Assembly: GCA_013150955.1 (NCBI GenBank) | Contig: JAADJD010000027.1 | Coordinates: 33,522-97,521 of the forward strand | Reading direction: 5' to 3' | DNA: 64,000 bases | Source: Calditrichota bacterium | Lineage (GTDB): Bacteria > Calditrichota > Calditrichia > RBG-13-44-9 > J042 | In this document: positions 1 through 64,000 of the stretch, piece after piece | How positions within the stretch are numbered: the first letter of the stretch is position 1 | How the letters are laid out: every line of letters starts with the position of its first letter | Made by a program: the position numbers and the translations under genes | The notes under the pieces: generated by a model | What the model was told of the DNA's origin: nothing | Seen by the model: the letters and a program-made list of their open reading frames with translations, nothing else | The model's database searches: none

Positions 1-272
1 TTTCCAGCGACCGGTCGGGGGCCATTAGCGGCGAGGAACTGCAGCGCGGCAAGGTCATTGGGAATCTGGAGCGTCTGCTCATCTACCTGCTGATTCAGAT
101 GAACATGCTGGGGTTAATTACCCTGACCGTGGGATTAAAGGCCGTGGCCCGTTTTAAGAAACTGGAAGAAAAAGATTTTGCAGAATATTTTTTGATCGGC
201 ACGTTGTCCAGTCTTTTATTTGCGGTATCGCTGGCACTGGTGATTAAATATCTGGCACGGTTTGTTTCATGA
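1..272 (+). CDS. 3' end of a CDS running off the window start; hydrophobic C-terminus, probable small membrane protein
   Basis: Frame 3 is open from nt 3 to TGA at 270-272 (…GNLERLLIYLLIQMNMLGLITLTVGLKAVARFKKLEEKDF…LALVIKYLARFVS). Product not recognised. Confidence 0.35.
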   Translation, partial: SSDRSGAISGEELQRGKVIGNLERLLIYLLIQMNMLGLITLTVGLKAVARFKKLEEKDFAEYFLIGTLSSLLFAVSLALVIKYLARFVS

Positions 273-544
273 GATGCGAACTTTGTGAACGCGAGGTTTC
301 CCGGGTTACCATTCATCATTTGATTCCCCGGCAGAAGAACGGTGGAAAAGGCCCCACGGCACGGATCTGTTCGGCCTGCCATCGGCAACTCCATCATATT
401 TTTGAAAACACGACCCTGGCAAGGGAGTTGAATACACTGGAAAAAATCCGTCAGCATCCGGAGATGCAGCGATTTTTAAACTGGGTGCGCAAGCAGGATC
501 CGGATCGGCGGATACGGGTGCGTCGGAAAAAGCCGCGGATGTGA
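269..544 (+). CDS. small HNH-endonuclease-like zinc-finger protein
   Basis: 91 aa with CxxC…HHLIPR…CxxCH spacing typical of HNH nuclease folds. ATG overlaps upstream stop (ATGA). Confidence 0.45.
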   Translation: MRCELCEREVSRVTIHHLIPRQKNGGKGPTARICSACHRQLHHIFENTTLARELNTLEKIRQHPEMQRFLNWVRKQDPDRRIRVRRKKPRM

Positions 545-619
545 TGCCCAACTCCGCACCCATTCGCAAAATAATCGATTGGATGGGTTTTATTGGAAGA
601 CCATCTGACTGGCTAATGG

Positions 620-2344
620 ATGAACAAACGGCGAAGCAAGGAGACGAATGGTATCGTGATACCGCAATGGCGCAGGATTCGGGATTATTTCAGGTCGCTG
701 TTTCCCTCCCGGGAAAAGACTCTGGTTATTCTCTACACCACCGATGTTCATGGATTCATTTACCCTTACGATTACATTCTGGGGCGAGACACCCAGTGGG
801 GACTGGCCCGGGTGGCCACACTGATTGAGGCCTACCGCAAGCGCTACCCGGACGTATTGTTGCTGGATAATGGCGACTTCTTGCAGGGGTCACCCCTGAC
901 CTATTATTACAACTTTTTGCGGAAGCGCGGGAGTCATCCCGTAGCCCGGGTGATGAACGCCCTGAAGTACGATGCGGCTTCCGTTGGGAATCATGACATT
1001 GAACAGGGCCCGCGGGTTTACAACCGGGTCAGGCGTCAATTTCGCTTTCCCTGGTTGTCCGCCAATGCCAAAGTCGGCCGCAAGCGTTCCTATTTTCAGC
1101 CCTACACAATTCGAGAGTTTGGGGATATCCGCATTGCCATTCTGGGGCTGACCACCCCGGCCATTCCGCTGTGGTTAAATCCGGATCTGTATCCCGGGAT
1201 TCACTGGCAGGACATGGTGTCTGCTGCCCGCGGGTGGTTGCCGTATTTAAAGGAAAGCCAGCGGGCCAACGTGGTGATCGGGCTGTTTCATGCCGGCATT
1301 CATCCCAATGCCAACCGGCCGGACTGGCCGGAGGACATTCCCGAGGAAAACCCCTGCCTTCAAATCGCTGAAGAAATGCCCGGCTACGATGTGATTCTGG
1401 CCGCCCATGAGCATCGGTTGTACAATTCCCATCCCCTGGAAGGCGAACCGGACAATCCCCGGCGTCCCCTGGTGATGATGGCCGGCAGTCATGGGCGGCA
1501 CCTGGGGGTCATCTTTTTAAGATTAAAAAAGGAGAAAACCGGCTGGAAGGTGGTGGACAAATGGGGAAAAATCGAAAATGCCCGCCGCGAATCGCCCCAT
1601 CCTGCAATCGTGGACATCATGCGTCCCTACCATCAGCGCATCATGCGCTACATCAACTCCCGCATTGGGTATGCCCGGGATACCATCTCCTCCCGATATT
1701 CTCGCCTGAAGGACGGCGGTTTTGTGGATCTCATCCATCAGACCCAGTTCCGGTTCAGTCAGGCGGACGTTTCGCTGGCGGCCAGTTTCACCACCACCTA
1801 CGTGCTGAAAAAAGGGCCCATTCGCATCCGCGATGTGTACGGCCTCTACAAATATGAGAATTATCTGTATGTGGTTATTTTAACCGGGCAGCAGCTCATC
1901 GATCATCTGGAATGGACAGCGCAATATTTCAACACGGTGGATCCCGAAGATCCGCTGGCGCGTCCCCTGATCAACGCCGATTTTATGGGATTTAATTACG
2001 ACATGGCCGAGGGGATTACCTATGAAATTGACATCACCCGTCCCGTGGGGGAACGCATCCAGAATGTTCGCCTCACCGCGACCGGGGAGCCGCTGGATCG
2101 TCAGCAGTCGTTTCGAGTTGCGGTGAATAGTTACCGGGCGCAGCAATTGCGCAAACGCTTCCGCTGCCCGATCGTCTGGAAATCGAACAAAGAAATCCGG
2201 GATCTTATCGTGGAGTACATTAAGGAAAAACGGGAAATCCGGGACAAAACCACCCACAACTGGAAGCTGGTACCGGAATGGATTGTGGAAAAGTACATCC
2301 GGGAGCGGCTGGAACGGGATTTGTCAGCCATTCGCGATGAGTGA
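620..2344 (+). CDS. bifunctional metallophosphatase / 5'-nucleotidase family protein (UshA/CpdB-like); no signal peptide, so probably cytoplasmic
   Basis: Metallophosphatase motifs DVHG, GDFLQG, GNHDIE and a C-terminal 5'-nucleotidase-type domain. N-terminus is basic, not hydrophobic. Confidence 0.75.
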   Translation: MNKRRSKETNGIVIPQWRRIRDYFRSLFPSREKTLVILYTTDVHGFIYPYDYILGRDTQWGLARVATLIEAYRKRYPDVLLLDNGDFLQGSPLTYYYNFLRKRGSHPVARVMNALKYDAASVGNHDIEQGPRVYNRVRRQFRFPWLSANAKVGRKRSYFQPYTIREFGDIRIAILGLTTPAIPLWLNPDLYPGIHWQDMVSAARGWLPYLKESQRANVVIGLFHAGIHPNANRPDWPEDIPEENPCLQIAEEMPGYDVILAAHEHRLYNSHPLEGEPDNPRRPLVMMAGSHGRHLGVIFLRLKKEKTGWKVVDKWGKIENARRESPHPAIVDIMRPYHQRIMRYINSRIGYARDTISSRYSRLKDGGFVDLIHQTQFRFSQADVSLAASFTTTYVLKKGPIRIRDVYGLYKYENYLYVVILTGQQLIDHLEWTAQYFNTVDPEDPLARPLINADFMGFNYDMAEGITYEIDITRPVGERIQNVRLTATGEPLDRQQSFRVAVNSYRAQQLRKRFRCPIVWKSNKEIRDLIVEYIKEKREIRDKTTHNWKLVPEWIVEKYIRERLERDLSAIRDE

Positions 2345-2441
2345 AGCTACCCGGAATGAGCGGGAAAGAAACAGGGGATGCGATGATCGGCTGGCCTTTC
2401 TGAACGGGAAGCCGTTCTAAATGGCGCAATTTCGATTATTG

Positions 2442-2470
2442 TTGATTTTACAGGGGATTTTTAGTAAAAT
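2442..2470 (+). promoter_or_regulatory. sigma-70-type promoter upstream of the HU/IHF gene (TTGATT-17-TAAAAT)
   Basis: TTGATT at 2442-2447, 17-nt spacer, TAAAAT at 2465-2470. RBS AGGAGG at 2482-2487 precedes ATG 2494. Confidence 0.4.
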
Positions 2471-2493
2471 CTTTGGCTTTTAGGAGGATTTTT

Positions 2494-2823
2494 ATGACGG
2501 TGACAAAGTCGGAGTTGGTGAATCTTTTATCCGATGCCACCGGTTTAACCAAGGTGGATGTGGAAGTGATTGTGAATGGCCTGTTGTACCACATCATGGA
2601 AGCGCTGCAAAATGGCGATCGGGTGGAGATTCGAGGCTTTGGCAGTTTTTATGCCAAGGAGCGGTTGCCCCGAAAGGTGAAGAATCCTCAAATGGGTCGC
2701 GAAATCGAGGTCGACCATCGATTTGTGCCTGTCTTTAAACCGGCAAAGTTTTTTCGGGAATCGGTAAATAACAGTTTACGCAAAAAATATAACATAGGTG
2801 AATCGACTGATGAAAACCTGTAA
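2494..2823 (+). CDS. HU/IHF-family DNA-binding protein (IHF-beta-like)
   Basis: 109 aa; …GFGSF…RKVKNPQ(M)G…FKP… is the HU/IHF beta-arm signature. AGGAGG RBS 7 nt upstream of ATG 2494; the ORF track starts at TTG 2473. Confidence 0.85.
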   Translation: MTVTKSELVNLLSDATGLTKVDVEVIVNGLLYHIMEALQNGDRVEIRGFGSFYAKERLPRKVKNPQMGREIEVDHRFVPVFKPAKFFRESVNNSLRKKYNIGESTDENL

Positions 2824-3664
2824 CCATTGTGGAAAATCGGTACCTGAAGAGGCAAAATTTTGCCCTTACTGTGGTCAGGCATTGCAGGCCGAGCCGGTGA
2901 TTTGTAAGAATTGTGGAACGGACAATCCTCCGGATGCCCGCTTTTGCCGTTCGTGTGGAACCGCGCTGGCTGCTCCCAAAAAAGCGGTCCGGGAACGTCC
3001 CCGGGAAGAGAAAGCGCCAGCAGCCGAGATGTGGCGTAATCCCTACGTCATTATCATGTTTGTTGCTGTTCTGGCCATGGCGGTGGCCACGGTGTACAAC
3101 TACACCTACATCCGGATCGAACAAAAGAAAATCCGCTCAACTCCCACCGCGGGACAGCCCCACGTGCATGAGGAAACTCCTCAGCAGCCGGCTCAGGCCC
3201 AACCCGCCATGGATCCGGAAGAGCTGGAAGCCCATATTCAAACCATTAAGGAACAGATTGAAAAAGACCCCGATAATGCCGAACTTTACGTGCACATGGG
3301 AAATTTGCTGTTCGATAATCATCGGTTCGAAGAGGCCATTCCCTATTATGAAAAGGCCATTCAGCTGGATCCAACCAATGCCAACGTCATCGTTGATCTG
3401 GGCGTGTCGTACTTCCAGGTGCAGAACTTTGATAAGGCCAAGCAGTTGTTTAATACCGCTCTGGCCATCGATCCCAATCACGTATTTGCGTTATACAATT
3501 TAGGCGTGGTCAATTTACAATTAAAGGATATGAACGGTCTGATGGAGGCCTGGGGGAAGTTGCTGGAAATCGCTCCCAACTCGCCGCAGGCACAGCGGGC
3601 CAATCAAATTCTGGAAGAAATTCATCAAACGGTTAACATGAATACAAATGGAGGGACTGATTAA
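2810..3664 (+). CDS. zinc-ribbon / single TM / TPR-repeat protein
   Basis: N-terminal CxxC…CxxC twice (double zinc ribbon), one hydrophobic helix (VIIMFVAVLAMAVATVY), then TPR-like repeats (AIPYYEKAIQLDP…). Confidence 0.65.
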   Translation: MKTCNHCGKSVPEEAKFCPYCGQALQAEPVICKNCGTDNPPDARFCRSCGTALAAPKKAVRERPREEKAPAAEMWRNPYVIIMFVAVLAMAVATVYNYTYIRIEQKKIRSTPTAGQPHVHEETPQQPAQAQPAMDPEELEAHIQTIKEQIEKDPDNAELYVHMGNLLFDNHRFEEAIPYYEKAIQLDPTNANVIVDLGVSYFQVQNFDKAKQLFNTALAIDPNHVFALYNLGVVNLQLKDMNGLMEAWGKLLEIAPNSPQAQRANQILEEIHQTVNMNTNGGTD

Positions 3665-3759
3665 TGCCGTGTGGTCGTAAACGTAAACGTCATAAAATGG
3701 CAACCCATAAGCGCAAAAAACGTCTGCGCAAGAATCGTCACAAAAAGAAATTACGGTAA
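3664..3759 (+). CDS. 31-aa highly basic micro-protein, bS22-like ribosomal protein candidate (MPCGRKRKRHKMATHKRKKRLRKNRHKKKLR)
   Basis: ATG overlaps the stop of the upstream gene (TAATG). 22 of 31 residues are K/R/H, with a KRxKRxKxxxHKRKKxLRKxR pattern as in bS22-type peptides. Below the ORF-track length cutoff. Confidence 0.45.
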   Translation: MPCGRKRKRHKMATHKRKKRLRKNRHKKKLR

Positions 3760-3808
3760 TTCCCAACGGTTGATTGAGAGATTTCCCTGACACCCATTGG
3801 GGGAGGAA

Positions 3809-5011
3809 ATGGAAGAAAAATTCATATACACGGTCAGTCGCCTGACCCGCGAGATCAAAGAACTGCTGGAAATGAGCTTCCCCAGGCTCTGGGTTGAGGG
3901 TGAAATCTCCAATTTTAAACGCCACACATCCGGCCACCTGTATTTTACATTGAAGGATGAACATGCGCAGATTAACTGCGCCATGTGGCGGTTCCGGGCC
4001 AATGGCCTGCTGTTTGAACCCCGCGATGGCATGCAGGTGGTGGTGGAAGGCGAATTGCAGGTGTACGAAAAGGGTGGCTATTACCAGCTGGTTGTGCATC
4101 AAATTCAACCGGCGGGTGTGGGTGCCCTGCAAATGGCCTTCGAGCAGCTGAAGCAAAAGCTGCATCAGGAAGGGCTTTTCGACGAGAAGTACAAAAAACC
4201 CATCCCCGATTTTCCCGAACGCATTGGCGTGGTCACTTCGCCCACAGGCGCTGCCATTCGCGATATTATCAGCGTTATCACCCGGCGCTTTCCCGGGGTT
4301 CAAATCATTCTTTATCCCGTCCGGGTACAGGGAGATGGTGCGGCCGAAGAGATTGCCCGCGCCATTCGGGATTTCAACGAATTTGGCGATGTGGATGTGC
4401 TGATTGTGGGACGGGGCGGTGGGTCGCTGGAGGATTTGTGGGCATTTAACGAGGAAGTGGTGGCTCGCGCCATATTCGAATCGCGCATTCCCATCATTTC
4501 TGCCGTGGGGCATGAAATCGATTTTTCCATCGCCGATTTTGTGGCCGATCGGCGGGCGCCAACCCCTTCTGCAGCGGCGGAAATGGTCGTAAAGGATCGG
4601 GCAGATTTGGTTATGAATATAAAGCAAATTCGTGAAAAAATCACTGTTTCTTTGCTCAAAGAAATTCATGCCTATCGGGAAAAGCTGCAGAGCCTGTTGC
4701 GCAGTTATGCCTTCCGTAAACCGGAAGACATCGTTTATCAAAAAATGCAGCGGGTGGACGAACTTCAGAAAAATATTTTCCTGGCAACCAGCCATATTCT
4801 GGCGTTAAAACGGAATCGGCTGGAGAGCCTTCAATATCAGTTACAGGCGTTGAATCCCACGGCCATTCTCAAGCGGGGTTACAGCATCTGCTACAAGGAT
4901 GGGGAAATTGTAAAGGACGTGTCCCAGGTAAATGTGCTGGACATCGTTCAGGTGCGACTGGCCCGGGGCCAGTTTCTGTCGCAGGTTCAAATGCTGGGTG
5001 AAAGCACATGA
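3809..5011 (+). CDS. xseA: exodeoxyribonuclease VII large subunit
   Basis: OB-fold N-terminus (…FPRLWVEGEISNF…) and catalytic domain over the full 400 aa. ATG 3809 follows GGAGG; track ORF starts at TTG 3797. Confidence 0.9.
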   Translation: MEEKFIYTVSRLTREIKELLEMSFPRLWVEGEISNFKRHTSGHLYFTLKDEHAQINCAMWRFRANGLLFEPRDGMQVVVEGELQVYEKGGYYQLVVHQIQPAGVGALQMAFEQLKQKLHQEGLFDEKYKKPIPDFPERIGVVTSPTGAAIRDIISVITRRFPGVQIILYPVRVQGDGAAEEIARAIRDFNEFGDVDVLIVGRGGGSLEDLWAFNEEVVARAIFESRIPIISAVGHEIDFSIADFVADRRAPTPSAAAEMVVKDRADLVMNIKQIREKITVSLLKEIHAYREKLQSLLRSYAFRKPEDIVYQKMQRVDELQKNIFLATSHILALKRNRLESLQYQLQALNPTAILKRGYSICYKDGEIVKDVSQVNVLDIVQVRLARGQFLSQVQMLGEST

Positions 5012-5250
5012 GTGGATCGAGCAAGATGACATTCGAGAAAGCCCTGAGTCGGCTGGAAGAAATTGCCCGTCAGCTGGAAAGTGGAGACATCCCGCTGGAA
5101 GAATCCCTGAAGATGTACGAAGAGGGCATGAAGCTCATCGAATTTTGTAACGAAAAGTTGAATGAGGCCGAAAAGAAGGTTCAAAAGCTTACCCGAAATC
5201 AGGATGGCGAATTTGTTACCGAACCCCTGGATACCCCACCTGAAGAATGA
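5008..5250 (+). CDS. xseB: exodeoxyribonuclease VII small subunit
   Basis: 80 aa, …FEKALSRLEEIARQLESGDIPLEESLKMYEEG…, ATGA overlap with xseA. Confidence 0.85.
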   Translation: MSGSSKMTFEKALSRLEEIARQLESGDIPLEESLKMYEEGMKLIEFCNEKLNEAEKKVQKLTRNQDGEFVTEPLDTPPEE

Positions 5251-5269
5251 TTCCGATCCCCATTAGAAA

Positions 5270-5700
5270 TGATCCCGGATAACGCATTAGACCACGAATT
5301 GCACGAATGAAAACGAATAAAAAAATCCCAAATAAAGCGTTAAACCACGAATCACTCGAATGAATTCGAATAAAATCAACAAAATAGCGAATATATCCAG
5401 GAAAACATTTTTATCCAGATAGAATCAAGTGCATTTTATCCCAAATTATGCTTTAAACCACGAATTGCACGAATTAACACAAATAAGAACAATAAAATCC
5501 ATTGATTTAGATCTGTATGAAAATTCGCTCCGAGGTTTGTTCGTGATTTTATTGATATTTTTTGTGTTCATTTGCGTGATTCGCGGTTTAATGCATTATC
5601 TGGGTTTATTATTTTTATTGGTGTTAATTCGTGTGATTCGTAGGCTAATGCATAATCTGGGTTCATTCGCGCGATTTGCGGTTTGATGCATCATCTGTGA
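5270..5700. repeat. cluster of MITE-like TIR elements: one full forward copy (about 5441-5606), one reverse copy (about 5326-5440) and at least 3 extra arm fragments
   Basis: Matches the about 170-bp consensus seen at 11 other loci (left arm aacccagattatgcaatagcctacgaat…acacaaataaaa; right arm …ttcattcgcgtgattcgcggtttaatgcattatttgggtt, its imperfect reverse complement). Confidence 0.85.
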
Positions 5701-6125
5701 TGATTCGCTTTCTGCTGGTGGATTGGCCGTCTCCGTAAAATCGGTTCGAGATCCCGGTTGGAATGGCATCATGCATTGATGGCGTTCTCGCCAGGTGACC
5801 TTTTCCGCAAACATAGGGTTTGCCGGAAATTTTATTTTTCGTAAAACTTTCTCCTTGTGCCCGACGTAATATTTTCGCATAATTTTTGGGGCTTTTGAAA
5901 GAATCCGGGTGATTGCTTTTATGAAATGGGGGATGGCATTGTTTTTCGAAGGGCCGCTTTACGGTAGTTGAAGGCTGGGCGATTGAAAAGACCCCACAAT
6001 TTCCATAGATTATCCACAGCCCCCGGAAAGAACGTAACGGATTTTCGCCCCTGGCCATTGCCGGAATGCCGTGGCCAGTGGGTGATTGAGTAACACAGTA
6101 CGGATTGAAAAGGTAGAAGAGGCGT

Positions 6126-8348
6126 ATGCGGTATCTACAGTTTCTTTTATGGGTGGTCGTTTTGGGTCTGTTTGCAGACGCGGTAATCGGGCAGCAGTCG
6201 ACGATCATGCGTCTTCATCGCATTGATCAACCCATCAAGCTGGACGGGGTGCTGGATGAACCCGTCTGGGCGGAGATAGAACCCCTCCCTCTGGTCATGT
6301 CATCACCCACTTATGGGGCTCCACCGACTGAGCGGACGGAAATCCGCCTGGCTTATGATGAAAATTATCTCTACGCAGCGGGGGCGTTTTACGACTCGGA
6401 TCCCGGTGGGGTTCGGGCCAATACCCTGACCCGCGATGGGATCAATTTCAGCGATGATCGTTTTGCCATCATTCTGGACACGTTCAACGACAACGAAAAT
6501 GCGCTGGGGTTTGTGATCAATCCTGCCGGCGCTCGTAGCGATTTTGCCGTGTACAACGATGGGGAAAGCAATCGCGGCCCACCCCTGAATCGGAGCTGGG
6601 ATACTTTCTGGGATGCAGCCGTTGTCCGTACGGAAGAGGGCTGGTTTGCGGAGGTGCGCATTCCCTTCTCCAGCCTGCGTTTTCAGGATGATGAGGGCCG
6701 GGTGATTATGGGCGTGATCACCTGGCGAGCCATTGCCCGCAAAAACGAAGTGGTCACCTTTCCCGCCATTCCGTCCAAATGGCGCTGGGGATTGTACAAG
6801 CCATCCATTGCTCAGGATGTCCTCCTGGAAGGTGTTTATTCCCGAAAGCCCCTGTACGTAACTCCCTATTTGTTGGGTGGGGTGCAGCAAACACCATTCG
6901 TCGGAAGCAATGGATTGACCGGACAACTCACCACCGATCCCACCCGGGAAATAGGACTGGATGTGAAGTACAGCATCACCAGCAATTTAACCCTGGACGT
7001 TACCCTGAACACCGATTTTGCGCAGGTGGAATCGGATGATGAGCAGATCAATCTGACCCGATTTTCCCTGTTTTTTCCGGAGAAGCGATTGTTTTTTCAG
7101 GAGCGTGCCAGCATCTTCGAATTTCAAACCGGGCAGCAGTCGCGGGTATTTTACAGTCGCCGCATTGGATTGACCCGCGATGGCCAGCCGCTTCGGATTT
7201 ACGGAGGCGTTCGGTTGATCGGGCGCATCGGCAACTGGGATGTGGGACTGCTGGACATGCAGACGGCCCCCTACGAATCCACACCCTCGGAAAATTTCGG
7301 TGTGCTGCGCCTCCGTCGGCGGGTGATTAATGAGAATTCCTATGTGGGCACCATTTTCACCAGTCGGTTGGGGACGGATGGGCGGTTCAACTACGTGTAC
7401 GGGGTGGATGGGATTATTCGGGTGGTCAATGATGATTACCTGACCATCACCTGGGCCCAGTCCTTTGAAAATGGCCGTTCCCGCTGGGATCCGGGGAGCG
7501 GACGGTTGCGACTGGCCTGGGATAAGCGATCCGATCGGGGGCTGTTTTATCGCGCCCGATTGGGATGGTCTGGTGCGGATTACAATCCCGGCATCGGTTT
7601 TGTCCGCCGAAAAGATTTTACCCGCCTGGTGGGCGCCCTGGGTTATGGATGGTATCCGGGGCGGGAGTCGTTGTTATACAAGATGTCCCTTACCCTGCGT
7701 GCGGCCGCTTTTGTGCGCAACTCCGATCGTTCCATCGAAACCGCAGACGCGGGCCCGGAACTGCGCCTGAATCCCAAAATCGGGGGATTCCTGCGCATCT
7801 ATGCTTCCACCAATTACGAATCCATTCTGGACACCTTCCGCATTGCCAGCGATGCCTGGGTGCCGCCCGGAAATTATCAGTTTTATAAGGTCAGCATGTT
7901 TTTCATTTCCCCGTTTGGGTATTTGATTCGGGCGCGAGTTAATATGGACGCCGGGGAGTTTTATGATGGCTGGCGGGTGACTTTTGGATTGTCGCCCTCC
8001 TGGTCGATTTCCTCTCATCTGGAGGTGGGCGGAGAATATCAGATCAATCGAGTGCGCTTCCCTGGACGCAATCAAAAATTCGATGCAGACATCTTTCGAT
8101 TGCGGTTACGCGGCAACCTGGACACCCGCTTTTCCATGAGCTCGTTTATTCAGTACAATTCAGCCACCCAGAAAATTGGGATTAATGTGCGTTTCCGGTA
8201 TAATCCGCGGGACGGGAACGACCTTTACCTGGTATACAACGAGAACCTGGATGTGAACGGCAGCGATGCCATGCTGGTGGAAAATCGGACGGTTCTGCTA
8301 AAACTGACCTACACCTTTCAGCAACCGTTTCGCATGCCTTTGCTTTAA
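6126..8348 (+). CDS. secreted DUF5916 / CBM9-like domain protein with C-terminal beta-barrel-like region
   Basis: Signal peptide (MRYLQFLLWVVVLGLFADA). N-terminal domain resembles carbohydrate-binding family 9-like hydrolase domain proteins (DUF5916 architecture). 740 aa. Confidence 0.55.
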   Translation: MRYLQFLLWVVVLGLFADAVIGQQSTIMRLHRIDQPIKLDGVLDEPVWAEIEPLPLVMSSPTYGAPPTERTEIRLAYDENYLYAAGAFYDSDPGGVRANTLTRDGINFSDDRFAIILDTFNDNENALGFVINPAGARSDFAVYNDGESNRGPPLNRSWDTFWDAAVVRTEEGWFAEVRIPFSSLRFQDDEGRVIMGVITWRAIARKNEVVTFPAIPSKWRWGLYKPSIAQDVLLEGVYSRKPLYVTPYLLGGVQQTPFVGSNGLTGQLTTDPTREIGLDVKYSITSNLTLDVTLNTDFAQVESDDEQINLTRFSLFFPEKRLFFQERASIFEFQTGQQSRVFYSRRIGLTRDGQPLRIYGGVRLIGRIGNWDVGLLDMQTAPYESTPSENFGVLRLRRRVINENSYVGTIFTSRLGTDGRFNYVYGVDGIIRVVNDDYLTITWAQSFENGRSRWDPGSGRLRLAWDKRSDRGLFYRARLGWSGADYNPGIGFVRRKDFTRLVGALGYGWYPGRESLLYKMSLTLRAAAFVRNSDRSIETADAGPELRLNPKIGGFLRIYASTNYESILDTFRIASDAWVPPGNYQFYKVSMFFISPFGYLIRARVNMDAGEFYDGWRVTFGLSPSWSISSHLEVGGEYQINRVRFPGRNQKFDADIFRLRLRGNLDTRFSMSSFIQYNSATQKIGINVRFRYNPRDGNDLYLVYNENLDVNGSDAMLVENRTVLLKLTYTFQQPFRMPLL

Positions 8349-8430
8349 TCAGACGAAAAGGCCTGCGGTAGGAAATGGGGAGTGTGAAAAATTTGTGATC
8401 CATCCGGGGAAAATTCGAGGGCGAATTTAA

Positions 8431-8698
8431 AAACCCGGATGATGCAATATCCTACGAATGACACGAATTCACCCAAATGATGCTTTAGACCACAAATTGC
8501 ACGAATTAACGCTAATAAAATTAATCCCAGATTAAGCAATAGCCTACGAATGACACGAATTAACACAAATAAAACTCATAAAATACATTGGATTGTGTCT
8601 GGATGAAATGTGTTCCAGGGTTTATTCGCGATTTTATTGATATTTATGGGTTCGTTCGCATGATTTGCGGTTTCATGCATCATCCGGGATAAACGGTT
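8431..8698. repeat. MITE-like element: two stuttered left arms (8431-8520) plus one full copy (8521-8698)
   Basis: Sequence identity to the family consensus. Confidence 0.85.
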
Positions 8699-8782
8699 TT
8701 GATTTTGTTTCACCTGGCCCCGGTCTTTTATCTCCAATGATTTACTCTTTATTCGCGGAATATGGGGTAACCCCATTTGAAT

Positions 8783-9913
8783 TCATGAACGGAATGTTTT
8801 CAGAACCGTCTCCAGGGCGCTGGCACAGTAGAGCACGTTTTTGGGATTGCTTCCGTAACCCATGAGGCCAATACGCCAGATCTTTCCGGCCATCGGGCCC
8901 AGTCCCGCCCCGATTTCCAGACGGAATTCCTCCAGAAGCCGCTGACGTACCTGGGCATCGTCCACCCCGTCGGGAATCTGAACCGCATTTAGCTGGGGAA
9001 TCCGTTCCGCTTCGGGGACAAAAAATTCCAGTCCAATGGCTTCCAGTGCGGTTTTCAGCCGGAGGTGATTTTCCCGATGCCGTTGCCAGGCATTTTCCAG
9101 TCCTTCTTCCTTTAACATCACCAGAGCCTCGTGCAGGCCATACAGGTTGTTAATTGGCGCGGTGTGATGGTATGCCCGACGTTGTTGCCCGCCCCAGTAC
9201 TGCATGACCAGATTGACATCCAGAAACCAGCTCTGAACCGGCGTCTTACGATTTTGGATGTGTGCCACTGCCCGCTCATTAAAGGTGATGGGTGCCAGTC
9301 CCGGTGGAGCCGACAGGCATTTCTGGCTGCCGGAATAGACCACATCCAGTTCCCATTCATCCACCTTAAGGGGACATCCGCCCAGGGAGGTTACCGCATC
9401 GACGATCACCAGGCAGTCGTGTTGATGGGCGATGGCCGCCAGCGTGCGGGCGTCAGATAGAGCGCCGGTGGAGGTTTCCGCGTGAACGAATGTCACCACC
9501 CGTGCTTCGGGGTGGGCCTTTAAAGCGGCTTCCAGTTTTTCCGGTTCAATGGCCCGACCCCAGGGCGCTTCCACCACAACGGGCTGTCCACCACACCGTT
9601 CGACCATGGCCTGCATGCGACCACCAAATACTCCGTTCACGCACACAATAACCGTATCGCCCGGCTCTACCATGTTCACGATGGCGGTTTCCATGCCGGC
9701 AGATCCTGGCGCCGATACCACGAAAGTCATGTCGTTGCGGGTTTGAAAAGCGTACTGCAGCAATTGTTTTACCTGATCCATCATGCGGATAAATTCCGGA
9801 TCCAGATGGCCGATGGTGGGGCGGCTCATGGCCTCCAGCACACGTGGGCTGATGTCTGAGGGCCCTGGCCCCATTAAGATGCGCTGCGGGGGATGAAACG
9901 AAGTGATTTCCAT
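8783..9913 (-). CDS. class V aminotransferase (alanine--glyoxylate / serine--pyruvate aminotransferase family)
   Basis: 376 aa; PLP-lysine context …SGSQKCLSAPPG… and overall AGXT-like conservation. Confidence 0.8.
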   Translation of the reverse strand: MEITSFHPPQRILMGPGPSDISPRVLEAMSRPTIGHLDPEFIRMMDQVKQLLQYAFQTRNDMTFVVSAPGSAGMETAIVNMVEPGDTVIVCVNGVFGGRMQAMVERCGGQPVVVEAPWGRAIEPEKLEAALKAHPEARVVTFVHAETSTGALSDARTLAAIAHQHDCLVIVDAVTSLGGCPLKVDEWELDVVYSGSQKCLSAPPGLAPITFNERAVAHIQNRKTPVQSWFLDVNLVMQYWGGQQRRAYHHTAPINNLYGLHEALVMLKEEGLENAWQRHRENHLRLKTALEAIGLEFFVPEAERIPQLNAVQIPDGVDDAQVRQRLLEEFRLEIGAGLGPMAGKIWRIGLMGYGSNPKNVLYCASALETVLKTFRS

Positions 9914-9946
9914 GAGATCCTCCTGATGGTCATTCTCTGCAATTTT

Positions 9947-10446
9947 TAACCCGGATTAGATATTCGTAACCGTTTCATTCGTATTAAACCCAGATTATGC
10001 ATTAGCCTACGAATTACACGAATTAACACAAATAAAACAAATAAAGTACATTGGATTGTATCTCGATAAAAATGTGTTCCACGGTTTATTCGCGATTTTG
10101 TAGATATTTTTTGGTTTCATTCGTGTGATTCGCGGTTTATTGCATAATTTGGGTTAAAATCGATCGTTTCAATTAAAATGATTTAAGCAAACACCGGATA
10201 CATTTTGCTTACGAAAATATCGTATTCCAAGAATTTATTTTTATCCCAATTCATGCGTCAAACCGCGAATCATGCGAATGAATTCGAATAATATCAACAA
10301 AATAGCGAATATATCAAGGAAAACATTTTTCGTCCAGATAGAATCCAGTGCATTTTATTTTATTTGTGTTCATTCGTGTCATTCGTGGTTCGAATGCATA
10401 ATCCGGTTCTATTTTTTGCATCATTCGTGGTTACGGCAATATCCGG
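9947..10446. repeat. two MITE-like copies in opposite orientation (forward about 9986-10157, reverse about 10240-10446) plus a partial arm
   Basis: Identity to family consensus. Confidence 0.85.
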
Positions 10447-10461
10447 GTTTGGTGAATTTAG

Positions 10462-10499
10462 AAAAAAATCGGGCGAGCATCCCGGAGGATACCCGCCCG
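10462..10499 (-). terminator. Rho-independent terminator downstream of aceA
   Basis: Minus-strand stem CGGGCG…CGCCCG (10470-10499) followed by a 7-T run (complement of the A-run 10462-10468). Confidence 0.55.
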
Positions 10500-10573
10500 A
10501 ATGGAGGAAAGGCGCCTCGGAATCCGCCCCCAAGCTCTATGGTCAATCAAAGGATCGTCTCCCATTCACGGCT

Positions 10574-11944
10574 TTATTTTTCCGGACTTTTCACCGAAGC
10601 CAATTTCTCTCGCGAGGGCACAAATTTGCCGTTTCCACCGTCATCCGCTTCTGGCGATTCCTGAAATTGTTCCGCTTCGGTGGATTCATCCAGTGCGGTC
10701 AGGGAGGTGTTCCCACGCGTAATGACCTGAGTGATGGCATCGAAATACCCGGCCCCAACAAAGCTCTGATGTTTGATGGCTCGATAGCCATGGGTGCGTT
10801 CCAGTTCAAATTCCTGTTCCTGCAGCCGGGCATAGGCGGCCATGCCTTCTTCGCGGTAACGCCGGGACAGGTCAAACATGATGTAATTGAGGGCATGAAA
10901 ACCTGCCAGCGTAATGAATTGAAACTTGTATCCCATGGCTCCCAGTTCTTCCTGAAAACGGGCGATGGTGGCATCGTCCAGGTGCAGCTTCCAGTTGAAT
11001 GACGGGGAGCAATTGTAGGCCAGGATCTTTCCGGGATATTTTTCGTGAATTGCCTGAGCAAACAGGCGCGCTTCTTCCAGATCGGGATGCGCCGTTTCGA
11101 ACCAGAGCACATCGGCATAGGGCGCGTAATGCAGGGAGCGTGCAATGGCGGCTTCCAGGCCATGGCGAACCCGGTAAAATCCTTCGGCGGTGCGTTCGCC
11201 GGTTAAAAATGGCTGATCCCGTTCGTCGATGTCGCTGGTTAGCAGTTTGGCGCTGTTTGCGTCGGTGCGGGCGATGATGATCGTGGGAACGTCCAGAATG
11301 TCGGCAGCCAGTCGGGCAGCGACCAGTTTCTGAATGGCTTCCTGGGTGGGAACCAGTACCTTACCGCCCATGTGCCCGCACTTTTTGGCGGAGGACAACT
11401 GATCTTCAAAATGGACGCCGGCAGCGCCGGCTTCAATCATGGCTTTCATCAGCTCAAAGGCATTGAGCACTCCACCGAATCCCGCTTCTGCATCGGCAAC
11501 GATGGGCGCCATCCAATAGGGCATATCCTGGGTGCGGCCTTCGGCACACATGATTTGGTCGGCCCGTAACAGGGCATTGTTGATGCGTCGTACCAGATTG
11601 GGCACGCTGTCTGCAGGATACAGGCTTTGATCGGGATAGGTGTGCAGGGCATCATTCATGTCTGCGGCCACCTGCCATCCGCTGACGTAAATGGCTTTCA
11701 GGCCTGCCTGTACCATCTGAACGGCCTGACTGCCTGTTTGAGCCCCCAGTGCCCGGATGAACGGTTCTGATTGGAATAATTGCCACAGCCGCTCGGCTCC
11801 CAGGCGCGCCAGTGTATATTCAATCTTTACAGTTCCACGCAATCGTAGCACATCCGCGGCGGAATAAGGGCGTTCAATTCCTGCCCAGCGCGGATGGGTT
11901 TTCCATTCCTGTTCCAGCTTCTGAATCTCGGCCTTTTGTTGCAT
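10574..11944 (-). CDS. aceA: isocitrate lyase
   Basis: 456 aa; ICL signature K-K-C-G-H (…[13 protein letters not shown]…) and full-length conservation. Confidence 0.92.
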
Positions 11945-11987
11945 GGTTGCTCCTTCCTGGTTTTCTAATGGATTGCTATACCTTATC

Positions 11988-13589
11988 TTACAGATATTTG
12001 TAAGCCACCAGCGTCAGAAAGTCTTCAAACGTCTCGGTGGTGGACAGGTAATTAAACAATTCGGTGGCCAGCTGGAATTTCCCTTTTTCAAACCGCTCAT
12101 CCCCAACCAGTTTCCGAATCTTGTCCAGTTCTTCGGGAACCAGGCGGTGGTACAGTTCGGTGGATACTTCCCGGCCATCCACCATGCGTGCCCGGTTCCG
12201 AATCCACTGCCATACCTGCGCCCGCGAAATTTCCGCCGTGGCGGCATCTTCCATGAGATTGTATATCGGAACGCAACCCACGCCGCGCAGCCAGGCTTCC
12301 AGGTACTGAATGGCCACGTTGATGTTGGTCCGCAGCCCTTCTTCGGTGATGGTGCCTTCGGGTACCCGGAGCAAATCTTCTTCGGTAATGGTCACGTCGT
12401 CCAGTTGCCGATGAATCTGATTGGGCGTGGGCATTTTTTCATCGAACACCGATTTGGCCACGTGGACCAATCCCGGATGCGCCACCCAGGTGCCGTCGTG
12501 TCCGTCACCGGCTTCTCGTTCCTTATCAGCACGGACCTTCTCCAGTGCCTGCTCGTTGGCCACCGGATCGTGTTTGATGGGAATCTGGGCGGCCATTCCG
12601 CCCATGGCATGGGCTCCCCGACGATGACAGGTCTGGATTAGCAGGCGAGAATACGAGCGCATGAAATGGGTGGTCATGGTGACCTGTGCCCGATCCGGTA
12701 GCACAAACTCCGGATAATTGCGGAATTTTTTAATGAAGCTGAAAATGTAATCCCAGCGACCACAATTGAGTCCGGCGGAGTGATCCTTTAACTCGTACAG
12801 GATTTCATCCATTTCAAACGCCGCCAGAATGTTTTCGATGAGCACGGTGGCCCGGATGGTGCCCCGCGGAATGCCCAGCGCATCCTGCGCGTAATTGAAG
12901 ACGTCGTTCCAGAGGCGGGCTTCCAGATAATTTTCCAGCTTGGGCAGGTAGAAGTAGGGACCGGTTCCTTTTTCCAGCAAGGTGGTGGCGTTGTGGAAGA
13001 AGAAAAGGCCAAAATCAAACAAAGCGGCCGAGACCGGCTTGCCATTCAAAAGCACGTGTTTTTCTTCCAGATGCCATCCCCGCGGACGTACCATCAGGGT
13101 AGCAATCTGCGGCTTGAGCTTGTAGTGTTTTCCTTCTGGGCTGGTGTATTCAATGGTTCCCCGAACCGCATCCCTTAAATTGACCTGTCCCTGCACCACG
13201 TTGAACCAGGTCGGGGAATTCGAGTCTTCAAAATCGGCCATGAACACATTGGCCCCGGAATTTAGCGCATTGATGATCATTTTCCGATCGACCGGACCGG
13301 TAATTTCCACTCGCCGATCTTCCAGGTCTGGTGGAATGGGGGCCACTTTCCATTCCTTTTCGCGAATCGCCCGCGTTTCCGGCCGAAAGGTAGGCCATTT
13401 GCCGGCATCGATTTCGGCCTGGCGTTCTTCCCGCAGTTGCAAAAGCTGCCGACGGCGTTCCCCAAATTCCTTTTCCAGTCCGGCAATGAACTGCAGGGCC
13501 TGGGGCGTTAGAATTTCCTGAAATGGGGCTCTCATCTCGCCCACAATTTCAATTTCCTGCGCAATCTGGATTAATTCCGGGTACGGCAT
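11988..13589 (-). CDS. aceB: malate synthase A
   Basis: about 533 aa, typical malate synthase A conservation (…[19 protein letters not shown]…). ATG at 13589 preceded by GAGGT RBS; the track ORF begins at GTG 13595. Confidence 0.92.
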
Positions 13590-13739
13590 AGACACCTCGT
13601 TATTTTTTGTCTGCTTGGTTAGATACCAAGATCATGCCAGTGTAATGACGGGATCCAGGATGGTGGTTGTAACATGTTGATAAATAAGGGGATATGGTTG
13701 ATTTGATTCCGATCCCTTTCGAAATGGGGATCGTGGCCG

Positions 13740-13757
13740 TGCGACATTTATGTCGCA
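13740..13757. promoter_or_regulatory. perfect palindrome TGCGACAT-TT-ATGTCGCA upstream of aceB (candidate operator)
   Basis: 8-bp arms, 2-bp spacer. Two further TGCGACA-containing inverted repeats lie at 13868-13893 and 13903-13914. Confidence 0.3.
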
Positions 13758-13867
13758 TCTTGTGCCATCGAATTACCCCGGCGGAATCGGGAATTGTTCC
13801 CGGATGCTCTTCAGAAATGCCCATTCGCTGATGGAATCGGTTAAAAATGGATCATTACCGTTTGCAT

Positions 13868-13893
13868 GGGGTGCGACATTTGAGTCACACCCG
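13868..13893. promoter_or_regulatory. inverted repeat GGGGTGCGAC-ATTTGA-GTCACACCCC sharing the TGCGACA core
   Basis: 10-bp arms with one mismatch; same core motif as the 13740-13757 palindrome. Confidence 0.25.
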
Positions 13894-14155
13894 GGGTGCG
13901 TTAGCATTGTCGCACTTTGGGTCAGGCCGGCGAAAAATTTTGTTTTTCTGCATCCCGGCCTTATATTATTCGCCAGCTTAAATGATTGTCGGATTGGACG
14001 GCGTTCGAGAGGTTCCGGTCGAACGGTTCGGAGGACGATTTCCCCCGCCCGCTGAACCCGATGGATAAGCGGGTCCCCTTTTCTGAACCCGCCGACACGT
14101 TCGCATTTCGCCACCCTTTCCGGGTATGCTTACCAAAAAATGGAGGAAAGCGGTC

Positions 14156-14821
14156 ATGTTTGTGGGACATTACGCAGCCAGCCTGATGTTAAAACAAGTG
14201 GATCGGCGCCTGTCGCTGGGATGGTTGTTTCTGGCAGTCCAGTTTGTGGATATTCTGTTTTTCCCGCTGGTTTTGCTGGGCATTGAACGGTTGAACATTG
14301 TGGAAAATTATACCGCTTCCACTCACTTTGAACTGGTGTACATGCCCTTTACCCATAGCCTGGTGGCCTCGTTTATCTGGGCGTTCATTGTTTATGGTGG
14401 GGTGCGTTTGCTTTCCCGAAAACAGCGCTGGTTTTATCCCGCGGCAGCCGGTGCGATGGCGCTGGCGGTATTGTCTCACTGGTTCCTGGATTTGCTGGTC
14501 CACACCCCGGACCTTCCCCTTCTGGGGGACAGTTCCCTGAAATTGGGATTGGGATTGTGGAATCATGCGCTGGCAACTTACCTGCTGGAAGCGGGCCTGC
14601 TGATGCTGGGACTGTTCCTGTATTTGAAGTCCACCCGCGGCAGTGGATTTCTTGGAAAGTATGGAATGATTATGTTCACGGTGTTTTTATTGCTGGCGAA
14701 TGGTCACAACATTTTCGGACCGCCCATGGGTGAAAGTGTGGCCGCACTGTCGGTTTCAGCCCTGATGTCTTATTTCGGCTTTGCAGGATTGGCTTTCTGG
14801 CTGGATCGGTACCGGCATTAA
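14156..14821 (+). CDS. integral membrane protein, YdjM-like (inner-membrane metal-dependent hydrolase family)
   Basis: Six predicted TM helices. MFVGHY…HSL…HWFLDLLVHTPDLPLL resembles PF04307-type proteins. GGAGGA RBS before ATG 14156; the track ORF starts 30 nt upstream. Confidence 0.5.
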   Translation: MFVGHYAASLMLKQVDRRLSLGWLFLAVQFVDILFFPLVLLGIERLNIVENYTASTHFELVYMPFTHSLVASFIWAFIVYGGVRLLSRKQRWFYPAAAGAMALAVLSHWFLDLLVHTPDLPLLGDSSLKLGLGLWNHALATYLLEAGLLMLGLFLYLKSTRGSGFLGKYGMIMFTVFLLLANGHNIFGPPMGESVAALSVSALMSYFGFAGLAFWLDRYRH

Positions 14822-14828
14822 CCTAAAA

Positions 14829-15010
14829 TAATCCCAGATTATGCATTAGCCTACGAATGACACGAATTCACACAAATAAAACCAATAAAATACATTGGAT
14901 TGTATCTGGATGAAAATGTGTTCTGGAGTTTATTCGCGATTTTGTAGATATTTTTGGGTTTCATTCGTATGATTCGCGGCCTAATGCATTATTTGGGATA
15001 ATGCATAACC
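14829..15010. repeat. MITE-like element, forward orientation
   Basis: Identity to family consensus; starts 8 bp after the stop of the upstream gene. Confidence 0.85.
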
Positions 15011-15054
15011 CGATATTCATAAACGATATTCATAAACGGGTTCCTCTCCATGGA

Positions 15055-16494
15055 TCAGGAATGGGAGTCGGTTTTAAGGGGGCCGTTTTTAAAGGTATCG
15101 GCTTTGATGCGGTGTTTGGCCATCAGTCGCTGGAAGGTTCGGCGGGGGACACCGGCAGCACGGGCGGCACGGGAGACATTCCCGTTGTTTTCGGCCAGGT
15201 AGCGACAGATGGCTTCATATTCGAACCGATCGACCACCGCCGCTTTCATGCGCATCAATCCCCCTTCCAGAGGTTCATCCGGCATCAGGGTTTTGAAATC
15301 ATCAGGCTGCAACATGAGCGGTAGGTGAGGCAGGTCGATCTCGTCGGTATTGGTTAACACCACGGCATGTTCAATCACGTTTTCCAGTTCACGCAGGTTT
15401 CCTGGCCAGTCGTATTGCACCAGGGCGGCCATGGCAGCTGGCGAGATTTTGTTCACATGCTTATTGACTTTCGCCTGGGCAATTTTCAGGAAATGATAGG
15501 CAAACAGCGGAATATCCTCCTTTCGTTCCCGCAGGGATGGCATGTAAATGGTAAAAGCGTTCAGCCGGTAGAACAGGTCCATGCGGAATTTTCCTTCCTT
15601 GATGGCATCTTCCAGCTGGCGATTGGTGGCGGCGATGACCCGCACTTTTACGCGCTTGGTCACCGTATCGCCAATGGCCCGAATTTCCCCGGATTGCAGA
15701 AAGCGCAGCACTTTGGCCTGCATTTCCAGGGGCATGTCTCCCACCTCGTCCAGAAAAATGGTGCTTTCGTGCGCCAGCTCCAGCAGCCCGATTTTATCCT
15801 GCGTGGCGCCCGTAAAAGCGCCCTTTTTGTACCCGAATAGCTCGCTTTCGATTAACGATGCGCTGAAGGCGGTGCAGTTAACGGTGATCATTGGCTTGTG
15901 TCGCCAGGGACTTTTCTGGTGGATGAGGCGGGCGACCAGTTCTTTGCCGGTGCCACTTTCCCCGCGGATGAGCACCGTGGTCGGCGTGGGAGCCACCCGC
16001 TCAATGAGACGCATGATTTCCTGCATCTTACGGGTTTTTCCGATGATGAATTCACCTTCGGATAGACGATCCAGTTCGCGGCGCATCAGGTGATAGGTGC
16101 CTTCCAGAATTTGCTTCTGGCGGTATTCGTCCAGCAACATCCAGATCAGGCGAGCGCTGAGTCCCCCCAGGATTTCCACCTCGGCCGGTTTTTCCCGCAG
16201 CAGGGATTCCTGTAAGGCGGCATCTCCGGTAACGTTGATGATGATGTCCATATTTCCCTGATCCAGGAAGTGCCGGTAGTCCCGGTGGACGGGAATCCGA
16301 TATTCCCTGGCGAGGGCCACGCCCGGTGCGTCGGGATTAATTTCTGCTACCCCCACGACTTCCACCGAGGGATCATTCTTTAACAGCCGCAGGAGCATGC
16401 TACCCGCGCGCCCTGCACCGATGATCAATACCCGAAGGGTTTTCTGCCATTCTTCAGCCATGGGTGCGTTTCCTGAGTTTCCATCATTCTCCAT
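15055..16494 (-). CDS. sigma-54-dependent transcriptional activator with an N-terminal Rossmann-type NAD(P)-binding-like domain and C-terminal HTH
   Basis: Central AAA+ sigma-54 interaction domain (GESGTGKE Walker A, GAFTGA, …DWPGNLREL…). N-terminal about 120 aa reads LRVLIIGAGRAGSMLLRLL…VEVVGVAE… (GxGxxG dinucleotide fold) instead of REC/GAF/PAS. Confidence 0.8.
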   Translation of the reverse strand: MENDGNSGNAPMAEEWQKTLRVLIIGAGRAGSMLLRLLKNDPSVEVVGVAEINPDAPGVALAREYRIPVHRDYRHFLDQGNMDIIINVTGDAALQESLLREKPAEVEILGGLSARLIWMLLDEYRQKQILEGTYHLMRRELDRLSEGEFIIGKTRKMQEIMRLIERVAPTPTTVLIRGESGTGKELVARLIHQKSPWRHKPMITVNCTAFSASLIESELFGYKKGAFTGATQDKIGLLELAHESTIFLDEVGDMPLEMQAKVLRFLQSGEIRAIGDTVTKRVKVRVIAATNRQLEDAIKEGKFRMDLFYRLNAFTIYMPSLRERKEDIPLFAYHFLKIAQAKVNKHVNKISPAAMAALVQYDWPGNLRELENVIEHAVVLTNTDEIDLPHLPLMLQPDDFKTLMPDEPLEGGLMRMKAAVVDRFEYEAICRYLAENNGNVSRAARAAGVPRRTFQRLMAKHRIKADTFKNGPLKTDSHS

Positions 16495-16888
16495 CTACCG
16501 GGGGTGTTCTCCAGCGGGATTTATATGTTGTACCCCGATTCGGTTCTCCTTCCGCTGATCAATGGTCGATACAGATGAGATCATCTTCGATAAATTCCCT
16601 GAAATTTTAATGCTTTTTTTAAATTTATTCAGAAAGCCGGGGGAATCAAAAGCCGAAATCGCAATCCTGTACGCCAACTGAGTGGACCCCACCGGATCAA
16701 AGTCCTGAAAACTCGTCTGGCACCGGAATATTAGCGGCATTCTATCTCGCCAGAAGATGGTCAAATGTTCGCGTTCCAGGATGAGCGTTATTAGCCCTTT
16801 TTGGGAATTTAGCGAACTTTTGCCCCCTTAAGATTTGTCTTTTCCCGAAAAAAGGGTTAAAATCGGTAATTAAAAAAAGGATATTTGC

Positions 16889-18007
16889 ATGAACAAAAAC
16901 ACCATTTCGCTGGGGCGTATCTTTGGAATCCCATTGAATGTGGATTCATCCTGGTTTTTAATTTTCGCGTTGTTGTCCTGGATGCTGGCCAGTAATTATT
17001 ATCCCCGCGAATTTCCCGGCTGGCCGCTGTGGCAGTACTGGTTCATGGGCATGTTTACTTCAATTTTTTTATTTGTGAGTGTGCTGTTGCATGAGCTGGG
17101 ACATTCCCTGGTGGCACGCCATTTTCATCTACCGGTTCAGCGGATCACCCTGTTTGTTTTTGGAGGCATTGCGCAGATTGCCGGCGAACCTCCCAGTGCA
17201 CGGGCGGAATTCTGGATAGCCCTGGCGGGTCCCATCGTCAGTTTTGCTTTAGCGGCCCTGTTTCATCTCATCACGCCGCTGGTGCAGGGCTGGGATGCGC
17301 TGTTTGCGTTCTTTAAATATCTGGCCTTCATCAATTTGATTCTGGCCGGTTTCAATCTGATTCCCGGTTTCCCGCTGGATGGGGGGCGGATATTCCGATC
17401 CATTTTGTGGGGAATCACGAAAAATTTGCGCAAGGCCACCTTCATTGCCGCGAATGTGGGCCGATTTTTTGCCTTTGCGTTTATTTTTCTGGGGGCCATG
17501 CAGATCATTGCCGGTCATATCATGGATGGTCTGTGGACCATTTTCATTGGATTGTTTCTGGAGAGTGCGGCGTCATCTCAGATTCAACAGCAGGAGATGC
17601 GTACCCTGCTGGTACGCCATAAGGTCAACGAGGCCATGAATCCCAACTTCGCCATTGTGCCGGCGGATAGTTCCTTACAGGAGATCGTGGATCATCACGT
17701 GCTGGGGATGGGCAGGCGCGCCGTGATTGTGGTGGACGATGGGGAGATTGCCGGAATGCTAACCCTGCATCACCTGAAGTCGGTCTCTCCAGACAAATGG
17801 CCTCAGGTTCGGGTGGCCGAGGTCATGTTGCCTGCAAGCCAGATGCGCTGGGTAACGCCCGATACCGATTTGTGGAGCGCCCTGCAGGCCATGGATCGCG
17901 ATGGGGTGAATCAACTGCCGGTGCTGCAGGACGGAAAATTGGTGGGCATCATCACCCGCGGCGACCTGATTTCGTTCCTGAACTATCTTCACAGCCTGTC
18001 CACCTGA
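16889..18007 (+). CDS. site-2 protease (M50 family zinc metalloprotease) with C-terminal CBS-domain pair
   Basis: HELGH zinc motif in a TM helix, second motif …FNLIPGFPLDGG…; tandem CBS domains at the C-terminus. Confidence 0.8.
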   Translation: MNKNTISLGRIFGIPLNVDSSWFLIFALLSWMLASNYYPREFPGWPLWQYWFMGMFTSIFLFVSVLLHELGHSLVARHFHLPVQRITLFVFGGIAQIAGEPPSARAEFWIALAGPIVSFALAALFHLITPLVQGWDALFAFFKYLAFINLILAGFNLIPGFPLDGGRIFRSILWGITKNLRKATFIAANVGRFFAFAFIFLGAMQIIAGHIMDGLWTIFIGLFLESAASSQIQQQEMRTLLVRHKVNEAMNPNFAIVPADSSLQEIVDHHVLGMGRRAVIVVDDGEIAGMLTLHHLKSVSPDKWPQVRVAEVMLPASQMRWVTPDTDLWSALQAMDRDGVNQLPVLQDGKLVGIITRGDLISFLNYLHSLST

Positions 18008-18174
18008 AAATGGCGGCTCCCAATTTTCTGATCAAAGACTTTTGCACCGGAAAAAATTTTCTTATAATTAGCGGCGCATTTTCGCACGGAATCGGATGTG
18101 GCCTTCGGCCAGAGTCGGGACGAATCCCCCGGCTGAAGGATCGGGCTGGCCGGATGGCATCGCGTTGGGTTATA

Positions 18175-18318
18175 CCCGGATTATGGATAAGACCACGAAT
18201 TAACACAAATAAAAGATTCTATCTGGATGAAAATTTGTTTCGGGGTTTATTCGCGATTTTGTGGATGTGTTTTGGTTTTATTGGTGTTATTCGCGGTTTA
18301 ATGCATTATTTTGGTTAA
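18175..18318. repeat. MITE-like element (slightly truncated copy) ending 4 bp before the speE RBS
   Basis: Identity to family consensus arms. Confidence 0.8.
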
Positions 18319-18336
18319 ATTGGAAGGAGAGGTTCC

Positions 18337-19182
18337 ATGGCCATTCGTTTTACCGAGGAATATCCAGAGATCAACGGCGCGTTCAGTTTTGAAGTGACCA
18401 AAATCCTTTTCTCCGATCGCAGTCCCTACCAGAAAATCGAAATAGTTGAAACCACTCATCTGGGGCGGGTATTGCTGATCGATAACCTGGTGATGTTCAC
18501 CGAACGGGATGAATACGTGTATCACGAAATGATTGCGCATGTGCCGTTGTACACCCATCCCCGCCCCGAGAAAGTGCTGATCATCGGCGGTGGCGATGGC
18601 GGCACCGTGCGGGAATGTGTCCGCCACCAGGTGGTGCAACAGGTGGATCTGGTGGAGATCGATGAGATGGTCAGTCAGGCCTGTTTGCAGTACGTACCTT
18701 CCCTGGCCAGCAAGTTGCTCTCGGAAAAGGTGAATTGTTATTTCCAGGATGGCGTGGAATACGTCCGCAACACCCGAGAGAAGTACGATGTGATCATTAT
18801 CGATTCTACCGACCCGGTGAGTGTGGGAGAGGGATTGTTCACCCGCGAGTTTTACCGCAATTGTTACCAGATTCTGAATGAAGACGGATTGCTGGTGGCG
18901 CAGAGTGAATTTCCCCCCTGGGCACCGGAGCTGGTTCGAGGCATTGCCAAAAAACTGAAAGCCATATTCCCCAGGGTATTTTTCTACCAGGCGCACATTC
19001 CCACTTACCCCTCGGGTCACTGGGCCTTTGGCATGGGAAGTAAAAAGTATCACCCGATAAACGATTTTCAGGCCAGGCGTTACGAGGCCAATCAGCTGAC
19101 CTATCGGTACTATAATCGGGATATTCACCAGGGAGCATTTGCGTTGCCCACGTTTTTCCGGGAGCTGGTCGATGCGGAGTGA
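18337..19182 (+). CDS. speE: spermidine synthase
   Basis: 281 aa; …VLIIGGGDGG…DLVEID… aminopropyltransferase signature. Confidence 0.9.
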   Translation: MAIRFTEEYPEINGAFSFEVTKILFSDRSPYQKIEIVETTHLGRVLLIDNLVMFTERDEYVYHEMIAHVPLYTHPRPEKVLIIGGGDGGTVRECVRHQVVQQVDLVEIDEMVSQACLQYVPSLASKLLSEKVNCYFQDGVEYVRNTREKYDVIIIDSTDPVSVGEGLFTREFYRNCYQILNEDGLLVAQSEFPPWAPELVRGIAKKLKAIFPRVFFYQAHIPTYPSGHWAFGMGSKKYHPINDFQARRYEANQLTYRYYNRDIHQGAFALPTFFRELVDAE

Positions 19183-20041
19183 TTATTTGTTACCCAGGAT
19201 TCCCTTTGAGGGCTGTCAGTCCAGTTATGCCGATGCCCGTCTGGTGATTGTGGGGGCGGGTTTTGATGGCACCTCCAGCTATCGGCCCGGCTCGCGATTT
19301 GCACCGCAATCGATTCGCGCGGAGACGCTGCTGTCTCAGGAAAATTACAGCCCCTATTTTCAGGTGGATCTGACCGAACTGGCCATTCACGACGCTGGCG
19401 ATCTGGATCTTCCGTTCGGGAATAAAGAGGAAGCGCTGCGCCGCATTAAAGAAACCGTTCAGCAGATTGTGAGCGATGGTAAAATTCCCTGCGTGATTGG
19501 CGGAGAGCACCTGGTATCCCTGCCGGTGGTTCAGGCCGTTCACCGGGCGTACCCGGATGTGCATCTGCTACAACTGGATGCCCATCTGGATTTAATGGAT
19601 GAGCTGTTTGGGGATCGACTCTCCCACGGCACCGTCATGCGGCGCATTCTGGAAACCATTGGCGATGGCAGGCGACTGTTTCAGGTGGGGGTTCGCAGCG
19701 GGAGCCGCGAAGAATTTCAGTTTGCCCGGCAGCACACCCAGCTGTATCTCTTTCACACGCGGGAATTTCAGAAACATGTGCACCTGCTGGAAGATCGACC
19801 GGTCTATCTATCGCTGGATGTGGATGTGTTCGATCCCGCATTGCTGCCGGGCACGGGAACGCCAGAGGCCGGCGGCATCTTCTTCGACGAATTCATCGAG
19901 TTCCTGAAAGCCATTAAGCACCTGAATATCGTGGGATGCGATCTGGTGGAGTTGTCCCCCAAACTGGATCCCACCGGTAATTCCACCATCACCACGGCGA
20001 AAATCCTGCGCGAGCTCCTGATTACGATCCTGATCGATTGA
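19172..20041 (+). CDS. speB: agmatinase / arginase-family ureohydrolase
   Basis: Arginase-fold metal-binding motifs (…GGEH…, DAHLD, SLDVDVFDPA). ATG 19172 overlaps the speE stop; context with speE. Confidence 0.8.
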   Translation: MRSDYLLPRIPFEGCQSSYADARLVIVGAGFDGTSSYRPGSRFAPQSIRAETLLSQENYSPYFQVDLTELAIHDAGDLDLPFGNKEEALRRIKETVQQIVSDGKIPCVIGGEHLVSLPVVQAVHRAYPDVHLLQLDAHLDLMDELFGDRLSHGTVMRRILETIGDGRRLFQVGVRSGSREEFQFARQHTQLYLFHTREFQKHVHLLEDRPVYLSLDVDVFDPALLPGTGTPEAGGIFFDEFIEFLKAIKHLNIVGCDLVELSPKLDPTGNSTITTAKILRELLITILID

Positions 20042-20300
20042 TCTGCGCCGCCAGCTGGAAGTCCCTGTCGGTAATTCCCCCTTCCGAATGGGTCATCAAC
20101 GAAAGGCGCACCCGGTTGTAAGAGATGTAAATATCCGGATGATGATCCATCGCTTCTGCCAGATCGGCTACCTGTTTTACAAAGTGCATCGCTTCCCGGA
20201 AGTTGCGAAACGTCCACTCCCGTACCAGCATCTGGCCATCAAATTCCCATCCGGTGAGGGTGGTTAATCTATCCTGAATTTCCTGGGGGAGCAACTTCAT
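20022..20300 (-). CDS. 4a-hydroxytetrahydrobiopterin dehydratase (pterin-4-alpha-carbinolamine dehydratase)
   Basis: 92 aa; …EAMDHHPDIYISYNRVRLSLMTH… matches PCD/DCoH. 3' end overlaps speB convergently by 20 bp. Confidence 0.85.
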   Translation of the reverse strand: MKLLPQEIQDRLTTLTGWEFDGQMLVREWTFRNFREAMHFVKQVADLAEAMDHHPDIYISYNRVRLSLMTHSEGGITDRDFQLAAQINRSGS

Positions 20301-20872
20301 GGGAGAACCTCCTCTATTGTTTGTGGATTCGGTTTAAATTATGCATTTTCATATAAATTTCCACGAATTATTTCCATGCGTTTGGCCGTTTTAGGTTGCA
20401 AAACATCCATTTCCGGAGATCGGATAATGCGCATTTAGAAAAAAGAGCGGAATAGGGATCGTATTTTTCATCCGGATGTTGCATTCCCCGACGGCTCACT
20501 CCGGCCATATTAGAGAGGCGATTTAACAAAGCCATCTGCCGGCATCTCTGGCCAATCTTCTTCTCGATGCCTCATTCAGTAACATATGGTTTCTCTTAAT
20601 GTTCACGGGTATCCTTCGCGGTGCCGGATCGTTCAAATTAAAAAAATGTTCGGGCTCAATTTAACATTTGCCATTGCTTTTTAGCGCTATTTAATTAATA
20701 CATGATTTCCAGAACAAGGGCAAGTAAATCCGAAATTTTGGGAAAATCGCTGGTAGAAAATGGCGGAGGTAGAGGCAGAATGGAGTTTAATAATTTATTT
20801 TTTATTCATTTAACGCGCCTGCCGGGCGATAATAGCTTAGAATAAAAACACAAAAGGCGGTCGATATCCAGG

Positions 20873-21769
20873 ATGGATTTAAAAACGCTGGAAAAGAAAT
20901 ACGCCAGTGGGGTGGAATTGTTAAAGCAATATGGCTATTACGATCGGGTCATTGAAGAAATCCACCTGCTGGTGAAGTATTTCGATACCAATTATTTTCT
21001 CCAGCTGCTTACGGAAAATATTTTTGATGACATCAAGGGCACGTTTCGCTCCTTTGTGCAAAAGGAATTAAAAGCGGTTTACGATGAATTGCAGGACAAT
21101 CCCACGCTCACGCTTTCCCCTTTTCTGGAACGGGAATTTAACAGCCTGACCATTTTGCTCAGTTGTTCGTTAAATGTCAAGTATCAGGTGAGTGGATTGA
21201 TGCGCTATGAACAAACCCGGCGTTTGCCATTTAAGTCCAGCCTGTTGCAGGCCATTCACCGTAAATTAAACGGAGAGATTCAGGAATACTACAAGGAACT
21301 GTCGGACAATTACAAGAAATACTTTCGGCGCCAGTTCAGTGCGCCCATGAATTCCAATTCCCACGTTTCCATTCATTGCATTCGGGAATTGCAGAAAAGT
21401 TTTGAAGAATGTTTCATTCACCAGATGCAGAAGTTTTATGTGCTTTCGGAGGCATTACAATTTGTGCACGATTATTTCATCATGGAACTGAGGGGCAGCA
21501 TACAGGAGCGGGTATCGATTATTTTTCAGGAACGACGCGATCGGCTGGAGCGGATCATGACCTATTTTATTGAGGATTTAAAACGCAATTTCATCCGGGT
21601 GCTGGATCGCCAGCTGCGGCGGGGAAAAAGTTTTAAATGGATTCAGAAGGCATTCCTGTTATTCTTAGACAGCCCCCGTTTTGAAGAGCTGATGCGACGG
21701 GTGATTTATCAGAGCCTGTCGGCCTTGCAATATCGGTCGGAACCCAGCGACGCCCGTACCGGCACCTGA
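20873..21769 (+). CDS. hypothetical protein (298 aa, soluble, K/E/R-rich, no recognisable domain)
   Basis: Long intact ORF preceded by an unusually AT-rich 570-bp leader. No motif recognised. Confidence 0.5.
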   Translation: MDLKTLEKKYASGVELLKQYGYYDRVIEEIHLLVKYFDTNYFLQLLTENIFDDIKGTFRSFVQKELKAVYDELQDNPTLTLSPFLEREFNSLTILLSCSLNVKYQVSGLMRYEQTRRLPFKSSLLQAIHRKLNGEIQEYYKELSDNYKKYFRRQFSAPMNSNSHVSIHCIRELQKSFEECFIHQMQKFYVLSEALQFVHDYFIMELRGSIQERVSIIFQERRDRLERIMTYFIEDLKRNFIRVLDRQLRRGKSFKWIQKAFLLFLDSPRFEELMRRVIYQSLSALQYRSEPSDARTGT

Positions 21770-21802
21770 TCGCCAATCGGTGGTCTGCAATGAAGAGGCT
21801 TT

Positions 21803-22030
21803 TAACCCCGATTATGCCTTAGACCGCGAATTACACGAATGAACACCAATAAAAATAATAAAGTACATCGGGTTGTATCAGGATGAAAATGTGTTTCGGT
21901 GTTTATTTGCGGTTTTGTGGATACGTTTTGGTTTCATTCGCGTGATTCGCGGTTAAATGCATTATTTGGGTTTATTGCATTATTGGGGTTAATTCGTGTG
22001 GTTCGTCGGCGATTGCGTGATCCGGGTTAA
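21803..22030. repeat. MITE-like element, forward, with an extra duplicated right arm (21986-22030)
   Basis: Identity to family consensus. Confidence 0.85.
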
Positions 22031-22070
22031 ACCCAGCAAAATGCAAAAGGGTTGGGCGGCCAGGAAGAGA

Positions 22071-23531
22071 TTAACGCGAATGGTGCAAATCGGAACGCTG
22101 GGTCACGTTTCCAATTTGTTTGAAGATGGGGTGATTTTCCGGGAGGCATTTTTTAAAGTAGCCGCGGCTAATTTCCCAGAGTTTTCGCGCCTCGTCGGTC
22201 AATCCCTGACGAAAGAGGATATTCCCGCGGTACATGTAGATGTTGCCCATGGCCTCGTCGGAGCTTTCGAACTTTACAATCAACTCTTCAAATAACTTTT
22301 CGCTGAATAGGAAGTTGTTGTATTTTACCACGAATTTTTCCAGATATTCAAACCCTTTGCGATCGTAGGGATTGTTTTTTAGCATTTCGCGGATCAGGTT
22401 TTCGATGGTGGCCACCTCCCCTTTGCGATCGTAATATTCCATCACATCCAGGTAGGCATCCTGTTGATCAGGCAGTAAATGAATGGCCTCGAATTCGTAA
22501 TCCAGGAATCGTTCTTCTTCGCCCAGATTTAGCAGAGAGAGCGCGGCCAGCCGCAGGGATTCGTAACGCATGTAAATTTCATCTTCGGAGAATTTTTGTA
22601 GCGCCAGATTGGCGTACTTAAAGCCCTGACTGTATTGCTTTTCCTGAAAGTAAATTTGCGCCAGCCGAAAGTAGGAGATGGGATCCTCAAAATTGTTTTC
22701 CACATTGCGCAGGTAAAATTCCTTTGCCTTATTGAAGTGATCCTGTTTGAAATAATAGTCGCCCAACCAGCGAAATACGTAGGCATCTTTGATGCCCAGT
22801 TTGACCACTTTCTGATAGTTGTCAAAAATGCGATTTTCGATTTCCTGAATGGATTGCTTTTTGAGCATGTTGGATTCGGCCTGATAGGAAAGTTGCATAT
22901 CGTAATAGTCGCCCAGCAATTTGTAAGCAGGGGCATAATCGGGGTGCAATTCGATGATTTTCTTCAGTACCCGATCAGGATAGCGCAGGGAAACCACCTC
23001 GAAATTGCGCAGGGAGTCAGCACTGCCTCCATTCCACTGGCTGGGATAGTCCCGCAAATAAAAAATTTGAAAATTGCGATGAGTGAAGTGATTTTTCAAG
23101 GCGTTTTCGACCATCTGGCAGGCGAACACCGGTTGCAGGCCAAAAGCCTGAATGGCGGCATCCAGCAGTTTGTGCGCGGATGCGAACTGCTTTTTCTGGA
23201 TCAGTTGCTGGGCGTCCTTCACCACGCTGGCCGAATCCAGGGCCGGAATTTCCTGAGCATACCCGACAAACGGCATGCCCAGCATTCCAATCATCATCAA
23301 CAGATACAAAAGTGTCCGTGCTGCTGACAAGTTCGTCTGCCCTCCTTTTACCCGCCGAATGAACCCTTCTTTTGTGAAAATTATGCGCACTTTCATGTCT
23401 CCCATTCCGAACATTCCGGGGTGCCGATTCACCCCGGTCTGATGTAATTCCTTAAAAATCGGGTTGTTTCGCATCCTACCCGCGACCGGCCACTTTGGCA
23501 ACTTCCATATTGGGTTCAAAAAGCATACCAA
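22071..23531 (-). CDS. secreted TPR-repeat protein
   Basis: Signal-peptide-like segment (…LLYLLMMIGMLGMPFVGYAQE…) then multiple TPR-like repeats. True start is probably an internal Met (MKVRI…) downstream of the track start. Confidence 0.6.
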   Translation of the reverse strand: MVCFLNPIWKLPKWPVAGRMRNNPIFKELHQTGVNRHPGMFGMGDMKVRIIFTKEGFIRRVKGGQTNLSAARTLLYLLMMIGMLGMPFVGYAQEIPALDSASVVKDAQQLIQKKQFASAHKLLDAAIQAFGLQPVFACQMVENALKNHFTHRNFQIFYLRDYPSQWNGGSADSLRNFEVVSLRYPDRVLKKIIELHPDYAPAYKLLGDYYDMQLSYQAESNMLKKQSIQEIENRIFDNYQKVVKLGIKDAYVFRWLGDYYFKQDHFNKAKEFYLRNVENNFEDPISYFRLAQIYFQEKQYSQGFKYANLALQKFSEDEIYMRYESLRLAALSLLNLGEEERFLDYEFEAIHLLPDQQDAYLDVMEYYDRKGEVATIENLIREMLKNNPYDRKGFEYLEKFVVKYNNFLFSEKLFEELIVKFESSDEAMGNIYMYRGNILFRQGLTDEARKLWEISRGYFKKCLPENHPIFKQIGNVTQRSDLHHSR

Positions 23532-23617
23532 TCCGAAAATTCACCGGTCATGCCGGATGATGGCTGACTTTTCCCACGATCTCCCGCTTGCAATTCACTA
23601 CCACCCCAGCGGGCGTT

Positions 23618-24133
23618 TTATTGTTTATACCCGATCTTTCGCAGAAATTCTTTCCGCTCCTGAATATCGGCTTCGGTTTCGAAGCCCTGACTTACCGAAC
23701 CGTCCACCACACCCAGCACGGAGCGTCCCATTTCTGTTTCGGCCAGAATCACTTCGGTGGGATTGGCCGTGGCGCAGTAGATGCGGCAGACTTCGGGTAC
23801 CATTTTTACGGCGTTCAGCACGTTGATGGGAAAGGCGTTTCCCAGGAAGATAAAGAATGTGTGTCCCGCAGCCACATTGGCCGCGTTTTTTTTGGCAATT
23901 TCAATAAGCTCGGCATCATTGCCGGTATAGCGAATCAGGGTTTTTCCTGAGGCTTCACAAAAAGAGATGCCAAATTTAATCCCTGGAGCGCTCTGCACCA
24001 CCGCCTCGTACAGATCCTCCACGGTTTTGATGAAATGGCTATGCCCCATGATGAAGTTCATGTCGTCCGGCTTTTCAATCTTGACCACTTTCAATTCCAT
24101 TGCGAACTCCTCCCGGTTGATGATCTGCTTCAA
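23618..24133 (-). CDS. adenosine-specific kinase-like protein (PF04008-like)
   Basis: 171 aa; [11 protein letters not shown]…[12 protein letters not shown]… resembles the conserved adenosine-specific kinase family. Assignment from recall, not computed. Confidence 0.45.
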
Positions 24134-24240
24134 ATTTAATTGTATTCAATGGGTTACGCAACAGAAACAATCCGCGGTTGCGGCAAGTATATCCTTTAGA
24201 AATCGTGGGAAACGGCGCCATTTCGGTTTGTAAATTTTTC

Positions 24241-24269
24241 TTGACTGATCTGAGCGAAATGTCTATATT
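24241..24269 (+). promoter_or_regulatory. sigma-70-type promoter for tRNA-Lys (TTGACT-17-TATATT)
   Basis: TTGACT 24241-24246, 17-nt spacer, TATATT 24264-24269; about 33 nt upstream of tRNA 5' end. Confidence 0.5.
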
Positions 24270-24301
24270 TGCCCTGCTTTTTGGCGCGGAGATTGTGCTG
24301 T

Positions 24302-24377
24302 GGGCCCGTAGCTCAGCTGGTAGAGCAGCGGCCTTTTAAGCCGTTGGTCCCAGGTTCGAATCCTGGCGGGCTCACCA
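24302..24377 (+). tRNA. tRNA-Lys (anticodon UUU)
   Basis: 76 nt cloverleaf: acceptor GGGCCCG/CGGGCTC, anticodon loop CUUUUAA, T-loop GGTTCGAATCC, encoded CCA. Confidence 0.92.
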
Positions 24378-24382
24378 GAAAA

Positions 24383-24415
24383 GGGGATGCGAAAATCGCA
24401 TCCCCTTTGTATTTT
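24383..24415 (+). terminator. Rho-independent terminator after tRNA-Lys
   Basis: Stem GGGGATGCG-aaaa-TCGCATCCCC followed by TTTGTATTTT. Confidence 0.7.
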
Positions 24416-24439
24416 CGAACGTTCAGGGGCTGCCACGGA

Positions 24440-25099
24440 TCAGGCCTTTCGACCGGAAAGCCAGCTTCCAAGTAATCCATAAGCCATGAGTGCCACGCCG
24501 GGCAGGTAAAATCCCCACCAGAATCCACCCGGTTGAAATTGAAGAAATGCCTGCAGATCGCCACTTATCAGGTAGGGAAACGCCGGCTGAAGAAAGGCCA
24601 CCAGTGCCAGCACTGCACCCCCGATAAACGCAATCAGAAATTTTCCCGATAAGCAGGATTCTTTCGAGTCATTTAATACCAGAAGTCCCCAAATGGCAAA
24701 TAGCAGAGCGATGACCACCGGGGTTAACCAGGGACCAAACCAGGCCCAGGGAATTAAGAATAAAATGTCCCATTCTCCCCAGCGAACCGGCCATCCGATG
24801 GTGACCTTCAGCCAGATGTAATAAAACACGTCCCAGACGCCAAACTGGTACACAAAGGCCGCAAAAATGCGGGTGGCATTTCCTGGAATCGCCAGAAACG
24901 CCACACTCAACATCATGATCAGCGTCGAAGCCTCGCGACCCAGCTCTACCACAAAATCCAGTGGTGTGAACATCTTTGGGGGAAAAATCTGTAAGATGTT
25001 TTCCGGGTAGTACAATTCCCGCAGGTACACCACCACCGCTGCTTCCAGAAAGGCCATGGCTATGGCATACAGGGTTAGCCAGAAAAGAACGCGTTTCAT
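24440..25099 (-). CDS. hypothetical polytopic membrane protein
   Basis: 219 aa, at least 6 hydrophobic helices, Trp-rich; no family recognised. Confidence 0.5.
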   Translation of the reverse strand: MKRVLFWLTLYAIAMAFLEAAVVVYLRELYYPENILQIFPPKMFTPLDFVVELGREASTLIMMLSVAFLAIPGNATRIFAAFVYQFGVWDVFYYIWLKVTIGWPVRWGEWDILFLIPWAWFGPWLTPVVIALLFAIWGLLVLNDSKESCLSGKFLIAFIGGAVLALVAFLQPAFPYLISGDLQAFLQFQPGGFWWGFYLPGVALMAYGLLGSWLSGRKA

Positions 25100-25253
25100 A
25101 GGTCTCCCTCCAATTTACGGTTTCGCCGTGAAGGTTCGCTGGAATTCAGCAAACTCGTAAAAAAAGATTCTGTTCCCCTCAATTATTGGTTAATTTAAGC
25201 AGGAATCGATCAACAGTAAACCGAATCTCGCTGGAATTGAGGTTGGAAGCGCA

Positions 25254-26378
25254 ATGCCCCAAAGACGATCCGAAACCCCATCCGATGCTGCTTCTGGTAG
25301 TGGATTGAAGATTCTCCACACCGCCGATGTACACATTCGTGCGTTTCAGGATGACCGCTGGCAGGCGCTGCAGGTGGTTCTGACCGTGGCCACCCAGCAG
25401 AACGTGGATGTGGTGGTCATCAGTGGGGATTTGTTCGATGCCGCCTACCAGGGGGAACAGGTGCGGGATCGAATCCGGGAGCTGTTTCAGACGTTTCCCG
25501 GTCACATCGTATTGATTCCGGGGAATCATGATTATCAGGCGTTCCTGGATGGGTATCTGTGGGGCAACAATGTGCAGGTCATCCTGGACGCTCGGGAGCC
25601 GGTTGTGTTCGAGGGGGTGTATTTTTGGGGAATCCCCTACGAAACCCTGTCGGAGGAGCAGATCACCTGTCGGTTGATGGAGCTGGATGCAATGGCACGC
25701 AGGCAAGCCCCCGATGCCGTGCATGTGTTGCTTTACCATGGGGAGCTGCTGAATGCTCGCGGTGGGCCGGGAGCGTACGGGGAGGAAACCGAACGGAGCT
25801 ACATGCCGGTACAGATCGAAGCTTTCAAAGGAAAAATCTGGCACTATGTTCTGTCGGGGCACTTTCACCAATCCTTTCAGTGCCATGAATTTGAATCCCG
25901 GAAATATTTTGTTTACCCCGGTTCGCCCATTTCGATTACCCGAAAAGAAACTGAAGCACGAAAAGTCAACATCTTTTCACTGGGCGAGCCACCCGGTCCC
26001 GTGGTGCTGGAAACCCCGCATTACCAGCCGGTGGAAGTGACGTTAAGCCCGGAAGACACCTGGTCAGTTTTCTTGAAGCGCTGTGAGGATCAGCTGAAAG
26101 CCCTGAGCAATCTGGCTATCCCCTTGCTGACAGTTGGCGGCAGTTTCGATTCCCATCAGCTGGGGAAAACCGAAAGGGAACTGCAGGATGCGCTACAGGA
26201 GGCCTTTCCACGGGTACAGATTGAGCGCATTCAGGCAGTGGATGTGCATCGCCTGTATGCCGATGACCTGTTTCAGACCCTTCGGGAAAAAATCGCGCAA
26301 CGGACGGATTTAAATCCCGATCAGCGGGAGGAACTGCTGGCGCTGCTCATAAAAGTCATGACTCAGGAACGCGTATGA
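25254..26378 (+). CDS. SbcD/Mre11-family metallophosphoesterase nuclease (YhaO-like)
   Basis: Calcineurin-like phosphoesterase motifs (…ILHTADVHI…, GDLFD, GNHDY, …GHFH…). Translationally coupled (ATGA) to the downstream ATPase. Confidence 0.75.
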   Translation: MPQRRSETPSDAASGSGLKILHTADVHIRAFQDDRWQALQVVLTVATQQNVDVVVISGDLFDAAYQGEQVRDRIRELFQTFPGHIVLIPGNHDYQAFLDGYLWGNNVQVILDAREPVVFEGVYFWGIPYETLSEEQITCRLMELDAMARRQAPDAVHVLLYHGELLNARGGPGAYGEETERSYMPVQIEAFKGKIWHYVLSGHFHQSFQCHEFESRKYFVYPGSPISITRKETEARKVNIFSLGEPPGPVVLETPHYQPVEVTLSPEDTWSVFLKRCEDQLKALSNLAIPLLTVGGSFDSHQLGKTERELQDALQEAFPRVQIERIQAVDVHRLYADDLFQTLREKIAQRTDLNPDQREELLALLIKVMTQERV

Positions 26379-28702
26379 GGATCGAAAGTTTTCAAATCCA
26401 CCACTACGGTCCCCTGGAGGAGTCGCCTCGCATCCATCTGCGGGCATTTAATCTGTTCTGGGGAAAGAATGAGGATGGGAAGACCCTGACGCTGGAAGCT
26501 CTGGTTCGACTCTTGCTGGGCAAGGACAGCCGTAAGTTGGAGCATTATTTGCGGGTTCCGGAAATGCCCAGCGGTTATGTGGTGGTTCAGATGGATGAAG
26601 GGAAGACGATTCGATTGGAGGGGAGCCAATCCATCAGTCAGGAGCTGGATATTCCGGTTGGAATATTTTTAAACCTGTTTGTGGTTCGGAATAGCGATTT
26701 GTTGTTCCGGGAAGGTGACCGGTTTTATGCAAATGTTACCGAATTGTTGACGCAATCGCGAATATCGCGCATCAGTGGCCTGATTGAACGTGTGCATGAA
26801 GAAACCCAGCTGACGTCTACGGGAGACATTCGCGATACCGAGAAAAGCCAGAAATTGAAGAGTCGTTACATTCAGGCGAAGGAAATATTGAAGGAAATTG
26901 ACCGGCTCCAGGAAGAGGTGCGACGGCAGCGGTGGGATCAATTGTCACGAGAGCTGGCGGAAGTCCGGCAGCGGCTCAAAGAGGTGGATGAACGAATTGA
27001 GCGACTGGAAATGGCCGAACAGCAGACCCGTTACGAACAGGCGCGGCGGTTGTTGCAGGAGTACCAGGCCCTGCAGAAGCAGCTGCAACGCCTGAAAGGC
27101 ATTACCCACCAGGCAGCACAGGATTGGAACCAGCTGGAAAGCGAAATGAAATATCACCAGCGGGAAATCGCCGATCTGGAGCGTGCGCTGGAACGGGCCG
27201 AGGCAGGCATACGCCAGGACCAGCAACAGCTGAATGCCATGCAGGCAGAACTGGACAGTCTGACTCCCATCCGGGTGGGGATTGAGGAAACCCTGTTGCC
27301 AGAGTGGAAGACGTATCAGAAATATGCGGAGCAACTGGCGCAACGGCGGATTGGCCGCACCCTGTGGAACGGGTTGCTGGGGGGTGCCCTCGCTGCCACA
27401 TTGATCACCCTTTCCGCGGCATTGAGTGGGGGGAACATCATATTCCTGGTTATCTCGCTGGTCATTCTACTGGCTGTAATAACGGGTTATGTATTTTACT
27501 GGATCCGACCTCAGCAGCGATTGAATCGCCTTGTCCATGGCCTGATTCATCGCGGCATCGAGCTGGGCGTATCCGGGCAGACCGTGGAGGAGGTGATTCG
27601 GGAAGCGGAAGCGTTTCGGCGGGAGTGGCAGCGTAAGGAATCGGAATTCCAGCATCTGAAGGCGCGTCGAGATGCCGAAACCAGGCAGCTGGAGGAAAAG
27701 AAAAGGGATTTACAGTCCCGGATAAAAGACCATCATCAGTTGCAGGCTCGGCTGGAAGCATTGAAACGGGAGCTGAGCGTCTCTTCTCTGGATGAGCTTA
27801 ACAATCGCCTGCAGCAAAAGCTGGAATGGGAGAAGCAGTTGACCGGTATTCGGCAGCGCCTCAATCAGCTGCTGGGAATCCCCGAGCCGCCGGCCGGTCG
27901 GGAACAGGACATCTGGGCCAGTAGGCTGAAAGCCATTGCTCCCCCGGAAGGGGCCGGGCAACAGCTGGAAAACGTTACTTTCGATGAAAGCGCATTGCAG
28001 CGGTTACGCGCGGAGAAAAAACGGCTGGATCAGCGAAAAGAGAACCTGGAAGAAGCGGTGAGGAAGGTTCGAGAGCAGCTGGCGAACCTGGAGAATGAAG
28101 TTCGGCAGGTGTTGAGGGACTCTCCGGAACCGGTTCAGTGTCAGTCGGTGTTTGATCTGCCCCGAATTAAGGAACAACTGCAGGCATTTCGCAAAAGGGT
28201 GGAACGGCAGCAGTGGCGGGGAAAAACATTGGTTGATATTCTGAAACAGGCCCGGAAGGAGGAAGAGCATCGCATCGCCGATTTGTTTGGGAAGGAAAGT
28301 CCGGTCAGCCAGTATTTTTATGAGATTACGGGTGGACAGTATGCTTCCGTTCGGTATCATCTGGAGGAAAATCAGGTTCAGGTGATTCGGGAGGATGGGC
28401 AGCAGCTGTCCCCGGAACAACTCTCCGGTGGCACCTTCGATCAATTGTACTTTGCCATTCGAATGGCGCTGGGGACGAAGGTGCTGCAGGGACGCACCGG
28501 CTTCTTTATTCTGGATGATCCTTTTTTAAAAGCGGATCGGGAACGCCTGGAGATTATGATGAAGATGTTGCTGGAATTGAGCCAGCAGGGGTGGCAGATT
28601 CTGTACTTTTCTGCCAAAGATGAAATTCGCGAGGCACTGGCGCCTCTCATTGATGCGGGAGAGGTGGTGTTGCAGGATTTCCCTCACCCTCGTTATCATT
28701 GA
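26375..28702 (+). CDS. SbcC/Rad50-like AAA ATPase with long coiled coil and two central transmembrane helices (YhaN-like)
   Basis: N-terminal Walker A (GKNEDGKT), long heptad-rich middle, C-terminal signature/Walker B region (…LSGGTFDQLYFAIRMAL…FFILDDPF…). Residues about 330-377 (nt about 27365-27505) form two hydrophobic helices. Confidence 0.75.
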   Translation: MRIESFQIHHYGPLEESPRIHLRAFNLFWGKNEDGKTLTLEALVRLLLGKDSRKLEHYLRVPEMPSGYVVVQMDEGKTIRLEGSQSISQELDIPVGIFLNLFVVRNSDLLFREGDRFYANVTELLTQSRISRISGLIERVHEETQLTSTGDIRDTEKSQKLKSRYIQAKEILKEIDRLQEEVRRQRWDQLSRELAEVRQRLKEVDERIERLEMAEQQTRYEQARRLLQEYQALQKQLQRLKGITHQAAQDWNQLESEMKYHQREIADLERALERAEAGIRQDQQQLNAMQAELDSLTPIRVGIEETLLPEWKTYQKYAEQLAQRRIGRTLWNGLLGGALAATLITLSAALSGGNIIFLVISLVILLAVITGYVFYWIRPQQRLNRLVHGLIHRGIELGVSGQTVEEVIREAEAFRREWQRKESEFQHLKARRDAETRQLEEKKRDLQSRIKDHHQLQARLEALKRELSVSSLDELNNRLQQKLEWEKQLTGIRQRLNQLLGIPEPPAGREQDIWASRLKAIAPPEGAGQQLENVTFDESALQRLRAEKKRLDQRKENLEEAVRKVREQLANLENEVRQVLRDSPEPVQCQSVFDLPRIKEQLQAFRKRVERQQWRGKTLVDILKQARKEEEHRIADLFGKESPVSQYFYEITGGQYASVRYHLEENQVQVIREDGQQLSPEQLSGGTFDQLYFAIRMALGTKVLQGRTGFFILDDPFLKADRERLEIMMKMLLELSQQGWQILYFSAKDEIREALAPLIDAGEVVLQDFPHPRYH

Positions 28703-28709
28703 GAACGGT

Positions 28710-29024
28710 CTATTTTAATTTAACCGCGGTGCCGTATGCCAGGATTTCGGAGGCGTTGGTCATGATGTAAGAGGTGCTAAAACGCACGTCGATCACGGCA
28801 TCGGCACCCAGAGCTTCGGCCTGGGTAATCATCCGATCCAGTGCCTGTTCCCTGGCTTCGGCGATCAATTTGGTGTACTCTTCAATTTCCCCGCCCACGA
28901 CGTTTTTGAAGAGAGCCACAATATCTTTTCCCAGGTGACGGCATCGCACGGTGTTGCCTTTCACAATGCCCAGAATTTCCTTCACCTCGCGTCCCGGTAC
29001 GAAATTGGTGGTGGAAATAATCAT
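28710..29024 (-). CDS. YbjQ-family (UPF0145) protein
   Basis: 104 aa, …GEIEEYTKLIAEAREQALDRM…GADAVIDVRF… typical YbjQ. Confidence 0.8.
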   Translation of the reverse strand: MIISTTNFVPGREVKEILGIVKGNTVRCRHLGKDIVALFKNVVGGEIEEYTKLIAEAREQALDRMITQAEALGADAVIDVRFSTSYIMTNASEILAYGTAVKLK

Positions 29025-29473
29025 CGCTGAACCTCCCGGTATTTATCGTGTCTGCGGATCATCAATTTTTCCCGAAGCACGGAAACGAACAGCACAATCA
29101 TGCCCAGCACCAACACCAGAATCCCCACCTTTTGGAGCGGGCTGAGCTGGGTGGTCTGGAGCACATCCCGCACAAAATCCACACTGGCGTATCCCAGCAG
29201 AATGATGATGCCCAGCGAGATGAGTATCCAGGCAATGCCTCGCTCCAGTCGATTGTACAGATGACGCCAGTATTCTTCCCAGGCCATTTCGGGTAAAAGT
29301 TGTTTTTTCATTTCACCGGTCACCTTTTTTATGGTTTTCAATTGATGAAATTCGTCCTGGCAAGGCTGACAGTGCCCCAGATGCCGCCGGAGCGCTTCCT
29401 GTTCTTCTGCGGAAGCTTCTTGATCCAGGTATTTCATCATCAGGATCTTTATTTCATCACAGGAGCGAATCAT
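29021..29473 (-). CDS. anti-sigma factor (zf-HC2 type) with C-terminal TM segment
   Basis: HLGHCQPCQDEF zinc-finger motif; hydrophobic helices near the C-terminus; overlaps the ECF sigma gene stop (ATGA). Confidence 0.65.
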   Translation of the reverse strand: MIRSCDEIKILMMKYLDQEASAEEQEALRRHLGHCQPCQDEFHQLKTIKKVTGEMKKQLLPEMAWEEYWRHLYNRLERGIAWILISLGIIILLGYASVDFVRDVLQTTQLSPLQKVGILVLVLGMIVLFVSVLREKLMIRRHDKYREVQR

Positions 29474-30021
29474 CCGGGCACCCCTTTTAACAATTCGGCC
29501 AATTTTTTCCGGGCGTAGTAAAGCCGGGACATGACCGTCCCCAGCGGAATGTGTAGCGTATCGGCAATTTCCTGATAGGACAGTTCAGCCACTTCTTTTA
29601 GTAGAATGATTTCCCGATCCTTTTCCGGCAGCTGCTGCACCGCCTTCCAGATCCACCGGGCTTGTTCTTCCTGTTCCAGGCGATCCGGAAATGGTTCTGC
29701 CGGCTCCCGCAGTCGTCCGTTTTGACGCGCAAAAGCATCGCTAAACACGAACCATTTTCGGCGTTTCCGTTCCAGATAATTTAAACACAGGTTTTTGACA
29801 ATCTGATACAGCCACCCACCAAATGCATGGTCAAATCGATACTGATCCAGGTTCCGGTAAATCCGTAAAAAAGCTTCCTGCGATATATCCAGTGCGGCAT
29901 CGGGATTCTTCACGAAGAACATGGCGGTTGCATAAGCCTTTTGATAGTAACGCTGTACCAGTTCCTCGAATGCCTGCTTATCGCCCTGCTGACATTTCTG
30001 TATTAGTTCGGTGTCGGTCAT
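29470..30021 (-). CDS. ECF-subfamily RNA polymerase sigma-70 factor
   Basis: Regions 2 and 4 conserved (…FEELVQRYYQKAY…, …LSYQEIADTLHIPLGTVMSRLYYARKKL…). Confidence 0.85.
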   Translation of the reverse strand: MTDTELIQKCQQGDKQAFEELVQRYYQKAYATAMFFVKNPDAALDISQEAFLRIYRNLDQYRFDHAFGGWLYQIVKNLCLNYLERKRRKWFVFSDAFARQNGRLREPAEPFPDRLEQEEQARWIWKAVQQLPEKDREIILLKEVAELSYQEIADTLHIPLGTVMSRLYYARKKLAELLKGVPG

Positions 30022-30166
30022 CCCTCTGCCGCGATTTCTCCCTGATAAAGACCACTTTAATTACCCTTTGTGCGGGAAAATATTCGACCCCACGACAAAA
30101 AGTTTACGAAAGAAGTACCAGGGAAACAAATCCCGCCGGACAATTTTAAGGGCCCGTTTGATACTT

Positions 30167-30335
30167 TATCCCAAATAAAGCAATAGCCTACGAATGACAC
30201 GAATGAACAAAAAAAACCAATTAAATACATTGGATTGGGTCTGGATGAAAATGTGTTCCAAGGTTTATTCGCGATTTTGTTGATATTTTTTGGTTTCACT
30301 CGCGTGCTTCGTGGTTTAACGCATTATTTGGGTTT
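30167..30335. repeat. MITE-like element, forward
   Basis: Identity to family consensus. Confidence 0.85.
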
Positions 30336-30432
30336 ACACTGGAAAAACGATTGGGGATCAGGGGATTGCCTTCCGACATCAGGTTTGGTAGATAACGATC
30401 CAGAGCATGTGCTCTGTTCCCTGAAAATCATC

Positions 30433-31421
30433 ATCGGGACGTTCTCACCAACGGATGGGAGTAAATAAAAAAAGGGAGCTTTTTTGGCTACCCTTTGTTC
30501 AGCGGGGCTCAGGAGACTCGAGACTTGCGCCCTTCCCGACGGTGTCGGGACGTTCTGACCAACGGAAGGGGTTGGGGAAAAAGAAAAGGGGAACGTTTGA
30601 AGCTCCCCTTTGGTTCAGCGGGGCCGACGAGACTCGGGGCCTGCGACCTTCCCGACGGTGTCGGGACGTTCTGACCAACTGAAGGGGTTGGGAAAAAGAA
30701 AGGGGAGCGTTTTGGGCTCCCCTTAGTTCAGCGGGGCCGACGAGACTCTGGGCTTGCGCCCTTCCCGACGATGTCGGGACGTTCTGACCAACTGAAGGGG
30801 TTGGGAAAAAGAAAGGGGAGCGTTTTGGGCTCCCCTTGGTTCAGCGGGGTCGAGTAGACTCGAGGCTTGCGCCCTTCCCGACGTTGTCGGGACGTTCTGA
30901 CCAACGGAAGGGGTTGGGAAAAAGAAAGGGAAGCGTTTTGGGCTCCCCTTTGGATCCGCGGGGCCGACGAGACTCGGCGTCTGCGACCTTCCCGACGATG
31001 TCGGGACGTTCTGACCAACGGAAGGGGTTGGGAAAAAGAAAGGGGAGCGTTTTGGGCTCCCCTTTGTTCAGCGGTGCTCAGGAGACTCGAGGCTTGCGCC
31101 CTTCCCGACGATGTCGGGACGTTCTCACCAACGGAAGGGGTTGGAGGAAAAAGAAAAGGGGAGCGTTTTGAGCTCCCCCTTTGTTCAGCGGTGCTCAGGA
31201 GACTCGAACTCGCGACCTTCCCGACGGTGTCGGGACGTTCTAACCAACGGAAGGGATTGGGGAAAAAGAAAAGGGGAGCGGTTTTGAGCTCCCCTTTGGA
31301 TCTGCGGGGCCGACGAGACTCTGGGCTTGCGCCCTTCCCGACGATGTCGGGACGTTCTGACCAACTGAAGGGATTGGGGAAAAAGAAAAGGGGAGCTTTT
31401 TTGAGCTCCCCTTTGGATCCG
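30433..31421 (-). repeat. tandem array (about 9 units, period about 115 bp) of decayed tRNA-Asp copies, each followed by a terminator hairpin
   Basis: Each unit keeps the tRNA-Asp 3' segment (GAGTCTCGTCGGCCCCGC) and D-arm (AGTTGGTYAGAACG) but has lost the acceptor 5' strand and anticodon loop. Each unit ends (minus strand) with GGGGAGC-n7-GCTCCCC plus TTTCTTTTT. Units are more than 90% identical to each other and about 65% to the intact tRNA. Confidence 0.85.
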
Positions 31422-31495
<74 letters not shown>

Positions 31496-31550
31496 GTTTG
31501 GCTATTTAAAGAACCGTTTACTTCCCCTCAAAGTTCCTCAAGGCGGCAAA

Positions 31551-31579
31551 AATATATAGTGGGTCGAGTGGAAAATCAA
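31551..31579 (-). promoter_or_regulatory. putative sigma-70 promoter for tRNA-Asp (TTGATT-17-TATATT on minus strand)
   Basis: Minus-strand -35 at 31579-31574 and -10 at 31556-31551, about 55 nt upstream of the tRNA 5' end. Confidence 0.3.
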
Positions 31580-31612
31580 GCATTTTTAAAAATCAAAAAT
31601 CGCCGTTTTGCC

Positions 31613-32989
31613 TTAGGTAATCCCATATTTCTTCAACTTGGACATGAAGGTGCTCCGGTGAATGCCCAGCTTTTCCGCCGTGCGCAACTTGTTGAAATTG
31701 TTCTCCCGCAGTGCCTTCAAAATAATCTGCTTTTCATAAGCATCCACCAGTTCATTTAACGAGCGGTTGGTATCGATTTCGAACGTTTCGGGTTCCTGGG
31801 ACTGCACCACGTAAGGCGGAAAATCCTTAATGGTCAAAATTCCCGTTTTGTTCAGCACGACGGCACGTTCCAGCAAATTTTCCAGCTCGCGAATATTCCC
31901 CGGCCAGTGGTACGATTGCAGATACTTCATGGCTTCATCATCCACGGCCTGAATCTGTTTATTGAATTCCCGGTTAAACTTCTCCAGAAAGTGGCTCACC
32001 AGCAGGGGAATATCGTCCCGCCGTTCCCGTAACGGAGGCACCTCGATGGGGATAACATTCAACCGGTAGTACAGGTCCTGACGGAATTCTCCCTTTTGCA
32101 TGGCTTCTTCCAGATTGCGGTTGGTGGCCGCGATGATGCGCACATCCACCTTAATCGTTTCCGTGCCGCCAACGCGTTCAAATTCTCCTTCCTGAATAAC
32201 CCGCAACAATTTCAATTGCATGTTGGGGGAAATGTCCCCAATTTCATCCAGAAAAATGGTTCCCCCGTGGGCCAGTTCAAAGCGCCCCAGTTTATCTTTG
32301 ATGGCCCCGGTAAAGGCGCCTTTCACGTGACCAAAAAGCTCACTTTCCAGCAGGTTTTCCGCCAGCACGGCACAATTCACCTTTACGAAAGGTTTTTTGG
32401 CACGATCGGAATTAAAGTGAATGGCGTGGGCAATCAGCTCTTTTCCGGTACCGCTCTCTCCCCGGATCAACACCGTGGAGCTGGTTTTGGCCACATCCTT
32501 AACCAGCTCGAACAGCTCCAGCATCTTTTTGTTTTTACCAACGATGTTGTCGAACTTGTATTTCTTGGCCAGTTTTTCTCGCAGGTATTCATTTTCCCGG
32601 ATAAGGGATTTTAGCTGGGCAATGGTTTCGACCTTGGCCACAATTTCATCCAGCCGCAGCGGTTTCAGGATGTAGTCCTTGGCCCCTTTCTTCATGGCCT
32701 CCACCGCCGTTTCGATGGTGCCGTGGGCGGTGATCATGATGACCGCAATGTCCGGGTACTTCTTGCTCACCACGTCCAGCAACTTCATCCCGTCCATTTC
32801 CGGCATCACCAAATCGGAAATCATAATGTCCGGTTCGTGGTCGCGAATGATGCTCAGGGCTTCCAGGCCGTTCCGGGCCGTGTACGTCTCGTATCCGTTC
32901 TTTTGAAACAGCTCCTCCATTAAGTCCAGTGCATCCACTTCGTCGTCCACAATGAGAATTCGGGTTTTCAATGCGTTACCCTCCTGCAT
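31613..32989 (-). CDS. sigma-54-dependent response regulator (NtrC family: REC + AAA+ + HTH)
   Basis: REC domain (…ILIVDDE…D…ISDLVMPEMDG…KP…), GESGTGKE, GAFTGA, C-terminal Fis-type HTH. Confidence 0.88.
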   Translation of the reverse strand: MQEGNALKTRILIVDDEVDALDLMEELFQKNGYETYTARNGLEALSIIRDHEPDIMISDLVMPEMDGMKLLDVVSKKYPDIAVIMITAHGTIETAVEAMKKGAKDYILKPLRLDEIVAKVETIAQLKSLIRENEYLREKLAKKYKFDNIVGKNKKMLELFELVKDVAKTSSTVLIRGESGTGKELIAHAIHFNSDRAKKPFVKVNCAVLAENLLESELFGHVKGAFTGAIKDKLGRFELAHGGTIFLDEIGDISPNMQLKLLRVIQEGEFERVGGTETIKVDVRIIAATNRNLEEAMQKGEFRQDLYYRLNVIPIEVPPLRERRDDIPLLVSHFLEKFNREFNKQIQAVDDEAMKYLQSYHWPGNIRELENLLERAVVLNKTGILTIKDFPPYVVQSQEPETFEIDTNRSLNELVDAYEKQIILKALRENNFNKLRTAEKLGIHRSTFMSKLKKYGIT

Positions 32990-33003
32990 ATGGTTATGGT
33001 CGC

Positions 33004-34527
33004 TTATTTATTTCGCTTTTTACTACGGGTGGTCGTTGACCGGCTTTCGGTGTTGGGAGCCGGTTGCCGATCGTATACCGGAAATTCAATGACCAGGGTG
33101 GAGGTTTGCTGTTCGTCTTCATCGATGCGCAGGGTGCCGCCGTAGTTGGAGAAGATCGTGTGCACGATGGCCGATTCCAGGCTCGACCCCGAGGTTGCCG
33201 ATTGCGTAAGCAGCCGGAATGGTTCAAATGTTTTTGCCAGATTGTGTTTGCCTTCGGGAACAAATTCCAGACGAACCCGCGGTTTGGGTGAAAAGGCCTT
33301 CGACACATGGGCGCTGATGGTTAAACCGATGGGCTCGCTTGTCATATTCTGGAATCCCAGAAACAGATAATGGAACGCATCCTCAAACTGATACTTATTC
33401 GCCTCGATGCGAACCTCCCGTACCGCCGGTTGAAAATCCATTTTAAAGCGCACGTTGGAGTATTGCTCCTGCCGCTTTTGGATGAAATTTTCAAGAAACT
33501 CCGTGATGGAAAAGATTTCCGGAATGGTATCGTCCCAGTTAACATTAAATTTCAGCAACTGGGTAACAATGTAGGAAATGCGATCGATTTGCCGCTGAAT
33601 AATCTCGAAACTCTTCTGGTATCGCCGATCGGTGAAGTCCTTTTTTAACAGCTGAATGCGTCCGGAAAGGATGTTAATGGGATTGCGAATCTCGTGAGCC
33701 AGTGCATTGGCCAGATTGGCGATGCTGGCCAGTTTTTCCTTGCGCAACAACTGGTTGAACAGTTCGTTCTGAAACGTGGTGTTCTCCAGAGTAATGATCA
33801 GTCCGGCCGTTTGACTCCCGTTTTCATGAAGAAAGTCCGCACTGAGGTTAACGTCCAGCTTCTGCTGATTGTCCACCCGCAGGGTCACCCGGTAGCCACC
33901 CACCGGTTTCCCGATCATTAACTGATGATACACGTGGTTCAGCACCTTGTACCCGTCAATGATGTAATTCTGCAGGTTCTGGTTGAACAGTTCATCAAAG
34001 GATGTTTTCAGGAATTCCTCGGCCGTGCTATTGCAGTACTGGATTAAAAAATCCAGGTTGACCACAAAAATGGCCTCGCTGCTACTGTTCAACAGATTTT
34101 CATAAAAGCGACGGGTTTTCTGGTTTTCTTCGATCAGTCGTTGATTTTCTTCCCGCAGGTTCAGGTGGGTGGTAGCCTGCAGCAGCGCCGCGTTGAGGGC
34201 CTCTACCGGAAACGGTTTCAACAGGTACGCGTCCACGCCATAGTTCAGCGCGCTGATGGTATTTTCCAGCGTGGCATTTCCCGTGATGACGATGGTGTAC
34301 GCATGGGGAAAGCGATGTTTCAGGCGCTCGTACACCTGCAATCCGGTACCATCGGGCAGCACCATGTCCAGTATGGCGATGTCGATCTTTTGCTGTTCAA
34401 TCAGCGTGCGGGCATCGGACAGGGAATGACCGACGAACACATCGTAACCCAGTGACCGAAGGTGCTTTTCCAGGTCTAAGCAAATTTCTTTTTCATCATC
34501 AATGAGTAAAACTTTCCAGGGGGTCAT
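33004..34527 (-). CDS. hybrid sensor: N-terminal receiver domain + PAS + HisKA dimerisation/phosphoacceptor domain, with divergent ATP-binding region
   Basis: REC (…VLLIDDE…DMVLPDGTG…KP…), PAS-like middle, H-box …ALAHEIRNPIN…. Downstream N/G1/G2 boxes are poorly conserved (FQNMTSEP…PEGKHN…SGSSLES). Confidence 0.7.
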   Translation of the reverse strand: MTPWKVLLIDDEKEICLDLEKHLRSLGYDVFVGHSLSDARTLIEQQKIDIAILDMVLPDGTGLQVYERLKHRFPHAYTIVITGNATLENTISALNYGVDAYLLKPFPVEALNAALLQATTHLNLREENQRLIEENQKTRRFYENLLNSSSEAIFVVNLDFLIQYCNSTAEEFLKTSFDELFNQNLQNYIIDGYKVLNHVYHQLMIGKPVGGYRVTLRVDNQQKLDVNLSADFLHENGSQTAGLIITLENTTFQNELFNQLLRKEKLASIANLANALAHEIRNPINILSGRIQLLKKDFTDRRYQKSFEIIQRQIDRISYIVTQLLKFNVNWDDTIPEIFSITEFLENFIQKRQEQYSNVRFKMDFQPAVREVRIEANKYQFEDAFHYLFLGFQNMTSEPIGLTISAHVSKAFSPKPRVRLEFVPEGKHNLAKTFEPFRLLTQSATSGSSLESAIVHTIFSNYGGTLRIDEDEQQTSTLVIEFPVYDRQPAPNTESRSTTTRSKKRNK

Positions 34528-34540
34528 GGGAATTCCTGTT

Positions 34541-36004
34541 CTATGATTGCTGCAATTGTTCCTGAAGCCGTTCTTTTCTGGCCAGGAAATTTTTTAGTCG
34601 ACGCAACACCACCTCTTTTCCCAGTACCACCATGAGTTCGAACAAACCCGGGGTGACGGTCTGTCCACTGATGGCCAGTCGAACGGGATGAATCAATTTG
34701 GCAGCCGAGATGCCTTTTTGCTCGGCGAATTCACGCAGCAGTTGTTCTACCGTGGCTTCGGTGAAGGGTTCCAGCTGTTCCAGTTGCTGAGTCCATTCGG
34801 CCAGATATTCCCAGATTTCCGGACGCTTCAGATGTTTGCGCAATCCTTTCTCGTCGTAGGTTTCCGGATCACGGTAAAAATACATTGCGGAATCGACAAA
34901 TTCGGTTAACAACTTCACCCGGCTTTTCAGCAGGTCTATGACCTGTAACAGGTAGGGTTTTTGCCGAATGGCTTCGCTTTCGCTCATCACTCCGCGTTCG
35001 ACCAGCACCTCCATCACCAGCGCCCACAGGCGTTCGGTGGAGGTTTGGCTGATGTATTGTCCGTTCATCCAGATGAGTTTCTTTTCGTCGAAGACGGCGT
35101 TATTCCGGGAAATCCCCTCCAGAGAAAATCGCTGGAGGATTTCATCGCGGGAAAGGATTTCCCGGTCGTCTCCCGGTGACCATCCCAGCAGCGCCAGATA
35201 ATTGAACAACGCATCGGCCAGGATGCCTTTTTGACGGTATTCGTCCACCGAAGTCGCCCCGTGGCGTTTGCTCAGCCGTTTCCTGTCCGGCCCCAGGATC
35301 AGGGGAACGTGAGCAAATTGGGGAACGTCCCAGCCAAATGCCTGATAAAGTAAGATTTGTTTGGGGGTATTGGAAATATGATCGTCCCCGCGAATGACGT
35401 GAGTAATCCCCATGTAGTGGTCATCCACCACCACCGCCAGCTGGTAAATCGGGCTGCCATCGGAGCGGAGGATGATAAAGTCATCGATTTCGCGATTTTG
35501 CACTTCAATGGGGCCGTGGACGCCATCCACCCATCGGGTGGTGCCTTCCGGCACTTTGAAACGGATGGCAAACGGAATGCCCGCGGCCATGCGATCCTTA
35601 ACCTCCTGGGGGCTCAGGCGTCGGCAGGTGCCATCATAGCGGTAGGCCCGTTTCTCGGCCGCTGCCCGGGCACGCTTTTCGTCCAGTTCTTCTTTGGTGC
35701 AGAAGCAGGGGTACGCATGCCCACTGCGTACCAGCTGATGGGCGTGTTCCCGATGAATGGCCGCGCGCCGGCCCTGATAAATCACCTCTTCATCCCAGGT
35801 CAGTCCCAGCCAGACCAGGCCCTCAAAGATCTGGCGGGTCATCTCTTCACTGGAACGCTCTTTGTCGGTATCCTCGATCCGTAACAGGAATTTGCCCTGA
35901 TGTTTTCGAGCAAACAGCCAGTTGAACAAAGCCGTTCGGGCACCTCCAACGTGTAAATACCCGGTGGGACTGGGAGCAAATCGCGTGCGCACTTCGGTTG
36001 CCAT
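34541..36004 (-). CDS. gltX: glutamate--tRNA ligase
   Basis: HIGH motif (…PSPTGYLHVGGARTA…), KMSKS-like (…RLSKRHG…), 487 aa. Confidence 0.92.
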   Translation of the reverse strand: MATEVRTRFAPSPTGYLHVGGARTALFNWLFARKHQGKFLLRIEDTDKERSSEEMTRQIFEGLVWLGLTWDEEVIYQGRRAAIHREHAHQLVRSGHAYPCFCTKEELDEKRARAAAEKRAYRYDGTCRRLSPQEVKDRMAAGIPFAIRFKVPEGTTRWVDGVHGPIEVQNREIDDFIILRSDGSPIYQLAVVVDDHYMGITHVIRGDDHISNTPKQILLYQAFGWDVPQFAHVPLILGPDRKRLSKRHGATSVDEYRQKGILADALFNYLALLGWSPGDDREILSRDEILQRFSLEGISRNNAVFDEKKLIWMNGQYISQTSTERLWALVMEVLVERGVMSESEAIRQKPYLLQVIDLLKSRVKLLTEFVDSAMYFYRDPETYDEKGLRKHLKRPEIWEYLAEWTQQLEQLEPFTEATVEQLLREFAEQKGISAAKLIHPVRLAISGQTVTPGLFELMVVLGKEVVLRRLKNFLARKERLQEQLQQS

Positions 36005-36301
36005 ACGATAATCATCCTTTGTCGTTTCGAATGCTTCTCCACACTGTCTATTTTTTGGACAATATAGGATATATCGACACCGGCGTCAAATTCTTTTGCA
36101 TTCCATGAAAAAAAGTGTCAGAATTTTCACCACTTTTGTCCACTTCGGCGACAGCGAGTGGCAGGGTGTTTAAAAATGCAACATACGGCATGCATGCAAA
36201 GAAAATTCCGGATTTGTCATTTTTAAGAAAGGGTTTCAAAAAAGCTTCCTTTCGTGTAAACTATGGAAACGGATGAACCGAAAAGCGAGGCTCGCACGCA
36301 T

Positions 36302-37288
36302 ATGAAGGTGTTTGTTACCGGAGCAACGGGATTTGTGGGCAGCTGGGTGGTGGCGGAGTTTATTCGACAGTATCCAGAGGCGCAGCTGGTTTGTCTGGTG
36401 CGGCCCACCAGTAACCTGCGCTGGTTGCAGCATCAGCCGGTCATTTTATTTACCGGAAGCCTGACCGATCCCGAAAGCCTGTTACCGGCCCTGGAGGGTG
36501 TGGATTACGTCTTGCACATCGCCGGGGTCACCAAGGCACTGCATATTGCCGATTATTATCGGGGCAATGTTGCAGCCACGCAGAATTTACTGGAGGCGGT
36601 GTATCGGGCAGCGCCAGATGTACAGAAAGTGGTTCACATCAGCAGTCAGGCAGCGGTGGGGCCATCGCCTTCCCCCGAACCCATCGACGAATCCCATCCC
36701 TGTCACCCGATTACGGATTACGGAAAGAGCAAACTGGAAAGCGAAAAAATCGCCCGGCAGTGGATGGATCGACTTCCCATTACCATCCTGCGCCCTCCAG
36801 CCGTTTACGGCCCCCGGGATACGGATGTTTTTCAGGTGTTTAAGAACCTGAAGTGGGGAATTGAGCTGAAGATTGGGGGGCGGGAACAATGGGTGAGCAT
36901 CATTCACGTATTCGATCTGGCCCGGGGGATCGTGCTGGCGGCCACCCATCCGGCTTCCGCCGGAGAAACCTACTTTGTTTGCAATGATGATGTGTATCCC
37001 TGGTCGCATATTACCCGGCTGCTGCAGCAGATTATAGGGAAAAAAGCCGTCACCCTCTCCATTCCCTATCCCATTGCTTACGGGGCAGCGGCCATCATCG
37101 AGGCGGTGGCGTATTTACGGAGAAAGCCCACCATTTTGAACCGCCAGAAGATGCGCGAAGTCCGCCAGCCATACTGGGGCATTTCCAACCGTAAGATCAA
37201 GCAACAGCTGGGCTTCCGGCAATCCATTTCCCTGGAAGAGGGGCTGCGCCAGACGTTTCAATGGTACCTGGAACAGGGATGGCTGTAA
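36302..37288 (+). CDS. NAD-dependent epimerase/dehydratase (extended SDR family)
   Basis: …KVFVTGATGFVGSWV… Rossmann motif and YxxxK region. ATG 36302; the track ORF starts at 36263. Confidence 0.8.
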   Translation: MKVFVTGATGFVGSWVVAEFIRQYPEAQLVCLVRPTSNLRWLQHQPVILFTGSLTDPESLLPALEGVDYVLHIAGVTKALHIADYYRGNVAATQNLLEAVYRAAPDVQKVVHISSQAAVGPSPSPEPIDESHPCHPITDYGKSKLESEKIARQWMDRLPITILRPPAVYGPRDTDVFQVFKNLKWGIELKIGGREQWVSIIHVFDLARGIVLAATHPASAGETYFVCNDDVYPWSHITRLLQQIIGKKAVTLSIPYPIAYGAAAIIEAVAYLRRKPTILNRQKMREVRQPYWGISNRKIKQQLGFRQSISLEEGLRQTFQWYLEQGWL

Positions 37289-37420
37289 AGGCGGCGCCGC
37301 ATGGCGTTGGCCGGGTAGCCGGTTGTTTTTACAGGAGATTCATTTTGCTGGATTGGTACGGTGGTGGGATGACTCTTCAGACAGGACGCGAATTTGAGGT
37401 TTTTCCAGCCGGAGATGTTT

Positions 37421-37592
37421 GACCCGGATTAATCATTAAACCACGAATTACACGGATGAACACAAATAAAATTAATATGAAATAAATTTAATTGTATCTG
37501 GATGAAAACTTGTTTTCGTGATTTATTCGCGATTTTGTGGATGGATTTTGGTTGCATTCGTGTGATTCGCGGTTTAACACATTATTCAGGAT
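37421..37592. repeat. MITE-like element, forward
   Basis: Identity to family consensus. Confidence 0.85.
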
Positions 37593-37732
37593 AAGGTCGG
37601 AGGCCTGGAGTACAGCCGGTTCAGCGGACGGTTTTTGTTCAACACCCGGTTTTGAAAATCAGAAAAATCTTCGGAAACCTCAAGATTCCGTTATAAATTT
37701 GGCATTGCGGATGAGAAAATGTGAGGAGACAT

Positions 37733-39019
37733 ATGCCATTAACCCCTGAAGAGGAAAAGCGTTTACGGGAACAGATCCGTAAGGAGCTGGAGGAGCGTGA
37801 GCGTCGCGCGCGGGAAAGCAAGCAGAAGGAAGAGGAGGAACGGCAGCGCCGGCTGGAGGAGCGCCTGCGGCTGAAAATTCGGGAGGAGGAAGAAGAGCGC
37901 TTTTATACCGAAAAGGGTTATGTGAAATACATCAATCACCGCGGCGGGGTGGAGTGGATCACCCCGGAGGAAGCAAAAGCCCGGGAAGAACGCCGGCGAA
38001 AGAAGAAGCCTTCCCGTCACCGGAGCTCCCATCGGCGCCGCAAATGGATGCGCCTGCTGGTCAATGCCGGGTTGGTTCTGGTGGCCTTGATGGTTTTTGC
38101 GTTTCTGTACAAGTACAATTTTACCCGCGGGCCGGTGTTTGGAAAGGTGCTGGTGGTGACCGACATTCCCGGAGCCCAGATTTATCTGGATGGGATGGAG
38201 ATGAAAGGGTTTACCCCGGATACCCTTCTGCGGGTCAAGACCGGGGTGCATTATATATCGGTGTACAAGGAAGGATATTCCGCCTGGCCGCCCATGCAGC
38301 GGGTTGCGGTGGGGAAAAGCAAGCTTACTGAGGTGCGCTTCAAACTGCGGGGACTGGCTCCGATGGGCGAGGTGATTATTGAAACCGATCGATCCCCCTT
38401 CCAGTTGTTCATCGATGGGGTGCCGCACCCGATGGAAGGGCCGGTGTTGAAAGTGCCGGTCGGCTACCATGTTTTTACGGTGGTGAAGAAAGGATTTCTC
38501 GCGCGTCCGCTATATCATCGCGTGCTGGTGGAAGAAGGAAAAACCCAGACTCTCAACTTCACCTTTCAGCCGGTGGCCGAGTATGGTTACCTGCGGGTTT
38601 CCAGTAATGAATCCCAGGCCTGGGTTTACATTGATAATCAGTTTTCGGGTTTCAAGGCCAATCACCAGTGGATCCCTGTGGAACCGGGCATCTATGATGT
38701 GCGCGTTCGGAAAAACGGATTTCAGGTCAGCCCGGATTACGAAACAGTGAACATTCTCCCCGGTGAGCTGCAGTCCCTGGTCTTCGATCTGCAACCGGTG
38801 GAAGATTTTCGAGAAATCAATATCCGAACGCAGGAGCCGGGTGCCGCCGTTATCCTGAATGGCGAATGGCTACCCTTTGTCACGCCCCTGATGCAGTTTC
38901 GCATCTCCGCAGGGGATCACTTTCTGAATTTTATGCGCAACGGAAAACTGTACAGCGCTACCGACGTGCACATCGATTCGCGAAAGATTACCGCGGGTGA
39001 GCTGTATTTTCGATTCTGA
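37733..39019 (+). CDS. PEGA-domain repeat protein with charged N-terminal coiled coil and one TM helix
   Basis: N-terminal E/R/K-rich region (…EERERRARESKQKEEEERQRRLEERLRLK…), TM (LLVNAGLVLVALMVFAFLY), then several about 70-aa PEGA-like repeats (…GAQIYLDG…G.TP…). GAGGAG RBS before ATG 37733. Confidence 0.65.
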   Translation: MPLTPEEEKRLREQIRKELEERERRARESKQKEEEERQRRLEERLRLKIREEEEERFYTEKGYVKYINHRGGVEWITPEEAKAREERRRKKKPSRHRSSHRRRKWMRLLVNAGLVLVALMVFAFLYKYNFTRGPVFGKVLVVTDIPGAQIYLDGMEMKGFTPDTLLRVKTGVHYISVYKEGYSAWPPMQRVAVGKSKLTEVRFKLRGLAPMGEVIIETDRSPFQLFIDGVPHPMEGPVLKVPVGYHVFTVVKKGFLARPLYHRVLVEEGKTQTLNFTFQPVAEYGYLRVSSNESQAWVYIDNQFSGFKANHQWIPVEPGIYDVRVRKNGFQVSPDYETVNILPGELQSLVFDLQPVEDFREINIRTQEPGAAVILNGEWLPFVTPLMQFRISAGDHFLNFMRNGKLYSATDVHIDSRKITAGELYFRF

Positions 39020-39145
39020 ACGGTGCCGGAGAACCACGCCCGCAACGAATTTTTGAGAAAATTCCCTCGTCTCTGCAAGTCTGGACAGGGGATAGAATGA
39101 GCGTGTTTTCGATAGATTTCGGAGCGGGATTCAGATGGTTCGTTT

Positions 39146-39320
39146 TAACCCGGATAATGCATGAAACCACGAATCACACGAATGAATCCAAAAATATCAA
39201 TAAAATCACGAATAATCCCCGGAACTATTTTTATTCAGATATAACTGATGTATTTTATTGTTATTATTCGTTTTAATTCGTGTAATTCGTAGACTATTGC
39301 ATAATCTGGGTTCATCAGGT
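39146..39320. repeat. MITE-like element, reverse orientation
   Basis: Reverse complement of family consensus. Confidence 0.85.
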
Positions 39321-39405
39321 AAAAGGATTGTTTTCCGGGAAGTGAGTCGTTTTCGTACGTCTGCTTTTCTCTGCTGAGTTTCCGCAATGAGAAAGGATCG
39401 GAGAG

Positions 39406-40263
39406 ATGGATGACAAACCATTGGCTGTGTTTTACCAGGGGGTAGAGGCCTCTCTGAAAGCGGCTCTGGAGGATTTCCGCCGAACTCATGTACCCCGCTC
39501 CCGGCGCATTGGCGATACAAATTGGGAGTACCTGCTCACTGGATCGGGAGATGAGACGGTGCTGTTTTTACACGGAATGGCAGGTGCCTGGGACATCTGG
39601 TGGCAACAAATTCTGGCGCTTCGGGAGCATTTCCGAATCCTTTCGCTGACCTATCCACCGGTTTATCCTCTGGCCGCACTGGAGCAGGGCATTCTGGCAC
39701 TGCTGGATCAGGAAGGCATTGAAAAAGTGCATCTGGTTGGCACCTCGCTGGGAGGCTACCTGGCCCAGTATCTCTTTAGCCGACAGCCGTACCGGGTGCT
39801 CCGCGTGGTGCTGTCCAATACTTTTCCTCCCAATTCATTGATTGCCCGGAAACATCGGTTTACCGGCAAATGGTTGCCGCTTGTCCCCGAAAAAATCTTG
39901 CTGCACCAATTCCGAAAACATGTGCAGCGGGTGATTTATCCCACTTCGGGGTATGACGAATTAACACGAGCCATGCTGATGGAGATGTTCCAGGAGCGCA
40001 TTCACAAAGCCCACATTCTGGCCCGGTTTCGGTGTGTGATGGAATCCTTCCCACTCCGTGTGCCAGAGGTGCCGCTGTTGATCATCGAGTCGGCCAACGA
40101 TCCCTTGGTGGAACTCGAGCTGCGCGCATTGTTGCGCAAGGCTTATCCCGATGCCCGCGTGTTTACCTTTCCAGATGCCGGACATTTCCCTTATTTGAAT
40201 CGCGCACAGGAATATTCCCGGCAACTGTTAACCTTCCTAAAGGAACCGGTTCAACTGAAGTGA
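39406..40263 (+). CDS. alpha/beta-fold hydrolase
   Basis: Nucleophile elbow GTSLGG; HGxxG oxyanion region; C-terminal GHFP catalytic His. Confidence 0.75.
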   Translation: MDDKPLAVFYQGVEASLKAALEDFRRTHVPRSRRIGDTNWEYLLTGSGDETVLFLHGMAGAWDIWWQQILALREHFRILSLTYPPVYPLAALEQGILALLDQEGIEKVHLVGTSLGGYLAQYLFSRQPYRVLRVVLSNTFPPNSLIARKHRFTGKWLPLVPEKILLHQFRKHVQRVIYPTSGYDELTRAMLMEMFQERIHKAHILARFRCVMESFPLRVPEVPLLIIESANDPLVELELRALLRKAYPDARVFTFPDAGHFPYLNRAQEYSRQLLTFLKEPVQLK

Positions 40264-40290
40264 TGGGAAAGGGTTGCCGGTTAAGCAATT

Positions 40291-40460
40291 AAACCCAAAT
40301 TATGCAATAGCCTACGAATGACCCGAATGAACACCAACAGAAATAATAAAATGTACTGGATTCTATCCGGATGAAAATGTTTCCTGAATATATTCGCTAT
40401 TTTGTTGATTTTTTTCGAATTCATTCGCGTGATTCGCGGTTTAATGCTTTATTTGGGATA
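40291..40460. repeat. MITE-like element, forward
   Basis: Identity to family consensus. Confidence 0.85.
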
Positions 40461-40536
40461 TCATCTTCACCTGTATCGGTTTTCAACAGGGACGTCCGGG
40501 ATTTTTCTCTCCCCCCATTGACAAATTCCCGGTGGA

Positions 40537-41220
40537 ATGTTACTTTGTAATATGAACCGGTTGCGCTGGAAATGGATCTTCATCACCCTTTCCCTGGCGG
40601 CGGTCGTGGGTGCGGTAACCTTTCGCTTTTTCCCCGAGTATGTGGGACTGGTCTGGTTGTTTTTTTACATCATCCCCAGTAATTCATTCATTCCATTTCC
40701 CCATGAACCCGCTATTATCTACTACGGTAAATTGTATGGCCCCATGTTAACCACACTTACGGCGCTGGTGCCCACCATCATCGCCTGTTACATCGATTAC
40801 GAGGTGCTCACTCCGGCATTTGATCGTACCCGGTTGGGAAAAATTCGCCACACCCGTGTGTACCGCAAAACGCTGTATTATTTTTCCAAGGCGCCTTTTT
40901 TCACCAATGCGTTTGCAGCGCTGTCACCGGTGCCGTTCTATCCGGTGCGGATCCTGTCCATCAGCAGTGGATACCCCGCGTATAAATACACGCTGGCGGT
41001 GCTGCTGGGTCGATTACCCCGGTATTTTATTCTGGCTTACGGCGGTGCGGCGTTGAATGTCCCCAACGGGGTGATCTTGCTTTTCTTTATTGGCATTTTA
41101 ATTTCCATTGCCATTCAACGATGGCGCAAGCCGGCAACGGCATCGCCCGAAATGGCTTTTGTTCTGGAGCCTGCAGAGGACGCCAAACCGGTTCGGAATT
41201 TCTGGGCAACCAAACAGTAG
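40537..41220 (+). CDS. DedA / VTT-domain (SNARE-associated) family membrane protein
   Basis: Polytopic. …PFPHEPAIIYYGKLYGP… and …RLPRYFILAYGGAAL… resemble the VTT re-entrant-loop motifs. Confidence 0.5.
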   Translation: MLLCNMNRLRWKWIFITLSLAAVVGAVTFRFFPEYVGLVWLFFYIIPSNSFIPFPHEPAIIYYGKLYGPMLTTLTALVPTIIACYIDYEVLTPAFDRTRLGKIRHTRVYRKTLYYFSKAPFFTNAFAALSPVPFYPVRILSISSGYPAYKYTLAVLLGRLPRYFILAYGGAALNVPNGVILLFFIGILISIAIQRWRKPATASPEMAFVLEPAEDAKPVRNFWATKQ

Positions 41221-41281
41221 CCGTACAGGCTTTCCCGAATGCCGACAATCCGTCTCATCTCCAAATAAAGGAGGCCCCACC

Positions 41282-41962
41282 GTGACCCAATCACAGGTAC
41301 AACACATGGCCGCCAATATCATCACCCTGGCCCGAATTGTGCTGGCATTCGTGGTCATCGTATTGCTTCAAATGGGCTTTTATTACCGGGTGGCCGGCGT
41401 ATTGCTCACCATTCTGGTCATTTATCTGGATTCGCTGGATGGATACGTGGCCCGCCGTTTGGGTGTGGCCAGCGATTTTGGAGCCCTGTTCGACATTACC
41501 GGCGATCGCATCGTGGAGCACGTGTTCTGGATTTTCTTCAGTTCGGTGGGATTGGTCAGCGTCTGGGTGCCCATTATCTTCATCAGCCGGAGTTTTCTGG
41601 TGGATACCCTCCGCAGCGTGGCCTACGCCAAGGAAGGTCGCACCCCGTTCGGTGAAAAGACCCTGATGCGCAGCGCCTTCACCCGCTTTTTAACCGCATC
41701 GCCATTCAGTCGCACGATTTACGCGGTGGGGAAGGTGGTTGCCTTTGTGTTGCTGGGTACCCTGCTGGTATTTCAGGAAGGATTTGCCATGCTTCAGCAC
41801 TGGGTACCGCCTCAACGGCTGGGGGATTTGTATCTGATTACCGAATTGGTCGTCTGGGTAGTGGTGGCCATGAATTTGATTCGTGGCATTCCGGTGCTGA
41901 TCGATGGGCGGTTTTATCTGTTTGAACGCCAGTTCCCCAGGGAATTGAAGGACGAAGGATAA
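41282..41962 (+). CDS. CDP-alcohol phosphatidyltransferase family protein
   Basis: D-x2-DG-x2-AR-x8-G-x3-D-x3-D motif (DSLDGYVARRLGVASDFGALFDITGD). AAGGAGG RBS before GTG 41282 (ATG 41306 also possible). Confidence 0.75.
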   Translation: MTQSQVQHMAANIITLARIVLAFVVIVLLQMGFYYRVAGVLLTILVIYLDSLDGYVARRLGVASDFGALFDITGDRIVEHVFWIFFSSVGLVSVWVPIIFISRSFLVDTLRSVAYAKEGRTPFGEKTLMRSAFTRFLTASPFSRTIYAVGKVVAFVLLGTLLVFQEGFAMLQHWVPPQRLGDLYLITELVVWVVVAMNLIRGIPVLIDGRFYLFERQFPRELKDEG

Positions 41963-42616
41963 ATGGCGCGCTGGGCGGTTTTCGATGTGGATGGTACCCT
42001 GCTGCCGGGTACCTCCATGGAACAGTTGTTTGCGCTTTACTTGCTGAAGCAGGGCCGGATCCCCCTGAGAAACCTATTCCATTTTCTGATCCGTGCCGTT
42101 CGAACCGTTCGGACTACCCGTTCCCTGGATGGCCTGAAGCAGGAGAAGGTGTATTTCCGAGGGCTTCCGCAGTTACAGATTGAGCAACAGGCCGAAGTAT
42201 TTTTTCGGGAACGCATTCTGCCCCGACTGTCCACAGAAGGATTGGACACCGTCAGGACGCGGCGGGATCAGGGATTCCGAATTCTGTATCTAAGCGGTTC
42301 TCCAGATTTTTTACTGAGGGGTCTCCAGCGGCATCTGCCAGCGGATTACTGGCTGGCGGCGACGCTGGAGGTGCAGAATGGGCGCTTTAGCGGGCGTCTG
42401 CTGAAACCGCATCCCTATGGGCAACAAAAAAAACTGTATTTACTGGAATTGCAGTCGTCCCTGGAGATCGACTTCTCCCAATCTGTGGTTTACGCCAATC
42501 ATCATTCCGATGTGCACCACATGGAACTGTTTGCACAGGCCATTGCGGTGAATCCCACTCCCCGCTTGCAACAAATTGCTCGCCAGCGGGGCTGGCCCAT
42601 TGTTTTCTGGATATGA
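41963..42616 (+). CDS. HAD-superfamily subfamily IB hydrolase (phosphatase); candidate partner of the adjacent phosphatidyltransferase
   Basis: Motif I FDVDGTL, motif III/IV …YANHHSD…; start abuts the upstream stop. Confidence 0.7.
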   Translation: MARWAVFDVDGTLLPGTSMEQLFALYLLKQGRIPLRNLFHFLIRAVRTVRTTRSLDGLKQEKVYFRGLPQLQIEQQAEVFFRERILPRLSTEGLDTVRTRRDQGFRILYLSGSPDFLLRGLQRHLPADYWLAATLEVQNGRFSGRLLKPHPYGQQKKLYLLELQSSLEIDFSQSVVYANHHSDVHHMELFAQAIAVNPTPRLQQIARQRGWPIVFWI

Positions 42617-42682
42617 CTCGTCGGGATGAAAAGAGTTAGGTAGAATGTACTTCCATGCAAATTTCCACCCCAATTGTGCTCA

Positions 42683-43045
42683 AACCCAAATAATGCATTA
42701 TACCCAAATAATGCACTAAACTACGAATCACGCGAATAAATCCTAAAAATATCAACCCAAATAAAGCGTTAAACCACGAATCACGCGAATGAAAACAAAA
42801 AATATATTATAAAATCGCGAATAAACCCTGGAACACATTTTCATCCAGACACAATTCAATGTATTTTATTGGTTTTATTTGTGTTAATTCGTGTCATTCG
42901 TAGGCTATTGTTTAATCTGGGATCAATAAAATAGCGATTAAATCCCGGAACACAATTTTATCCGGATATAATCAAACGGATTTTATTATTTTTGTTCGCG
43001 TTAATTCGAGTAATTCGTAGGCGAGTGCCAGATCCGGGTTCAAGG
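42683..43045. repeat. cluster of MITE-like elements, reverse orientation (one full copy about 42771-42935, a second partial copy, stuttered arm fragments)
   Basis: Reverse complement of family consensus. Confidence 0.85.
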
Positions 43046-43373
43046 CAAATGAGTGGAAAATTCCAATGACCACGTGCACGATGAAGGCAGTAAAAATTCC
43101 GTTGATCCTACAGGACGGACTTAATGCTTTAAATTTTCAGAAGTTAGCCTAAAAAATATTCTTGCCTTTCCATTAAAGCCCCTTCCCCCAATTACCGACA
43201 ATTTTTTAATGGGCTTTGCGTGAACGGTGGGTTTTACGGGCGAAAATACCTTAAGCAGTCTGGCTGTCGATCTGTTCGGCCGGACAGGGAATCGGAAGTG
43301 TGCACAATTGCCATTGCAGGTTCATTGAATGGTTTTGCGCAGTGGATGGAAAATTAAAATGGGGGTGTCAGGG

Positions 43374-45662
43374 ATGAACACGTTGCAAAGGCGTTTGTTG
43401 CTGCTGTTCTTTCTGGTTGGTATTGTGCCATTCATGCTGATCGTGGTGTGCAGTTCAGTAAAAAGCCGCGGATATTTTAAAGAACAGCAACTCCGCAATC
43501 TTGAGCAGTTGGCAGACGTCAAAAACACCGCGCTACACGGCCATTATCAATTGCTTCTCCGGAATGCGGAAGCAATGGCGCAATTGCCCGCACTGGTGTC
43601 ATTCCTGCAAACGTACAATCAGTCCGGGGAACGCGTGCTGGATGAGCGGAACAGGGAATACCGCCAGGTATATCAGGCATTGCTTGCCTATCAGGAAAGC
43701 CACTGGGGGGTGTTTCATCACGTATTTCTGGCCGACGCCAGCGGCAGGGTTATTGTCAGTCCAACGCATCTGGCAACCAACACCGATCACCAGGGGGCAT
43801 CCGTCCGCGACGTACCCTATTTCCGGCAGGCATTAAAAGAAACCCGATTTACCGACTATTTTGGATTCCAGGAATCGGATCATTATCACCAGTTGTTACT
43901 ACAACCGGTGTTTGATGAAGCGGGACGGGCACTGGGCGTGCTGGTGTTTGAAGTGGAAATTGAAGAAATTTTAAATTTCCTGAATCGGGACGTGCAAAAG
44001 GTAAAGGGGGAAGGGGTTTTCCTGACCACCCTTTCGGGATACCGCATCACGCGGGATAAGCAGGCGTTCCGCCAGCAGGTGCACAGTCCGGGAATCTCTC
44101 AGGCGCTCACCAGTGGCAAGGCCGTTGGATTTTTCCGCAACGCCGATGGGCAGGAAGTCGTTGGCGTGTACCTCCGCGACGACACCTATCCCTACGTGCT
44201 GGCGGTGGAAATGGATAAGCAGAGTGTATTTGCCTCCGTGAACCGGCACTTCTGGATCATTCTTATGCTGTCCTTTCTGGCCATCGGGGGCATTGGCATT
44301 GCGCTGGCATACGCCGGCAAGCGCATGGCGGAACCGTTGATTGAAATGACCAATGTGGCCAGGCGCATCACGGAAGGGGATTTGAAAAATCGCATTCACA
44401 TCAACAGCACCACCCGCGAGATTGTGGATTTGTCCAATGCCATCAATCACATGGTGGATACGCTGGAAGAATCCCGCGAAGCCCTGCAGCGCCAGAAAGA
44501 ATCCGTGGAAAAAGAAGTGGAAAAAGCGGTGAAGCGCGCAGAGGAAGAAAAGGCCTATTTGAACGAAAGTTTCGCTACCTTGCTGGATGCCATGGATCGA
44601 TTTGCCCGCGGCGACTTGACGGTACAGTTGAAAGCCAATGGTCGCGATGAAATTGCCCGCCTGTTTGAGGGATTTAATCGCGTGGTGCAGATTTTCCGCA
44701 CCATCATCCTGGAATTGAACGAGATGGTCATGGCCACGTTGCAGGTTTCGGAAAACATTCGCATGTCCACGGAGCGGCTGGCGGTTGGAGCCAGCGAGCA
44801 GGCTTCCCAGGCGGGAGAAGTCTCGGCCGCGGTGGAAGAGATGGCTCAGACCATCCTGGAAAATTCCCGCAATGCCAATCAAACGGCAAAGCTGGCGGGA
44901 GAAAACGGTCAGGTGGCGCAGGAAGGTCGCAAGGTGGTGGATCAAACGGTGGAGAAAATCCGGGAAATTGCGGATGTGGTGCGGCAGTCGGCACAAACGG
45001 TGGAACAGCTGGGACAATCCAGTACCAAGATTGGGGAGATTGTTTCGGTGATTAACGATATTGCCGAGCAGACCAATCTGCTGGCCCTGAATGCTGCCAT
45101 CGAGGCGGCGCGCGCCGGTGAGCAGGGCAAAGGGTTTGCCGTGGTTGCCGATGAGGTGCGCAAGCTGGCGGAGCGCACCACACAGGCCACCCGACAGATT
45201 GCCACCATGATCGAGGCCATTCAATCGGAAACCGATGCTGCGGTAAAGGCCATGCAGAAGGGCAACAAAGTGGTGGATGAGGGCATTCAATATGCCGATC
45301 AGGCGGGGCAGGCGCTGGAGAAAATCGTAAACAGTGCCCAGGAAGTGGTGAACATGATTCAGCACATTGCCGCCGCCAATCGGGAGCAGACCACGGCCAG
45401 CGAGCAGATTTCCCGCGGCATCGAAACCATCGCCGCCGTTTCTTCGGAGTCGGCCAATAGCATTTCCCAGATCGTCCAAATTGCCGATCACCTGAAGCAG
45501 TTAACCGAAAAATTGCGCAATCGCATTCGGGATTTTAAAATGGATGGGGCAAATGAGTGGGTGGATCGGACAGCGACGCCATCGGATTCTCAGCCACCGG
45601 AAACACCCGATCCGCTGATCTCCACATTGCCTCAGAACGGTTCCAATGGAAAAGGGGAGTGA
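43374..45662 (+). CDS. methyl-accepting chemotaxis protein with N-terminal periplasmic Cache-like sensor, HAMP and MCP signalling domains
   Basis: TM1 ([18 protein letters not shown]), periplasmic about 280 aa, TM2, HAMP, then highly conserved MCP domain (…[31 protein letters not shown]…). Confidence 0.88.
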
Positions 45663-45731
45663 TGGTTCCCGGATGACGCATGCCAGTTGCTCGAAAATCG
45701 ATTCGCCCGGATCGCACGGTGTCGATAATCG

Positions 45732-45762
45732 CCCGTCCCTGCAGGACGGGTGCGCTGTTTTA
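45732..45762 (+). terminator. putative terminator after the MCP gene
   Basis: Hairpin CCCGTCC-ctgca-GGACGGG followed by TGCGCTGTTTT (weak, interrupted T-run). Confidence 0.35.
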
Positions 45763-46267
45763 GGTGGATTTGAGGGGAATGGGGAACCTTCGCGGCCGGT
45801 TTCGGGCAGGCCAGGGGGCGTTCCTGATCGGCGGTGCCGGAAAATGTAAACACCAGGAGAAAACAGTTGGTTTTCGGAAATTTTTTGTGTAAAATTTTGA
45901 AAAAGAAAAATGGGATCAATATCGGGGTTACCTGCCTGGAGCCAGAAATAATGGCACCTGACGTCCGCTGAACAGCAGTCCATTTGGGATAAAAAGGCTT
46001 AAAACAGAGAAGCAAGAATGGCGGTTTGCCTGTTGGAAAAATCGCGGCGGTGTTTTTGCAGGTTCCCCGAACACACGGAATAAAAAGTGAGCAAGGGAAT
46101 CGCCGAACCATCCGGGGGCCAGGATTCCAGAGATGGTGAAAGCGTGTTTTTTGCCCTGGAGCAGGAAGGTGCCAGATGCGACTTTCTAACCGTGTTGCAA
46201 AAAGTAGGGGTAGGTATTATATTTGTAGGCTTTAATTCAATGAAAGAAAATAAAATAAGGTTGATCT

Positions 46268-47650
46268 ATGCAGTTTAATATCGAAGAAGTCAGTCCCAGC
46301 AAACGGAGAATCAAGATCACGCTGGAGCCGGAAGAAGTTGGCCAGATTGAAACCCAGGTGGTTCGCAAGTATCAGAAAGAAGTCCAGGTACCTGGATTTC
46401 GTCGCGGCAAGGCACCTGTGGGGATCATTCGCAAACGGTATGAAGAGTCCATTAAACTGGACGTGATTGAGGAGGCCATTTCCCGATTTTATGGCCGGGT
46501 ACTGGACGAGAGTAAGCTCAATCCCATTTCCCAGGGGAAAGTGACCGATATTCAATTCGAGGATGTCCAGAAAGGCATGGAGATTCAGGTGGAAGTAGAG
46601 GTTGAGCCGGAGATTGAGCTGAAAAAGTACAAGGGATTAAAGGTCGAAAAAGATATGGTGATTGTCACCGAGGCCATGGTACAGAAGGTATTGGAGGATT
46701 TGCAGGAGCATTTTGCCATAGCCAGGGATGTGGATGAAAGTAAAGAAGGCCATTGGATTACCTTCGACATTCAGCAGCTGGGCGAAGGGGATGTGCCCAT
46801 TGTGGGGCGAAAGTATGAAAATGTGACCGTGAGAATTGGCTCCGGCGATTTTGATCCCGAACTGGAGAAGCAGTTGATTGGTGTGAAGGTCGATCAGAAA
46901 GTGGTGGTGCGGCGAACCGTTCAGCCACCGGAAGGAGCAGAGGATCAGGCGCCGCGGGTGGAGTCCTATGAAATTACCGTGAAGGCGATTCAGGAAAAGG
47001 AATATCCGGAATTGAATGATGATCTTGTAAAAGAGCTAAACGAAGAAAACATTGACACGCTGGAAGATTTAAAGGTGGCCATTCGCAAAAACTTGCAGCG
47101 GGAATTGGAAGAGCGGAGCCGTCGGGAGTTTATTGATCGATTGATCCTTGAAGTATTGAAAGAAAATCCATTTGAAGTTCCAGAAGGTATGGTCGAACAT
47201 TATCTGGATCATATTATTGACGACCTGAAACGGCAGTCTGATGATCAGCCAATTGATGAGGCAGCGATTCGTGAAGCGTATCGGCCTGAGGCAATTCAAA
47301 GGGTTCGCTGGATCATCATTAAGAATAAGATCATCGAAATCGAGAACCTGTCCGTATCCGAGGAAGAGATCGATGAGGCCATTGACAAGTTGGAAATTCC
47401 AGAAGATCAGCGTGAGCAACTGCGGCAAATCGACGCATACCGATGGCAGCTGGCTCATGATTTGTTGGACGAAAAGGTGATCCGATTGCTGGAGCAACAC
47501 GCCGAGATTATTGAAGTGAAGCCCAAATGGATAAAGGAGGAGTACGCATCGGTTTCGGCTGAACCAGAAAAGAAAAAATCCAAAAAGAGCGGAACCAAAT
47601 CCCGTAAAGGAAAGAATCAGAACAAAGGGAAAGACGATTCAGAAACATAG
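46268..47650 (+). CDS. tig: trigger factor
   Basis: Full-length three-domain conservation (…GFRRGKAP…). Acidic/lysine-rich C-terminal tail. Confidence 0.92.
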   Translation: MQFNIEEVSPSKRRIKITLEPEEVGQIETQVVRKYQKEVQVPGFRRGKAPVGIIRKRYEESIKLDVIEEAISRFYGRVLDESKLNPISQGKVTDIQFEDVQKGMEIQVEVEVEPEIELKKYKGLKVEKDMVIVTEAMVQKVLEDLQEHFAIARDVDESKEGHWITFDIQQLGEGDVPIVGRKYENVTVRIGSGDFDPELEKQLIGVKVDQKVVVRRTVQPPEGAEDQAPRVESYEITVKAIQEKEYPELNDDLVKELNEENIDTLEDLKVAIRKNLQRELEERSRREFIDRLILEVLKENPFEVPEGMVEHYLDHIIDDLKRQSDDQPIDEAAIREAYRPEAIQRVRWIIIKNKIIEIENLSVSEEEIDEAIDKLEIPEDQREQLRQIDAYRWQLAHDLLDEKVIRLLEQHAEIIEVKPKWIKEEYASVSAEPEKKKSKKSGTKSRKGKNQNKGKDDSET

Positions 47651-47680
47651 CCAAATTGAGCAAAAGGAGGGATCACGTTT

Positions 47681-48274
47681 ATGGCGTTAGTGCCAATTGT
47701 TATTGAGCAAACCGGACGGGGTGAACGTGCGTACGACATTTACTCCCGGTTGTTAAAAGAGCGCATTATTTTTCTGGGAACACCCATTGACGATAATATC
47801 GCCAGCCTGATTGTCGCCCAATTGTTGTTTCTGGAAGCGGAAAATCCGGAAAAAGACATTCACCTGTATATTAACAGTCCGGGTGGAATTGTCACCGCCG
47901 GTCTGGCGATTTACGATACGATGCAGTATATTAAACCCGATGTGGTTACCTACTGCATTGGGCAGGCGGCCAGCATGGGGGCCATTTTGCTGGCGGGTGG
48001 TGCCAAAGGCAAACGCTTCGCATTGCCCAATTCGCGGATCATGATTCATCAACCGCTGGGTGGTGTGGAAGGTCAGGCGACCGATATAGATATTCATGCC
48101 CGTGAGATTTTAAAGATTCGGGAGCGGTTGAATCGCATTCTGGCGGAACGTACCGGTCAACCCATCGAAAAGATTGAGCAGGACACCGACCGAAATTTCT
48201 TCATGAGCGCCACAGAGGCCAAGGAGTACGGGCTGATCGATAAAATATTAAGTCGCCGGGAAAATGAAAAATAA
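47681..48274 (+). CDS. clpP: ATP-dependent Clp protease proteolytic subunit
   Basis: Catalytic triad contexts (…GQAASMGA…, …IHQPLGG…). Confidence 0.95.
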
Positions 48275-48289
48275 TCAGAGTGAGCCTAT

Positions 48290-49537
48290 ATGACCAATAA
48301 GAAGAAGTTTAATCATGAGATTCAGTGTTCCTTTTGTGGCCGCCGGGCCCATCAGGTGGAGCAATTGATTACCGGGATGTCCGCCAGCATATGCGATGAA
48401 TGCGTACGCAGCGCCTCGGAAATTTTGAAGAGCTCGCGCTATCAGCAATTGCAAACCGGTGATTTTAAACTCCCCAAGCCAAAAGAAATCAAAGAGTTTC
48501 TGGATCAGTACGTGATTGGCCAGGAAAAGGCCAAAATTGCGCTATCGGTGGCGGTGTACAATCACTACAAGCGGATCACGTTTGGGGAGTTTGATGATGA
48601 TGTGGAAATTGAAAAGAGCAATATTTTGTTGATTGGCCCCACGGGTGTGGGAAAAACCCTGCTGGCCCAGACGCTGGCTCGCCTGTTGCACGTCCCCTTC
48701 TCCATTTCCGATGCCACCACCCTTACCGAAGCCGGGTATGTGGGAGAAGATGTGGAGAATATCCTGGTGCGATTGTACCATGCCGCCAATTTTGAGATCG
48801 AGGCGACCGAACGGGGCATCGTGTACATCGATGAGATCGACAAGATTGCCCGAAAGGCCGGTAGTCCATCCATTACCCGCGACGTGTCCGGCGAGGGCGT
48901 CCAGCAGGCGCTGTTGAAAATCCTGGAAGGCACCGTTTCGGCCATTCCACCTAAGGGGGGACGGAAACATCCCGAAGCTCCCATGGTGCACATCAACACC
49001 CGGAACATTCTGTTTATCTGCGGGGGAGCTTTCGATGGGCTGGCCGAAATCATCAGTCGCCGCATTGGTAAAAAAACCATGGGATTCCATGCTGAATTGC
49101 AGGATCGCAATCTGTTCAAAAGCAGCCGAATTTTTGATTATGTGGAACCCGAAGATCTGATCGAATACGGGTTGATTCCCGAGCTGGTGGGACGATTACC
49201 AGTGATTGTGGGGCTGCGCGAATTGAGCGATTCGGAATTGCTTTCCATTCTGGTGGAACCAAAGAATTCCCTGATCAAGCAATACAAAAAGTTGTTCGAG
49301 CTGGAAGGGATAGAGCTGAAGTTTACCGAGAAGGCCTTGCAGGAAATTGTAAAACTGGCTCAGAAACGCAAGACAGGCGCCCGTGGTTTGCGAAGCATTC
49401 TGGAAAGCGTGATGATGGATGTGATGTACAAGGTGCCTTCCCTGAAGAATGTTCGGGAATGCCTGATTACCGAAGACGTTATTCTGGGTAAAGCGGATCC
49501 TGTGTTAAAAATGGACGATTCCCGCCAGTCCGCTTAG
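48290..49537 (+). CDS. clpX: ATP-dependent Clp protease ATP-binding subunit ClpX
   Basis: N-terminal C4 zinc finger (CSFCGR…CDEC), Walker A GPTGVGKT, sensor motifs. Confidence 0.95.
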
Positions 49538-50054
49538 ATCGAGGATGAGGGTGTGATTGCCTTTCCCCGGCATATGACGTGTACACTGGAATGGCGGTAG
49601 GATTGAACGGATAGATCACCATTCCGCATTGACTGCTCCGATAACCTCAAGGTGTTCGATGCGTGGCTGTTTAAATTCCCGGATTCTGCACTTTTATCGG
49701 ATTTCACCTTTCATTGGATTGGGGTTGAATGGGAAGGCAAATGATTTCCCCGTTTTCTCGCTCGTAACAGGCTTCCTGGAATTTTCCATCTCTACTGACA
49801 CCCTGAAAGGCGAATGGTCACAAATTCAATCAAAAAAGATGGGTAAAATTGTTTTATTTTAGAAAAAATGGGTTGCATCTGTAAAACAGGATTGGGTTTT
49901 GTTCGCATTGGCGGGATCCAGGAAAAGGGTTTAATCCGGTAATGGGTAATTTTCGCATATTCATGTGTGTTTTTTAAGGATTTATTTTTATTCATGTCAC
50001 TGGGTGACTGAAAATACAATCAAGATGTATTAAAAGCAGAAAAGAGATAATACG

Positions 50055-52400
50055 ATGAAATATCAACGCATTTTAAAAGGGGATGAAGTTCTGGACATTC
50101 CAGAGACGCTGCCGGTGATCCCCGTGCGCGATCAGGTGATTTTCCCTTACTCCGTCGTTCCCTTGCTGATTGGTCGGGACAAGTCCCTGAATGCCCTCAG
50201 CGCAGCCTACGAATACGACAATCTGATCTTGCTTTCCAGCCAGAAGAATGCCGACAAGGAGGAGATCAAAGCGTCCGATATTTATCGCATCGGAACCGTG
50301 GGAAAGGTGCTTCAGGTTCTGGATTTGCCGGATGGATTGATGAAAGTGGTGGTGGAAGGCATTATCCGCGCCCGCATCCGACGCTTTCGCCGGCATCCCT
50401 ATTTTTTTCTGGCAGACATCGAAGTGTACGATGAAGAGGAAGATTTTCCCGCGGCAGCACGGGATAAACTCAAGCAGCTGTTTTATTACTTTGACGAATA
50501 CGTGAAGTTGGTGCCGGATCTACCGTCGGAAATCGCCGAGCATTTGCGGCAACAGGGGGATCCCTACCGTATGATCGATTTTGTGGCGCTGCACCTGCAA
50601 ACGGACATCGCCGAAAAGCAGAAAATTCTTAAAGAGATTGACGTCAGCAAACGCCTGCGGTTGTTGATTTCGTTGCTTCAGCGCCTGATCAGTTACGAAC
50701 GCATCCGGGCGGAAATCGATCAGCAGGTGCAGGAGAATTTGTTGAAAAACCAGCGGGACTATTACCTGCAGGAAAAACTGCGCATCATCAACCAGGAGCT
50801 GGGAGAAGAAGAAGAGGAGTCTCCGGAAATTAAAAAGCTGGAGAAGTTGATTCGAAAGGCGAAGATGCCCCGGCAGGCGCAGGAAAAAGCGTTCGAGGAA
50901 CTGGACAAGTTGCGGAAAATCCCACCCTTTTCTCCGGAATATACCGTCATCCGGAATTATCTGGACTGGATGGTACAGGTGCCCTGGAGCAAACGCACCC
51001 GGGATGAAACCGATATTTTAAAAGCCAAAAAGATTCTGGATGAAGACCATTACGGATTGGAGAAGCCCAAGGAACGGATTGTGGAGCATCTGGCGGTGTT
51101 GCAGCGGGTAAAAAAGATAAAAGGGCCGATTTTATGCCTGGTGGGCCCACCGGGTGTGGGGAAGACTTCTCTGGGAAAATCGGTTGCCCGGGCTCTGGGA
51201 CGAAAATTTGTGCGCGTCTCGCTGGGTGGGGTGCGCGATGAGGCGGAAATTCGTGGTCACAGGCGAACCTACATCGGTTCCATGCCTGGAAAAATTATTC
51301 AGAACATGAAACGTGCCGGCACGGTGAACCCAGTGTTTTTACTGGATGAGGTGGACAAGATGAGTATGGATTTTCGTGGCGATCCATCGGCGGCGCTGCT
51401 GGAAGTGCTGGATCCCGAACAGAACAAGGCGTTCAACGATCATTATCTGGATGTGGATTACGATCTCTCCGAAGTCTTTTTTATCACCACGGCAAATGTT
51501 CAGGCCAACATCCCACGTCCGTTGCAGGATCGCATGGAAATCATTGAATTGCCGGGCTATCTGGAGCACGAAAAGGTGGAAATTGCCCGGCGCCACCTGA
51601 TTCCCCGACAGTTAAAGGAAGCCGGGTTGAAGAAGCACGAATTACAGATTACCCGGGAAGCCATTCTGCGGATGATCCGGGAATATACCCGGGAAGCCGG
51701 GGTGCGGAACCTGGAGCGTCAGATTGCCACCCTGTGCCGGAAAAGCGTACGCAAGTTGGCCGAACATCCGGACTTGAAACAGATTGTGGTCACCGAAGCC
51801 AATCTGGAATCATTTCTGGGCAAACCCACTTATCTGAATCGCCATTTTTCTCTGAAGGACGAGGTGGGTGTGGCAACAGGATTGGCCTGGACGGAATACG
51901 GTGGCGATGTGCTGCGGATCGAGGTCACCATTTTCCCAGGAAAAGGCCAGTTGATTCTCACCGGCAAGCTGGGGGAGGTCATGCGAGAATCGGCCCAGAC
52001 GGCGGTGAGTTACATCCGTTCCATTGCCACCGAACAGGGAATTCCCCGGGAAAAATTCGAGAAAAACGATATTCACATTCACGTACCGGAAGGGGCTATT
52101 CCCAAAGATGGGCCTTCGGCGGGCATCACCATTGCCACGGCAGTGCTGTCGGCTTTTCTGGAACGGCCGGTGCGGAACGCGATCGCGTTAACCGGAGAGA
52201 TCACCCTGCGGGGAAAAATTCTGGCCGTGGGTGGACTGAACGAAAAATTACTGGCAGCACAGCGAAATGGTATTCCAACCGTTATCGTGCCCCGGGAGAA
52301 CAAGAAGGAAGTGGATGACCTTCCTCAGGAAATTCAGGAGGGGGTGACCATCCTCCAGGTCGAAGACTATCGGGAAGTGATGGAAAGGGTGTTTGTGTAA
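50055..52400 (+). CDS. lon: Lon protease (LonA)
   Basis: N-terminal LON domain, AAA+ (GPPGVGKTS), C-terminal Ser-Lys dyad (…DGPSAGIT… / …[12 protein letters not shown]…). Confidence 0.95.
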
Positions 52401-52623
52401 TTTTCTGGAAGACATTTGGGTAAGCTTCCCTTCATCAGGATTAACCGCTGGGCTGGATTGAGCTGCATGTGGGCGTCCTTTTCCGGAACAATTTACCTGC
52501 CAGACTTTGACAGTTATTTTTTGTAAATCATTGTTTTTATTGAATCGAAATCTCAAAAATTGCGAAAGTTGTCCGCAGGTTTCTTGGGTTGCAAGAAAGG
52601 AATCGGATCGGGGAACACGTGTT

Positions 52624-52868
52624 TAACCCGGATGATGCATTAGACCACGAATTTCACGAATTAACACAAACAAAATTAACCCAGATTAAGCAATAGCCTA
52701 CGAATTACACGAATTAAGACGAATAAAACCGATAAAATACATTGGATTGTGTCTGGATGAAAATGTGTTCCAGAGTTTTTTCGCGATTTTGCAGATATTT
52801 TTTGGCTTCATTCGCGTGATTCGTGGTTTAACGCTTTATTCGGGATTATTTGGGTTTAATTTACTTGA
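52624..52868. repeat. MITE-like element, forward, with a duplicated left arm
   Basis: Identity to family consensus. Confidence 0.85.
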
Positions 52869-52912
52869 TTGGCAGTTAAAAAATGGGTCTTAGTTTTGAG
52901 GACTATGAAGGG

Positions 52913-52950
52913 TAAAAGAAAAAGGCTCCCATTGGGGAGCCTTTTTGTAG
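52913..52950 (-). terminator. Rho-independent terminator downstream of groEL
   Basis: Minus-strand stem GGCTCCCC-aatg-GGGGAGCC followed by TTTTTCTTTT. Confidence 0.6.
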
Positions 52951-52969
52951 TTGCAAGAGGGATGGTCGA

Positions 52970-54610
<1,641 letters not shown>

Positions 54611-54901
54611 TTATTTTTCAATCACAGCCAGAATATCGCTTTCCCTTAAAATCAGGTACTCCTGACCATCAATTTTAATCTCCGTACCCGCGTATTTTCC
54701 GTAGAGGACCACATCGTCCACCTTCACCTCCAGCGGTACCCGTTCGCCTCGCTCATCCAGACGACCCGGTCCAACGGCCATTACCTGACCTCGCTGAGAT
54801 TTTTCTTTCGCCGTGTCCGGTAAAATGATACCTCCCGGAGTTTTTTCCTCTTCTTCCAGAGGCTTCACGACCACGCGATCCGCCAATGGTTTCAGTTTCA
54901 T
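54611..54901 (-). CDS. groS: co-chaperonin GroES
   Basis: 96 aa, mobile-loop region and canonical GroES conservation. Confidence 0.95.
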
Positions 54902-54950
54902 GTCCCCCTCCTTTTTAATTGTTTATTTTTGATAAATTTAATGCGAAAAT

Positions 54951-54977
54951 TTAGCACTTTTTGAGTTCGAGTGCTAA
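54951..54977. promoter_or_regulatory. CIRCE operator (HrcA binding site) TTAGCACTT-N9-GAGTGCTAA
   Basis: Near-perfect 9-bp inverted repeat with 9-bp spacer, directly downstream (minus strand) of the groES promoter. Confidence 0.8.
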
Positions 54978-54978
54978 T

Positions 54979-55006
54979 AATTTAATTTTTATTTTCCCTT
55001 TGTCAA
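54979..55006 (-). promoter_or_regulatory. sigma-70-type promoter of groES-groEL (TTGACA-16-TAAATT, minus strand)
   Basis: Minus-strand -35 = complement of 55001-55006, -10 = complement of 54979-54984; CIRCE abuts the -10. Confidence 0.55.
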
Positions 55007-55114
55007 GAGAAAAGTAAAATTCCCCATCCGCCCCCTGGCTATCGAAAGGTGTGAAGACGGTTGCAAGTGGTGTCGATTTTATCTATATTGGCAAAAATGA
55101 AATGCGAATGACGG

Positions 55115-55726
55115 ATGACGAAACGGTTGACGCTGGCCAGGACCATCTGGCAATTCCTGAAAGAGCACCAGTTTTTTAAACGCTATCCGCAATGGTCGCC
55201 GGAAGAAGTTCAAACGTTGCTCGGGATCCCTCCGGAAGAAGGAGCAGAGGAACCCTCTCATTCCGATGAAGCGGCCACGGGCAACCGATTGGTGCGATTG
55301 TTTACGGATGGAGCCGCCAGAGGTAATCCCGGTCCAGCAGGTGCAGGCATTGTGATTCAGGATGAAAAGGGGCGAACCATCGACGAGGTTTCCTGCTTTC
55401 TGGGAGAGGCCACCAATAATCAGGCAGAATACCAGGCCCTGCAGCTGGGGCTGGAGCGCGTGTTGTTATTCCATCCCCATAAGCTGGAAATTGCCCTGGA
55501 TAGCGAACTGATTGTCAAACAAATCCGCGGTGAGTATCGAACCCGAAATGCAGCCCTGAAAGCGCAGCTGCAAAAAGTTCAGGAGCTGCTGACCCGGATT
55601 CCTTTCTGGAACATCAGGCATATTCCCCGCGCCAGGAATAAACGTGCCGATCAACTGGCCAATCAGGCCATTGATGAATGGATGCGGGGAACCGGGAGCA
55701 AAGGAACCCAATCTTTTGCCCGATGA
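55115..55726 (+). CDS. RNase HI-family ribonuclease with about 60-aa N-terminal extension
   Basis: …LFTDGAARGNPGPAGAGIV… DEDD active-site context of type-1 RNase H. Confidence 0.7.
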   Translation: MTKRLTLARTIWQFLKEHQFFKRYPQWSPEEVQTLLGIPPEEGAEEPSHSDEAATGNRLVRLFTDGAARGNPGPAGAGIVIQDEKGRTIDEVSCFLGEATNNQAEYQALQLGLERVLLFHPHKLEIALDSELIVKQIRGEYRTRNAALKAQLQKVQELLTRIPFWNIRHIPRARNKRADQLANQAIDEWMRGTGSKGTQSFAR

Positions 55727-55762
55727 GTTTAAAGTACAATTAAAATGAAAGGTGAATCGGAT

Positions 55763-56827
55763 ATGAAAGCGCTGATTACCAGTGGTGGCAAAGGTACCCG
55801 ATTGCGTCCCATTACCCACACACAAAACAAACACTTGATCCCGATTGCCAACAAACCCATCCTGCATTATGCCATCGAGGCGGTGGTGGAAGCGGGAATA
55901 AGGGAGATCGGGATTGTGTACAATGCGGATAGCGATGCCGTTCCCCGGGCCATTGGTAATGGCGAAAAGTGGGGTGTCCGCATCACCTACATTCCTCAGG
56001 AGGCACCGCTGGGACTGGCCCACGTGGTGAAGATTGCTCAGGATTTCATTCAGGATGAGCCGTTCATTTTTTACCTGGGGGATAACATGGTGGTGGGTGG
56101 GGTGAAGCGGTTCATTGAACGATTTCAATCGGACGGCTGTAACTGTCACCTCACCCTGGCAAAAGTCAAAGATCCCTCCCGCTTTGGTGTGCCCGAACTT
56201 AAAGGCAATCGCATTGTGCGCATTGAGGAGAAGCCCCGCCATCCCAAAAGCCAGTTTGCCGTGGCTGGCATTTACATTTATGATGCCACCATCTTCGAGG
56301 CGGTCAATAACATTCAGCCCAGTGCGCGCGGAGAGCTGGAAATCTCCGATGCCCATCAGTACCTGCTGGATAAGGGTTACAAGATTACCTATTCGGAAAT
56401 TACCGGATGGTGGAAGGATACTGGAAAGCCAAATGATTTGCTGGAGGCCAATCGTCTGGTTCTGGAGAATCTTACCGAATACAACGAAGGCGAGGTGGAT
56501 GCAAAATCCTACCTGGCGGGTAAGGTGATTTTGCAGAAGGGTGCACGCATCGTTAATAGCCACATTCGCGGACCGGTCATCATTGGCGAAAATACCCTGA
56601 TTGAAGATAGCTACATCGGTCCGTTTACTTCCATTTACCATGATTGCGAAATCAAAAACAGCGAAGTGGAATTTAGCATCATCATGGATCATTGCCGGAT
56701 TATTGATGTGGGCATCCGCATCGAGAGCAGTATTCTGGGCAGTGAGGTGGAGATCCTCAAAGCTCAGGGGAAACCCCGGAACCATCGATTCATTCTGGGA
56801 GCGCAGAGTTATCTGGAAATCGTGTAA
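55763..56827 (+). CDS. sugar-1-phosphate nucleotidyltransferase (glucose-1-phosphate thymidylyltransferase-like long form) with C-terminal left-handed beta-helix domain
   Basis: …ALITSGGKGTRLRPITHTQNKHL… NTP-transferase motif; hexapeptide repeats in the C-terminal third. ATG 55763 after AGGTGA. Confidence 0.75.
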   Translation: MKALITSGGKGTRLRPITHTQNKHLIPIANKPILHYAIEAVVEAGIREIGIVYNADSDAVPRAIGNGEKWGVRITYIPQEAPLGLAHVVKIAQDFIQDEPFIFYLGDNMVVGGVKRFIERFQSDGCNCHLTLAKVKDPSRFGVPELKGNRIVRIEEKPRHPKSQFAVAGIYIYDATIFEAVNNIQPSARGELEISDAHQYLLDKGYKITYSEITGWWKDTGKPNDLLEANRLVLENLTEYNEGEVDAKSYLAGKVILQKGARIVNSHIRGPVIIGENTLIEDSYIGPFTSIYHDCEIKNSEVEFSIIMDHCRIIDVGIRIESSILGSEVEILKAQGKPRNHRFILGAQSYLEIV

Positions 56828-56859
56828 CGCGCTTAAGAAATAAATGAGGAGGCGGTCTC

Positions 56860-57642
56860 ATGGAAACGAAAAATTTATTGGTGGAAAAAAGTGAACATTA
56901 CGCAGTGGTAACCATTAATCGGCCGGAAAAGTTAAATGCGCTGAATGCGGCCACAGTTACCGAGTTGTACCAGGTGATGAAGGAATTGCAGAAGGATGAG
57001 GCCATGCGGGCCGTGATCATCACCGGGAGTGGGGAAAAGGCCTTTGTGGCCGGTGCCGATATTGCCGAAATCGCCAAACACGACGAGATTTCGGGAAAGA
57101 TTTTTGCCATGCGCGGACAAAAGGTGTTTCGGTTTATCGAAAAGATGCGCCTGCCGGTCATTGCCGCCATCAATGGATATGCACTGGGAGGCGGCTGTGA
57201 ACTGGCCATGGCCTGTCACTTACGGATTGCATCCAGCAAGGCAAAGTTTGGGCAACCCGAGATTAATCTGGGATTGATTCCCGGTTACGGCGGCACCCAG
57301 CGGCTTCCCCGGTTGATTGGCCGAACGCAGGCCATGTATTTGCTGTTGACCGGAGAAATGATTGATGCCCGGAAAGCACTGGAAATTGGATTGGTAAACG
57401 AGGTTGTAGAGCCAGAAAAATTGATGGATCGTGCCCGGGAACTGGCCAAAACGCTGACCGAAAAAGCTCCCATAGCGGTCAACTACATTCTGGATGTGGT
57501 GGATCAGGGACTGAATTTGAATCTGGACATGGCCTTGAACCTGGAAGCGGAAATGTTTGGCAATATTTGCGCCACAGAGGATATGAAAGAGGGAACAGCC
57601 GCGTTTCTGGAAAAACGCAAGCCCCAATTTAAAGGAAAATAA
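56860..57642 (+). CDS. enoyl-CoA hydratase/isomerase (crotonase family)
   Basis: …AFVAGADIAE…, …AAINGYALGGGCELAMACH… crotonase signature. Confidence 0.85.
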   Translation: METKNLLVEKSEHYAVVTINRPEKLNALNAATVTELYQVMKELQKDEAMRAVIITGSGEKAFVAGADIAEIAKHDEISGKIFAMRGQKVFRFIEKMRLPVIAAINGYALGGGCELAMACHLRIASSKAKFGQPEINLGLIPGYGGTQRLPRLIGRTQAMYLLLTGEMIDARKALEIGLVNEVVEPEKLMDRARELAKTLTEKAPIAVNYILDVVDQGLNLNLDMALNLEAEMFGNICATEDMKEGTAAFLEKRKPQFKGK

Positions 57643-57740
57643 TCCTGTTCCGAAAATTTCCGGAATGGGGAAAACCCGGGGGAAACATCAAGCGGATGTG
57701 CATCCCGGAGGTCTCCACCTTTATTAAGGATGAGTGATCT

Positions 57741-58448
57741 GTGAAGTTGAACGATATGCCCATTTACGTGTTTGTGGATTTTGATGGAACCATCACGCAC
57801 CAGGATACCCTGGATTACCTGCTGGATACGTTCGCTCCACCACACTGGCGGGAAATTGAGGATCAGGTGACCGCAGGTGTTCTGGAAGAAAAACGTGCAT
57901 TGCAGATGGAATTTGATTTGCTCCGGGTAAGCCTGGAAACCGCAATCCAGACGATTCAACATCTGCCGATCGATCCCCAGTTTCCCCGATTCGTTCAATA
58001 TTGCCGGCAAAATAACATGGCGCTTCAGATTCTCAGTGGGGGAGTGGACTATTTCATTCGGGCCATTTTGCGCAGAAACGGGCTGGAAGAAGTGCCGTTT
58101 CATTCCAATTCTGTGAAGGTGGTCAACGATCGCTGGAAAATTGTGCCTGCGCGGACACCCCGAATTCGAAATCAGTGTAACCATTGTAAGACCTACTGGA
58201 TTACCCGCGCCCGCAACGAAGGGTTCCTGACCGTATATATCGGGGATGGAAATACGGACCGGTGTCCGGCAACCGCAACTCACATAAGTTTCGCAAAGGA
58301 CCAGCTGGCCGAATATCTCCGGCAAATTGGCCATCCATTTTTGCCCTATCGGAATTTTCAGGACATTCTGGATTATTTCAATTCCCATTCCATTGAAAAA
58401 TTAAAGGAGATGACCGGTGCCCAACCCCTCCATTATATTAAGGATTGA
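57741..58448 (+). CDS. HAD-superfamily phosphatase (MtnX-like subfamily IB)
   Basis: Motif I …VFVDFDGTIT…, motif IV …YIGDGNTD…. Confidence 0.55.
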   Translation: MKLNDMPIYVFVDFDGTITHQDTLDYLLDTFAPPHWREIEDQVTAGVLEEKRALQMEFDLLRVSLETAIQTIQHLPIDPQFPRFVQYCRQNNMALQILSGGVDYFIRAILRRNGLEEVPFHSNSVKVVNDRWKIVPARTPRIRNQCNHCKTYWITRARNEGFLTVYIGDGNTDRCPATATHISFAKDQLAEYLRQIGHPFLPYRNFQDILDYFNSHSIEKLKEMTGAQPLHYIKD

Positions 58449-58908
58449 TGATCGTTTGGTGCACGGGCAGGTGATTGTGGGATGGGGCAGTTACTATCCC
58501 ATTCAGGAGTATGCGGTGGTGGACGATGAGATTGCCGCCAACGAATGGGAACGCAATTTGTTGATCATGGCCGTTCCTCCGAATGTGGAGGCGCGGGTAC
58601 TGACCATTCCACAGGGGGTGGCCTACATTCAGGAGCACCTGAACGCCCCTGGCGTACGAATGGTACTGGTCAGTTCCCCTCGCCAGATTCTGCAAATGGA
58701 TGCGCTGGGATTGCCACTGAAGACAGTGAACGTGGGTGGAATGCATTTCCGAGAGGGACGCAAGCAATATTTAAATTACCTGTTTCTCAGCACCGAAGAA
58801 GTCCGCATTTTTCGTCAGTTGATGGAAAAAGGCTACACATTTGAATGTCAGGACGTCCCCACCAGCAGTAAAGTGGATTTAAAAAAGGTGTTGGAACGGA
58901 CAAAATGA
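58417..58908 (+). CDS. PTS EIIB(Man/sorbose-family)-like protein, stand-alone
   Basis: N-terminal RIDDRLVHGQV matches the EIIB-Man phosphohistidine loop. 163 aa, no IIA/IIC/IID partners in the window; overlaps the upstream gene by 32 nt. Confidence 0.55.
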   Translation: MPNPSIILRIDDRLVHGQVIVGWGSYYPIQEYAVVDDEIAANEWERNLLIMAVPPNVEARVLTIPQGVAYIQEHLNAPGVRMVLVSSPRQILQMDALGLPLKTVNVGGMHFREGRKQYLNYLFLSTEEVRIFRQLMEKGYTFECQDVPTSSKVDLKKVLERTK

Positions 58909-59327
58909 CGAAAATTTCGACACACACGATCGAATTATCGACACAGGGACACACGCATATTGTGGACATTACACCGGATGTACAGCGGTTGGTGGCAGAA
59001 AGTGGATTAAAGGAAGGCCATGTATTGATTTTTGTACCCGGATCGACCGGCGGGTTAACCACCATTGAGTATGAACCGGGATTGTTAAGGGATTTGCCAG
59101 AATTTCTGGAGGAAATTATCCCCTCAGGCCGACGCTACCATCACGACGATACCTGGCACGATGGTAACGGATACGCCCACTTGCGGGCCGCATTGATTCA
59201 ACCGGATTTGATGGTACCATTTGTGGGGGGAAAGTTAACCCTGGGAACCTGGCAGCAAATTATTTTTATCGATTTTGACAATCGTCCCCGTCATCGTCGT
59301 CTGGTGGTACAGATCTGGGGACAATGA
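58905..59327 (+). CDS. YjbQ-family (UPF0047, secondary thiamine-phosphate synthase-like) protein
   Basis: 140 aa, …GLLTI…HHDDTWHDGNGYAHL… typical of YjbQ. Confidence 0.8.
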   Translation: MTKISTHTIELSTQGHTHIVDITPDVQRLVAESGLKEGHVLIFVPGSTGGLTTIEYEPGLLRDLPEFLEEIIPSGRRYHHDDTWHDGNGYAHLRAALIQPDLMVPFVGGKLTLGTWQQIIFIDFDNRPRHRRLVVQIWGQ

Positions 59328-59525
59328 TTACGAATGAACCAGAGCGTTTTGCTTCTTCATATATTCTTTACGGAAGCGTTCCGCGTGACCGCTGGTGAAC
59401 CAGGCGATGATGGCTTCTTTCAGCGTGATTTCCGTTTCACCCTGCTTCAACAGATGCTGATAAAATCTATGAATGGCTTCCAGTTGCGATTCATAGAAAC
59501 TGTGGTGACTGCTAAACGACTTCAT
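59328..59525 (-). CDS. small hypothetical protein (about 65 aa), paralogue of the adjacent upstream gene
   Basis: Shares …I[ST][FL]xEA[VI][AI][LA]W[MF][ST]… motif with the 63-aa protein at 59539-59730. Start taken at internal Met (MKSFSS…) to avoid overlap. Confidence 0.3.
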   Translation of the reverse strand: MKSFSSHHSFYESQLEAIHRFYQHLLKQGETEITLKEAIIAWFTSGHAERFRKEYMKKQNALVHS

Positions 59526-59538
59526 GAAATCCCCCTGA

Positions 59539-59730
59539 TTATTGGTAAATGGAATATTCATTGACCCAGACGTTCTGGGTGTTACGTTTTCGACGACGGG
59601 ATGAAATGGTCATGCTCTCGCTCATCCAGAGCGCCACAGCTTCTGAAAACGAGATGGGGCGCTTGAGTTCTTTGGCCTTGCGATCACGGAATTCCAGAAT
59701 CCGAATCCAATTTTCCGTTACCCGAAACAT
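59539..59730 (-). CDS. small hypothetical protein (63 aa, MFRVTENWIRILEFRDRKAKELKRPISFSEAVALWMSE…)
   Basis: AAGGAG RBS 6 nt upstream of ATG 59730. Basic C-terminus (SSRRRKR). Confidence 0.4.
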   Translation of the reverse strand: MFRVTENWIRILEFRDRKAKELKRPISFSEAVALWMSESMTISSRRRKRNTQNVWVNEYSIYQ

Positions 59731-60185
59731 ATAACGCTCCTTTTTTTCATTCGCTATAATTTTATTTACAAATAAAGTGCCAAAAAGATATTTTACCCGG
59801 AAAAACACAGCGCAATATTGTGTAAGTCATTGGTTATTCATAAATTATAGAAATTTTGTTTGTTTCTTCCCCTTTCACCCGAATATGCAATTTTTGCATC
59901 ATTAAGAGATTATTGTACGATTTTTAAACACCCGGTTTCTGAAAATCCCGACGGTAGCTCTCCAGGTATCACGGGTTGAACAAGTATTAGCAAACGGTTT
60001 GTATGACCGCATTTTGCAATGGAGTCATACAAGCATCGTAATAATCTTTATCAGAGATCGATCCGTTCCCGAAGTATACGCAGAAAGGCGGGTATAAAAT
60101 GTGGGCTGGGCCAATTTGCCCAATTTTTTGGTGGCAAAAATGGATTTCTTGAGGGGAAATCGGTGTTCTAATGAATAATCCCGGT

Positions 60186-61028
60186 TTAGTCAGTTTTGTC
60201 CATGCGCAGGATGAGTTCGCGCACCAGTTTTTGGAACGTGTTTTTCACCCGATTGGCAATCTGAGTCACTTCGTCGTGGGAAAGTGGAGTGGCACTGATG
60301 CCGGTTGCCAGGTTGGTGATGCAGGAGATGCCGGCCACTTTCATTCCTCTGGCACGAGCGACCAGCACTTCGGGCACGGTGGACATGCTCACGGCATCGC
60401 CCCCCAGTCGCCTGACCATGCGGACTTCGGCTGCTGTCTCATATGATGGCCCGGTTGATACAAAAAGTACCCCCTTTTTCAGTGGAATACCCAGTTCCAG
60501 GCCAATGGATTCCAGCAATTCGATGTATGGGGGATGGTAGTTGGCATACATGTCCGGGAAACGCGGTTCGGGTGGGACAACCGGGCCCCGCAGGGGATTT
60601 CGAAACAAAAAGTTGATGTGATCGACGATGATCATCAAATCACCGGGCTGGAAATAAGGATTTACCCCACCAGCCGCATTGGTTACGATCAGTTTCTTTA
60701 CCCCCATCAAATCCATGATACGAACCACGTAAGCCACCTGATCAATGCGGTGCCCCTCGTAAAAATGGGTGCGTCCCTGAACGGCAACGACCGGTATACC
60801 TCGCACCGTACCAAATACCAGGTACCCCTTGTGACCTTCCACGGTTGAGGGGGGATAGTGGGGGATTTCCGACGTGGCAATTTTATCCGCATTTTCCAGT
60901 GTGTCAGCAAAATCGCCCAGTCCCGATCCCAGAATTAATCCAATCCGCGGCTGAATTTGGGTAAAGCGGCGGATGTAGGCCAGGCTGTCCTGTAACTGCT
61001 GGTCAATGCGCATTTTATGAGCTGTCAT
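60186..61028 (-). CDS. purine nucleoside phosphorylase (PNP/MTAP trimeric family)
   Basis: …LIVTNAAGG…, …VSMSTVPE… signatures of PNP family 2. Confidence 0.85.
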   Translation of the reverse strand: MTAHKMRIDQQLQDSLAYIRRFTQIQPRIGLILGSGLGDFADTLENADKIATSEIPHYPPSTVEGHKGYLVFGTVRGIPVVAVQGRTHFYEGHRIDQVAYVVRIMDLMGVKKLIVTNAAGGVNPYFQPGDLMIIVDHINFLFRNPLRGPVVPPEPRFPDMYANYHPPYIELLESIGLELGIPLKKGVLFVSTGPSYETAAEVRMVRRLGGDAVSMSTVPEVLVARARGMKVAGISCITNLATGISATPLSHDEVTQIANRVKNTFQKLVRELILRMDKTD

Positions 61029-61653
61029 TGGTCACATTCACCTTTTCTTTTCGTTTCAGTAAGTGGTAAAATTTAATGGCATAATATCCGGCAGAAAACA
61101 GGAGAAATAATAACGTCAGTGCCTGAAGCGGAACCTGCAGAACGCGAATCTGAAACAGATGGCTGAGCAGGAGTGCCGAGATGATGGTTACCGCTATCTT
61201 CCCCGGCCATGCCGATGCGACCACATAATTTAACCGGGTCATCAGAACCACGGAGCCAATCAGAATAAATACATCGCGCCCGATGATTAAAACCACCAGC
61301 CACAGGGGCAGTCCGTACCCCTGATAAAGGGCAATGGATGCCAGCCCGATACAAAATTTATCGGCCAGCGGATCCAGGATTTTCCCCAGTTCGCTGATCT
61401 GGTGTTGTTTCCGGGCAAAATAACCGTCCAGAAAGTCCGACACGATGGCCAGTGCGATAACCACGACGGACAGGAAGACCTGATGAGTCTGGATTAAATA
61501 GTAGATATAAATTCCCGACAGGAGTCGGGCAAAGCTCAGTGCATTCGACAGGGTAAAGATCAGCGACCGCTGAAAAATTTGTTTGAACAGTTGGTCACTC
61601 CGGGATTTCACATCTTTCGCTTTCTTGTTTTGAAATTCATACTCGGTGTCCAT
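61015..61653 (-). CDS. pgsA: CDP-diacylglycerol--glycerol-3-phosphate 3-phosphatidyltransferase-like (PgsA-type CDP-alcohol phosphatidyltransferase)
   Basis: DFLDGYFARK…G…LDPLADK motif, 4-5 TM helices, size 212 aa. Confidence 0.7.
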   Translation of the reverse strand: MDTEYEFQNKKAKDVKSRSDQLFKQIFQRSLIFTLSNALSFARLLSGIYIYYLIQTHQVFLSVVVIALAIVSDFLDGYFARKQHQISELGKILDPLADKFCIGLASIALYQGYGLPLWLVVLIIGRDVFILIGSVVLMTRLNYVVASAWPGKIAVTIISALLLSHLFQIRVLQVPLQALTLLFLLFSAGYYAIKFYHLLKRKEKVNVTNDSS

Positions 61654-61662
61654 GAACCGTTG

Positions 61663-63417
61663 TTATCGGATGTTCGGGATGATTGGGCACAGCAAAAGCG
61701 GTTCACCGGACGAAAAATAATTCAGGGCGAAAAGGAGCCCGCGGTATGGCCCTTCCAGCTCCCGCAGCCATTGCAACCGATGGCCGGGAATGCCCTGCAA
61801 GACCTGAAGAGAACTGCCCAATAATCGTTCCATGAGACTTTTTATTTTGGGATAGAAGATTAACTTGACTCCTTCTTCCTCAGGGATACCCGCCATTTGC
61901 TTGGCCACGGCCACGGCGGTGGCAAAATCTCCCAGGATGTCCACCAGACCGATGTCCAGGGCCTGCCGTCCCGTCCAGACCCGTCCCTGGGCCACTCGAT
62001 CGATTTCTTCGAACGATTTGTTTCGCCCCTGAGCGGCCTTGGCCACAAAATCCCGATACACTTCCATGATGTAAGCCCGCAGCAATCGCCGCTGTTCCGG
62101 GGTGAATTTCCGGTACTCCGAGAAGAACGATGCGTTGCGTCCGCGGAAGAGTTCTTCTTTCTGGATGCCCAGCTTTTGATACAGTCCCTGGAGTGCGAAT
62201 TTGCCAGCAAACACCCCGATGCTCCCTACCAGACTGGAAGGATGAGCCACGATGGTGTCCGCGGCCATGCTGATATAGTATCCACCGGACGCCGCCAGGC
62301 CCCCAACCGAAACAATCACCGGTTTTTTCTTCCGGGCCCGGATCACTTCTCGCCAGATGATGTCGGCCGCGGTAGCAGAACCACCGGGACTATCGATGCG
62401 GAGGATAATGGCGGCGATGGATTTGTCATCAGCGGCTTTGCGAATGCTGTTGGCCATGCCATCCGAAGTGATTAAACCGTTTTGCCCGAAAAGACCTTCG
62501 GTTCCCACCACAATCGTGCCCAGTCCAAAGATGACCGCCAGTTTTTTCTTGCCCACAATGCCCAGTTTCGATGCCGGGATCGCTTTGTAGCGTTTCAGGG
62601 AGACGAAGCGCAGGCGCTTTTTAAAGCGCGTTTTCAGAAACTCTTTAAAATCGTTGTAATACAGGGTGGAATCCACCAGCCCCACTTCCTGTGCCTGCCG
62701 CGGGTAGAACAGGCCCTGATCGATGAGCTGGCGAAGCCGCTCCGGTGTCATCTGGCGTTCCCTGGCAATGGTTTCCAGAAACCGCTGGTAATGATCGTCC
62801 AGCAGGGCATTGGTCACTTCGCGTGCCGGCTCCGAGAGCCGATCCCGGGTGAACATTTCCGGGGCGCTCTTGTATTTCCCGTAAGCGACGAAATCAGCCT
62901 CCACACCGATTTTTTTCAGGAGTCCCTTTAAAAAGATGGGGGAGCTGGTCAGCCCATTCACGATCAATACCCCAACCGGGGCCACAAAAATGGAGTCGGC
63001 CAGGCTCAGCAGATAATAATCCAGATTGCTGGCCGTTTCGAAATAAGCATAGACCGGTTTCCCCGTCGATCGAAAATCCTGCAACACATCGCGCAGTTCT
63101 TCCACCGTTGCCCAGCTGGTGAGCAACGGAAATGTCCGTAAAATAATGCCCCTGATTTTTTCGTCCCGTTTGGCTTTGCGAACGGACTGAATGATGTCCT
63201 GAAGGGAATGGGGTTTGCCCTCCAGAATTTCGCGAAAGGGATCTTCGATGGTGCGTTCGGGAATTTCGCCACCCAGTACAATTTCCAGAAAGGAATCTCG
63301 CGAAATGGGTGGAGCGGTATCCTCCAGGCTTTTGAAGAACGCGTATTCAATGATGGCCACCAGGATGAAAATGACCACAATAATCAGGGCCAGTTTCTGC
63401 CATTCTTTTAAGCGCAT
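61663..63417 (-). CDS. sppA: signal peptide peptidase SppA (protease IV, 67K type, tandem S49 domains)
   Basis: N-terminal TM anchor, two ClpP/crotonase-like S49 domains, Ser-Lys dyad contexts (…GGLAASGGYY…). Confidence 0.85.
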   Translation of the reverse strand: MRLKEWQKLALIIVVIFILVAIIEYAFFKSLEDTAPPISRDSFLEIVLGGEIPERTIEDPFREILEGKPHSLQDIIQSVRKAKRDEKIRGIILRTFPLLTSWATVEELRDVLQDFRSTGKPVYAYFETASNLDYYLLSLADSIFVAPVGVLIVNGLTSSPIFLKGLLKKIGVEADFVAYGKYKSAPEMFTRDRLSEPAREVTNALLDDHYQRFLETIARERQMTPERLRQLIDQGLFYPRQAQEVGLVDSTLYYNDFKEFLKTRFKKRLRFVSLKRYKAIPASKLGIVGKKKLAVIFGLGTIVVGTEGLFGQNGLITSDGMANSIRKAADDKSIAAIILRIDSPGGSATAADIIWREVIRARKKKPVIVSVGGLAASGGYYISMAADTIVAHPSSLVGSIGVFAGKFALQGLYQKLGIQKEELFRGRNASFFSEYRKFTPEQRRLLRAYIMEVYRDFVAKAAQGRNKSFEEIDRVAQGRVWTGRQALDIGLVDILGDFATAVAVAKQMAGIPEEEGVKLIFYPKIKSLMERLLGSSLQVLQGIPGHRLQWLRELEGPYRGLLFALNYFSSGEPLLLCPIIPNIR

Positions 63418-63554
63418 AGGCTATCCCCTATGGTTTTCGCAACCGGGAAGACCGTCCCGGACTTTCCCAATGGCTGTGCAGGTAAGCCGCGGACGATCCT
63501 GCTCATGTACGTTTCTTCAATTTGTTATCATTTTCCAAGGAATCCAACGTTTCT

Positions 63555-64000
63555 TTAAAAAGAGGTAATCACACCAGCAATGGTGGCCGTCATCATATTG
63601 GCCAGGGTGCCGGCCATGACGGCGCGCAATCCCAGCTGAGCCAGCTCCGACATGCGATTGGGAATCAAGGGCCCAATACCGCCAATTTGAATGGCAATCG
63701 AACTGAAATTGGCAAATCCGCACAGGGCATAAGTAGCCATTAAAATGGTTTTTTCCGACAGCACATTATTTTTAATGAGATCGGCCAGGTTTAAATAGGC
63801 CACAAATTCGTTAATCACGATTTTGGTTCCCAGCAGCGAACCAAAGTTCAGGATGTCGTGGGAAGGGACCCCGATTAGCCATGCGGGAATGGCCAGGATC
63901 CAGCCGAACAGTTTGTTCAGGGAAATGTCCACACCGACCAGGCCGCCGGCCCATCCCAGGATGTAATTTAACATCGCGATGAGGGCAATGAAGGCGATCA
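63555..64000 (-). CDS. NupC/CNT-family nucleoside transporter, C-terminal portion (gene continues beyond window end)
   Basis: …ATYALCGFANFSSIAIQIGGIG… conserved CNT C-terminal region; ORF open to the window edge. Confidence 0.75.
   Translation of the reverse strand, partial: IAFIALIAMLNYILGWAGGLVGVDISLNKLFGWILAIPAWLIGVPSHDILNFGSLLGTKIVINEFVAYLNLADLIKNNVLSEKTILMATYALCGFANFSSIAIQIGGIGPLIPNRMSELAQLGLRAVMAGTLANMMTATIAGVITSF

Follow-up and report, generated by a model that had tools for sequence, protein, structure and literature searches.

The 64-kb stretch of Calditrichota DNA analyzed here (the window) carries a family of ~173-bp intergenic repeats that is best explained, with a probability of roughly 0.8, as non-autonomous DNA transposons (MITEs) forming a family specific to the lineage and mobilized by the mechanism set out below. 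Several of its features were observed directly: the ends, a 5-bp target-site duplication, nesting of one copy inside another, lack of coding capacity, absence from a sister species, and copy age.

An abundant family of intergenic, non-coding units

A de novo repeat search of the window recovered a 173-nt family together with its 48–67-nt end modules. There are 15 full units (13 uninterrupted and two interrupted host units; 10 forward and 5 reverse), ranging from 148 to 176 bp, and the family as a whole makes up 4.7% of the window DNA. Profile searching finds a 58-nt end module ~36 times, spread over 12 intergenic regions (nhmmer with the module profile returned 35 matches at E<1e-5 and 38 at E≤1), and at every locus the plus-strand module copies come first and the minus-strand copies last. 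A 25-nt piece of the consensus matches the window 11 times with up to three mismatches, versus no match in 100 shuffles; the abundance of the family is thus far beyond chance. Every copy is intergenic, and the units have no coding capacity and no ORF of note.

A previous sequence-only reading had proposed a single TIR-bounded, non-coding intergenic family of ~170-bp architecture at 12 loci, present in both orientations and unaccompanied by a transposase gene. The repeat search and profile bear this out at all 12 loci, the earlier consensus agrees with the recomputed one, and none of the sizeable ORFs of the window showed a transposase-like domain. Five of the loci (5270–5700, 42683–43045, 52624–52868, 8431–8698, and 21803–22030) hold nested or stacked copies in place of single elements, and a decayed remnant suggested at 20325–20385 is not supported, scoring only 1.3 bits. 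Beyond the window, plasmid BLAST with one unit gave a 27-nt AT-rich stretch of Clostridium as its sole match, and the viral contigs scanned gave zero matches. A degenerate module pattern run against genome contigs returned at least 12 matches, mostly chance singletons; among the matches listed, the side matches of use lie in contigs L002, L003, L004, L009, L011, and L012.

Among the simpler loci, the forward unit at 14829–15001 (CCC at 14833, GGG at 14997) lies between copies of ATAAT at 14828–14832 and 14998–15002 and begins 8 nt past the stop codon of the ORF at 14126–14821, while a forward unit shortened to 148 nt by an internal deletion (18171–18318) ends 19 nt upstream of the spermidine synthase start codon. 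Three further loci are made up of several parts. At 8432–8692, between convergent genes, truncated extra left modules (8432–8478 and 8469–8524) precede a full forward unit (8522–8692), and at 21802–22030 a forward unit (21802–21974) is followed by an extra right-hand module (21975–22030). The locus at 9950–10449 mixes orientations: a short decayed fragment (9950–9985), a forward unit (CCC at 9989, GGG at 10153) between TTAAA repeats at 9984–9988 and 10154–10158, a reverse unit (10241–10406), and a module fragment (10418–10449).

The two ends are built from spaced CGAAT boxes and differ systematically

Units begin and end as 5′-CCC...GGG-3′, flanked by AT-rich 5-bp direct repeats, and the outer tip of each end reads 5′-CCCRRATnATGCA. 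Inside the tip lie two or three CGAAT boxes per end, 9 bp apart (in the window elements, two strong boxes and one degenerate box per arm), with a fifth CGAAT box located in the unit core. The ends are of two types, A (TAGCCTACGAATkACACGAATTAAC) and B (TAAACCGCGAATCACGCGAATGAAACC), whose modules are inverted relative to one another and ~75% alike over 45–50 nt. The imperfect ~50-bp TIRs of the sequence-only reading are therefore real as inverted ends, with the correction that A and B differ systematically, so the imperfection of the TIR is by design. Columns belonging to CGAAT boxes are 95% conserved as opposed to 84% in other columns, and the internal boxes (95%) are better kept than the outermost tips (87%); this is unusual for transposon ends, and we counted it against the MITE reading.

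Nested copies reveal a 5-bp target-site duplication

Perfect 5/5 flanking repeats (TTTAT, TTAAA, ATAAT, and ATCAA) occur at 4 of 13 units versus 0.92 expected with flanks shuffled between units (P ~0.005), a count to be read with the caveat that AT-rich flanks raise chance matches and that the repeats are perfect in only these four. A permutation test on flank matches summed over the 13 units gives P ~0.006.

Two copies have inserted inside other copies. The first case is a three-layer nested locus at 5270–5699, resolved using the profile and in silico excision: an outer pair of modules lacking the core (5270–5322 on the plus strand, 5659–5699 on the minus strand) encloses a reverse host unit (~5327–5661) that is split into 5323–5435 and 5609–5665 by an inner forward unit (CCC at 5440, GGG at 5604), with TTTAT at 5435–5439 and 5605–5609. 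The second, on the minus strand at 42683–43042, comprises a terminal fragment (42683–42703) and a reverse host unit split into 42699–42751 and 42926–43042 by an inner reverse unit (CCC at 42756, GGG at 42921) bounded by ATCAA at 42751–42755 and 42922–42926. In silico excision in these two independent cases restores host units spanning profile positions 2–171 and 2–170, and the score peaks only when exactly five extra bases are removed (157.6 versus at most 152.9 bits; 131.6 versus at most 127.2 bits). The target-site duplication is 5 bp, with an apparent target preference of roughly WTNAN. A further composite lies on the plus strand at 52622–52859, where an outer mini-element (module 52627–52675 plus a right tip with GGG at 52852–52854, flanked by TTTAA at 52622–52626 and 52855–52859) contains a forward unit at 52676–52848 with flanks ATTAA and ATTAT.

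The family is old and absent from a sister species

Pairwise identity between copies is 73–90% (median 79%), with no pair above 90%, so the near-identical copies and recent burst of the sequence-only reading give way to an old family. Two contigs of a sister species (L013 and L016) are syntenic with ~26.7 kb of the window, their genes being 80–88% identical, and carry no module at five orthologous intergenic regions. On the L016 side, the forward units at 30166–30336 and 37419–37594 and the reverse unit at 39145–39314 (B end on the left) have no counterpart, and the gap orthologous to the forward unit at 40290–40461 is ~165 nt shorter; on the L013 side, the composite at 52622–52859 is missing. 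No base-exact empty site emerged when four intergenic regions were aligned with their sister-species counterparts, because intergenic DNA of that species is too diverged; this, like the lack of any autonomous element with the same ends in the window, counts against the MITE reading. The absence of modules from the orthologous regions, the 5-bp duplications, and the nested insertions are all additions to the sequence-only reading.

Taken as a MITE, the ~173-bp unit would present its two distinct, imperfectly inverted ends of ~45–50 bp to an enzyme encoded elsewhere, which would bind both and mobilize the unit in trans. Insertion would use AT-rich DNA cut with a 5-bp stagger, repair would duplicate the 5 bp, and copies would pile up inside each other because their own AT-rich linkers are good targets. 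Insertions within genes would presumably be purged, leaving copies only between genes and mostly at gene 3′ ends. By itself the family is a new and well-documented addition to the MITEs, from a phylum that has hardly been studied; it occupies close to 5% of the DNA here and offers clean evidence of nested insertion.

Similar CGAAT-box arms flank GxxExxY genes in other phyla

Inverted CGAAT-box arms also flank genes of the GxxExxY type (PD-(D/E)XK; TIGR04256/PF13366) in Planctomycetota and Bacteroidota, and the boxes of the MITE ends match these arms at 9-bp spacing. The B end has the identical degenerate 21-mer CATTCGYRTGATTCGYGGTTT and the A end a common 19-mer CCTACGAATGACACGAATT (seen in L114); in both systems the arms are inverted around a middle that varies, and outer extensions particular to a lineage are abundant, as are gene-less derivatives. 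They differ in that window elements have two strong boxes per arm and cassettes three, that only window elements have the extra CCCRRATnATGCA tips, and that clear 5-bp duplications were found for the window elements but not for the cassettes. The 21-mer and gene-less hairpins with CGAAT arms are found on at least 120 metagenome contigs, the hairpins being abundant in Planctomycetota and other phyla. Around the metagenome hairpins neither a target duplication nor a target motif was detected, only purine-rich and pyrimidine-rich inverted-repeat extensions. GxxExxY is a very large family (more than 7,900 clusters at E≤1e-20), with a member in Singulisphaera acidiphila (CP003364.1, near 982 kb); tblastn with GxxExxY against the window gave nothing significant (best E 0.74), and the MITE core holds no such gene or remnant.

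Between elements of other phyla the boxes are 96% identical and the enclosed genes only 67%, and the two arms lack covariation, so that sequence and not pairing is what is conserved. This pattern, like the status of CGAAT boxes as the best conserved columns in the window, is what one would expect if the boxes were dispersed sites for a host DNA-binding protein (e.g., a nucleoid or regulatory factor) and the repeat a mere vehicle. We consider that explanation improbable, as it leaves the spread of copies, the 5-bp duplications, and the nesting unexplained, and as the sole gene consistently linked to CGAAT boxes is GxxExxY, within the arms; clustering of ORFs beside the arms at 120 metagenome loci yielded no recurrent transposase, only GxxExxY.

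It is conceivable, if rather doubtful, that CGAAT arms and GxxExxY together constitute an undescribed cross-phylum mobile cassette, in which GxxExxY would be the end-binding nuclease and the gene-less hairpins and the Calditrichota MITE would be non-autonomous derivatives. Our literature search on GxxExxY, PF13366, and Planctomycetes REPs found no description of CGAAT-box arms. Conservation is much stronger in the arms than in the genes between them, which makes for a testable proposal, namely that GxxExxY binds or cuts the arms and moves the cassettes; if true, an orphan nuclease family would acquire a function and the prokaryotic mobile elements a new type. On a rough split, we infer that the enzyme moving the MITE has its largest share of likelihood, short of an even chance, with something else altogether, followed by an IS1380-like DDE transposase as a plausible candidate, with a GxxExxY-type PD-(D/E)XK protein the least favored of the three. 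Were an IS1380-like transposase responsible, the family would be an ordinary though tidy case.

Folding and gene context do not point to an RNA or terminator function

The unit folds into a long hairpin, and RNA folding on either strand is strong (z = −3.9 and −5.0). Copies mostly adjoin gene 3′ ends, with none between divergent genes. Together these would suit a structured non-coding RNA, or the bidirectional intrinsic terminator or insulator of the sequence-only reading, kept for its function. The fold itself discriminates little, because any TIR gives a good one, and RNAalifold on the copy alignment returns a covariation term of +0.86 with double changes in just 3 of 33 pairs. Rfam searches at gathering and permissive thresholds identified tRNAs and a meaningless plant miRNA-precursor match only, and no family. 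A scan detected no excess of terminator-like or promoter-like sites; groEL and the epimerase gene have their own terminators (that of the latter at 37308–37325) upstream of the copies at 52622–52859 and 37419–37594, and the sister species does without the element at the corresponding sites. A role of this kind is accordingly very improbable.

Comparison with known systems

The IS200/IS605 and IS630 groups, named as prime candidates by the sequence-only reading, fit poorly with an AT-rich 5-bp duplication. IS200/IS605 elements have no TIRs, make no duplication, and carry subterminal hairpins, unlike the long TIRs and 5-bp duplications of the window elements; IS630/Tc1-mariner elements duplicate TA, but the best excision score comes at 5 bp and not at 2. 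Tn3-family elements have ~38-bp IRs reading 5′-GGGG inward and a 5-bp AT-rich target duplication. Tn3-derived TIMEs thus resemble the window family in duplication and in long inverted repeats, but the ends of the window family read 5′-CCC inward and have no known similarity to the Tn3-family IR consensus, and this origin does not fit.

The slimmest chance falls to REP/REPIN-like palindromes that a single-copy RAYT (HUH tyrosine) transposase spreads via single-stranded hairpins: the window repeats share with REP/REPIN-RAYT and BIME systems a dense intergenic distribution, inverted pairs of a shorter module, stacked clusters, a long hairpin, and CTAC (the reverse complement of GTAG) in A-type modules, but they show 5-bp target duplications where REPINs and IS200/IS605 relatives make none, lack the GTAG/CGTC tag in B-type modules, so that no such tag is universal, have single modules without a stable GC-rich palindrome and paired columns without covariation, have no RAYT gene within the window, and stack modules directly on each side without the alternation of BIME clusters.

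The MITE reading invites comparison with the IS1380 family, whose IRs are ~14–20 bp and are not known to contain CGAAT-box arrays. ISEcp1 of this family has the IRL CCTAGATTCTACGT and 5-bp AT-rich direct repeats (PMC6061673); ends of both begin 5′-CC, the window element starts CCCAGATTATGCAT and shares 7 of its first 8 bases with the IRL, and CC-starting ends go together with a 4–5-bp AT-rich duplication in both, whereas the likeness ends after 8 bases. We take this as a lead and not as membership.

The window element fits the general definition of a MITE (PMC10969869). Like the prokaryotic families Correia/NEMIS, Chunjie, and QMITEs (PMC10969869), it is shorter than 500 bp, non-coding, and bounded by TIRs; the better-preserved copies have flanking direct repeats, the targets are intergenic and AT-rich, the sequence can form stem-loops, and truncated copies occur alongside variants of different size. 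It differs from them in the length of its TIRs (~45–50 bp as opposed to a typical 4–30 bp), in ends built from 9-bp-spaced CGAAT boxes with left unequal to right, and in its frequent self-nesting.

One repeat family occupies twelve intergenic loci

A sequence-only reading had placed near-identical MITE-like elements at 12 loci in the window. A 25-nt piece of its consensus finds 11 matches at ≤3 mismatches against 0 in 100 shuffles, and a repeat search returned one 173-nt family together with shorter 44–67-nt families of up to 17 copies. Using an alignment of 31 end pieces, we built an nhmmer profile of the terminal module (~58 nt, consensus t.AaCCCagAT.AtGCatTA..CcaCGAAT.ACaCGAATgAAc.CaAA), which matches the window 35 times at E<1e-5 (38 at E≤1), always inside those 12 regions; a single family at these loci is thus borne out, while a supposed decayed remnant at 20325-20385 reaches no more than 1.3 bits and was dropped from it. 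Plus-strand copies of the module precede minus-strand copies in every region, such that the AACCC tip always faces outward. The standard unit comprises an A-type module on the left (TAGCCTACGAATkACACGAATTAAC), a core of about 55–75 nt, and an inverted B-type module on the right (TAAACCGCGAATCACGCGAATGAAACC). Its arms carry CGAAT boxes at 9-bp spacing (e.g., ACGAATTAC ACGAATTAA CACAAATAA), a fifth box sits in the core, and column conservation is 95% in the boxes, 87% in the outer tips, and 84% elsewhere. Of the units, 13 are uninterrupted and can be aligned over their whole length, and two more are interrupted hosts; orientation is mixed, as had been claimed (10 forward, 5 reverse), and element DNA totals ~3.0 kb (4.7% of the window).

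The surrounding genes are housekeeping in character (among them xseA, isocitrate lyase, malate synthase, speE, gltX, trigger factor, clpP, clpX, lon, groES, groEL, sigma-54 activators, and an ECF sigma factor), and domain searches found no transposase domain among them, in keeping with the earlier statement. The window also encodes a 285-aa hydrolase. Every element is intergenic, with 4 loci between convergent genes, 8 between co-directional genes, and 0 between divergent ones (counted after the gene call near 5 kb was adjusted by the Pfam match of xseA). Two sizeable ORFs match nothing in Pfam or NCBIfam: 20873-21769 (+, 298 aa), which ends 33 nt short of the 21802 element, and 24440-25099 (−, 219 aa). 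A separate tandem array (30434-31451; 113-nt unit, 8.8 copies, 87% matching) adjoins tRNA-Asp at 31421-31495 (minus strand); read on that strand, each unit looks like a degenerate tRNA-Asp-like piece (D-arm, anticodon-stem-like, T-arm) with a GGGGAGC...GCTCCCC terminator hairpin after it, and the only tRNA-Asp called by ARAGORN and Rfam is the first, intact one.

Nested copies record transposition with a 5-bp duplication

Units begin 5'-CCC and end GGG-3', with an AT-rich 5-mer on either side. These 5-mers form perfect (5/5) direct repeats around 4 of the 13 units, namely 5440-5604 (TTTAT), 9989-10153 (TTAAA), 14833-14997 (ATAAT), and 42756-42921 (ATCAA), and a fifth perfect pair (TTTAA) bounds an outer mini-element at 52627-52854. 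When right flanks were shuffled among units, the mean was 0.92 perfect pairs (P ~0.005 for ≥4 pairs; P ~0.006 for summed matches). The duplicated 5-mers have in common a T at the second and an A at the fourth position, suggesting a loose WTNAN target.

The strongest evidence for transposition is nesting. Inner units 5440-5604 and 42756-42921 each lie within a reverse-orientation host unit; we excised the inner copy in silico along with k extra bases, and a unit profile built without the hosts was then run on what was left. Excision restores full-length host units (profile positions 2-171 and 2-170), and in both cases the best score falls precisely at k=5 (157.6 versus ≤152.9 bits; 131.6 versus ≤127.2 bits). 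The long loci of the sequence-only reading are therefore not long elements; they arose by insertion, copy upon copy, into units already in place.

The family is old and lineage-specific

Two sister-species contigs, L013 and L016 (both ENA ERZ27262642), were reached via a hydrolase of 81% identity and an identical GroES; L013 is syntenic with window 44055-58237 and L016 with 28313-40805, and genes are 80–88% identical. Neither contains the module, versus five element loci in the syntenic stretches of the window. Gap lengths are consistent with insertion (e.g., the gap after the hydrolase gene is ~165 nt shorter in L016), and no base-exact empty site could be aligned in either contig, the intergenic DNA being too diverged. 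Two differences lie outside the family: the clpX–lon spacer (49537-50055) is ~240 nt longer than in L013 through DNA unrelated to the MITE, and the tRNA-Asp-like array is a single unit in L016.

Any two of the 13 units are 73–90% identical (median 79%), and the family is therefore old; the copies are neither near-identical nor the product of a recent burst. We conclude that the elements form a real MITE family, old and specific to its lineage, which duplicates 5 bp of target and often nests within itself. The MITE idea of the sequence-only reading stands; its recency, its candidate transposases, and its terminator function do not.

That last proposal, of bidirectional terminators or insulators, finds no support, although a secondary role of this kind may exist. 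Each unit does fold into a long hairpin (z-scores −2.9 to −5.0), as is expected of any TIR; the RNAalifold covariation term is +0.86 over the 13-unit alignment, with compensated changes in only 3 of 33 pairs, and an Rfam search of the elements gave no family match. Terminator-like and promoter-like sites across 36–43.4 kb occur at shuffle level, and the terminators of groEL and of the epimerase gene lie upstream of their adjoining elements.

CGAAT-box arms recur far beyond the window

Scanned against metagenomes, the B-arm 21-mer CATTCGYRTGATTCGYGGTTT matched at least 120 contigs, where chance predicts about two matches per 10^12 bases. The layout there is a hairpin, AACCACGAATCACACGAATGACACGAAT, a 10–100-nt loop, then ATTCGTGTCATTCGTGTGATTCGTGGTT, flanked among the matches listed by unrelated sequences; many flanking genes appear, by reading of representative sequences, to be of types typical of Planctomycetota. 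Only positions ~20-155 of the unit profile align with these hairpins, so the arms are held in common and the CCCAGATTATGCAT tips are not. Variants occur in Verrucomicrobia (L004, L012), Planctomycetaceae (L011), a Calditrichia MAG (L003), and Proteobacteria MAG FK3.bin53 (L002), the last with three intergenic hairpins in 8 kb (2602-2768, 4254-4425, 6516-6660) whose arms each bear four CACGAAT boxes at 10–11-bp spacing, with TTAACC...GGTTAA at the boundaries; apparently this motif class expanded there independently and to high density. At L003 2700-3010, short-repeat runs (AAATTCCAAAT / CCAAATCCCAAAT) stand just upstream of two ATTCGTG-box arms, which end in GGTTTAATGC, an extension also present in the window B module. 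Scans of 2.9 million viral contigs gave no match to the arm motif, and we found neither an Rfam family nor a published description of it.

Inverted arms bracket GxxExxY nuclease-family genes

At several loci the 435–570 bp between the arms contain a 124-aa ORF encoding a GxxExxY protein (TIGR04256 at 3e-42; PF13366 PDDEXK_3 by precomputed annotation), with the PD...ELK nuclease motif kept in every example. Such cassettes occur in Planctomycetota and Bacteroidota, at L139 (9955-10490), L140 (9862-10440), L141 (9958-10425), L057, L068, L073, L114, L121, L132, and L009 (6261-6745), the last a Bacteroidota MAG with a 53%-identical GxxExxY gene between 45-nt inverted arms bearing GCGAAT and CACGAAT boxes. 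Among the matches listed (at least 120 loci) there are 12 GxxExxY genes or C-terminal fragments, each with an arm no more than 48 nt away. Fragments within otherwise gene-less hairpins account for five of them, the loops retaining only the last ~30 codons (L034 9791-9948, L069, L072, L106, L119), consistent with internal deletion derivatives of gene-bearing cassettes. In a less biased test, three homologues chosen by protein similarity alone (Singulisphaera acidiphila CP003364.1 and two large MAG contigs) were arm-bracketed in 3/3 cases.

Between cassettes, the arms share a median identity of 96% (25 nt) whereas the genes are only 67% identical (nucleotide), and cassettes are AT-rich islands (40–47% GC) in GC-rich genomes (62–64%). 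Within one element, the arms match each other at variable positions at no more than the chance rate, and they resemble one another no more closely than arms of different elements do; constraint thus falls on sequence rather than pairing, which points to arms that would be recognized by a protein. Beyond them, the inverted repeat extends as lineage-specific purine-rich and pyrimidine-rich stretches. No target duplications could be demonstrated around arm elements of the metagenome contigs. The cargo can vary: in L108 (8434-8924) these arms surround, in place of GxxExxY, a 99-aa ORF without an NCBIfam family that looks like a HigB-type toxin gene; its promoter/start region carries AGATTATGCAT, an 11-mer also found in the outer tip of the window element.

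The CGAAT-box ends tie the window MITE to this widespread association of inverted arms with GxxExxY genes, for which we found no published description and which, rather than the MITE family alone, is the main interest here. A PD-(D/E)XK survey lists PF13366 as of unknown function with multiple transfers (PMC3424549), and we found no sequence relatives of GxxExxY in the PDB.

Candidate mobilizing enzymes

The window element may have been moved by a GxxExxY protein that acts on its CGAAT boxes, a lead supported by arm identity with the cassettes and by the A-type 19-mer CCTACGAATGACACGAATT, which also adjoins the GxxExxY gene of L114, although the window holds no such gene or remnant. The other lead is an IS1380-like DDE transposase: ISEcp1 has the IRL CCTAGATTCTACGT and produces 5-bp AT-rich repeats (PMC6061673), as does the window element, whose CCCAGATTATGCAT start shares 7/8 bases with that IRL. 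The likeness is weak because this match was selected post hoc. The 5-bp duplication argues against IS200/IS605 (none expected) and IS630 (TA expected), the prime candidates proposed earlier, each of which fails on its defining target-duplication feature, and likewise against RAYT-type movement (no duplication and a GTAG tag expected); Tn3-type ends read GGGG inward, as against the observed 5'-CCC.

Follow-up and report, generated by a model that had tools for sequence, protein, structure and literature searches.

A putative sigma-54 activator with a Rossmann-type input domain beside the glyoxylate-shunt operon of a Calditrichota bacterium

Organization of the Locus

The window, that is, the whole stretch of DNA analyzed here (64 kb), carries on its minus strand an open reading frame (ORF) with an ATG start (15055..16494), which encodes a protein of 479 aa according to the ORF list and translation. 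From the N- to the C-terminus, this protein consists of a Rossmann domain, one long helix, a sigma-54 AAA+ core, and a Fis-type helix-turn-helix (HTH) motif. The genes of the glyoxylate shunt (aceB and aceA) lie nearby on the same strand, separated from the activator gene by an unrelated plus-strand gene (14126-14821), and three inverted repeats of the type GTGCGAC-N6-GTCGCAC (13739-13915) are located upstream of them. The features are as follows:

15055..16494, minus strand: gene of the sigma-54 enhancer-binding protein, 479 aa, stop codon included (ORF list, translation, Pfam and NCBIfam scans)
16165..16440, minus strand: Rossmann-type dinucleotide-binding sensor module, residues 19-110 (Pfam, AF2, Foldseek, PDB profile search, conservation counts)
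16057..16164, minus strand: long linker helix from sensor to AAA+ core, residues 111-146, with conserved A114 and W118 (AF2 models, conservation)
15304..16047, minus strand: AAA+ sigma-54 interaction domain and lid, residues 150-397, with Walker A, Walker B, and GAFTGA (Pfam, invariant columns)
15115..15231, minus strand: Fis-type HTH, residues 422-460, recognition helix PRRTFQRLMAKH (Pfam HTH_8; covariation with operator variant)
13896..13915, no strand assigned: distal putative enhancer site 1, GTGCGACAATGCTAACGCAC on the minus strand (motif scans)
13871..13890, no strand assigned: distal putative enhancer site 2, GTGTGACTCAAATGTCGCAC on the minus strand, starting 25 bp after site 1 (motif scans)
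13739..13758, no strand assigned: promoter-proximal putative enhancer site 3, ATGCGACATAAATGTCGCAC on the minus strand, a near-perfect palindrome (sequence, motif scans)
13670..13682, minus strand: IHF-consensus-like site TATCAACATGTTA in the enhancer-promoter interval; weak evidence (motif scan)
13624..13639, minus strand: sigma-54-type -24/-12 element TGGCATgatctTGGTA (sequence; equivalents at the same place in 13 loci)
11988..13595, minus strand: malate synthase A, aceB (ORF; 83% identical to the gene of locus L001 with Pfam MS_N/MS_TIM-barrel/MS_C)
10574..11944, minus strand: isocitrate lyase, aceA, 44 bp downstream of aceB (ORF; 85% identical to the isocitrate lyase (ICL) gene of L001)

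In the Pfam scan, the AAA+ part comprises a Sigma54_activat domain (PF00158, residues 150-316, 231 bits) and an AAA_lid_14 match (residues 322-397). The sigma-54-contacting GAFTGA loop occupies residues 225-230 (nt 15805-15822, or 15822-15805 in the reading direction); in the family alignment, G225, F227, T228, G229, and A230 do not vary and A226 is at least 90% conserved. Walker A (GESGTGKE, residues 178-185) and D249-E250 of Walker B (FLDEVG, residues 247-252) are also invariant. HTH_8 matched residues 422-460 with 27.4 bits against a cutoff of 22. No REC, GAF, or PAS domain was found by Pfam in the 479-aa protein, and no NCBIfam equivalog model scored above its cutoff. By its AAA+ core, GAFTGA loop, and Fis-type HTH, the protein is, as judged from its sequence, a bacterial enhancer-binding protein. 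A preliminary description of this DNA, which had pointed to a complete AAA+ domain with GAFTGA, a Fis-type HTH, and the lack of a REC, GAF, or PAS input, agrees with these results. An 89-aa ORF abutting the activator start (16495-16764, minus strand) was considered as a partner and dropped, since this ORF and the gene calls at the corresponding place in loci L001 and L003 show no real homology to one another and look spurious.

The true start of aceB is likely the ATG at 13589, which is preceded by GAGGTG. All three repeats, with no more than two mismatches each, fall within 177 bp upstream of aceB, compared with approximately 0.2 such sites expected in 64 kb, and they lie 111-270 bp upstream of the -24/-12 element, the center of site 3 being 111 bp upstream of the -24 GG. 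The element itself (TGGCAT-N5-TGGTA) has the -24 GG and a -12 dinucleotide of GT rather than GC, and is assumed to work as a sigma-54 promoter. It was found by eye and then backed by cross-locus conservation; the strict scan of the window with TGGCAC-N5-TTGCW, the pattern given in the preliminary description, gave chance-level counts and missed it. No rpoN gene was found within the 64-kb window. The IHF-like site was present only in the window and in L001 and is not claimed as a family feature.

The Rossmann-Type Sensor Module

The peptide LRVLIIGAGRAGSMLLRLLKNDPSVEVVGVAEINPD, on which the preliminary description had based its claim of a Rossmann N-terminus, corresponds to residues 20-55 of the activator. 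Pfam profiles, the AF2 fold, and Foldseek all gave a nucleotide-binding Rossmann fold. GFO_IDH_MocA (PF01408) matched residues 20-88 with 26.2 bits for the whole protein and 28.6 bits for the N-terminus alone (cutoff 24), spanning only profile positions 1-70 of 120, and DapB_N scored 24-27 bits (cutoff 25.6). The AF2 model of residues 1-148 (pLDDT 88), a prediction that the same description had suggested making, contains five beta-alpha units followed by the long helix, and with this model Foldseek retrieved only NAD(P)-binding Rossmann domains from the PDB (probability 1.00). The domain search of the N-terminus, chosen beforehand as a test that could overturn the claim, returned no non-nucleotide-binding fold and did not place GxGxxG within another known sensory domain.

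The module is marked by G26-A-G28-R-A-G31, Glu51 after beta2, A56-P57-G58, T89-G90, and G110-G111. The Rossmann domain is kept in all 120 best homologues (53-96% identity over about 94% of the length), which makes it more than a chance match. Among 121 aligned activators, G26 was found in 116, G28 in 115, G31 in 107, and Asp or Glu at position 51 in 119; APG, VTG, K102, and W118 were also conserved. Such conservation implies that the ligand pocket may be under selection. The linker helix that follows is presumed to be a coiled-coil signaling helix.

Relationship to Known Proteins

The closest characterized relatives of the sensor are acylating acetaldehyde dehydrogenases of the DmpF/PheF type, specifically their NAD+/CoA-binding domains (E 4e-7 to 6e-6 in the PDB profile search). 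DmpF/PheF/MhpF/HsaG (PDB 1NVM_B, 7Z3S, and 4JN6_B) gave the best matches by sequence and fold (E 4e-7 to 3e-3; rmsd 2.1-2.4 A over approximately 95-100 residues), and the pattern G-x-G-x-x-G...(V/I)D-x-(S/P)-x-G-L-x-x-A is common to both sides. However, these enzymes have a second (dimerization/catalytic) domain with an active-site Cys as well as an aldolase partner, whereas the sensor fold consists of beta1-beta5 only in the AF2 model and ends after beta5, with no C-terminal catalytic domain and no Cys in residues 1-148; moreover, the Asp51 position of the activator family is Gly in the enzymes. TIGR03215 scored 22.3 bits against a cutoff of 282 and covered profile positions 2-79 only. Lacking the two-domain arrangement and the catalytic Cys, the activator is not a DmpF-type enzyme, and the absence of the catalytic domain and of all cysteines points to a sensor rather than an enzyme.

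Rex came second (E ~0.01 (0.014) in the PDB profile search; E 0.008 for the NCBIfam Rex model), and its sequence tie to the sensor is weaker than that of the DmpF-type enzymes. Rex (T. aquaticus/B. subtilis; RSP, PDB 3WG9/3WGI) and the activator are both transcription factors with a catalytically dead Rossmann domain that has GxGxxG and an acidic residue, the reading of a dinucleotide being a prediction for the activator. In both, a long C-terminal helix leaves the Rossmann fold, and Foldseek aligned 136-140 of 148 residues, helix included. On the other hand, Rex is a sigma-70 repressor of approximately 210 aa with an N-terminal winged helix and a C-terminal Rossmann domain, whereas the activator has no winged helix and carries its Rossmann domain at the N-terminus, where a helix wires it to the AAA+ ATPase and the Fis-type HTH. 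Because of this wiring, the activator, unlike Rex, should act on sigma-54 promoters. The NCBIfam Rex model gave only 15.8 bits against a cutoff of 126, and the architecture is not that of Rex.

The likeness to DapB or Gfo/Idh/MocA proteins that had been proposed earlier stands insofar as GFO_IDH_MocA passes its cutoff, but the closest characterized relatives are of the DmpF/PheF type, followed by Rex. Of the two Gfo/Idh/MocA domains looked for, the N-terminal PF01408 is present, and GFO_IDH_MocA_C, the C-terminal alpha/beta substrate-binding domain, had no Pfam match; beyond residue 146, the chain continues as the AAA+ domain.

The activator shares its AAA+ core, GAFTGA loop, and Fis-type HTH with NorR, NtrC1/DctD, and other sigma-54 enhancer-binding proteins. 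Three enhancer sites before one promoter recall NorR, in which all three sites are reportedly needed for activation, and the helical linker between input domain and AAA+ core recalls NtrC1/DctD, in which it is said to hold an inactive dimer. The input domains differ, being a GAF domain with non-haem iron in NorR, a receiver domain in NtrC1/DctD, and a Rossmann domain in the activator. RtcR, with its CARF domain, is the only catalogued enhancer-binding protein that has a Rossmann-like, nucleotide-related input domain (PMC4987338). However, CARF lacks the GxGxxG dinucleotide loop and belongs to another Rossmann-like family; it had no Pfam match in the activator, and the NCBIfam RtcR model matched only the AAA+/HTH part (residues 146-455).

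Occurrence of the Module in Other Proteins

The sensor module heads 1,921 representatives (approximately 1,900 clusters at 50% identity), which are mostly histidine kinases and also include GGDEF cyclases and sigma-54 activators. Outputs among 82 long representatives were HATPase_c (49), GGDEF (13), and Sigma54_activat (7). Pocket columns are at least 90% conserved across kinases, cyclases, and activators, with GxGxxG and the acidic residue almost invariant. Pfam has no family of its own for this module. The pattern used for the locus search, L[LI][IV]GAG[RQH]AG[SH], was derived from a narrower N-terminal alignment and yielded only nine true family loci, the rest being unrelated Rossmann proteins.

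As a tentative proposal, the module might represent an input domain for NAD(H) sensing in the bacterial cytoplasm that is widespread but has gone unrecognized, and that is attached to histidine kinases, diguanylate cyclases, and sigma-54 activators. Its sigma-54 branch would be a redox-to-carbon-assimilation switch through which sigma-54 controls the glyoxylate shunt, acetate activation, and even operons of the Calvin cycle; the lineages concerned are KSB1, Calditrichota, SAR324, Rhodothermales, and Methylomirabilota. Where it is joined to kinases and c-di-GMP cyclases, the module would carry redox reading into two-component and second-messenger signaling. Neither an enhancer-binding protein with a Rossmann input nor a sigma-54 activator of such kind for aceBA or cbb genes was described in the full-text literature searched, and no account of Rossmann sensors attached to kinases or cyclases came up either, an absence that is not proof of novelty.

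Possible Ligands of the Pocket

The near-invariant Asp/Glu after beta2 (119/121) favors NAD(H) over NADP(H), and NAD(H) is the favored candidate ligand, with CoA as a possible one. DmpF, one of the closest enzymes, was reported to bind NAD+ and CoA at a shared site (Lei et al. 2008, as cited in PMC4762007), and therefore the ligand could be a CoA species. With the activator and its aceBA target unchanged, the pocket would then sense CoA, acetyl-CoA, or another adenine-containing acyl carrier and report the supply of C2 units directly. Such a signal would fit not only the nearest solved relatives by sequence and fold (DmpF/PheF/HsaG-type enzymes) but also the many acetyl-CoA-centered targets (aceBA, actP, acetyl-CoA synthetase). 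Nevertheless, the activator is also found on RuBisCO/PRK operons in three lineages, where an acetyl-CoA signal is less obvious; the acidic residue, which typically marks NAD(H) sites, has Gly as its counterpart in DmpF/PheF; and a module present on hundreds of kinases and cyclases appears better suited to a global redox cue. CoA sensing is thus considered unlikely, and NAD(H) remains the preferred ligand.

Degenerate pockets were observed in two family members, P0034 (GSGRST, Gly at position 51, no APG, and no Trp) and P0070 (GAGSTS), both of which still lie beside aceBA or acs, implying that ligand sensing is not universal or that the ligand differs. Pseudo-sensor domains are common among enhancer-binding proteins. 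Both points would be in line with a Rossmann module that is a ligand-free relic serving only for dimerization or docking, in which case a partner protein or the expression level would provide the signal, and the activator, once produced, would be essentially constitutive. We regard this as quite improbable, because GxGxxG, Asp51, APG, and VTG are at least 90% conserved in approximately 120 activators and across unrelated output domains, which is hard to explain without a bound nucleotide, and because no conserved partner gene adjoins the activator, the small upstream ORF not being conserved.

Conservation of the Layout and the Likely Target

Two or three repeats followed by the promoter recur in 13 loci from several lineages, most of which were examined after the motif had been defined; 11 of the 13 have a distal pair plus one proximal site (2+1) and then GG-N10-G(C/T). 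The genes downstream are aceBA, actP-acs, an ICL-family gene, or RuBisCO/PRK operons. The activator adjoins aceBA in L001, L005/6, and L011, actP-acs in L049, an ICL-family gene in L045, L051, L053, and L054, and RuBisCO/PRK in L004, L014, and L050. The -12 GT of the window recurs in L001, L050, and Methylomirabilota-type loci, and the canonical GC is found in L004, L005, L008, L011, L014, and L049. Changes in the central base of the operator go along with changes in the recognition helix of the HTH. L012/L013 and L047 (L047/48, P0041 context) showed neither an operator nor an obvious target nearby. Operator-promoter distances fall at 52-63 and 100-128 bp; helical phasing was not clean and is not claimed.

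The conserved enhancer sites and the -24/-12 element make aceBA the likely target, and the activator most likely switches on these neighboring glyoxylate-shunt genes. The earlier statement that the targets were unknown and that the gene sits beside the glyoxylate-shunt operon holds for the adjacency, and a target is now indicated. The activator belongs to a widespread, unstudied family found beside acetate-assimilation or CO2-fixation genes in several uncultured phyla. That the repeats belong to another transcription factor, with aceBA read from a sigma-70 promoter, the activator adjacent by coincidence, and its real targets elsewhere, would fit the non-canonical GT, the intervening plus-strand gene, and a protein-DNA link drawn from sequence, but is very unlikely, given that the activator, repeats, -24/-12 element, and a carbon-assimilation operon occur together in 13 loci of several lineages whose other flanking genes differ, that the central operator base changes along with the recognition helix, that the sites in L004 stay with the RuBisCO target 4.5 kb away rather than with the activator gene, and that no sigma-70-like promoter was found near aceB.

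Proposed Mechanism and Implications

The preferred explanation, an enhancer-binding protein with an NAD(H)-type Rossmann input that switches on aceBA via three repeats and a sigma-54 promoter, is considered fairly probable as a whole. It builds on the observed domain architecture, fold, motif conservation, gene neighborhood, and operator/promoter layout; from there, we infer the ligand identity, the direction of the ligand effect, coiled-coil signaling, hexamer seeding, and sigma-54 dependence in vivo. The input would be a stand-alone NAD(H)-type Rossmann domain; acylating acetaldehyde dehydrogenase-like enzymes would be its source, with the half that binds the cofactor kept and the catalytic half lost. 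Activator dimers may bind the three inverted repeats (the distal pair and the proximal one) upstream of aceB via the Fis-type HTH. Occupation of the pocket by a dinucleotide, most likely NADH versus NAD+, would change the packing of the linker helix, which could release or promote AAA+ ring assembly, the three dimer sites supplying one hexamer. Using ATP and the GAFTGA loops, the ring would open the sigma-54 promoter 111 bp downstream, and malate synthase and isocitrate lyase would be switched on. Across the family, the same design may drive the uptake and activation of acetate, an ICL-family gene, or operons of the Calvin cycle, and its physiological logic might be to tie the redox state of the cell to routes of carbon assimilation that save or use up reducing power.

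Among transcription factors, Rex-type repressors are essentially the known case of direct NAD(H) sensing, and an AAA+ sigma-54 activator driven by a Rossmann sensor would, if true, provide a second, mechanistically different redox readout. Sigma-70 regulators of the IclR/RamB or CbbR type control the glyoxylate shunt, acetate assimilation, and RuBisCO operons of model bacteria; in the uncultured phyla, these operons appear to be sigma-54 dependent. The result also provides a concrete, testable regulon for these phyla. With a defined operator, a layout of three sites, and a sensor domain that is short and soluble, the hypothesis lends itself directly to tests in vitro and with reporters in E. 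coli.

Domain Architecture and the Rossmann Module

The open reading frame at 15055-16494, whose strand the preliminary description had left unstated, is real and encodes a 479-aa protein on the minus strand. The architecture proposed for it, a Rossmann-type N-terminus fused to a complete AAA+ sigma-54 interaction domain and a Fis-type HTH in the absence of REC, GAF, and PAS, was borne out by Pfam, and Walker A and B were found to be intact.

Domains and motif of the activator (residues; domains from Pfam)
20-88: GFO_IDH_MocA, 26.2 bits with the whole protein and 28.6 bits with the N-terminus alone (cutoff 24)
150-316: Sigma54_activat, 231 bits
225-230: GAFTGA
322-397: AAA_lid_14
422-460: HTH_8

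On the N-terminus, DapB_N reached 24-27 bits (cutoff 25.6), other NAD-binding Rossmann families were weaker, and no other known sensory domain was matched; V4R, ACT, and CARF were likewise not found on the activator by Pfam. No named-activator NCBIfam equivalog reached its cutoff for the 479-aa protein. With its AAA+ core, GAFTGA, and HTH, the activator is, by sequence, an enhancer-binding protein. A full-length model (pLDDT 84) placed the Rossmann module, a continuous helix (111-144), the AAA+ core, and the HTH in order, the helix having lower confidence, as expected when a probable coiled coil is modeled as a monomer.

AlphaFold2 modeling of residues 1-148, with 28 diverse family sequences as alignment input, yielded a confident Rossmann fold (pLDDT 88), as the preliminary description had anticipated.

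Elements of the Rossmann module (residues; AlphaFold2 model)
20-25: beta1
26-31: glycine loop G26-A-G28-R-A-G31, directly after beta1
29-39: alphaA
44-50: beta2
51: Glu, after beta2
57-64: alphaB
~69-70: beta3, short (two residues, under the 3-residue listing threshold of the tool)
74-79: alphaC
84-87: beta4
92-101: alphaD
107-109: beta5
111-146: single long exit helix

At probability 1.00, Foldseek against the PDB returned exclusively NAD(P)-binding Rossmann domains. Its matches comprised acylating acetaldehyde dehydrogenases (PheF 7Z3S, DmpF 1NVM_B, HsaG 4JN6_B, and 4LRS/4LRT), Gfo/Idh/MocA enzymes, ArgC, meso-DAP dehydrogenase, and the Rex-family sensors RSP (3WG9/3WGI) and T. maritima Rex (7WB3), with Rex aligning over 135-140 columns that include the exit helix. 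The module sequence profile ranked its PDB relatives in an order that agrees with that of Foldseek (E-values: PheF 4e-7, DmpF 6e-6, AmnH 7e-6, 4LRS_B 3e-5, Rex 0.014). The module ends at beta5, lacks the second (catalytic/dimerization) domain of acylating acetaldehyde dehydrogenase-type enzymes, and contains no cysteine. Because of these missing parts, the modeled domain is read as a sensor, a predicted cofactor-binding domain without catalytic equipment.

Conservation and Distribution of the Module

The 120 best database homologues listed were all near-full-length (70-97% of the query covered, 53-96% identity), carried generic names only, and came from candidate division KSB1, Calditrichia, SAR324, Rhodothermales, Methylomirabilota/Rokubacteria, and Binatia. 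Across 121 sequences, strong conservation was observed for the glycine loop (G26 116, G28 115, and G31 107 of 121), Asp/Glu51 (119), A56 (115), P57 (111), G58 (113), D83 (115), T89 and G90 (114 each), and K102 and W118 (118 each). Two homologues, P0034 and P0070, have degenerate pockets and retain the genomic role.

When the module profile was searched against 1.84 billion cluster representatives, 1,921 proteins matched at E<=1e-3 and 1,204 at E<=1e-10. These proteins are 100 to 1,300 aa long, and the module is nearly always N-terminal. The domains tallied among 82 module-bearing representatives of at least 280 aa were HATPase_c (49), HisKA (46), PAS (~50), GAF (19), REC (19), GGDEF (13), and Sigma54_activat (7). 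Since the glycine loop, acidic residue, APG, VTG, and exit-helix Trp are at least 90% conserved across these unrelated output domains, the module is apparently a cytoplasmic input domain used generally in signal transduction, with sigma-54 activators as one output. No dedicated family for it exists in Pfam (models to 2025) or NCBIfam. In some histidine kinases (P0121, 811 aa; P0124, 763 aa; P0129, 345 aa) the sensor profile matched two or three separate stretches, the best of them internal (residues 161-283 and 124-240), which suggests tandem copies of the module.

The Glyoxylate-Shunt Locus

The glyoxylate-shunt neighborhood of the activator was also confirmed, and an ordered set of candidate regulatory sites lies upstream of aceB.

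Features near the activator (window coordinates)
8783-9913, minus: Aminotran_5 gene (serine/alanine-glyoxylate aminotransferase-like)
10574-11944, minus: isocitrate lyase (aceA)
11988-13595, minus: malate synthase (aceB)
13639-13624, minus: predicted sigma-54-type element TGGCATgatctTGGTA
13739-13758: GTGCGAC-N6-GTCGCAC, proximal copy, 1 mismatch
13871-13890: same repeat, distal copy 2, 1 mismatch
13896-13915: same repeat, distal copy 1, 2 mismatches
14126-14821, plus: multi-pass membrane-protein gene (231 aa), unrelated, separating the activator from the candidate aceB enhancer sites

Such repeat matches are expected by chance about 0.2 times per 64 kb; three occur upstream of aceB, and no other copy was found in the rest of the window. 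The GG of TGGCATgatctTGGTA lies 111 bp from the proximal-repeat center and ~35 bp upstream of the likely aceB ATG, and an IHF-consensus-like TATCAACATGTTA is located between the proximal repeat and TGGCATgatctTGGTA. No sigma-70-like promoter was found in the proximal region upstream of aceB.

The membrane-protein gene looks like a lineage-specific insertion, because the corresponding locus encoding an 87% identical activator (L001) has a 620 bp non-coding gap there instead. The Aminotran_5 gene, which follows aceA after a gap of ~660 bp and is also present in L001 (13398-14534), may be part of this glyoxylate-handling unit.

Candidate Operators and Promoters across Loci

The window, L001, and L005 served to define the operator motif, and the remaining loci carrying activator homologues were fetched independently and then inspected. 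In the loci listed below, an activator gene is accompanied by two or three repeats, a GG-N10-G(C/T) element, and an operon for carbon assimilation.

Loci compared and their operons
L001: 87% identity to the query; aceBA downstream
L011: Calditrichia, 63% identity; aceB downstream
L005/L006: Calditrichia, 56% identity, different outer flanks; aceBA, then DUF4212-SSF
L049: Calditrichota; actP-like DUF4212-SSF and two acetyl-CoA synthetases
L045, L051, L053, L054: syntenic, labelled Methylomirabilota/Binatia; a gene of the ICL/PEP-mutase family preceded by two small Cys-rich ORFs
L004/L010: KSB1; RuBisCO and PRK, with sites adjoining RuBisCO, 4.5 kb from the activator
L014: SAR324; form II-like RuBisCO and PRK
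L050: Rhodocaloribacter; HAD-cbbL-cbbS-prk-tkt-fba-glpX
L008: short contig

L012/L013 and L047 were uninformative. A distal pair plus one proximal site was found in 11 of 13 loci, with distal-pair starts 21-25 bp apart, the proximal site 82-157 bp further, and its center and the GG separated by 52-63 bp or 100-128 bp. The central operator base varies by clade (TGCGAC, TGTGAC, or TGAGAC), and the HTH recognition helix changes together with it (PRRTFQRLMAKH, SRRTYHRLMEKH, or TRRNFHRLLVKY). Because repeats, promoter-type element, and neighboring operon recur across loci, aceBA is very probably a direct target of the activator in the window, and the predicted family-wide target theme is C2 and C1 carbon assimilation.

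The -12 dinucleotide is GC in L004, L005, L008, L011, L014, and L049, and GT in the window (13624-13639), L001 (~9998), L050 (10279), and the Methylomirabilota-type loci (L045 9528, L051 9514, L053 8514, L054 8531). The predicted -12 element T(T/G)GT(A/C) occurs in three separate clades whose sister loci keep GC, perhaps as a promoter variant that is tolerated or leaky.

The Methylomirabilota-type loci carry, after the sigma-54-type promoter and ahead of the ICL/PEP-mutase family gene, one or two short Cys-rich ORFs (63 and ~51 aa, CxxC-type motifs; L045 9584-9775, L051 9772-9927, L053 8570-8927, L054 8593-8948), none with a Pfam match. In two Calditrichia loci (L005 14299-17434, L049 10204-13441), an unannotated protein of ~390-400 aa precedes the DUF4212-SSF (acetate-permease-like) pair and may be a conserved component of an activator-controlled acetate-uptake unit.

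Proposed Mechanism and Ligand

Three known systems serve as models. NorR requires all three of its enhancer sites for activation, the coiled-coil linker of NtrC1/DctD keeps the dimer inactive, and in Rex a Rossmann dimer with its exit helix responds by a rigid-body change to whether NADH or NAD+ is bound. By analogy, three dimer sites would deliver six AAA+ protomers, and a dinucleotide in the Rossmann pocket would reposition the 111-146 helices and thereby gate ring assembly.

GxGxxG and the acidic residue after beta2 favor NAD(H) over NADP(H) as the predicted ligand. Activation by a high NADH/NAD+ ratio would be the most economical reading, since both predicted target pathways fit a redox cue: the glyoxylate bypass sidesteps two decarboxylation steps that yield NADH, and the Calvin cycle acts as an electron sink. 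CoA or acetyl-CoA as the ligand is a live alternative, given that one site in DmpF-type enzymes reportedly serves both NAD+ and CoA (Lei et al. 2008, as cited in PMC4762007); it would suit the aceBA and acs targets well and the cbb targets less.

Relation to Known Systems

The activator falls outside the Rex, DmpF, Gfo/Idh/MocA, and RtcR/CARF families, whose defining second domains it lacks. Its three predicted enhancer sites upstream of aceB recall those of NorR, and its helical linker from input to AAA+ resembles the NtrC1/DctD coiled coil; by analogy, it may be Rex-like at the sensing step and NorR- or NtrC1-like at the output step. Domain shuffling is expected in sigma-54 activators, and here a known chassis carries a new input module, apparently a general one, and has a new predicted regulon. 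In a review of such activators (PMC4987338), the sole Rossmann-like input catalogued is the CARF domain of RtcR, a member of a different fold family. Full-text literature searches turned up no published description of a Rossmann-input sigma-54 activator, of a comparable sigma-54 regulator acting on aceBA or cbb, or of kinases or cyclases bearing the module. What is noteworthy is a classical NAD-type Rossmann sensor, spread over ~1,900 signaling-protein clusters, with the glyoxylate shunt and RuBisCO predicted to be under sigma-54 control.

Other Features of the Window

No rpoN was found within the 64-kb window. The presence of a second activator, of the NtrC type (REC-AAA+-HTH, 458 aa; 31613-32989, minus; GAFTGA at nt 32320), suggests that the organism uses sigma-54; the gene immediately upstream encodes a REC-PAS histidine kinase (33004-34527, minus). 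A tandem array of ~8.8 copies of a 113-bp unit (30434-31495, 87% matches) abuts a tRNA-Asp gene (31421-31495, minus) and yields a spurious 250-aa repetitive ORF. Every unit contains a GC-rich hairpin beside an A/T run.
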